The notes under the pieces: generated by a model
What the model was told of the DNA's origin: nothing
Seen by the model: the letters and a program-made list of their open reading frames with translations, nothing else
Databases searched by the model: none
From: a virus
Direction: 5' to 3' (one strand)
Length of the DNA: 12,860 nucleotides
IMG/VR virus record: IMGVR_UViG_3300023082_000067
Coordinates: 1 to 12,860 of that record
In this document: one piece after another, positions 1 through 12,860 of the stretch
Position numbering within the stretch: position 1 is the first letter of the stretch
Layout of the letters: the number at the start of each line of letters is the position of its first letter
Position numbers and translations under genes: made by a program

Positions 1-127
1 ATAGCGCTTGCAGGTTCCATACTATTCTCTCCTTAGTTACAGGGTAACACCGTTAACCCGAGTCCAATAACCAGTAGCACCGTTACCATGCCATACGAAT
101 ATTTTACCGAAGTCAGGGGCTGCATAT
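1..127. repeat. terminal direct repeat, copy 1 (identical to 12734-12860)
   Basis: Base-by-base comparison: atagcgcttgcaggttccatac...ggggctgcatat occurs at both ends. It contains the first 20 nt of the 76-aa gene and the last 91 nt of the fibre gene. Confidence 0.95.
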
Positions 128-1596
128 TGATCCCCAATAACAGCAGTAAAGATATTGTAAACACCGTCAACAGCAGTGCTAACGTCAATATAACCAGTCT
201 CAGAGCCAGCAGGTACGTTACCACCACTAGGAGCAGAAGTAGACTTGAGTGCAGTACCAAACCAATAACGGCCCGGTGGTACAAGGTTACGTTGTGCTTC
301 TGTACCCGTCTGAATAATACCAATAAGCCCACCAGTAATACCGCTAATGGTTACAAGTGCAGCACTAGCAGCTTGGTTAGGGTTGAGGTTAGGCCAGTTA
401 GCAAACACAGAACCGTTATAGTTAATACCAGTCTTACCAGTTGGGAAACCTACAGCAGCAGCACCAACAGAACGCCAAGTAACAGTGCTACCGCTAATAG
501 TCCAAATGTAAGTGTTAACAGGGTTGGTAAAAGTAGTTACAATTGCAGTTTGGTTAGTTGCATTGAGTCTTACAATTTCCACTTGTCCCGGTTGACTAGC
601 AAAAGGAGCACCAGTGAAAGCCCCAGCAGGGAACCAGTATTGACCAACAGGCAAAGCGTTAATACCCGCTTGTGTTGCAAACAGTGCAGCACCTTCTACA
701 AAGTCACCCTCTACATACTGACCAAAGCGGCTAAGTTGTGCAGCTTCGTTAGGGTTGGACAAAGGCCAAGCTGTAATGTTTACATAACCAGTTCCGGGGT
801 CATATTGAACTGTTGGAATAGGGTAGCCAGCAGTAGAAGCCGGAACACTGCCCCAAGTACCGTCACCTTTCAATACAGTGGTGCTAGAAGCAGTACCAGT
901 ACCCAAACGAGCAGTACCAAACACACCAGAAGTAATGTCAGCAGCAGCAAGCGTAACAACACCAGTCTTACCAGCAACAGAACGAACAGGAGCGTCAGAG
1001 GCAGTTACAAAGCCAGCACCGTTAGTAAGTTGGTTAGTGTTGGTTGGAATTACAGTGTTACCGGGCATAGCTTGGTTAGCAGCAGTACCAACAATAGGAG
1101 CAAAGGTAGTTGGTTTCCCTGTTACCTCAGTCCAAGTAGGAACATAGCTAGCGTCTTTAGCGCCTACGTCAGCAGCGTCTAGAACAACAACACCCACTTG
1201 ACCGTTTACGCTCTCAACGTCTCCACCACCACCCCCACCGCCTACAACAACAGCCCATTCAGCGTTCTGACGTGCATACTGTTGCCCGTCTACAGGTGCT
1301 TCCTCAAGAATGACACTAGCGGCTAGGTTGTCGGCAATAGACTGTGCTCTGTCGGCTTGGTCACTAGACTCCTGTGCAAAGCCATTAGCGTTAATTGCTT
1401 CTTGTATTGCAGTGTTAGCATTAGTTTCAGCTTGAGCTTGTGCAATTTCTGCATTAGCCTCAGCCAGTTGTGCAGCAGCTACACTTTCTTGAACATTGTC
1501 AGCACCAGCAGTAATGGTTGCTACGTCAGTTTCAAGGGTGTTAGTTGCTGTAGTAATACGCACAATAAGCGCGTCAAAGTCAGCATTAGTTGCCAT
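37..1596 (-). CDS. tail fibre / receptor-binding protein (519 aa)
   Basis: ATG at 1596 overlaps the upstream stop (TAATG). Ala/Gln-rich coiled-coil N-terminus, then EAPVDGQQYARQNAEWAVV and a Gly7 linker. Two copies of the fibre-type motif (VESVNGQVGVVVLDAADVGA, VRSVAGKTGVVTLAAADI), plus VLKGDGTWGSVP. Two tandem related C-terminal domains. Confidence 0.75.
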   Translation of the reverse strand: MATNADFDALIVRITTATNTLETDVATITAGADNVQESVAAAQLAEANAEIAQAQAETNANTAIQEAINANGFAQESSDQADRAQSIADNLAASVILEEAPVDGQQYARQNAEWAVVVGGGGGGGDVESVNGQVGVVVLDAADVGAKDASYVPTWTEVTGKPTTFAPIVGTAANQAMPGNTVIPTNTNQLTNGAGFVTASDAPVRSVAGKTGVVTLAAADITSGVFGTARLGTGTASSTTVLKGDGTWGSVPASTAGYPIPTVQYDPGTGYVNITAWPLSNPNEAAQLSRFGQYVEGDFVEGAALFATQAGINALPVGQYWFPAGAFTGAPFASQPGQVEIVRLNATNQTAIVTTFTNPVNTYIWTISGSTVTWRSVGAAAVGFPTGKTGINYNGSVFANWPNLNPNQAASAALVTISGITGGLIGIIQTGTEAQRNLVPPGRYWFGTALKSTSAPSGGNVPAGSETGYIDVSTAVDGVYNIFTAVIGDQYAAPDFGKIFVWHGNGATGYWTRVNGVTL

Positions 1597-2105
1597 TAAG
1601 TTAATTCCTCTATTACTATTGGTGTGAGTTGGTGAAGCTCTCTAATTACAGCTTCAAACATGTCTACAAGTTCAGGGAATGGAACAGGTTCACCCAATGG
1701 GCTACCTTCTGGCCCCGGTTGGTCTGTAGTTGTGTATAAGCAGTCAAACTGAAAGTGTTTAGGTGCTCTACCGGCTTTGGTGTAGTCCTTAGAAGCAATA
1801 ATTACATACCAGCCTTCTTGTTGCCCTACTTGACTGTTACCACTCACCCAAGCATAAGTTTTAACTTGTGTTGCTTGTGGGGGTAAGTCACCGTATGCAG
1901 GAAGGTCACGAAGGTATAAGGTTCTGTAATTCTTGTAACTAGTGCCATAGTCAGCAAGGCTAAACATTGTTCCTTGTTTGAATGGTTGAATGTTACCCTT
2001 TACAAAGAATGGTTCTGTGGTGAAGGTTTGAAAGTCACCGTCAACATAGTAGCCATAGGTTGTAACAAAGGGAACCCAGTTTCTATAGAATGCTGCAATG
2101 CTCAT
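1596..2105 (-). CDS. hypothetical virion protein (169 aa), possible head-tail joining or neck component
   Basis: ATGA overlap with the terL stop and TAATG overlap with the fibre start, so it is translationally coupled between terminase and fibre. Looks beta-rich. No motif I can name. Confidence 0.7.
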   Translation of the reverse strand: MSIAAFYRNWVPFVTTYGYYVDGDFQTFTTEPFFVKGNIQPFKQGTMFSLADYGTSYKNYRTLYLRDLPAYGDLPPQATQVKTYAWVSGNSQVGQQEGWYVIIASKDYTKAGRAPKHFQFDCLYTTTDQPGPEGSPLGEPVPFPELVDMFEAVIRELHQLTPIVIEELT

Positions 2106-3595
2106 AGTAGCGTACTACCTCCCAAGCGTTTATATTGTGTTGAGTTCTGGTTAATACGAATAGTAGGAATTAAACTACCACCCGTTAGCATGTTGTAGCA
2201 GCTAGCCACGGCATCGACGATATCGTCATGTTGTCCGCTACAGTTATTACCGTCGAACGCTTCCATTTCTGCATAGTGTTCTTTAGTAAACACACCGGGA
2301 GCTACAAACACTTTCCCTTCTTGTAAAGCAATTAGAAAGTTCTCGGCTCGTGCCAACTTGCCCTTTCTTGTACTGTCTAGCACCACCTTATGACCTAATG
2401 CAGTCAAGCGGGCTTTCTTCTGGTCTGCTACCACCCTACCAGACGCACCAGCGTCAACAGGAATGGTTACATAGGTTTCTCTACCGTCTTCTTTAGCAGT
2501 GTTCTCAATTAGAGCCTGTACCATTGCTGGCCCGTCTCTGAGGCTTACCATATTCAGAATGTAGAAGTATCCAGCGTTCTTGTCATAAGTGGCCTTAATA
2601 CCCCGAGTCCAGTCAGGATCTTTGTTCCCTGCATGGGGTTTTGTACTAGCTAGGTCATAACTGCGAACAGTGGGCAAACCTAGTGGTATTTCTCTCAAGC
2701 TCACTTCTTTGAATTCGTCACGGTCAATATATCCGTCACCCTCAGTTTTAATAAACCAGTTGCCGAGCAGGTAGCGAGCGCGGTCTACAGTTTTCAAGTT
2801 CTCAAGTTTATGAACGTACTGTGGGAGGTGCTTACGAACATAGGGGTTATCGTAGACATTTGCCGAGTAATAAACGAACTTGAGGTGCATTGCGGCTTGT
2901 TCCTTACCTACCTCAGCTACCATGTCTTCAAACGTTTTCCACCACCTAAATTCCCCAGCAACTTGCAACATATACGTGGTTACACCGTCCCTCTCTTTAA
3001 TTGCATAACCGTCTTCACCTACATAGCCAGCATTAACAAGCCAAGTGCAAAGGAAGCTGGTATTCAGAGGGTTACAAGTAAGGCGTAGTTGGTGTTTCTG
3101 TTTACTCTTGGAACGTAACCTTGACGTCAAAAACCAGACGTCTTCTTCTTGACACTGTTGGCTTTCGTCTACCAGACATTCAGTCATTTGTGACCCATGC
3201 CAGTCGTCTTGGTTATTGAACAAGTGGTGACACTTAACCTCAGCACCAGACGGGAAAGCCCAACTACTTTCAATTTTGTTTGACGTAATGTTGTATGGTG
3301 CAAACAAGCGTATGCCTGTACTCCACAAACTACCCGCCATTTTCATTTGCTTTTGACTAGCCCGAGCTACACCAGCAACATAGTTCTTATCCCACATACC
3401 AGCGAGCATAAGACGAATTAAACTTAACTGTGTCTTACCTGCCGAAGCAGCCCCACCCCACACTACAATGTCATGCACGTTATCATTGAGGTAGGTTTCT
3501 TGTTTAATTGACAGCGGACATAGAATTTCAATTTCTTCTAGGTCTTCTTGTGTTAGGTGAAACGTGTAATTAAACTCTCTTTTTGCCTTAGCCAT
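2102..3595 (-). CDS. terL: terminase large subunit (497 aa)
   Basis: Walker A VVWGGAASAGKTQ and Walker B CLVDESQQ. C-terminal RNaseH-like nuclease signatures IPVDAGASG and HDDIVDAVASCY. GAGG RBS 8 nt upstream of the ATG at 3595. Confidence 0.95.
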   Translation of the reverse strand: MAKAKREFNYTFHLTQEDLEEIEILCPLSIKQETYLNDNVHDIVVWGGAASAGKTQLSLIRLMLAGMWDKNYVAGVARASQKQMKMAGSLWSTGIRLFAPYNITSNKIESSWAFPSGAEVKCHHLFNNQDDWHGSQMTECLVDESQQCQEEDVWFLTSRLRSKSKQKHQLRLTCNPLNTSFLCTWLVNAGYVGEDGYAIKERDGVTTYMLQVAGEFRWWKTFEDMVAEVGKEQAAMHLKFVYYSANVYDNPYVRKHLPQYVHKLENLKTVDRARYLLGNWFIKTEGDGYIDRDEFKEVSLREIPLGLPTVRSYDLASTKPHAGNKDPDWTRGIKATYDKNAGYFYILNMVSLRDGPAMVQALIENTAKEDGRETYVTIPVDAGASGRVVADQKKARLTALGHKVVLDSTRKGKLARAENFLIALQEGKVFVAPGVFTKEHYAEMEAFDGNNCSGQHDDIVDAVASCYNMLTGGSLIPTIRINQNSTQYKRLGGSTLL

Positions 3596-3619
3596 TAGTT
3601 AGCCTCAAATTGTAGAAAC

Positions 3620-3656
3620 AAAAAAGGGGAAAGGAGCGGTTTAGACTCCCCTCCCC
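3620..3656 (-). terminator. strand-specific rho-independent terminator after the capsid gene
   Basis: Minus-strand RNA GGGGAGGGGAG-UCUAAACCG-CUCCUUUCCCC followed by U6. This is an 11-bp stem with two G-U pairs. On the plus strand those pairs become A-C mismatches, so it works only for minus-strand transcripts. Confidence 0.8.
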
Positions 3657-3667
3657 TATAGGACTAG

Positions 3668-4672
3668 TTACGCACCAACAGTAAGGGCAACAGTTGCACC
3701 GAATTGTTCGTTAATAACCAGAGTGCTTTGCTCAGACTCTACTTCAACGTAACGGTCTTTCGGGTCACGGTAGGTAGAAGCGAAACGACGCGAACCAACA
3801 CCACCCAAACCAGACAGGGTAGAAGCTGGGCCGTAGAACGAAACACCCAGTTCAGTACGTGGAACCAGAACGCCAGCACCGTCAGCCAGAACTTCAACAA
3901 CAGCACCAGTCTTAGTGGTGAAGGTGTCGTCATACAGAACTACGTCAACGTTGCCGAAACGGAACATGGTGTAACCGTTAGCTACAGAACCAAGCTCGTT
4001 ACGCAGTGGGTTGCCCGAAGCCTGAGAGAACTGGTAGGCAGTGGCAACGTCTGGGCTTGCAATAATTTCAGCAAACATTTCAGCAGAAGCAAACAGAATG
4101 TAACCCTGAATACGACCGCCATTCATGAGGCCAGCACGGCTTTGAGCTTGAGCAGCACGCAGGTCAGCCAGAACAGTAGCAGAGCTAATAGTACCGGTAG
4201 GACGTGCAACACCGAACTCAGTAGCCATGTTAATGGTGCCGTAGTTGGTAGTAACAACAACACCGTTCAAGGTCATTTGAGCTTTCAGGTATTCTTCATG
4301 TACGTCATGACGCATTGCTTGACGTTCAAGTTCTTGTGCAACAGCTTGAGCAACAATTGCTTCACCTTCGCTACCGAATGCACGAACTCCAGCCAGTTTT
4401 TCACGGCCAAGAGTTTTAACAATTGGGTAGTGCGGAATAGCCAGAGTGTGAATGTCAAAAGGGCTGTCTTCGGTGCTGTTCTTCTGTGCTACGTTGCGCA
4501 GGTGGTCGTCCAGAATAGCCAAGCTATTTTCACGAACGTCAAAGCTAACAGCGTCAGTACGAACAGTTTCACCACGGTACAGACCAAGGGAACCAATAAG
4601 GCCGGGTTGAAACGGAATACGTTCAATGGCGGAAGTTTGGTCTACAACTTGGGTGTTATTCAGAATAGGCAT
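3668..4672 (-). CDS. major capsid protein, HK97 fold, lambda gpE-like (334 aa)
   Basis: Size, position after the scaffold and decoration genes, and overall resemblance to the phage major capsid protein E family (N-terminal PILNNTQV...IERIPFQPGLIGSLGLY, C-terminal STLVINEQFGATVALTV). AAGGA RBS, and followed by a strong terminator. Confidence 0.88.
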   Translation of the reverse strand: MPILNNTQVVDQTSAIERIPFQPGLIGSLGLYRGETVRTDAVSFDVRENSLAILDDHLRNVAQKNSTEDSPFDIHTLAIPHYPIVKTLGREKLAGVRAFGSEGEAIVAQAVAQELERQAMRHDVHEEYLKAQMTLNGVVVTTNYGTINMATEFGVARPTGTISSATVLADLRAAQAQSRAGLMNGGRIQGYILFASAEMFAEIIASPDVATAYQFSQASGNPLRNELGSVANGYTMFRFGNVDVVLYDDTFTTKTGAVVEVLADGAGVLVPRTELGVSFYGPASTLSGLGGVGSRRFASTYRDPKDRYVEVESEQSTLVINEQFGATVALTVGA

Positions 4673-4701
4673 TATTTATTTTTCCTTAGTATTAATTTAA
4701 A

Positions 4702-5028
4702 TTACTTGTTAACTACAACAATGCCAGCGTCAGCAAAGGCAGCGTCATGAGTTGCAGCTACATAGCCAACAAGGGCTTGAGCGTTTACAGTGGTAGGGTT
4801 GCCGCGAGTCATGAGACGTACACGAGTACCAATTGCCCACTGACCAGAGCCGTTAACAGCAGAAGGGAACACAGCAGTACCAACAATAGCGAAACCGCCG
4901 TTGTAAGCAACAACTTGACCAGACACAGCAGCAACAGCCAAAGCAACTTCGTCAAACGGTACGTTATAGTCACCATTCATTTGTACAATGAAGTCTTCTT
5001 GAGCACCAACAGTAGCGATAATAGGCAT
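4702..5028 (-). CDS. small head protein, probable decoration or cement protein (108 aa)
   Basis: Gly/Ala/Val-rich small protein encoded directly upstream of the capsid gene. It shares an almost identical ~30-nt translation initiation region with the capsid gene, and both proteins start MPI. TAATG overlap with the scaffold stop. Confidence 0.55.
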   Translation of the reverse strand: MPIIATVGAQEDFIVQMNGDYNVPFDEVALAVAAVSGQVVAYNGGFAIVGTAVFPSAVNGSGQWAIGTRVRLMTRGNPTTVNAQALVGYVAATHDAAFADAGIVVVNK

Positions 5029-5387
5029 TATTTATTTCCTTTGTATTTTTCAGAGAGGTAAGAGTCAACAAGGTTTTCGCCTTCGTCGGCGGTGTTGTCT
5101 TGTTGGTCTTGTTTCGTTTCAGGGTTAGTTTCTTTCTTGAACCAGTCACCACCACTAATGGTTTCGATCTGGCGTTCTTTCGTTTCCAGCAGTTCAAAGA
5201 CTGTGTTAAAACCTTCTTGGCCTTGCAGTTTCATAAAGACTGGGGCAAGTTCGTTAACTAGTTCTTCGTCGTACACAATGCCCTTGAGGCGTTGTTTAAT
5301 TTGCTCCTCAAGAGCACCTTTGTTTTCGTCTGCTTTCTTGTTAGCACTCCCCAAGAGGCGTTCTAACAGACTCGGTTTTTCACTCAT
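5028..5387 (-). CDS. scaffolding protein (119 aa)
   Basis: Highly charged, apparently helical and acidic protein (EEQIKQRLKGIVYDEELVNELAPVFMKLQ...) between the portal and capsid genes. No protease gene is present. Confidence 0.6.
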   Translation of the reverse strand: MSEKPSLLERLLGSANKKADENKGALEEQIKQRLKGIVYDEELVNELAPVFMKLQGQEGFNTVFELLETKERQIETISGGDWFKKETNPETKQDQQDNTADEGENLVDSYLSEKYKGNK

Positions 5388-5774
5388 TTAAATATACCTG
5401 TTTGCGAATTGTGAACACTCACCACCAAAAGCCTTGTCAAAGTCATTCCAGTTCTTACGGTCACTACGGAGAATGACGGGAACCTTTGCACCAGTGCGGC
5501 GACCTTGCAAACTAACAAGACGTGCAGTCAGTGCTTCGACTAGAGGGCCAGTTTCACTAGCGTCTCCAATTTGCCAACGCTGTGGGCTTAGAGCAATGTT
5601 ATTAATAATACTTTCCAGTGCCATTATTGAACCGTCAATAACGCTGTTACCTGCAAGCTCATAAAAGTAAACATAAATGGAGTCTTCCAAATACGGTTCG
5701 TCTTCTATGAAGTCACCAGTGTTCAAACGCATTTGGTCAACAAAGTTACTGGGGTCAAGGTTTGTACTAGCCAT
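5388..5774 (-). CDS. hypothetical head protein (128 aa), possible gp6-like head-tail adaptor
   Basis: Trimmed from the 201-aa track ORF to the ATG at 5774, which sits inside AATGGCTAG overlapping the portal stop and has an AGGGGG RBS 7 nt upstream. The N-terminal pattern FVDQMRLNTGDFIEDEPYLEDSIYVYFYELAGNSV is reminiscent of connector proteins. Confidence 0.6.
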   Translation of the reverse strand: MASTNLDPSNFVDQMRLNTGDFIEDEPYLEDSIYVYFYELAGNSVIDGSIMALESIINNIALSPQRWQIGDASETGPLVEALTARLVSLQGRRTGAKVPVILRSDRKNWNDFDKAFGGECSQFANRYI

Positions 5775-7050
5775 TGTTAACCCCCTTTGCAGGTAGCAAC
5801 TCGGTATAGTCAGCTTTAGGGGCGTCTCCAGCTTCACGAATGAACGTCTCAAGCCCTTTGTCAGCAGTAACAGCGCCAGCGGTAACAAGACGGCTCCAGC
5901 CTTCTGTGAACTCTGTCCAGTCAAGCGGTTGCACTGGTTCAAATTCAAGACTAGGCACACGGTCAAGTGGCAAACCATTAAGTTCATAGGCAATACGAAC
6001 AGCCTTCTTAAACTCTTGACTAATTACCCGTTGAATGTTTTCAATAAACAGCGTCATAAGGTATGTGCTGTTGTCTGACAGAGCGAAAGAACCACCTCCT
6101 TCAGCGCCCATACTCAGAACCATAGTTTGAAGGCTAAGTTGAATTTCTTGGTTATACCGTGCAATGGCTTGACCAACGTTGTAGTTTTGAGCGTTACCGC
6201 CATTACCACCAACAGTAGTAATTTCAAACATACGAACGCCATTCTGTTGTGTGTCACTAGCAGACAGAATGTAAGAGCCTTTACCAGCATGAAGCATTTC
6301 AGCTTGTGTCAGAAGGTTAGCTACATAAATAGCTTCTTCACTGTTTGGTTCAGCGTAAAACTTGTTAATGTATTCAGACGGTACTTTAATGTCTAGAACA
6401 CCAGAAAGGTTTTTAGCAACACCAATAGCTTCATACTCTTGCAGGATCTTTTTAGCCTTCCATGCTGTATATGCACCGTACAACAAACTTTTACCAAGTG
6501 GGAAGTCTGAGTCTGGTTCTACACGGAAAAACAAAACCTTGTCACCGTTAATGTTCTTTTGTTCAGTACCAACGTTAACAAGTAGTCCGTCATTGTCAGG
6601 ACTTGACAGTTTCAACCTTTTGAGTCGCCCACCGTCCATTTCAAACTTTTCAACTGAGGTTAGGTGAATAGGGGAAATTGTTTTAAATACGAACTTACCG
6701 CCTACACGTTCACACACAACTTCATTCAAGCTGCAACCGTAGTCAAGCATTTGCAACCAGTTAGAAATAAGTCTCTTTTTGTCGTAGTCTTCCATTGTTT
6801 CCAAAGAAAGGTTCAGAGCGTCAATTAAGGCTTTCTCTTGCTGGTTACTGTCTACGTGGTATGCAATTTGATAGTTACCTTTACTGAGTACCGCTTTAAT
6901 GAAACTCATGCTACCGGAAATAATACCGTCTAGTTTCATGTCTCTGTAAGTGTAAAAGGCTTTGTTAACCGAAAGGTCAGACTTACCAAGTTGTAATACT
7001 GTGTTCTCTACGTGTAGTGGCTGGCTCTGTTGAGTCAGGTTAGCCGCCAA
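5767..7050 (-). CDS. portal protein (427 aa), Mu gp29/DUF935-like
   Basis: Size, position and portal-like sequence (YRDMKLDGIISGSMSFIKAVLSKGNYQI..., a Gly-rich tunnel-loop-like GGNGGNAQN, MGAEGGGSFA). The start is TTG at 7050, with GGAG 9 nt upstream. The first in-frame ATG is 37 codons further in. Confidence 0.88.
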   Translation of the reverse strand: MAANLTQQSQPLHVENTVLQLGKSDLSVNKAFYTYRDMKLDGIISGSMSFIKAVLSKGNYQIAYHVDSNQQEKALIDALNLSLETMEDYDKKRLISNWLQMLDYGCSLNEVVCERVGGKFVFKTISPIHLTSVEKFEMDGGRLKRLKLSSPDNDGLLVNVGTEQKNINGDKVLFFRVEPDSDFPLGKSLLYGAYTAWKAKKILQEYEAIGVAKNLSGVLDIKVPSEYINKFYAEPNSEEAIYVANLLTQAEMLHAGKGSYILSASDTQQNGVRMFEITTVGGNGGNAQNYNVGQAIARYNQEIQLSLQTMVLSMGAEGGGSFALSDNSTYLMTLFIENIQRVISQEFKKAVRIAYELNGLPLDRVPSLEFEPVQPLDWTEFTEGWSRLVTAGAVTADKGLETFIREAGDAPKADYTELLPAKGVNNG

Positions 7051-7056
7051 TGTTTG

Positions 7057-7308
7057 TTACTCCTGTTGTTGTAGGTCTTTGGTTAGTTTGTCTAGCCACC
7101 GTTCCCACGTCATTGTGTAGCAGCCACCAAACTTGACGTACTGTTGCGTAGAACGCCACAAGTATTCCAAGTCATAAGGGTGGTTAGCCAACATGTAACG
7201 TAGGTATTCTTTCAATTCAGGGCTAGGTGTTTTGGTACATTCCTTGTTACTGAAACAGTGCAAGGGAATGTCTTTAAGAGTCTTATAAGGACTTGTCTGT
7301 TTACTCAA
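7057..7308 (-). CDS. hypothetical protein (83 aa)
   Basis: ORF coupled to the upstream gene by a TTGA overlap (TTG start at 7308). It ends 6 nt before the portal start. Trp/Tyr-rich, with no recognisable motif. The first internal ATG is at codon 39. Confidence 0.55.
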   Translation of the reverse strand: MSKQTSPYKTLKDIPLHCFSNKECTKTPSPELKEYLRYMLANHPYDLEYLWRSTQQYVKFGGCYTMTWERWLDKLTKDLQQQE

Positions 7309-7817
7309 TGTAGTGTTTCCTTTACTGGAATAAGTTTCCCTAGTTTGACAAACACTTTAATGTCAATATTCACACCTTCACTGCGGTCATAGGTGCGGCC
7401 AAACTTACGGTTCATAGCTTCAACTGGTGCAGTAGTACCAAAGAATTTAAGACGTGCTTTGTTCTCTTTTACATAGGCTTTAAGGTCAGCACTCAGAACA
7501 ACAACCCATTGTGCTTTCCCTTCCCACCACACTTGCCACATGTAATAGTCACTTTCATTCTTGACAAAGCAACCCGGTTGTGTTGCACCGTTACGAGTGT
7601 TAATGGTCAGCAATTCAATTTGTACGTTCTTGTATGCCTTGGAACCGCTCAAGCTGTCTTTCACAGAACAGGACTTGACAGAGCCGTCACGAGCTGGCAC
7701 CATTACGTCAATGTCTTTGTATTGAAGTGCAAGTTCAGTCACCAACGTTCCCTTGAACTGTTGTGCTGCTACGTGCTCAGCGTTAAAACCTTTACCGTCA
7801 AAATGTACATTACTCAT
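7305..7817 (-). CDS. hypothetical protein (170 aa), first gene of the morphogenesis block, weak PD-(D/E)xK-like pattern
   Basis: ATG at 7817 with a GGAGGG RBS. The spacing of E14, D35/D37 and S51-V-K53 resembles a restriction-endonuclease-like core, but the acidic residue of the ExK motif is Ser. Confidence 0.75.
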   Translation of the reverse strand: MSNVHFDGKGFNAEHVAAQQFKGTLVTELALQYKDIDVMVPARDGSVKSCSVKDSLSGSKAYKNVQIELLTINTRNGATQPGCFVKNESDYYMWQVWWEGKAQWVVVLSADLKAYVKENKARLKFFGTTAPVEAMNRKFGRTYDRSEGVNIDIKVFVKLGKLIPVKETLH

Positions 7818-7855
7818 TGTTTCTTACCCTCCAAAGGGTTAGTATTAAATAGTGT

Positions 7856-7870
7856 GGGGGTCATGCCCCC
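7856..7870 (-). promoter_or_regulatory. GC hairpin upstream of the 170-aa gene
   Basis: GGGGG-tcatg-CCCCC lies about 20 nt upstream of the TAATACTAACC motif and the RBS. There is no clear U tract. Confidence 0.35.
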
Positions 7871-7896
7871 TATTGGTTTAAAAACGTTTGGACACG

Positions 7897-7918
7897 ACAA
7901 AACCCCCAAGAAGGAGGT
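7897..7918 (-). terminator. candidate terminator or attenuator closing the early unit
   Basis: Minus-strand RNA ACCUCC-UUCUU-GGGGGU followed by UUUGU. The stem is 6 bp including one G-U pair, and the U tract is short. Confidence 0.35.
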
Positions 7919-7972
7919 TATTTAGTTCGTGTATTACTACAGGTCTAAATAAAGTTTAGTTGAATTCGCGGT

Positions 7973-8015
7973 ATAGGCACCACACTAACCATGTCCTATA
8001 CATAGGCACCATACT
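7973..8015. repeat. direct repeat pair ATAGGCACCA(C/T)ACT
   Basis: The 14-mers at 7973-7986 and 8002-8015 differ at one position and start 29 bp apart. They sit in non-coding DNA just after the 52-aa ORF. Confidence 0.7.
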
Positions 8016-8042
8016 GTGCCCCTCTCCACCACTTGCAGACAG

Positions 8043-8201
8043 TCACAAGACTGGTGCTCTTTTGTCTAGTGGCAGACTCATTTGTTCAAGAAGCCACCAC
8101 TCTACATTCTTACCTTCTTTCTTTAGTTCCTCTAAGAACTTGTCACTGTACTTACGTCTCACTTGGCGGAAGTTCTCTCCCGTTACTACGTCAAGTCTCA
8201 T
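8043..8201 (-). CDS. small unlisted ORF (52 aa), MRLDVVTGENFRQVRRKYSDKFLEELKKEGKNVEWWLLEQMSLPLDKRAPVL
   Basis: Hand-translated from ATG 8201 to TGA 8043. Charged, protein-like composition, and located just downstream of a sigma70-like promoter. The RBS is weak (GAG). Confidence 0.4.
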   Translation of the reverse strand: MRLDVVTGENFRQVRRKYSDKFLEELKKEGKNVEWWLLEQMSLPLDKRAPVL

Positions 8202-8234
8202 AACACTAACTCTGTTTCTGTTGGTTAAGTAAGT

Positions 8235-8263
8235 AGTTTACACACTAAACCCTTCAAAGTCAA
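8235..8263 (-). promoter_or_regulatory. sigma70-like promoter TTGACT-17-TAAACT
   Basis: On the minus strand, TTGACT (8263-8258), a 17-nt spacer, then TAAACT (8240-8235). It begins 20 nt after the stop of the 306-aa gene. Confidence 0.45.
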
Positions 8264-8282
8264 CCCCTAGAGCAACTTTATT

Positions 8283-9203
8283 TTATACTGACATAACATA
8301 TTCTTCAAACTCCGGCATTGAGTCAAAGTCTGGAACCCAATTGTCTATTTCTTCTTTGAAGTAGTCGCTAACGTCAGCACCAACATTGTTTGCAAACCAA
8401 GCCTCAAACCCAATGTCAATTACTTCATTCTTCTTAGGTGCCTTGTTCCACCATTCGCCGGGGCTAAAGTCTTCTGCACTATCAAACAATGTAAAGCCAT
8501 TACCACGCACTTCATAATTGTTAGTACCGCTGTACTTGGTTGTAATGTCAAACACAGGTCCAGTGTACGGCGCTGGTGGTCCAACAAAAGGTTCATACAG
8601 TGCGCGTTGCTGTGTCTCTTTATCGAGCTTGTAATACGTGTTGTTGGCACTAGGAATACCGCTTGCACGTCCCTTGTAACCAAGCATAGGAGCAATGAAC
8701 AACTTAATAAAGCCTTTCTTACTCTCTTGCTGTTGTACCCATTCCTCTACAAGCTTCAACTTACGTGCTAGGTTGGACTCATTAATACCAAGCTTTGCAC
8801 ACAAGAAAGAACGCTTACAAAGAATAATGTTCTTATAGCTAATGCACTCTACAAGCTGTTTCATGAACTTGTATTGAGGCGTGCTAATTAATGCTTTCTC
8901 TTTCAGTGTCCGTACACGGTAGTCACTTTCTTTCTTGAACCATGTAAGGTCTGACTTTAGCTTTAGTCCTCGTTGGTCAACAGTGGCTTTCATAACGTCA
9001 CTCAACTGGTCAGGGTCTGTACACTCATGAGCGGTACGAACAGTGGCAGAGTAAAACCGTTTGTCGTCTGTGCTAGCTTGGGTGTTGACAACCTCATACA
9101 CAGGAGTAATAATTTCACCAGTGACAAGGTCAACAAGGTGTTTACCAATTGCAGCCGTGTTTTCAGTTACTTCATACATTGGTTGTGGTACATGGTTAAG
9201 CAT
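8283..9203 (-). CDS. winged-helix DNA-binding protein, candidate replication initiator (306 aa)
   Basis: I prefer the ATG at 9203 (AGAGGT RBS 6-7 nt upstream) over the TTG at 9218. Central HTH-like segment LCAKLGINESNLARKLKLVEEWV and an acidic C-terminal tail DFDSMPEFEEYV. It is the only sizeable non-structural protein in the genome. The function is inferred, not recognised. Confidence 0.8.
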   Translation of the reverse strand: MLNHVPQPMYEVTENTAAIGKHLVDLVTGEIITPVYEVVNTQASTDDKRFYSATVRTAHECTDPDQLSDVMKATVDQRGLKLKSDLTWFKKESDYRVRTLKEKALISTPQYKFMKQLVECISYKNIILCKRSFLCAKLGINESNLARKLKLVEEWVQQQESKKGFIKLFIAPMLGYKGRASGIPSANNTYYKLDKETQQRALYEPFVGPPAPYTGPVFDITTKYSGTNNYEVRGNGFTLFDSAEDFSPGEWWNKAPKKNEVIDIGFEAWFANNVGADVSDYFKEEIDNWVPDFDSMPEFEEYVMSV

Positions 9204-9324
9204 TTTCTTACCTCTCAAGGTTGAATTGTGTCCGTCACTAAATGGAAAAGTGAAGACTAAATAGGGCTACAGCCCACGGTTTATAAGGGGTGTACTAGTT
9301 TTCTTATTACTTTATAAAGAAACT

Positions 9325-9513
9325 CTATTTCTGTTTAGCACTCAAGGCTAACAGAATATTATCCAACAGTAAAGAAGGGCTTTGGTTTTGTGTAACAGCT
9401 AGAGAGTCAAGAAACAACAAACTCTCTTTTGAAAGGTAGAACCGACGACGAATAAGGTTTTTATCTTTTACCACTTGCTCGCTGTCTTTACTTAGTTTAA
9501 CATACTCACTCAT
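9325..9513 (-). CDS. ribbon-helix-helix (Arc/CopG-type) transcriptional regulator (62 aa)
   Basis: IRRRFYLSKESLLFLDSLAVTQNQSPSLLLDNILLAL fits the beta strand-helix-turn-helix pattern. GAGG RBS. It is the first gene of the long minus-strand unit, next to the divergent control region. Confidence 0.6.
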   Translation of the reverse strand: MSEYVKLSKDSEQVVKDKNLIRRRFYLSKESLLFLDSLAVTQNQSPSLLLDNILLALSAKQK

Positions 9514-9619
9514 TGGAACGCCTCTATAGGTTTGGTTTTAAAAAGAAAGAATTATTTCTCCCCTTTCTCATTATAAGTATAACATGGTTTTGGTAGTTTG
9601 TATATAGCAATAAGCATTT

Positions 9620-9638
9620 AGTTACAAATAAAGTAACT
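9620..9638. promoter_or_regulatory. candidate operator AGTTAC-N7-GTAACT
   Basis: Perfect 6-bp inverted repeat with a 7-bp AT spacer. Confidence 0.45.
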
Positions 9639-9760
9639 TTCTGTTAGTGCTATAAAAACCTCTACCTCTTAATATTATAGTACCATGTATTTTTAATTCT
9701 GTAAAGCATTATTTGTTGTAAGTGCAAGAAAAACGTGTTAAAGGGCTTAAAAGTGAAGGA

Positions 9761-9806
9761 ATTCTGACAGACGGTCTTGTATTATAGAGAATTATAGAGT
9801 CAGAAT
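9761..9806. promoter_or_regulatory. composite element: 8-bp inverted repeat ATTCTGAC/GTCAGAAT enclosing the tandem repeat ATTATAGAG(A/T) x2 (9781-9800)
   Basis: Read directly from the sequence: attctgac at 9761-9768, attatagaga and attatagagt at 9781-9800, gtcagaat at 9799-9806. Confidence 0.5.
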
Positions 9807-9938
9807 AATTGTTTTTGTCTGTTAGAAAGCAGACGAACGGTATGCACTTTGTTTGTGTATAGGCTTGCGTGCCTGTGTGGTTCTGTTATTCTGTACCTAC
9901 ACCAACTGAGAAGCCCAAGAGGGCTAAGGTAGAAAGAA

Positions 9939-10217
9939 ATGGAACACGTAGCCACCATTAGCCAAATGCGTAACCTGTTAGACTCAACAGCCGGTAAAAT
10001 ATTCTCTGTGACATTCGTAAAGAAAGACGGCACTGTTAGAGACATGGTTTGCAGGAACGAAGTAACAAAGGGCACTAGCGGCGGTGTAGCTGGTCACGCA
10101 CACAAAGAAGAACTTTACACTGTGTATGACATTCAGGCTCAAGGCTTTCGCTGTGTTAACCTCACAACTGTAAAACGTATTAAGTGTGGTGAACTCAACA
10201 AGGAGTGGTATGTATGA
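9939..10217 (+). CDS. small SH3-like beta-barrel protein of unknown function (92 aa)
   Basis: The pattern KIFSVTFVKKDGTVRDMVCR...LYTVYDIQAQGFRCVNLTTVKRIK matches my memory of a widespread small phage protein family (DUF2693-like), not verified. An AAGG RBS-like element lies upstream. Confidence 0.65.
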   Translation: MEHVATISQMRNLLDSTAGKIFSVTFVKKDGTVRDMVCRNEVTKGTSGGVAGHAHKEELYTVYDIQAQGFRCVNLTTVKRIKCGELNKEWYV

Positions 10218-10351
10218 GCGTGCAATTGTTCATTGAAGGTGAACCAAACGTGTACTCTGTTGTCATATTTAAGAACATGAGTATTGTGCAAGAAATACAG
10301 AGAGCAGCTAGGAAATTCGGTAAGCGTTGTTTTTATATACCTTGTGCATAG
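10214..10351 (+). CDS. small unlisted ORF (45 aa), MSVQLFIEGEPNVYSVVIFKNMSIVQEIQRAARKFGKRCFYIPCA
   Basis: ATGA overlap with the stop of the 92-aa gene, and a strong AAGGAG 8 nt upstream of the ATG. A terminator follows. Confidence 0.5.
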   Translation: MSVQLFIEGEPNVYSVVIFKNMSIVQEIQRAARKFGKRCFYIPCA

Positions 10352-10389
10352 CTGTCGCTCTATAAATATAGTGTTTGGTTCGTCCCTTT

Positions 10390-10413
10390 GCCCCTTCCCC
10401 GAGGGGCTTTTTT
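10390..10413 (+). terminator. rho-independent terminator at the convergent junction
   Basis: GCCCCT-tccccg-AGGGGC followed by T6. The T tract overlaps the o-spanin stop codon on the other strand, so the hairpin may serve both converging units. Confidence 0.8.
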
Positions 10414-10636
10414 ATGGGCGTAACTTATTCAACTGTGCGTTACCCTTCCTTACTTCCAGTGTCAAGCTAATGTAGCATTGTGCTAGCTCTGTCTCGCTGT
10501 AGTCATTCAGTGGGCATTCAGCAAGCGCCTGAACGTCATACACAGGACAAACGTTAGGGCTTACCATTGAAGTCTTTGAGCACCCTAGTAACAGGCTCAG
10601 ACAGAGAGTTGTTAACCCCATTCTTGTTACGTTCAT
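10412..10636 (-). CDS. o-spanin (outer-membrane lipoprotein, 74 aa)
   Basis: Signal sequence with lipobox LLLGC (Cys19). The start is embedded in the i-spanin gene in another frame and the ORF extends past its stop (overlapped architecture). Several further Cys residues. Confidence 0.8.
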   Translation of the reverse strand: MNVTRMGLTTLCLSLLLGCSKTSMVSPNVCPVYDVQALAECPLNDYSETELAQCYISLTLEVRKGNAQLNKLRP

Positions 10637-10928
10637 CGGCTATACCTTTGAGTGTGAGTGTGTAGGAGTCCAGTTCCTTTTTAAACTTAGCTGTCATTGT
10701 GTCTAACTCTTTGTTCCAGTCTTTACGCTGTTGCTCATAGAGTTTCATTTGTTGTATTGAGTATTCAGCAGACTCTAACTTACTTTGACTTACAGCTAGC
10801 TCCCAATTGCGGTTAGAAAGCTCATTACTTAGCGTCATATATGAGTAAAGGAACCACGTTAGGACTAAACCCAAGCTGACCCACAGCACAGCACTAAATG
10901 TTATTTTACTTGTTATAAATGCCCACAT
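10554..10928 (-). CDS. i-spanin (124 aa)
   Basis: N-terminal TM segment FSAVLWVSLGLVLTWFLYSY followed by coiled-coil sequence. Lies directly after the endolysin gene and overlaps the o-spanin gene. Confidence 0.8.
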   Translation of the reverse strand: MWAFITSKITFSAVLWVSLGLVLTWFLYSYMTLSNELSNRNWELAVSQSKLESAEYSIQQMKLYEQQRKDWNKELDTMTAKFKKELDSYTLTLKGIADERNKNGVNNSLSEPVTRVLKDFNGKP

Positions 10929-11478
10929 ATTCCCATATCCTTTTAACGTATGTTGTTGTCTCTACAGAATGCTTTCCTGTAATGAGTGGAAGTGCTTTTG
11001 CCATTGGTTCATAATAAAGGCTGTTACCTCCTTTAGCTTGTGCCTTCAATATGTTTCCAAGTCCAGCGTTATAGCTAGCTAGTGCTAAAGAGTGTCTGTC
11101 TACTTCTGGTCTAGGCTTCTTAAACTGTCCTCTCAAGTAGTTCATATAATAAGCATGAGCTTGAATGTTGTAAGAGGAAGCATAAGCTTTAGTTCCAACT
11201 GGAAACCCTAACTCCTTACTAACCTGTGTCCAAGTGTCGGGCATGAACTGACCTAACCCCATAGCACCAACTGGTGACGTTGCTTGTGTGTCTAAGCGAC
11301 TCTCAGCTACTAATTGAGCCTTTGCCCACACCCAAGGTATAGAAGGGTTGTAAACAGCGTTCCATTTGGCTATTTGTAGGTCATAAATGGTGTTACGGAG
11401 AGCGTTAGCACTAGTAGGAGTACACACACCAAGGGTAGCTAATAAGAGAGCTAGAACTACACTATAAATGCGACACAT
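10906..11478 (-). CDS. endolysin, family-1 lytic transglycosylase (SLT domain) with N-terminal signal sequence (190 aa)
   Basis: Catalytic AES, then GAMGLGQFMPDTW and SYNAGLGN motifs. The N-terminus MCRIYSVVLALLLATLGVCTPTSANA looks like a Sec signal or SAR segment. Confidence 0.88.
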   Translation of the reverse strand: MCRIYSVVLALLLATLGVCTPTSANALRNTIYDLQIAKWNAVYNPSIPWVWAKAQLVAESRLDTQATSPVGAMGLGQFMPDTWTQVSKELGFPVGTKAYASSYNIQAHAYYMNYLRGQFKKPRPEVDRHSLALASYNAGLGNILKAQAKGGNSLYYEPMAKALPLITGKHSVETTTYVKRIWEYVGIYNK

Positions 11479-11690
11479 ACAATTAACCCTAGAGCAATGG
11501 AACTACCAAGAAACCTAAGACCATAGTAATGACTCATAGCTTTAGGACACTCTTCTATTCTGTCAAAGGCTTTCTTAAAGTCTATACCTAATAGCTTGTC
11601 AAAGAACTTTAATAGGACGTATTGAGTGAGTAGAAAGAGAATGAATGCAACTAAACCCATTCCAAGTTTAAGCATAAAGAGAGTAAACAT
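11457..11690 (-). CDS. holin, two TM segments (77 aa)
   Basis: Hydrophobic segments at about residues 5-27 and 56-77 with a charged linker. It sits immediately upstream of the endolysin gene and overlaps it by 22 nt. AAGGA RBS. Confidence 0.7.
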   Translation of the reverse strand: MFTLFMLKLGMGLVAFILFLLTQYVLLKFFDKLLGIDFKKAFDRIEECPKAMSHYYGLRFLGSSIALGLIVCVAFIV

Positions 11691-11705
11691 ATTAAATATT
11701 TCCTT

Positions 11706-11720
11706 CGTGCATATTGCACG
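11706..11720. promoter_or_regulatory. 15-bp palindrome CGTGCA-TAT-TGCACG abutting the holin RBS
   Basis: Perfect 6-bp arms. On the minus strand it reads CGTGCAATATGCACG and is followed directly by AAGGAAAT(N8)ATG. Confidence 0.5.
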
Positions 11721-11812
11721 GTTAGTATTGAGTTAGTTAAGTTCGGTTAAATGCTCTGAACTCCTTATATAGCAAGGGTTGTAGGCAATTACCTTAGTTG
11801 TGTTAGTGTTAC

Positions 11813-11874
11813 TTACGTTGGCCCGACGACATTTTTTTGACGTTGTCAACACTTATTTTACGTCACCGACGAAC
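11813..11874. repeat. direct repeat TTACGT(TGGC/CA)CCGACGA flanking a T7 tract
   Basis: TTACGTTGGCCCGACGAC at 11813-11830 and TTACGTCACCGACGAAC at 11858-11874, with atttttttgacgttgtcaac between them. Confidence 0.6.
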
Positions 11875-11889
11875 GGTTACTGCCAGAAT

Positions 11890-12335
11890 ACTGACACAAT
11901 GTCCAATGAATAATATCTATCGACTAGGTTTGTCCAATAGTATTTACCTATGTGTCTAGTCATTGTATTTATCTATCAGCTCAGCAGTCCTAATAGAGTA
12001 TGACTAAGACAGAGAGCTAGCACACACAGAGTAGACTGTCAAGTGTAGCTGACCAATGGTACTGTATAAGTTAACAGGTATTGACACACATACTGAACTG
12101 TGCATAGCAACCTTGTAGCTACTATAGAGTACGTGGAATATAGATAATATGTTAAATTGAAATAAAACTTCTTTCAGTTATTTACTGCTTTGTCAAGTAG
12201 TTTATTCTCATTGCATATTTCTATTCATTTGTGTCAGTCAATAGAGTGTGACTATGCTGTGTGTATAGGTTTAGTCTATCGAATGTCTGTGTCCAATGAA
12301 TACATACAATTAGACAAGCTCACCAATATCCTGTA
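11890..12335. repeat. iteron-like repeat field around an AT-rich core, candidate origin of replication and/or packaging site
   Basis: TGTCCAATGAATA occurs exactly at 11900-11912 and 12290-12302. Each copy is followed 30-31 bp later by a degenerate copy (TGTCCAATAGTAT at 11931, TCACCAATATCCT at 12320). A further TGACCAATGGTAC lies at 12050. AATAGAGT(A/G)TGACTA occurs at 11992-12006 and 12240-12254. The AT-rich stretch spans roughly 12131-12232. Confidence 0.55.
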
Positions 12336-12522
12336 AAATAATAGTTGACGCCCCTATGAAAAGCATAGTCCCATTACCACATTTTATTAGAATACCCCGC
12401 CTAATAGCTGTACCCTATTTATGGAACATTTGGAAAAGAAACCTCTACAGGCTACTTTGTGTTTCCCCGACTACATATAGCCACACATACATTAGTTATT
12501 ATTCGTCAGTAGACACTAAACT

Positions 12523-12753
12523 CTATGGTTTAGCGTTATGCTCTACTTGAATTTTAATTATCTCTACGTCCGTTTTCAGCTTATTAAGTGTGGCGTTAAT
12601 ATCACCTAGAACGTCGAGCTTTGTTTCTACCTTAGTTAGTCGTGAGTCTACGTCTTCCAGCTTCTTAAAGCGGTCTTTAATTAACCACCCAATGAAACCA
12701 AGTAGACCCACAACCACTATACCAACTAACCATATAGCGCTTGCAGGTTCCAT
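12523..12753 (-). CDS. small membrane-anchored coiled-coil protein (76 aa), function unknown
   Basis: ATG at 12753 (equivalent to position 20), with AAGGAGAG upstream, 16 nt after the fibre stop across the junction. N-terminal TM segment IWLVGIVVVGLLGFIGWLI, then a heptad-like KKLEDVDSRLTKVETKLDVLGDINATLNKLKTDVEII. Confidence 0.75.
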   Translation of the reverse strand: MEPASAIWLVGIVVVGLLGFIGWLIKDRFKKLEDVDSRLTKVETKLDVLGDINATLNKLKTDVEIIKIQVEHNAKP

Positions 12754-12860
12754 ACTATTCTCTCCTTAGTTACAGGGTAACACCGTTAACCCGAGTCCAA
12801 TAACCAGTAGCACCGTTACCATGCCATACGAATATTTTACCGAAGTCAGGGGCTGCATAT
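12734..12860. repeat. terminal direct repeat, copy 2. 12770-12860 is a redundant partial copy of the fibre gene 3' end, not a second gene.
   Basis: Identical to 1-127. A length of 127 fits a de Bruijn k-mer overlap of a circular assembly, or a short physical DTR. Confidence 0.95.

Follow-up and report, generated by a model that had tools for sequence, protein, structure and literature searches.

A 127-nt terminal overlap as a probable assembly remnant in the 12,733-nt genome of an unusually small bacterial virus

Gene content of the window

The window analyzed here is a stretch of viral DNA of 12,860 nt, in which the sole supported plus-strand gene encodes a 92-aa WYL_2 protein (85–89% identity in relatives). 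Its features are as follows.

1..127, no strand: 5' copy of the terminal overlap, exactly identical to 12734–12860
37..1596, minus: fibre, 519 aa, putative receptor-binding protein (PHROG tail, tail-fibre, and virion-structural families)
1596..2105, minus: head-closure (stopper) protein of the neck, 169 aa (profile and fold matches)
2102..3595, minus: large terminase (TerL), 497 aa (Pfam Terminase_6N and Terminase_6C; phrog_979, E = 1e-113)
3625..3657, minus: terminator-like hairpin between the capsid gene and TerL, 13-bp stem and T run (consensus scan only)
3668..4672, minus: major capsid protein, 334 aa (Pfam Phage_cap_E, E = 5e-39; phrog_29)
4702..5028, minus: 108-aa protein directly upstream of the capsid gene, kept in all relatives
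5028..5387, minus: 119-aa protein, conserved in relatives
5388..5774, minus: neck protein, 128 aa (profile matches to PDB 9mt4_C and 9c39_C, E ~2e-6)
5767..7050, minus: portal protein, 427 aa (Pfam Portal_Mu, E = 2e-15; phrog_113, E = 1e-44)
7057..7308, minus: 83-aa protein encoded upstream of the portal, conserved among both free and integrated relatives
7305..7817, minus: 170-aa protein, D-I-D ... S-V-K ... E pattern in invariant alignment columns
8043..8201, minus: small conserved protein, 52 aa, 88–90% identity in relatives
8283..9218, minus: 311-aa lineage-specific protein, swappable cassette, homologues only on contigs of ≤12.7 kb
9325..9513, minus: small protein conserved in relatives, 62 aa, heading the minus-strand block
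9939..10217, plus: WYL_2 / Sm-like SH3 protein, 92 aa (Pfam WYL_2, E = 1.8e-7; phrog_2267, E = 3e-20)
10390..10407, plus: GC-rich hairpin and T run where the WYL_2 and o-spanin genes converge (hairpin scan)
10412..10928, minus: overlapping spanin pair (PHROG Rz-like spanin families)
10906..11478, minus: lytic transglycosylase (endolysin), 190 aa (Pfam SLT, E = 3e-15; phrog_669 endolysin, E = 3.5e-29)
11457..11690, minus: holin-like membrane protein, 77 aa, hydrophobic (phrog_37365)
11691..12522, no strand: AT-rich gene-free stretch, ~830 nt, GC 36–37%
12523..12753, minus: 76-aa protein with a membrane anchor and coiled coil, directly after the fibre, start within the overlap
12734..12860, no strand: 3' copy of the terminal overlap, redundant and to be trimmed for the 12,733-nt unit; length equal to an assembler k

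The head, neck, and packaging genes resemble those of FelixO1-like, Mooglevirus, and Pakpunavirus/Otagovirus myoviruses (FelixO1, Bas63, Sf14, PaP1, phiPsa374). TerL, which comprises ATPase and RNaseH-like nuclease domains, has its best isolate matches in the Pakpunavirus/Otagovirus type at 31–33% identity, the portal protein is ~25% identical to FelixO1-like portals, the capsid protein reaches 25–29%, and the adaptor and head-closure proteins are homologous at the level of profile and fold. The 169-aa protein matches the profiles of PDB 9mt4_E (E = 2.5e-6) and 9c39_E (3.3e-5), both named ‘Head-closure protein’, and its AF2 model (pLDDT 77) retrieves the Bas63 and phiTE connectors and the E217 and Sf14 necks in Foldseek, and head-tail joining or stopper proteins in BFVD. 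The 128-aa protein is probably the head-to-tail adaptor/connector; its two matches, deposited merely as ‘Phage protein’, belong to the Bas63 and Sf14 neck/connector structures, and a profile search also gave a weak match to ‘Head to Tail protein gp72’.

Position suggests putative roles for three further proteins of this block: decoration for the 108-aa protein, which found no family or PDB match in Pfam, PHROG, or PDB (in Sf14, the decoration gene gp33 is numbered beside the capsid gene gp34; PMC11821841); scaffolding for the 119-aa protein, which had no matches in Pfam, PHROG, or a further homology search; and, as a guess, small terminase for the 83-aa protein, for which family searches gave no match. 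The motif of the 170-aa protein would fit a PD-(D/E)xK-type nuclease; Pfam and PDB searches returned no match to it, and weak homologues occur in Pectobacterium and Yersinia myoviruses. The 311-aa protein is a putative DNA-binding replication initiator, whose AF2 model (pLDDT 67) gave non-significant winged-helix, MarR, and RepE-like matches (E ≥ 0.019); in other relatives, unrelated proteins occupy its position. Overall, some nine genes carry no functional assignment.

The lysis cassette consists of the 77-aa protein, whose location directly upstream of the endolysin points to a holin role, the endolysin, with a hydrophobic leader at its N-terminus, a 124-aa i-spanin (10554–10928), and a 74-aa lipoprotein o-spanin (10412–10636) with a visible lipobox, LLLGCS. 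It persists in relatives despite a change in endolysin type (SLT vs CHAP). The fibre has a conserved N-terminal part and a variable, fast-diverging C-terminal part among relatives, and its residues 152–224, a short segment shared with FelixO1/Pakpunavirus-type myoviruses, show 49–56% identity to the tail fibres of phiPsa374-like Pseudomonas myoviruses. The 76-aa protein, at 42–96% identity in relatives, is always encoded after the fibre gene. Between it and the holin-like gene, the 11691..12522 stretch holds no minus-strand ORF of ≥50 aa and keeps its place in all relatives, five of which have a gap of 843–909 nt with conserved blocks there, making it a candidate regulatory, origin, or packaging region.

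Terminal overlap and circular map

Direct comparison of the window ends shows that positions 1–127 and 12734–12860 are exactly identical. This is the longest exact end overlap, the bases flanking it differing on both sides, and a repeat scan of the whole window found the end pair to be the only long repeat (the runner-up spans 36 nt at 72% identity), with no further copy of the 127-mer inside. An exact match of this length within 12.9 kb cannot have arisen by chance; removal of the duplicate end leaves a unit of 12,733 nt. The overlap contains the fibre gene's final 30 codons with its stop, a 16-nt spacer, and the initial 20 nt of the 76-aa gene. With the ends joined, the minus strand reads ...GGTGTTACCCTGTAA (fibre stop at 39–37), followed by the 16-nt spacer CTAAGGAGAGAATAGT, in which AAGGAGAG is restored, and the ATG at 20, equivalent to 12753. 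Just two ORFs of ≥50 aa cross the junction, the 76-aa gene and an antisense shadow ORF of 59 aa, and an ORF check across the junction found none broken by the joining. An exact end overlap and a gene-consistent junction, both put forward in the original prediction, are thus borne out.

Other assemblies bear on how the overlap arose. A MEGAHIT contig of 5,394 nt (k141_714187, ENA ERZ27228600; L015), 100% identical to the window, runs from 12441 to 12733 and then from 1 to 5101, and therefore crosses the junction in a separate assembly, but its reads may be the same as the window's. For a sister genome, two public assemblies are 100% identical over its 12,379-nt unit, one with a 127-nt overlap located inside TerL (L002 and L020) and the other (L021) with one of 55 nt, at a non-coding site that lies ~310 nt upstream of the holin-like gene, a comparison that is the sister genome's and not the window's own (capsid protein 89% identical, DNA ~80%). 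Three other relatives overlap by 153, 144, and 55 nt and close within the holin-like gene (L008), a fibre gene (L011), and the head-closure gene (L030), respectively; at the position homologous to the window's 127 nt, no repeat was found in relatives. The value 127 is a standard top k of SPAdes. The same phenomenon is described for the ‘DTR contigs’ of CheckV, with an exact k-mer-length end repeat, an arbitrary break, and mutually permuted related genomes; the Extended Data Fig. 3 legend of that paper names repeats of 55, 77, or 99 nt, as against 127 nt here, equal to k and with a random break point, and such repeats serve there as a marker of complete genomes (PMC8116208).

Overlap length thus goes with the k-mer of the assembler, and the place of the break is arbitrary, which argues against a physical terminal repeat at these coordinates and agrees with the k-mer signature suspected at the outset. 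In the mechanism we propose, a de Bruijn assembler would go round a cyclic graph, cut it at an arbitrary point, and leave a k-mer-length remnant. We hold with high confidence that the 127 nt are such a remnant and that the trimmed window is the complete 12,733-nt circular-map genome of a small dsDNA virus of a Gram-negative bacterium; as a by-product of loop closing, the identical ends imply that the window holds the whole genome, an unusually small one for a bacterial virus. The earlier claim of a complete replicon is supported by gene order kept all the way round in relatives, whose units measure 12,139 to 13,232 nt, and by relatives' contigs levelling off at 12–14.4 kb: all but one of the ~120 capsid-protein clusters of the lineage lie on contigs of ≤14.4 kb, the exception being an integrated relative, and homologues of three genes are nearly all on contigs of that size.

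A circular or permuted molecule rather than a physical repeat, as originally proposed, stands for these coordinates; elsewhere, a real terminal repeat may exist. A circular map with linear packaged DNA, carrying a fixed repeat of some hundred bases that the assembler collapsed, has a probability that we place a little short of even; it is compatible with the remnant explanation and refines the original wording. Fixed terminal repeats are collapsed into a circle by short-read assemblers. The nearest characterized TerL and portal relatives, the Pakpunavirus/Otagovirus-type and FelixO1-like phages, include members with fixed-end packaged DNA and repeats of 1,190 bp (PaP1; PMC3652863) and 581 bp (Felixounavirus Pr103Blw; PMC8303462), and so fixed repeats of 0.6–1.2 kb make a real repeat elsewhere possible. 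One candidate place is the 830-nt gene-free region 11691–12522, long and conserved in position. However, 31–33% identity is insufficient for transferring a packaging mode, the genome has yielded neither a recognized small terminase nor a packaging site, and the data are equally compatible with headful packaging of a permuted genome. Moreover, the integrated relative pairs TerL with an HNH nuclease, an arrangement typical of cohesive-end packaging.

Gene set and mode of life

The gene set is that of a myovirus-type head and neck, one fibre, a lysis cassette, and a swappable putative initiator, without a recognizable tail: family, profile, and fold searches of the closed genome found no tail tube, sheath, baseplate, integrase, or polymerase, and tail hub, nozzle, and ejection proteins were likewise not found in the genome. 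In such a life cycle, host machinery would replicate the genome, TerL would cut concatemers and package linear DNA into a small capsid, the element's own lysis cassette would lyse the cells, and a neck-mounted fibre would set the host range. We consider autonomy likelier than reliance on tails from a helper phage, because the lysis cassette is complete and persists when the endolysin type changes and because the C-terminal part of the fibre diverges fast; a particle acting on its own would have to use a neck-plus-fibre delivery device, for which there is no precedent. The genome is similar in size to those of Salmonella phage astrithr (11.6 kb) and Mycoplasma phage P1 (11.7 kb), which are the smallest among isolated tailed phages (PMC7762592), and it shares with them a structural module that is very short beyond the capsid gene (between that gene and the endolysin, astrithr has just a 146-aa and a 568-aa protein) and a predicted capsid class of T = 3, about 11.8 kb. 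Yet astrithr has a DNA polymerase and a 362-aa packaging protein, whereas the window lacks a polymerase and its TerL has two domains and 497 aa, and tblastn of the window proteins against the astrithr genome gave zero matches. The FelixO1/Pakpunavirus-type genomes, in contrast, span 85–100 kb and encode contractile tails, baseplates, polymerases, and tRNAs, all lacking in the 12.7-kb genome; Sf14 heads are T = 9.

Roughly a one-in-four prospect, by our estimate, is that the element is a capsid-forming satellite, building its own small heads and necks and taking tails from a co-infecting FelixO1/Pakpunavirus-like myovirus. The long-tailed-type adaptor and head-closure proteins, present without terminator, tube, sheath, or baseplate, would suit this, as would the fibre segment matching the fibres of that myovirus group. 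Like cfPICIs, the genome falls within 10–15 kb, encodes its own capsid, portal, head-tail adaptor/connector, and TerL, and lacks tail genes. Its lineage also has a relative (capsid protein 75% identical) integrated in a bacterial chromosome beside a recombinase and an HNH gene, a 13.8-kb island of head module, HNH, TerL, and serine recombinase without lysis genes, which looks like a tail-less satellite or capsid-forming island. Unlike cfPICIs, however, the window lacks an integrase, an AlpA-type regulator, and a primase, encodes a lambda-E-type capsid protein, and yielded no prohead protease. Its complete lysis cassette, retained even when its type changes, and its own fibre argue against a satellite, holins and tails being forbidden components in satellite-detection models for capsid-forming islands and thus grounds for exclusion (PMC10085698). 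No integrated copy of the window's own clade was found, and no helper has been identified. A non-integrating precedent is MiniFlayer, a satellite of Streptomyces phage MindFlayer: as described in its abstract (PMC10690885), it is likewise small, has its own encapsidation machinery, and shows no signs of integration, but it lacks key replication genes, bears a tail of its own that is adapted to gripping the helper, and belongs to a different host phylum.

Alternatives to assembly closure

Two readings that deny this origin of the overlap are both very improbable. Short fixed repeats do occur in tailed phages, and the repeats of PaP1 (PMC3652863) and Pr103Blw (PMC8303462) are those of fixed-end genomes, but a genuine 127-nt direct repeat with physical ends at 1 and 12860 would cut through fibre codons and the beginning of the 76-aa gene, equals an assembler k in length, and is at odds with the relative that has exactly 127 nt inside TerL and, for the same genome, 55 nt at a third place, as well as with the repeat-free homologous position in relatives. 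Misassembly of a piece of a larger phage or prophage through a repeated 127-mer could be suggested by the capsid homologue on 70- and 127-kb contigs, but that homologue sits in another element, which differs in accessory genes and has a recombinase of its own, the window has no second internal copy of the 127-mer, the longest contigs are ≤14.4 kb in 119 of 120 capsid clusters and in all g169 and g311 clusters, and independent closures, all in the same gene order, come from at least five relatives.

Closure of the genome and the form of the packaged DNA

Nucleotides 1-127 of the window are repeated exactly at 12734-12860, which leaves a unit of 12,733 nt. Comparison of the ends and a repeat scan of the whole window confirmed that this is the longest exact end overlap, flanked by different bases, and the sole long repeat, the next-best being 36 nt at 72% identity. 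The original prediction that joining the ends is consistent with the genes also held when the circularised sequence was read: on the minus strand, the junction runs GGTGTTACCCTGTAA, CTAAGGAGAGAATAGT, ATG, rebuilding the stop codon of the 519-aa fibre gene (39-37), a 16-nt spacer containing AAGGAGAG, and the start codon of the 76-aa gene (position 20, equivalent to 12753). Only two ORFs of at least 50 aa lie over the circularised junction, the 76-aa gene and a 59-aa antisense shadow ORF.

A second assembly passes through the junction, as the public metagenome contig L015 (ENA ERZ27228600 contig k141_714187, 5,394 nt), recovered by capsid-protein look-up, is contiguous over 12733/1. It spans 12441-12733 and then 1-5101 of the window at 100% identity, with gene calls in the order 108 aa, capsid, TerL, 169 aa, 519 aa, and 76 aa. 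Going by its k141 name, L015 comes from an assembly with a different k, possibly of the same reads.

The usual top k of SPAdes is 127. The CheckV authors explain that end repeats of 55, 77, or 99 nt equal the assembler k and come from a circular template cut randomly, and offer permutation among related contigs as the test (PMC8116208). Five relatives in public metagenomes bear on this point. IMG/VR UViG_3300012254_000002 (12,506 nt), rebuilt from contigs L002 and L020, has an exact 127-nt overlap within the TerL gene, and L021 (ENA ERZ1030752 NODE-63, 12,434 nt), identical to it across the 12,379-nt unit (100%), has a 55-nt overlap and is cut ~310 nt upstream of the holin-like gene; thus, one genome was recovered with overlaps of two lengths, cut at two places. 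In L030 (12,194 nt), the overlap is 55 nt long and lies within the head-closure gene; in L008 (12,645 nt), it is 153 nt long, with three mismatches, and lies within the holin-like gene; and in L011 (13,376 nt), it is 144 nt long and lies within a fibre gene. The window breaks at the boundary of the fibre and 76-aa genes, its relatives break in five other places, and none of the relatives examined has a repeat at the position homologous to the window's ends. To judge by these sequences, the relatives settle the choice between a k-mer artefact and a physical repeat at the window ends in favour of the artefact. As a feature of assemblies, such an overlap is ordinary, and the artefact is a known one; in practice, the 127 nt should be trimmed, the map treated as circular, and no terminal repeat reported.

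The three mismatches of the L008 overlap (1-153 versus 12493-12645) all lie near one end, and 153 is no standard k, which suggests that the assembler overran the closure point into a strain variant. A physical terminus was sought by placing the ends of contigs from 34 relatives on the window; these ends scattered, with small clusters only near 2824-2842 (L001, L014, L017, and the L002 overlap) and 8165-8206 (L004, L007, and L014). These clusters come from strain-level relatives and probably mark branch points of the assembly graph at which strains part.

Since TerL includes a nuclease domain, the DNA should be cut from concatemers and packaged in linear form. Linear packaging combined with a circular assembly leaves three options: circular permutation by headful packaging, a collapsed fixed terminal repeat, or joined cohesive ends. 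Fixed terminal repeats of 1,190 bp and 581 bp are found in PaP1 (PMC3652863) and Felixounavirus Pr103Blw (PMC8303462), respectively. Since these represent the groups with the nearest TerL and portal, it is quite possible that a real terminal repeat would lie elsewhere in the genome; the TerL identity, 31-33%, is too low for transferring a packaging trait. The original reading of the overlap as an assembler k-mer on a circular map is thus upheld by L015 and by the differing overlaps of the relatives, with its doubt about a physical repeat confined to the window's ends.

Gene content, head and neck, and the missing tail

The overlap certifies completeness, so the list of about 20 genes is final: head, neck, fibre, and lysis functions are fully represented, without tail, polymerase, or integrase. 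Every relative keeps the same order, namely the 170-aa and 83-aa proteins, portal, 128-aa, 119-aa, and 108-aa proteins, capsid, TerL, 169-aa protein, fibre, 76-aa protein, a gene-free stretch of 830-900 nt, holin-like protein, endolysin, spanins, a WYL_2 protein on the opposite strand, a 62-aa protein, a variable cassette, and a 52-aa protein, which closes the circle. Closed units in relatives measure 12,139 to 13,232 nt. In a collection of 5.8 billion proteins, contigs with homologues of the 311-aa putative initiator do not exceed 12.7 kb, and those with homologues of the 169-aa protein do not exceed 13.1 kb; among the 120 best capsid clusters (66-94% identity), 119 are confined to contigs no longer than 14.4 kb. 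The lineage is recurrent and uncultured, with dozens of public contigs of 12.1-14.4 kb; its sequences are already public, yet uncharacterised. The largest member, L034 (contig Ga0209414_1000895, 14,402 nt), has three successive fibre-like ORFs (345, 288, and 283 aa, within 13,458 nt of the contig) in place of a single one.

The capsid (Phage_cap_E), portal (Portal_Mu), and two-domain TerL (Terminase_6N and Terminase_6C) all score above the curated Pfam cut-offs and are of the tailed-phage (Caudoviricetes) type; PHROG matches agree, with TerL assigned to phrog_979 (E = 1e-113). Among isolates, TerL, portal, and capsid match best, at 25-33% identity, to myoviruses of 85-100 kb of the Pakpunavirus, Otagovirus, and FelixO1 type. 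Profiles of the 169-aa and 128-aa proteins match chains of the same two solved necks: the former matches the head-closure protein of Bas63 (9mt4_E, E = 2.5e-6) and Sf14 (9c39_E), the latter chain C of 9mt4 and 9c39 (E about 2e-6). The predicted 169-aa model (pLDDT 77) resembles the necks of Bas63, phiTE, E217, and Sf14, and also matches head-tail joining or stopper proteins of long-tailed phages. Both proteins were identified solely by profile and fold searches, with nothing found by tblastn against phage records. In the fibre, a 73-residue part shares 49-56% identity with the tail fibres of myoviruses like phiPsa374.

Beyond the adaptor, head-closure protein, and one fibre, no tail component expected of the Caudoviricetes was identified. 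No window protein resembles a tail terminator, tube, sheath, baseplate, or hub in Pfam, PHROG, profile, or fold searches, and Pfam and PHROG found no sheath, tube, or baseplate gene in the closed genome. About nine proteins are without assignment, none with a tail match, and profiles of the 83-, 108-, 119-, and 170-aa proteins matched nothing in the PDB. As the genome is closed, the absence of a tail is real and not a truncation.

The lysis genes encode an SLT transglycosylase, a spanin pair, and a holin-like membrane protein. The endolysin type differs between sub-clades, from SLT to a putative CHAP, with the surrounding layout unchanged:

Endolysin slot in the window and its relatives
Window 10906-11478: SLT transglycosylase
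L030:2847-3353: 168-aa protein with a sub-threshold CHAP match (23.1 bits versus a cut-off of 26)
L009:10859-11368 and L034:3748-4248: proteins of 166-169 aa similar to the 168-aa protein of L030

A closed 12.7-kb genome with a two-domain terminase, myovirus-type head and neck, fibre, and lysis genes but without a tail fits no described group that we could find. The genome has no close isolate, as a megablast search of 50,697 phage records with the complete unit returned nothing. Closure is moderately interesting through what completeness reveals.

FelixO1/Pakpunavirus-type myoviruses have genomes of 85-100 kb with a contractile tail, baseplate, and replication genes, whereas the window has 12,733 nt; only their head and neck proteins are homologous to those of the window, at 25-33% identity. 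Among tailed phages in isolation, the smallest are astrithr (11.6 kb) and Mycoplasma phage P1 (11.7 kb) (PMC7762592), both similar to the window in size. For Salmonella phage astrithr, rejected as a relative, the likeness ends there: no window protein matched its genome by tblastn, and it encodes a DNA polymerase, whereas Pfam and PHROG found neither a polymerase nor an integrase in the window. Small podoviruses of the phi29-like or Astrithrvirus kind are marked by a protein-primed family-B DNA polymerase and a phi29-type packaging ATPase; the window does not fit this kind, with no polymerase found in it and no tblastn match to astrithr. By size, the lineage belongs with the 'missing' T = 3 capsids predicted for tailed phages (PMC7762592).

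An integrated relative and the satellite question

The members of capsid cluster P0121 (75% identity) come from contigs 126,651 and 69,965 nt long, within an integrated island:

L050:7000-20800 (also in L051, L052, and L053): integrated island, 13.8 kb, 40-49% GC

This is one and the same island in four assemblies, flanked by host genes of 64-73% GC, with genes for an RND efflux pump and a radical-SAM protein at one end and a MarR gene at the other. It shares the 83-aa protein, portal, 128-, 119-, and 108-aa proteins, capsid, and TerL with the window at 49-75% identity (capsid 75%, TerL 61%, portal 61%). Its additional genes encode an HNH nuclease, a 655-aa tape-measure-like protein, HNH fragments, and a large serine recombinase, and it lacks the 170-aa and 169-aa (head-closure) proteins, fibre, 76-aa protein, lysis cassette, and 311-aa protein. 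The HNH nuclease adjoins TerL, an arrangement typical of cohesive-end packaging. No attachment-site repeats were found around the island, as expected for a serine recombinase. The island resembles a capsid-forming satellite island or a mini-prophage in decay. Two scans of 185,579 species-representative genomes, built on the capsid and portal alignments and weak, with two short peptide patterns each, found no integrated copies of the window's own clade. A common head module ties free genomes to an integrated, satellite-like relative, making the lineage a concrete system for the minimum size of a terminase-packaged virus and for the interconversion of satellites and minimal phages.

Like capsid-forming satellite islands (cfPICI), the window has its own capsid, portal, head-tail adaptor/connector, and TerL. 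Unlike them, it encodes a holin-like protein, an SLT endolysin, a spanin pair, and a tail-fibre-like protein, and no integrase or recombinase domain occurs in any window ORF, versus the chromosomal residence of cfPICI. SatelliteFinder treats holin and tail-associated genes as forbidden in cfPICI (PMC10085698), and the window's clade fails the cfPICI definition. A complete lysis cassette kept through endolysin replacement and a fast-diverging fibre are read here as signs of an autonomous lytic cycle. On this reading, the window would be an autonomous virus that infects with neck and fibre alone, which would, to our knowledge, have the smallest genome known with a two-domain terminase.

Because no tail or ejection gene is present, a non-integrating satellite that borrows its tails stays under consideration as the minority reading. 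Such a satellite would be lysis-competent and capsid-forming, with small heads, a myovirus-type neck, and its own fibre, taking tails from a FelixO1/Pakpunavirus-like helper; we regard it as unlikely, with odds well short of even. If true, it would be the free-living counterpart of the integrated, recombinase-bearing relative in a high-GC host. MiniFlayer is a precedent for a non-integrating satellite (PMC10690885).

Variable cassette, gene-free stretch, and small genes

The features discussed below are as follows:

Window features outside the structural and lysis genes, with the cassette slot in relatives
Window 3625-3657, minus strand: strong hairpin with a T run, between the capsid gene and TerL
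Window 7305-7817, minus strand: 170-aa protein with invariant D35-I-D37, S51-V-K53, and E68
Window 8283-9218: cassette slot, 311-aa protein
L008:2420-3157, L021:2943-3704, L030:3393-4886, and L034:4352-5719: cassette slot in relatives
Window 10390-10407, plus strand: strong hairpin with a T run, between the convergent WYL_2 and o-spanin genes
Window 11691-12522: gene-free AT-rich stretch of about 830 nt, 36-37% GC, no supported gene

The 311-aa protein is lineage-specific, with no sequence match in Pfam, PHROG, NCBIfam, or the PDB. Its predicted model gave winged-helix matches only, and since these are non-significant, a role as replication initiator stays a guess. Other relatives carry in this slot unrelated proteins of 245-262 aa or a Walker-A protein of 455-497 aa on the opposite strand. 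The putative replication slot is exchangeable, with three unrelated proteins across relatives, none with a Pfam match.

The invariant residues of the 170-aa protein are reminiscent of a PD-(D/E)xK nuclease; Pfam scans of the family found nothing, and its only isolate homologues are hypothetical proteins of Pectobacterium and Yersinia myoviruses of about 90 kb. Because the integrated relative lacks this protein and carries an HNH nuclease in its stead, one may replace the other in function.

The gene-free stretch is kept between the 76-aa and holin-like genes in all relatives, with a few conserved blocks, and may serve as an origin, as a packaging site, or as the region of a terminal repeat. 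It makes up 6.5% of a very compact genome. Repeat motifs in it are weak; TGTCCAATGAATA occurs twice, a count reached in 6 of 200 shuffles. GC skew gave no clear origin, a promoter scan found matches at the level of shuffled sequence, and Rfam and tRNA scans returned nothing above threshold. The hairpin at 3625-3657 would lower the amount of transcription that reaches the packaging and neck genes.

A 90-aa ORF (7960-8232, plus strand) lies antisense to the 52-aa gene (8043-8201, minus strand). Conservation in relatives at the protein level is 82-85% for the former versus 88-90% for the latter, and one of these ORFs is probably the shadow of the other.

Follow-up and report, generated by a model that had tools for sequence, protein, structure and literature searches.

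The 12,860-nt window, i.e. the whole stretch of DNA that was analysed, is the complete genome of a 12.7 kb circular element, which belongs to a hitherto undescribed family whose members are very small and phage-like. The element is best read as a relative of the tailed phages with a Gram-negative host. Our leading, still tentative interpretation is that it is a self-sufficient, extremely reduced phage whose "tail" would consist only of an adaptor, a stopper ring and a fibre. The features are compiled in Table 1.

Table 1 Features of the window, with position, strand and the evidence for each assignment
Feature	Position	Strand	Evidence or remark
Terminal direct repeat	1..127	.	Identity to 12734-12860
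Fibre / receptor-binding protein, 519 aa	37..1596	-	Foldon-like and tail-fibre repeat matches
Predicted head-completion (stopper) protein, 169 aa	1596..2105	-	Profile vs PDB; AF2 model; Foldseek
TerL (large terminase subunit), 497 aa	2102..3595	-	Pfam Terminase_6N and Terminase_6C; phrog_979 E 1e-113
Strong intrinsic terminator	3625..3657	-	Between capsid gene and TerL; 13-bp stem, T-run
Major capsid protein (MCP), HK97-fold, lambda gpE family, 334 aa	3668..4672	-	Pfam Phage_cap_E E 5e-39; phrog_29
Probable decoration/cement protein, 108 aa	4702..5028	-	Weak matches; synteny
Probable scaffolding protein, 119 aa	5028..5387	-	Position and composition
Predicted head-to-tail adaptor, 128 aa	5388..5774	-	Profile vs PDB; AF2 model; Foldseek
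Portal protein, 427 aa	5767..7050	-	Pfam Portal_Mu E 2e-15; phrog_113 E 1e-44
Conserved core protein, 83 aa	7057..7308	-	No matches in database searches
PD-(D/E)XK-type nuclease-like protein, 170 aa	7305..7817	-	60-member alignment; remote homologues; hhalign
52-aa protein	8043..8201	-	Non-core; found in some relatives only
311-aa protein, variable early module	8283..9218	-	No database matches
RHH-like regulator, 62 aa, IRRRFYLSKESL...SPSLLLD	9325..9513	-	Sequence inspection; family conservation
AT-rich divergent intergenic region	9514..9938	.	Between RHH gene and sole plus-strand gene
WYL_2-domain protein, 92 aa	9939..10217	+	Pfam WYL_2 E 1.8e-7; phrog_2267 E 3e-20
Terminator	10390-10407		After WYL_2-domain gene
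Spanin pair: i-spanin 10554-10928 and overlapping lipoprotein o-spanin 10412-10636	10412..10928	-	Lipobox LLLGC
Secreted lytic transglycosylase (SLT) endolysin, 190 aa	10906..11478	-	Pfam SLT E 3e-15; phrog_669 E 3.5e-29
Holin-like protein, 77 aa	11457..11690	-	Position; two hydrophobic segments
Non-coding block, 832 nt	11691..12522	.	Equivalent block in relatives
Membrane/coiled-coil protein, 76 aa	12523..12753	-	Weak XhlA/BhlA matches in family members

Bases 1-127 match bases 12734-12860 exactly (100% identity, spacing 12733). This terminal repeat is an assembly overlap, and the genome is circular or circularly permuted with a length of 12,733 bp. The circle also closes at 12.1-13.2 kb in at least four relatives (L011, L012, L021 and L050), and the five independent assemblies have differing end overlaps (127, 127, 55, 55 and 144 nt) and a common gene order. 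Moreover, gene order is uninterrupted at the junction, where the fibre stop is followed 17 nt later by the 76-aa gene. Homologues of the 169-aa (47 clusters), 128-aa (93 clusters) and 170-aa (17 clusters) proteins, as well as portal relatives down to 45% identity, reside exclusively on contigs of at most 14.4 kb, and none of the more than 150 homologue clusters in total occurs on a longer one. In view of these observations, an artefact of assembly or a partial piece of some ordinary, larger phage or prophage is a very unlikely explanation of the window, even if a lone 127-nt end overlap could in principle come from a repeat. No copy of the element was detected in the representative genomes of 185,579 species or among 72,556 plasmids, and megablast did not return any match to the genome. 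The MCP is 29% identical to that of the best deposited phage and does not exceed this value among 50,697 phage records, and no published description of the family was found in the literature. Thus, the possibilities raised in the sequence-only reading that the element is integrated, part of a larger prophage or close to a described phage were not borne out.

Database matches substantiate the earlier assignment of the portal, the HK97-type capsid, TerL, one fibre, the endolysin and two spanins. The portal shares about 25% identity with Ounavirinae portals, and TerL shares 31-33% identity with TerL of Pseudomonas myoviruses of 88-99 kb. The 108-aa protein, previously called decoration-like, is probably a decoration or cement protein, as suggested by its gene position immediately upstream of the capsid gene and by matches of family members to Phage_cement_2 (E 0.034) and to the lambda gpD family HDPD (E 0.031), all of which stay below threshold. 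The 119-aa protein, which is helical, acidic and kept in all relatives, did not match any database entry; by position and composition only, it is probably the scaffolding protein, as had been proposed. A prohead protease is not encoded in the genome. The 83-aa protein is kept as far as the lineage with 47% portal identity and is a small-terminase candidate by position only. According to a genome-length model, T=3 heads hold 8.1-17.1 kb and T=4 heads 13.2-24.5 kb (PMC7762592). As 12.7 kb lies inside the former range and slightly under the latter, the earlier guess of a T=4-like head is uncertain; the head would be small (T=3 or T=4). It is also possible that multimers are packaged by headful into a larger head.

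The 128-aa protein is predicted to be a head-to-tail adaptor and the 169-aa protein a head-completion (stopper) protein, both of the Felix O1-like myovirus type. The profile of the former matches 9mt4_C and 9c39_C (E 2e-5 to 4e-5) and the Pakpunavirus "Head to Tail protein gp72", and the best Foldseek matches of its AF2 model are the adaptors of Bas63, P7-1, Sf14 and PhiTE. It consists of helices, a beta-hairpin (aa 66-75) and a C-terminal arm; the hairpin of the Bas63 adaptor lies at 65-74 (PMC12609058). The profile of the 169-aa protein matches 9mt4_E and 9c39_E, annotated "Head-closure protein" (E 2.5e-6). Its AF2 model (pLDDT 77.5) is most similar to stoppers from myo- and siphoviruses, and no podovirus is among the named structural matches. 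The protein has an additional conserved C-terminal helix (aa 143-168), and the start of its gene overlaps the TerL stop, while its stop abuts the fibre start. Thus, the neck is of the myovirus type and has two rings, the adaptor (12-mer-type) and the head-completion protein (6-mer-type), and is not the complete adaptor-plus-nozzle set that the earlier reading had considered. The connector of Bas63 is ordered as portal, adaptor, head-completion protein (HC), tail terminator (TT) and tube/sheath (PMC12609058).

The fibre is of the trimeric type. It comprises an N-terminal anchor (MATNADFDALIVRITTATNTLE), an Ala-rich N-terminal segment that appears as a coiled coil by inspection, not by prediction, a T4-fibritin foldon-like motif (aa 96-117, nt 1246-1311), a Gly7 linker, tail-fibre repeats and a hypervariable C-terminus. 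A PDB search did not reveal a significant match to gp26 chains. The N-terminus is conserved across the family, and so is the stopper's C-terminal helix, whereas the C-terminus of the fibre is only 26-69% identical between relatives whose capsids are 78-89% identical (in the lowest case, 26% against 89%). As judged from these comparisons, the fibre varies in the manner of a cell-surface receptor-binding protein.

The remaining genes concern lysis, regulation and presumably replication. The four-gene lysis cassette is complete and of the Gram-negative type. The spanins match phrog_739 (E 2e-5) and phrog_456 (E 0.0025), with a weak Pfam LysC match, and the i-spanin is Rz-like. Position and two hydrophobic segments agree with the earlier designation of the 77-aa protein as a holin, but it matches a phrog of unknown function (phrog_37365, E 3e-6), and we call it holin-like. 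The 76-aa protein has an N-terminal hydrophobic, membrane-type segment and a heptad-like conserved C-terminal motif (RLTKVETKLDVLGDI..LKTDVEIIK), a coiled coil by inspection; from weak matches in family members (XhlA, E 0.0028; BhlA holin, E 0.017) it is probably an XhlA/BhlA-like lysis accessory. Its gene, which spans the junction, falls outside the part (37-9513) to which the sequence-only reading had tied its inventory; the finding applies to the whole window. Among the five small proteins formerly left without a role, the 128-, 169- and 170-aa proteins now have one, while the 83- and 52-aa proteins did not obtain an assignment from database searches. The 170-aa protein appears to be a PD-(D/E)XK-type nuclease rather than a structural protein: E14, D37, K53 and E68 are invariant in a 60-member alignment, 76 remote homologues and weak PDDEXK_5, Hjc and UPF0102 matches were found, and hhalign relates it (99.7%) to orf48 of Arno18, an early-region gene of an Ounavirinae myovirus. 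The 311-aa protein is replaced by unrelated proteins in relatives and is presumed to be a replication initiator or regulator; the winged-helix label given to it found no support in the databases. The RHH pattern of the 62-aa protein is visible by eye and kept in relatives, without any database match. The AT-rich divergent region, which contains the cumulative GC-skew minimum, is a candidate switch and/or origin. The non-coding block has a counterpart of about 0.85-1.1 kb at the same position in the eight relatives that allowed its limits to be set, and contains a conserved island of about 90 nt (~12286-12374) and the repeated motifs TTGACA, CTGATAGAT and TATTCATTGGAC. Neither an unusual RNA structure (z = -1.75) nor an Rfam family was detected in the block, which may be a pac site, an origin or a late control region.

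As had been claimed, the element lacks a recognisable tail, polymerase, small terminase and integrase: no real or antisense ORF has a Pfam, PHROG or NCBIfam match to a tail tube, nozzle, sheath, tape measure, baseplate, polymerase, integrase, protease or TerS. A tail terminator and ejection proteins are likewise not present in the genome. The closest analogues of the element are MiniFlayer and the cf-PICIs. Like the element, MiniFlayer has a tail-fibre gene and no integrase; its particle, a small capsid of ~42 nm with short fibres only, was seen by EM (PMC10690885). The Streptomyces satellites MiniFlayer and MulchRoom have linear genomes with terminal repeats of ~1 kb, Gram-positive hosts and an HNH endonuclease, lack replication genes, and lysis genes are unreported for them (PMC10690885). 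By contrast, the element maps as a circle, possesses a Gram-negative lysis cassette, an early module of its own and a stopper, and has no known helper. The cf-PICIs (10-15 kb, e.g. EcCIEDL933) likewise encode capsid, portal, head-tail connectors and terminase, lack tail genes and form tail-less heads that are then fitted with helper tails. However, they have an integrase, a chromosomal location, a protease, HNH, TerS and PICI regulators, none of which was found in the element, and they lack its fibre and lysis cassette. The Felix O1-like connectors (Bas63, 9MT4; Sf14, 9C39) and those of relatives (PhiTE; Pakpunavirus P7-1) are homologous in adaptor and head-completion protein (profile E 2e-5 to 2.5e-6) and share their fold, and these phages and their relatives are also the nearest deposited relatives for portal, TerL, capsid and nuclease. 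They are, however, virulent myoviruses with genomes of 85-100 kb, about seven times larger. In Bas63 and Sf14 the head is decorated (with T=9 in the case of Sf14) and is joined by a tail terminator, sheath, tube, baseplate, collar and whiskers; of the connector, the element has kept no more than the first three rings. In genome size and podovirus-like economy of parts it is close to the smallest known autonomous tailed phages (phi29-like and Astrithrvirus, 11.6 kb; Mycoplasma P1, 11.7 kb). The phi29-like phages possess a protein-primed PolB, linear genomes and a lower collar with tail knob, while the element lacks a polymerase, maps as a circle and uses a T4-type terminase, with a stopper in place of the knob or nozzle.

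The sequence-only reading had offered a reduced podovirus-like virion and a tail-borrowing, capsid-forming satellite, and both still stand, ranked first and second. Self-sufficiency is favoured by the complete genome of constant size in the family, the lysis cassette, which is unreported in published cf-PICI and MiniFlayer descriptions, the variable early/replication module, the fibre with its hypervariable C-terminus and, like the stopper helix, conserved N-terminus, and the lack of an integrase and of resident copies. There is also a precedent for a tail-less particle made of capsid, adapter and short fibres (MiniFlayer, PMC10690885). However, this sole known particle of such build is a satellite, all named structural matches of the stopper are from long-tailed phages, and the neck ends at the ring that carries the docked tail terminator and long tail in every solved relative (Bas63, PMC12609058). 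Moreover, TerS was not recognised, the attachment of the fibre to the neck is one that we infer, and nozzle, tube, needle and ejection protein are lacking, which leaves envelope crossing of the DNA without an account. As far as we know, no short-tailed phage of Gram-negative bacteria that has been studied manages this step without such parts. The lone membrane-active virion candidate, the 76-aa protein, is more like a lysis accessory.

The main rival, which we take seriously but lean against, is a non-integrating capsid-forming satellite (hyperparasite), which would close its own small DNA-filled head by adaptor and head-completion ring and depend on a helper for tail or entry, a role in which a large myovirus, Felix O1-like or Pakpunavirus-like, is plausible. 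Either pre-assembled helper tails would dock on the ring in the manner of cf-PICIs or MulchRoom, or the particle would ride the helper virion via its fibre in the manner of MiniFlayer. A long-tailed-type neck that stops exactly at the binding place of the tail terminator, the absence of tail and ejection genes, and the affinity of six proteins (TerL, portal, capsid, adaptor, stopper and nuclease) to large virulent myoviruses would all be accounted for, and both cf-PICIs and MiniFlayer (17.4 kb) are precedents. Described satellites, however, leave lysis and replication to the helper, and a long tail, once attached, would keep a hypervariable receptor-binding fibre mounted on the neck at a great distance from the cell. 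As integrase, partition genes and resident copies are missing, it is hard to see how such a satellite would wait for its helper, and a search of 5.8 billion protein clusters did not reveal any large phage whose neck proteins are closely related. That the tail, TerS and polymerase, missing from every member, must have some source could also indicate one segment of a multipartite phage, with tail and entry genes on a second replicon, or a defective or domesticated particle producer. This is unlikely, given the complete lysis module, the element's own regulators and packaging module, and the family diversity and variable fibre, which indicate an actively spreading agent; its absence from bacterial genomes argues against a domesticated GTA-like locus. 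We know of no multipartite tailed phage.

If the element is indeed a self-sufficient phage, TerL would cut and package the DNA into the small head, perhaps together with the 83-aa protein, and the portal would be closed by the adaptor and the head-completion ring once packaging is done. Replication would rely on host polymerases and be started by the element's own variable initiator, and release from the cell would be brought about by its own holin, endolysin and spanins. The stopper gene may be translationally coupled to the fibre gene, and the conserved N-terminal helix of the fibre may dock on the head-completion ring, possibly at the additional helix in the C-terminal part of the 169-aa protein. 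P22/Sf6-type tails (adaptor gp4, nozzle gp10, trimeric coiled-coil needle gp26) share an adaptor of related fold, whereas the element lacks their nozzle and ejection proteins; by analogy, a trimeric fibre with a helical N-terminus on a six-fold ring could act as plug and sensor. Docked on the neck ring, the fibre would thus be a plug or attachment organ as well as the receptor-binding protein.

The first 127 bases of the window are repeated identically at its end, and the window thus represents a closed genome of 12,733 bp. All real genes lie on the minus strand, except for the WYL_2 gene on the opposite strand. In the order of transcription, the early part encodes an RHH-like regulator (62 aa) and proteins of 311, 52, 170 and 83 aa, and the head part encodes the portal, a 128-aa protein, a scaffold-like protein (119 aa), a decoration-like protein (108 aa) and the capsid protein and ends with a strong terminator. 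Then follow TerL, a 169-aa protein, the fibre, a 76-aa membrane protein, 832 nt of non-coding DNA and the lysis part with a holin-like protein, an SLT endolysin, the i-spanin and the o-spanin. The reading order runs on over the circle junction, where the 76-aa gene starts 17 nt beyond the stop of the fibre gene. Pfam and PHROG matches back the portal, the capsid protein, TerL, the endolysin and the spanins, and the assigned genes cover about 85% of the genome. The GC-skew minimum falls in the putative divergent RHH/WYL control region. Antisense ORFs of 348-364 aa were set aside as artefacts. The window contains no tRNAs and matched no Rfam family; a match to the sRNA STnc100 that stays below threshold (24.8 bits, gathering score 47, E 0.052) and extends over the terminator downstream of the WYL_2 gene is most likely due to chance. 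With its 13-bp stem and T-run, the intrinsic terminator that separates the capsid gene from TerL is very strong and probably keeps terminase expression well below that of the capsid protein.

Coordinates of features in the window and in other sequences (L047 is Pectobacterium phage Arno18; the other L numbers are related elements)
Feature	Sequence	Coordinates	Strand	Remark
Terminal repeat	Window	1-127, 12734-12860		
Fibre gene stop	Window	37	minus	
Foldon-like motif	Window	1246-1311		fibre aa 96-117
Intrinsic terminator	Window	3625-3657	minus	
Early module	Window	8043-9218		
Early module	L008	2420-3576		
Early module	L021	3393-4886		
Early module	L025	4352-5719		
STnc100 match	Window	10317-10419	plus	
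Lysis cassette	Window	10412-11690		
Lysis cassette	L021	2589-3353		
Lysis cassette	L025	3546-4248		
Non-coding block	Window	11691-12522		
Conserved island	Window	about 12286-12374		
76-aa gene start	Window	12753	minus	
316-aa protein	L011	5222-6172		
Extra proteins after fibre	L025	971-2698		
Extra proteins after fibre	L052	2791-3642		
TerL	L052	11979-13604		predicted start
TerL	L055	10469-12040		predicted start
Nuclease-like protein (170 aa)	Window	7305-7817	minus	
Nuclease homologue orf48	L047	4001-4495		

The head and packaging genes are those of Caudoviricetes. The major capsid protein has the HK97 fold (Pfam Phage_cap_E over the full length, E 5e-39; phrog_29), and the portal and the ATP-driven large terminase gave matches to Portal_Mu (E 2e-15), Terminase_6N/6C and phrog_979 (E 1e-113). 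A published genome-length model places 12.7 kb within the T=3 range and just under the T=4 range (PMC7762592). We infer that the element builds a small head, as had been read from the sequence before, but the T=4-like size then proposed is uncertain; possibly, multimers are packaged into a bigger head. In the ORF calls of two relatives, TerL comprises 523-541 aa from predicted starts, compared to 497 aa in the window, and in L052 it opens with the basic stretch KKRVAAPKKKE...GGRP, which from its sequence could be a built-in DNA-binding arm replacing the small terminase.

Beyond the adaptor, the stopper and the fibre, no further structural family was recognised in any ORF, antisense ORFs included, and a tail is also missing from the relatives compared. 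Likewise, none of these ORFs matched a tail tube, nozzle, sheath, tape measure, baseplate, polymerase, integrase, protease or small terminase, which bears out the minimal gene set without tail, integrase, polymerase and TerS described in the sequence-only reading. The P22/T7-type adaptor ring is represented by the 128-aa protein, while a nozzle or tail hub and internal ejection proteins are without a candidate ORF in the window.

The neck is of the myovirus type. A profile of 30 members of the 128-aa family matches chain C of the connectors of the Felix O1-like myoviruses Bas63 and Sf14 (E 2e-5 to 4e-5) and also a Pakpunavirus 'Head to Tail protein'. The AlphaFold model (pLDDT 72) consists of helices, a hairpin (residues 66-75) and a C-terminal arm, and in Foldseek searches the Bas63/Sf14/Pakpunavirus-type adaptors and the PhiTE adaptor come top. 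The Bas63 adaptor has the same hairpin at residues 65-74 (PMC12609058). The 169-aa profile matches the Bas63/Sf14 'Head-closure protein' (E 2.5e-6), and for the corresponding model (pLDDT 77.5) the matches in the PDB and BFVD include stoppers from numerous myo- and siphoviruses and no podovirus protein. Profiles and models thus identify the 128-aa protein as the head-to-tail adaptor and the 169-aa protein as the head-completion (stopper) protein. The latter carries a conserved extra C-terminal helix (aa 143-168) that the matched stoppers do not have. Its fold is that of a stopper and not that of a phi29-like lower collar or knob. The Bas63 connector is composed of portal (12), adaptor (12), head-completion protein (6), tail terminator (6) and tube/sheath (PMC12609058). 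Judged from genes and models, the element retains the first three rings, that is, the portal, an adaptor with hairpin and C-terminal arm and a head-completion protein of the hexameric type, and none beyond; tail terminator, tube, sheath and collar/whisker proteins of the Ounavirinae type are absent from the window.

The first ~25 residues of the fibre (MATNxDFxxLIxRIxTATxTLE) are kept family-wide and the remainder diverges fast. For instance, the diverging part is only 26% identical in the relatives L002/L012, in which the capsid protein is 89% identical. Such a pattern marks a receptor-binding protein that is held by a conserved partner, and the hypervariable C-terminus argues for cell-surface receptors rather than for binding to a helper virion. 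The Ala-rich, helical-looking N-terminal third was read by inspection as a probable coiled coil. After it comes the motif ILEEAPVDGQQYARQNAEWAVV, which aligns with the T4 fibritin foldon and precedes a Gly7 linker and repeats that also occur in tail fibres of other phages, among them Otagovirus-like ones. This foldon-like trimerisation motif is located mid-fibre and not at the terminus, and the fibre of L021 has two copies (aa ~90-110 and ~215-235). Moreover, the fibre gene abuts the stopper gene, which overlaps TerL, suggesting that the expression of the three genes is coupled. In the largest member of the family (14.4 kb), the fibre is followed by two extra proteins of 283-288 aa, each with internally repeated segments. 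These are likely additional receptor-binding modules that would account for the extra length.

The 170-aa protein is a predicted nuclease and non-structural. Its residues E14, D37, K53 and E68, invariant among 60 homologues, form a PD-(D/E)XK-type pattern, a few family members weakly match the Pfam families PDDEXK_5, Hjc and UPF0102, and the protein is homologous (hhalign 99.7%) to orf48 of Arno18, a phage of the Ounavirinae in which this early-region gene lies about 17 kb away from the portal gene. The profile matched nothing in the PDB. Nuclease-like homologues are also present in the early regions of the Ounavirinae phages Arno162, Wc4 and Yersinia P778, and these phages and Arno18 give the best portal matches. 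The 83-aa protein is core to the entire lineage and is, by its position, a candidate for TerS; it is unrelated to the gene beside the nuclease homologue in Arno18. Profile, Pfam, PHROG and NCBIfam searches with the 83-, 52-, 311-, 62- and 119-aa proteins and with the early proteins of relatives gave nothing. Of the five small proteins that the sequence-only reading had left unassigned, the 83- and 52-aa proteins therefore stay unmatched, and the others have become adaptor, stopper and nuclease-like protein; Foldseek and profile searches yielded no nozzle and no TerS.

A variable early module, of which the 52- and 311-aa proteins are part, is exchanged between otherwise alike genomes. Instead of the 311-aa protein, it may encode a protein of 245 aa together with small ORFs, or a P-loop protein of 455-497 aa (SSGKT...IDEA) on the opposite strand, and none of these variants has a database match. 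L011, a relative of 13.2 kb, encodes an early-region protein of 316 aa for which neither an equivalent in the window nor a Pfam match was obtained. The lysis cassette is exchanged as well. It consists of an SLT transglycosylase and a spanin pair in the window, and of a membrane protein of 72-79 aa and a CHAP-like enzyme of 166-168 aa in the low-GC relatives, in which spanins were not detected. The difference hints at differing host envelopes. The 76-aa protein has a hydrophobic N-terminal segment and a strongly conserved heptad-like motif, and it weakly matches XhlA and the BhlA holin. We read it as a putative lysis accessory and not as a virion protein; a role as phiX174-H-like DNA pilot was set aside because these matches point to lysis and a PDB search gave nothing.

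The 76-aa gene is separated from the lysis cassette by a non-coding stretch of ~0.85-1.1 kb, roughly 7% of the genome, at the same position in L002, L011, L012, L013, L014, L015, L021 and L025. It repeats the motifs TTGACA, CTGATAGAT and TATTCATTGGAC, and conservation is limited to short islands, one of them of ~90 nt. Some islands are common to genomes with different early modules and are therefore unlikely to be initiator-specific iterons. The block is possibly a pac site or a late control region. It has no Rfam family and no structure above that of shuffled sequences, so a pRNA-like packaging RNA is unsupported.

Many relatives are present in IMG/VR and metagenome collections, and all those compared share the core order nuclease, 83-aa protein, portal, adaptor, scaffold, decoration, capsid, TerL, stopper, fibre and 76-aa protein. 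Independent assemblies gave circles of 12,379 bp (L012 and L050) and 12,139 bp (L021), and the distant relative L011 (capsid identity 46%) forms a circle of 13,232 bp. Among 5.8 billion protein clusters, the 169-, 128- and 170-aa proteins have 47, 93 and 17 homologues, respectively, on contigs of at most 14.4 kb, a limit that also holds for portal relatives with identities as low as 45%. The integrated copies whose search had been proposed were not found in two scans (two peptide patterns each) of 185,579 bacterial and archaeal species, each represented by a single genome, and PLSDB contained nothing nearer than 24%. Thus, as far as these searches reach, the element is not part of a larger prophage, nor is it an island in a chromosome. 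The 50,697 deposited phage records gave no nucleotide match, and the best capsid match among them had 29% identity. The literature searched contained no published account of the family; the 'twilight' small HK97 genomes and the Charybdis elements are different things.

The nearest deposited relatives of TerL (31-33% identity), the portal (about 25%) and the capsid protein (26-29%) belong to large phages, mostly of 76-100 kb and chiefly Ounavirinae, Pakpunavirus-like and Otagovirus-like myoviruses, and so do those of the adaptor, the stopper and the nuclease. Like cf-PICIs, the element has its own capsid, portal, head-tail connectors and terminase without tail genes, and it adds a fibre. However, no integrase was matched, no chromosomal copy turned up in the species scans, and the packaging set of the published cf-PICI description (prohead protease, HNH, TerS) was not found in the window. 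By gene content, the closest analogue in build is the Streptomyces satellite MiniFlayer, described as having a small capsid, an adapter and short fibres and lacking tail tube and integrase. MiniFlayer, which relies on a helper for replication and lysis, differs by the lack of replication genes and of reported lysis genes and by a Gram-positive host (PMC10690885); the element has a lysis cassette and a putative early module. The phi29-like phages and Astrithrvirus differ by a protein-primed family B DNA polymerase with terminal protein, the polymerase being unmatched in any ORF, and by a lower collar and tail knob; the circular map also counts against membership.

Both readings proposed from the sequence, a reduced virion and a capsid-forming satellite, still stand, and the present analysis adds the neck assignment, the nuclease, the proof of completeness and the family context. 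The element encodes its own head, TerL packaging, an adaptor and a stopper closing the portal, one fibre and a Gram-negative lysis system, and it lacks integrase and polymerase. We lean, with slightly less than even confidence, towards an autonomous minimal phage, because it has a lysis cassette, an early module and a hypervariable fibre and no resident copies were found. Its fibre would be seated on the stopper ring, and replication would be carried out by host enzymes, started by a putative swappable initiator. A helper-dependent, non-integrating capsid-forming satellite is a serious though lesser possibility: the neck is of the long-tail type, the channel-forming parts are entirely missing, the ancestry lies among myoviruses, and there are precedents in the cf-PICIs and in MulchRoom and MiniFlayer (PMC10690885). 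A multipartite or defective element is improbable, and an artefact still more so, the circles having been assembled independently and with one core order.

The choice is between the most reduced autonomous member that the tailed-phage lineage has without a protein-primed polymerase and a novel type of capsid-forming satellite that carries fibre and lysis genes of its own. In metagenomes the family is abundant, and since its parts are few and all listed, structural and genetic tests are within reach. If satellites, the elements would be of a new kind, non-integrating, equipped with lysis genes and a receptor-binding fibre of their own and linked to large virulent myoviruses; we know of no capsid-forming satellite of such phages. 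If autonomous, they would be among the smallest relatives of tailed phages, and to our knowledge the first of such size without a protein-primed polymerase. They could also belong to the 'missing small tailed phages' with T=3/T=4 heads that have long been sought. A portal-adaptor-stopper stub and a fibre would then suffice for infecting Gram-negative bacteria, raising the question of how the DNA crosses the envelope. Our tentative proposal, which we regard as somewhat short of probable, is a deep, widespread HK97-fold clade that infects Gram-negatives without a tail channel, with only this stub and one fibre outside a T=3/T=4 head, no ejection proteins, a genome of 12-13 kb and replication by host enzymes. 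Within the tailed-phage lineage, no autonomous member would be more reduced than such a clade, and its DNA would enter the cell by a new route.

Follow-up and report, generated by a model that had tools for sequence, protein, structure and literature searches.

A conserved gene-free region with operator-like dyads and a predicted counter-directed promoter in a family of very small tailed phages

Introduction

Why would tailed phages whose genomes are close to the lower size limit of such viruses leave about 6% of their DNA without genes in every member of the family? The smallest tailed-phage genome cited measures 11.6 kb (bioRxiv 10.1101/2025.06.18.659913), and the 24 distinct genomes that we compared range from 12 to 13.6 kb. 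The window, that is, the whole stretch of 12,860 nt analysed here, is one of these phages. Self-comparison shows that its positions 1–127 are identical to 12734–12860, so the genome is a circle of 12,733 bp, of which a single gap of 832 bp (11691–12522) makes up 6.5%. An original prediction, made from the DNA sequence of the window, took this gap for a replication origin, with iterons flanking an unwinding element and the 306-aa wHTH protein as the obvious binder, and named a pac site or a non-coding RNA locus as alternatives. Here, we ask which of these functions, or which other one, is best compatible with the conservation of the gap among relatives.

Results

The gap is kept throughout a new phage family and carries no conserved gene

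The family is new and has no cultured relative. Its capsid and terminase proteins share at most 29% and 33% identity, respectively, with those of GenBank phages, and DNA searches against GenBank phages, PLSDB plasmids and complete E. coli genomes gave no match. Matches of the endolysin and the fibre point to gammaproteobacterial phages only (Vibrio, Pseudomonas), with identities of at most 49%. The single link to an Acinetobacter host is the dif arm described below. The only Pfam families recorded among the called genes of the family are SLT, WYL_2, Portal_Mu, Phage_cap_E and Terminase_6N/6C. Contigs with the 76-aa gene of the family reach at most 13.6 kb; hence, no integrated copies are seen. 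The gene-free gap is present in all 24 relatives, where it spans 733–881 bp and is bordered by the fibre/76-aa genes on one side and by the lysis cassette on the other, and outside its most conserved block the sequences are mostly 45–70% identical. Its features are listed in Table 1.

The absence of a credible ORF from 11691–12522, as originally proposed, is borne out: the longest ORF has 64 aa, and neither its start nor its frame is kept in relatives. None of 102 ORFs of at least 25 aa from 13 gaps is kept in frame, start and length, and the peptide similarities that do occur in the gap follow conserved DNA blocks, with frame, start and length all varying. Public gene calls place two short genes in the gap, 66 aa in L019 and 49 aa in L267, neither of which is conserved, and none in the gaps of the other relatives; the cut contig L020 has a call for the first 50 codons of the L019 gene. 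The gap is a coding-free, conserved repeat array and neither a set of small genes nor an ordinary UTR. The hairpin in front of the 77-aa gene is found in most relatives; its sequence differs in L269, L018 and L015/16 yet stays self-complementary, and RNAalifold does not call it.

Table 1. Features of the gene-free gap, its neighbouring genes and the early control region
Feature	Position	Strand	Remark
Early-control-region copies of the motif set, GACAGACGGT (9766) and GACGAACGGT (9832)	9766..9841	+	
Holin-like 77-aa gene	11457-11690	minus	left neighbour of gap
Gene-free control region	11691..12522	.	holin-like 77-aa gene on one side, 76-aa membrane protein gene on the other
Hairpin CGTGCATATTGCACG	11706..11720	-	directly 5′ of the Shine-Dalgarno (ribosome-binding site) of the 77-aa gene
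Conserved block GTTGGCCCGAC	11817..11827	+	kept in most relatives
TTGTCAA(G) box, copy 1	11843..11849	+	
GACGAACGGTTACTG motif, copy 1	11868..11882	+	
13-mer, copy 1 (TGTCCAAT box)	11900..11912	+	position conserved across the family
TGTCCAAT box 2 and overlapping dyad O1	11931..11951	+	O1 is ATAG TATTTAC CTAT, exact, 11937-11951
Dyad O2 (ATTG TATTTAT CTAT)	11962..11976	.	one mismatch
Dyad O3 (ATAG AGTATGA CTAA)	11993..12007	.	one mismatch; 15-mer copy 1
Second box/motif module	12037..12060	+	TGTCAAG (12037-12043) and GACCAATGGT (12051-12060)
dif/cer-like Xer site AGTACGTGGAA / TATAGATA / ATATGTTAAAT	12128..12157	+	left edge of AT-rich core
TGTCAAG box, copy 3	12191..12197	+	
Dyad O4	12210..12224	.	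one mismatch; centre -130 from P3 start
Dyad O5	12241..12255	.	exact; centre -99 from P3 start; 15-mer copy 2
Dyad O6	12265..12279	.	exact; centre -75 from P3 start; the -75 site recurs in most relatives
13-mer, copy 2 (TGTCCAAT box)	12290..12302	+	just upstream of P3 -35; partly conserved as TGTC(C/A/T)AAT
Predicted sigma70 promoter P3, TAGACA - 17 nt - TAAAAT	12311..12339	+	rightward, against all flanking genes
Nearly invariant leader of about 40 nt, TTGACGCCCC-N5-AAAAGCATAGTCCCA-N7-CAT	12345..12382	+	
Dyad O7	12404..12418	.	exact; centre +64 from P3 start; same place in L009, L023 and L266
Conserved 3′ block ATATAGCCACACATACATTAGTTATTATTCGTCAGTAGAC	12475..12514	+	most relatives; adjoins the stop codon of the 76-aa gene
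76-aa membrane protein gene	12523-12753	minus	right neighbour of gap

The dominant repeat is a dyad

The repeats on which the origin reading was built are present at the stated positions. The exact 13-mer TGTCCAATGAATA occurs at 11900 and 12290 and nowhere else; among 1000 dinucleotide shuffles of the region, 8 reach an exact direct repeat of 13 nt. The 15-mer AATAGAGT(A/G)TGACTA is found at 11992 and 12240, TCTATCGA (11916 and 12275) and TAGGTTT lie in both arms, and the TTACGT...CCGACGA pair is likewise seen. Each 13-mer had been assigned a CCAAT-box partner downstream. The first copy is followed after 31 bp by an exact TGTCCAAT (11931) as its partner, whereas the partner of the second, CACCAAT at about 12321, sits in the promoter spacer, is not conserved in relatives and is probably due to chance. 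The supposed fifth box at about 12050 is a member of another motif, GACCAATGGT. The mirrored order of the repeats is real, with dyads starting at 11937, 11962 and 11993 in one arm and at 12210, 12241 and 12265 in the other (spacings of 25 and 31 versus 31 and 24). However, the repeats are not all direct: the dominant one is the dyad-symmetric ATAG-N7-CTAT and not a direct iteron.

Seven sites in the gap match this 15-bp dyad with at most one mismatch, versus 0.86 in shuffles of the gap, none of 1000 of which reaches seven. Exact dyads number 37 in 12.1 kb of gaps and 8 in the remaining 175 kb, a 67-fold enrichment that is seen with the 7-nt spacing only. Seven of the eight exact dyads outside the gaps belong to the early control region, which separates the 62-aa gene from the WYL_2 gene, where they adjoin GACGAACGGT; the dyad also adjoins the early-region motif copies in relatives. 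Within the gap, the dyads form two clusters about 275 bp apart.

The gap further contains three oriented boxes, TGTCCAAT, TGTCAAG and GACGAAYGGT. The TGTCCAAT box has 23 plus-strand and 7 minus-strand copies in gaps versus 9 and 0 elsewhere, and TGTCAAG 21 and 4 in gaps versus 40 and 27 in the 14.5-fold larger amount of remaining DNA. All 21 copies of GACSARYGGT in gaps are on the plus strand, as are the 8 other genomic copies, those inspected being in the early control region described above.

A predicted promoter faces all neighbouring genes, and the dyads are phased to it

P3 is the best promoter match in 9200–12860, with a score of 10/12, and is found in 22 of the 24 genomes. Its hexamers are kept (variants TGGACA/TAGAAA and TATAAT) at a distance of 17±1 bp while the spacer drifts in sequence, the pattern of a sigma70 promoter. 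When both strands of all gaps are scanned for sigma70 promoters, P3 alone is consistent, with leftward candidates in subsets only, and in the studied genome no leftward sigma70 promoter for the lysis genes is convincing. The predicted start of P3 is at about 12344–12348, and the leader that follows is the most conserved block of the gap across the 24 genomes. Beyond the leader, the sequence is C-rich, G-poor and unstructured (plus-strand C of 0.20–0.37 and G of 0.09–0.18 downstream of P3 in 15 representative genomes) and heads to the end of the leftward late operon. Terminator-like hairpins on the minus strand follow the 76-aa gene in several, not all, relatives. That P3 is active, where its transcript would end and how it would affect the lysis genes are predictions from the sequence.

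In 15 divergent genomes, the dyads keep a fixed phase relative to the P3 start. The right-hand cluster occupies fixed positions at -44, -75 and -100 to -130 from P3, and a further site lies at +64. This phasing of the dyads to the promoter argues for transcription control.

An AT-rich core with a Xer-like site is present in one clade

The AT-rich segment noticed in the original prediction exists: GC content at 12121–12240 is 0.24–0.25, the lowest in the genome jointly with 9531–9700. About 16 of the 24 relatives have lost it or carry other sequence in its place. In those where it is present, the core carries a Xer-type site, which is thereby confined to 8 of the 24 genomes, all in one clade. 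Compared with reference sites (PMC10132070, PMC2731167), the site of the studied genome scores 17/22, with an XerD arm of 10/11 and a degenerate XerC arm of 7/11, and is not significant alone, given that 48 of 300 shuffles reach 17. The homologous position scores 21/22 in L023-type genomes and 20/22 in L019, values that none of 300 shuffles reaches. The L023-type XerC arm, TGTTCGTATAA, is identical to the arm of A. baumannii dif (PMC10132070). In the sister genomes, the XerD arm ATATGTTAAAT agrees with TTATGTTAAAT at 10 of 11 positions. The L019 arm TGTGCGTACAA agrees with the ColE1 cer arm at 10 of 11 positions.

The layout, with XerC and XerD arms of 11 bp each on either side of a central region, is that of dif, of plasmid cer/psi/pdif and of the dif-like attP of IMEX (CTX-type inoviruses and dif-type double-jelly-roll phages). 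The central region of the phage site is 8 bp long, unlike the 6-bp central region and as in plasmid cer-type sites (PMC2731167). Other differences from dif, cer and IMEX sites are the restriction to one clade and the decay of the XerC arm in the studied genome; moreover, no integrated copy is seen and no accessory-factor sites are identified. The phage IMEXs that we found described are filamentous or tailless (PMC12715192), whereas the Xer-like site here is that of a tailed phage. The studied lineage appears to carry a relic of a host XerCD site, decayed here and well preserved in sisters, which suggests that the host dimer-resolution machinery acts on the circular genome or did so in the past.

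Exchange of the wHTH gene leaves the gap unchanged

The wHTH gene (306/311 aa) comprises two unrelated families, A and B, and the similarity of the gap ignores which of them is present. Thus, gaps are 94% identical between L267 (A) and L268 (B), 92% between L265 (B) and L267 (A), and 79% between L023 (B) and L009 (A); mean gap similarity is 0.615 for genomes of the same wHTH type and 0.593 for those of different types. The exchanged DNA comprises the ORF only. This swap of two unrelated families, with gaps that stay 92–94% identical, speaks against the 306-aa protein as the obvious binder. The 311-aa protein has no Pfam, PHROG, NCBIfam or PDB sequence match. Its AlphaFold model is of moderate quality (pLDDT 62.6) and gives weak winged-helix matches in Foldseek (best E = 9e-3), among them a weak one to the plasmid Rep 8aan (E = 0.095); it is a putative DNA-binding protein.

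A set of at least three direct iterons of about 17–22 bp with regular spacing is absent from the gap, where the direct repeats are boxes of 7–10 bp with irregular spacing, and none that is convincing lies inside or beside the wHTH gene. GC skew, proposed as a check of the origin, follows gene direction and shows no switch at the gap. Lambda ori and plasmid Rep_3/RepA origins are similar in being non-coding, in having repeated protein-binding-type sites and a low-GC segment, and in belonging to genomes with a wHTH protein. They differ in their direct 17–22-bp iterons where the gap has dyads, and in the gap the AT-rich part is not conserved and does not co-evolve with the wHTH gene. Because the wHTH gene is swapped, the AT-rich core is missing from most relatives and it is a dyad rather than an iteron that is phased with the promoter, the iteron-origin reading is unsupported, and the gap is probably not the replication origin originally proposed. 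What stands of that proposal is the coding-free, protein-binding-type repeat array, the conservation of which among related contigs is confirmed; what lacks support is the reading as an iteron origin in which the wHTH protein binds beside an unwinding element.

Discussion

Alternative readings of the gap

An origin of another kind, which would use host factors or a conserved phage protein instead of the wHTH protein, is unlikely. In its favour, the gap is the largest non-coding stretch, its motif clusters flank the GC 0.24 segment on both sides, and P3, a strong conserved promoter adjoining them, would supply transcriptional activation or a primer; in addition, the phage encodes no polymerase, and the wHTH gene and its surroundings offer no iterons either. 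Against this, about two thirds of relatives are missing the AT-rich core, the gap does not co-vary with the only candidate initiator, and its motifs are dyad operators that are common to a promoter region and phased to P3. The C-rich, G-poor composition of the P3 RNA disfavours a persistent RNA–DNA hybrid, GC skew does not switch, and inspection by eye reveals no DnaA-box cluster. Distinctly unlikely, in our judgement, is a plasmid-like maintenance locus, in which RHH-type centromere or copy-control sites and cer-like XerCD multimer resolution would stabilise a circular episomal phage. Short-repeat arrays are typical of RHH centromeres and omega-type regulators, and the array in the gap, with its short repeated half-sites, resembles both an RHH operator array and a centromere. 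The cer-type 8-bp central region, the assembly of the genomes as circles and the absence of integrated copies among contigs with the 76-aa gene fit this reading as well, but the Xer site is limited to the one clade and degenerate in the studied genome, no ParA/ParM-type NTPase is among the recorded Pfam families, and the phasing of the sites to the promoter points to transcription control.

Packaging is a highly unlikely function. The gap would then be a pac or cos site, with the invariant block at 12306–12385 and nearby boxes bound by terminase. Like the conserved terminase, the leader block is conserved above most of the genome and independently of the replication-gene type, and known pac regions, for example, that of SPP1, can overlap promoters. 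The gap is, however, not adjacent to the terminase gene (2102–3595), no small terminase subunit is identified, and the -35 and -10 hexamers are conserved in the manner of a promoter. Starts of full-length contigs are scattered and none is at the block, although assemblies of circular or permuted DNA would still be compatible with pac. Finally, it is very improbable that the gap is a gene for a structured non-coding RNA or small proteins. A conserved promoter that is followed by an invariant 5′ leader but by no ORF could be read this way, but the ORFs are not conserved, an Rfam search of the whole window at E≤1 gave no match in the gap, and ARAGORN found neither tRNA nor tmRNA. Folding energy is no better than that of shuffles, with z = +0.55 for the P3 RNA (single sequence) and non-significant values of -0.60 and -1.75 for the two strands of the whole gap; RNAalifold returns 0 conserved pairs both for the P3 RNA (21 sequences) and for the minus strand of the left part of the gap (15 sequences). 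A conserved complementary trans target of the invariant leader is found at no consistent position in 11 genomes. Elsewhere in the window, a sub-threshold Rfam match to STnc100 at 10317–10419 is merely a terminator hairpin.

A tentative transcription hub

Our tentative reading, at somewhat less than even chances, is that the gap is a regulator-controlled, protein-free transcription hub, with the late structural operon on one side and the lysis cassette on the other. The dyads would be bound by a small dimeric regulator that all members of the family encode. The best candidate binder may be the 62-aa RHH-like protein, the product of the first gene of the leftward operon, in which two helices come after an invariant RRRFYL stretch. 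Its RHH identity is not confirmed by Pfam (only one sub-threshold match, Coilin_N, 17.6 bits versus a cutoff of 32.9), by a PDB sequence search (nothing relevant) or by Foldseek (no match of the AlphaFold monomer, pLDDT 84.9). The regulator may loop the two dyad clusters together and thereby switch P3, which would fire head-on against RNA polymerase coming from the fibre and 76-aa genes. P3 activity would in this way decide the timing of downstream holin, endolysin and spanin expression. In the studied lineage, the segment between the clusters would carry a host XerC/XerD (dif/cer-like) site.

Parallels to such a hub are known. The operators of P22 Arc/Mnt, plasmid omega and CopG-type RHH repressors and lambda OL/OR also consist of multiple short sites with a fixed half-site spacing, 4-bp half sites lying one helical turn apart. 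Operator arrays of small regulators are similarly located beside or over a promoter and repeated in the regulator's own control region, and looped clusters such as lambda OL/OR are also separated by a few hundred bp. Unlike in these systems, at least seven candidate sites are spread over about 480 bp of non-coding DNA, and the promoter faces all neighbouring genes and has no downstream ORF. Lambda oop, paQ and P22 sar share with P3 a constitutive-looking sigma70 promoter directed against a long phage operon. They differ from P3 in three respects: the P3 leader is sequence-invariant, its RNA lacks a predicted structure or terminator in most genomes, and P3 sits in a non-coding gap and not opposite a gene. 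A purely antisense or collision role leaves the near-invariance of the leader unexplained. GTTGGCCCGAC, GACGAAYGGT, TGTCAAG and the 3′ block are also unexplained by the transcription-hub model.

A more far-reaching version of the transcription-hub reading would have the looped operator clusters enclose a mimic of host dif and gate a universal counter-directed promoter. The phage would persist as a circle via host XerCD, by dimer resolution or dif integration, and promoter collision, in place of a dedicated late activator, would time lysis. We regard this version as speculative and quite unlikely; if true, it would be the first tailed phage to exploit host XerCD in this way. Should the XerCD site be functional, the exploitation of Xer, which we found described for filamentous and tailless phages, would reach tailed phages too. 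The dyad ATAG-N7-CTAT, P3 and the Xer-like site, all short and defined in sequence, are directly testable in vitro and in reporter assays, and the function of the gap would reveal how a minimal phage runs its timing, and possibly its persistence, with almost no regulatory proteins.

Genome layout and conservation of the gene-free gap

Bases 1-127 are an exact repeat of 12734-12860, and this 127-bp terminal overlap indicates that the assembly is circular, or circularly permuted, with a length of 12,733 bp; the fibre gene spans the junction region. The minus strand carries every gene except that of the WYL_2 protein, which is divergent from the 62-aa gene and separated from it by a second low-GC control region. 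DNA searches found nothing similar in GenBank phages, PLSDB plasmids or E. coli genomes, and the nearest cultured phages have terminase and capsid identities of ≤33% and ≤29%, respectively. The 76-aa protein as a query retrieved 156 protein clusters (longest contig, 13.6 kb); from this search and IMG/VR we compiled a comparison set of 24 distinct genomes or large fragments. In all 24 relatives the same location is gene-free over 733-881 bp, and this gap is 45-70% identical to that of the window. Its conservation is patchy, with short invariant blocks amid freely varying, indel-rich sequence, which is the pattern of DNA signals rather than of a gene. The original prediction had seen no credible ORF here, and indeed none is credible, the ORFs of the gap not being conserved in relatives; comparison with related contigs, a check that it proposed for the boxes, showed that the gap and its short invariant blocks are kept.

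Features of the window and of the gap
Feature	Position	Strand	Remarks
62-aa protein	9513-9325	minus	first in transcription order
311-aa protein	9218-8283	minus	second in transcription order
170-aa and 83-aa proteins		minus	after 311-aa gene
Portal, scaffold-like proteins, lambda-E-type capsid, large terminase, 169-aa protein, 519-aa fibre		minus	in this order after 83-aa gene
76-aa membrane/coiled-coil protein	12753-12523	minus	across junction, next after fibre
Gap	12522-11691		between 76-aa gene and holin-like 77-aa gene
Holin-like 77-aa protein, SLT endolysin, Rz/Rz1-like spanins		minus	beyond gap; terminator near 10400 ends unit
WYL_2 protein, 92 aa	9939-10217	plus	sole plus-strand gene
Leftward promoter-like sites	9705-9677 and 9604-9576	minus	in 9514-9938
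Conserved rightward promoter TTGxxx-17-TATTCT	near 9866-9893	plus	in 9514-9938
Dyad sites	11937, 11962, 11993; 12210, 12241, 12265; 12404		left trio; right trio; single
Xer-like site	12128-12157		left edge of AT-rich core; AGTACGTGGAA / TATAGATA / ATATGTTAAAT

Several further features of the genome were recorded. Among the small genes, the one best conserved across the family is the 76-aa gene, which directly precedes the gap and the lysis genes; its product, with one N-terminal membrane helix and a coiled coil, may be part of the lysis system. A hairpin at 11706-11720 (minus-strand mRNA) immediately precedes the holin-like gene's ribosome-binding site, and relatives have other self-complementary sequences there (CGTGCA/TGCACG, GTGT/ACAC, GACAAT/ATTGTC), which suggests that the lysis mRNA carries a 5' stem. 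A GC-rich hairpin with a T-run (10390-10407), located where the spanin and WYL_2 units converge, coincides with the window's single Rfam match, STnc100, which is below threshold. The capsid and 108-aa genes have their start codons within an identical 18-nt sequence (4664-4681 and 5020-5037; AATAGGCATTATTTATTT, plus strand); both proteins start with MPI, and no Shine-Dalgarno sequence is obvious for either. The 465-bp non-coding stretch between the 311-aa and 170-aa genes holds two copies of ATAGGCACCA(C/T)ACT, 29 nt apart (7973-8015).

Operator-like dyads and oriented motifs

All repeats listed in the original prediction were found in the sequence, and its exact 13-mer is unusual for the size and composition of the region, a 13-nt repeat being attained in 8/1000 shuffles. 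Both repeat families represent or overlap a single element, the dyad ATAG-N7-CTAT. The supposed partner of the second 13-mer, which is not conserved, lies inside a promoter spacer, and the 'fifth box' belongs to a different motif. In 15 complete genomes, 37 exact dyads occur in 12.1 kb of gaps versus eight in the remaining 175 kb, while the same half-sites at spacings of 3-6 and 8-12 nt occur in 0-2 copies. In the window, four dyads are exact and three have one mismatch, versus 0.86 expected in total (seven attained in 0/1000 shuffles), and their left and right trios explain the mirrored repeat order of the original prediction. Seven of the eight copies outside gaps fall in the early control region, between the 62-aa gene and WYL_2.

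Since the 4-base half-sites are one helical turn apart, the dyad suggests binding by a small dimeric regulator. The obvious candidate is the 62-aa protein, which is present in all members and has two helices after an invariant RRRFYL stretch; Pfam, PDB sequence search and an AlphaFold monomer compared with Foldseek gave no confirmation of an RHH fold. The most divergent members (L015:10220-11028, L016:1491-2315) have few ATAG-N7-CTAT dyads and instead three copies of the palindrome TTAGCTTGCTAA; their 62-aa homologue is shorter (49 aa). Operator and regulator could be changing together there.

Three other motifs are enriched in the gap in the same orientation: TGTCCAAT (23 plus/7 minus in gaps, 9/0 elsewhere), GACSARYGGT (21/0 and 8/0) and TGTCAAG (21/4 and 40/27). 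GACGAACGGT is also found in the early control region of most relatives (in the window at 9832, with variant GACAGACGGT at 9766). This region (9514-9938, GC 0.24-0.29, between the 62-aa gene and WYL_2) and the gap have a GACRRACGGT motif in common; in relatives they also share the ATAG-N7-CTAT dyad. In the left part of the gap, TGTTACTYRGGG(G/T)AAC is present in most relatives (L012, L015-L018, L021, L262-L270) as two or three direct repeats spaced by about 21 nt, upstream of GTTGGCCCGAC; only a degenerate remnant is present in the window (11752-11815). TACTGTATAAGTTAACAGGT at 12060-12079, directly 5' of TTGACA (12081-12086), has the LexA-box skeleton CTGT-N8-ACAG, but is restricted to the window and the relative L019 and may thus be due to chance.

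A conserved predicted promoter pointing against the flanking genes

Conservation of the gap peaks at 12306-12385, which reads as a plus-strand sigma70 promoter (P3, TAGACA-17-TAAAAT) found in 22 of the 24 genomes, with hexamers retained and the spacer drifting. The leader that comes next, TTGACGCCCC-N5-AAAAGCATAGTCCCA-N7-CAT, is nearly invariant. Dyad centres at -44, -75, -100 to -130 and +64 from the predicted P3 start, with a second cluster at -330 to -430, keep constant distances in divergent genomes, so that dyads and P3 belong together. Furthermore, the 13-mer's box takes the form TGTCCAATTG in several relatives, and this is the P3 -35 region, CAATTGGACA, read as its reverse complement. 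In 15 representative genomes, the plus strand 3' of P3 is rich in C and poor in G; it has no ORF, no conserved structure and a fold no better than random. No conserved complementary target of the leader was found within the phage. The leader part GTCCC-N7-CAT(A/T)T forms two or three tandem repeats, spaced by ~30 nt, downstream of P3 in three relatives (L017:9641-10413, L018:9235-10001, L003:2713-3489). In several relatives, the minus strand has a terminator-like hairpin 50-100 nt past the 76-aa gene.

A probable Xer-type site in one clade

At the left edge of the AT-rich core, six relatives have the homologous site TGTTCGTATAA / TAAAGAGA / ATATGTTAAAT (centre TAAAGATA in L009 and L011) and L019 has TGTGCGTACAA / TGTAGACA / ATATGTTAAAT. 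The A. baumannii chromosomal dif is TGTTCGTATAA tgtata TTATGTTAAAT (PMC10132070), and TTATGTTAAAT is the XerD arm throughout Proteobacteria (PMC2731167). Scored against the arms of E. coli dif, ColE1 cer and A. baumannii dif (maximum 22), the relatives reach 21/22 and 20/22, attained in 0/300 shuffles; the window reaches 17/22, attained in 48/300, and is not significant alone. The other 16 genomes have no Xer-type site above background. We read this as a probably genuine Xer-type site, gained in one clade and apparently decaying in the window. Its 8-bp centre is common to plasmid cer-type sites, a layout said to require accessory sequences and proteins (PMC2731167). The phages found to be described as users of dif-like sites are filamentous or tailless (PMC12715192), whereas the present family is tailed.

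Possible functions of the gap

As an origin of replication, the gap would offer repeats flanking an AT-rich segment, which is present in the window (GC 0.24 at 12121-12240), and the winged-helix protein (306 aa in the original prediction, 311 aa here) had been proposed to bind them. This protein has no match in Pfam, PHROG, NCBIfam or PDB sequences, and Foldseek with its AlphaFold model gave only weak wHTH matches. Its slot after the 62-aa gene is occupied by either of two unrelated families: type A proteins are winged-helix and have 248-311 aa, type B proteins have 245-253 aa. Exchange of the two involves the bare ORF cassette, in genomes otherwise 97-98% identical (window 8283-9218; L265:7181-8198 versus L267:4691-5624); in direct comparison the cassette alone is non-homologous. 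Type B genes are often accompanied by an extra ORF of ~63-72 aa, and the 465-bp stretch beyond the slot is conserved across both types. Gaps of three A/B pairs are 94%, 92% and 79% identical, and mean gap identity is 0.615 within a type versus 0.593 between types. Sites specific for the slot's protein therefore cannot be in the gap, contrary to the proposed binding. Also against an origin, the AT-rich core is missing or replaced in about two-thirds of genomes and is thus no family feature, and GC skew tracks gene orientation without an origin signal.

A function as origin, as maintenance locus or as pac site is ranked as a less probable rival of the reading favoured below. The Xer-type site hints that the genomes are circles handled by the host dimer-resolution system; the 76-aa protein search, with no contig above 13.6 kb, gave no sign of integrated copies. 

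The data show how the gap is built and conserved, that it is linked to the early control region and that it is independent of the wHTH gene. The description that fits best is a conserved control hub that encodes no protein. It combines clusters of operators and several oriented boxes with a universal promoter that runs counter to the genes and has an invariant leader; the lineage of the window appears to have added the Xer-type site. In the mechanism favoured here, a small phage regulator would gate P3 and thereby, via head-on transcription from this promoter, control whether late transcription enters the lysis cassette.
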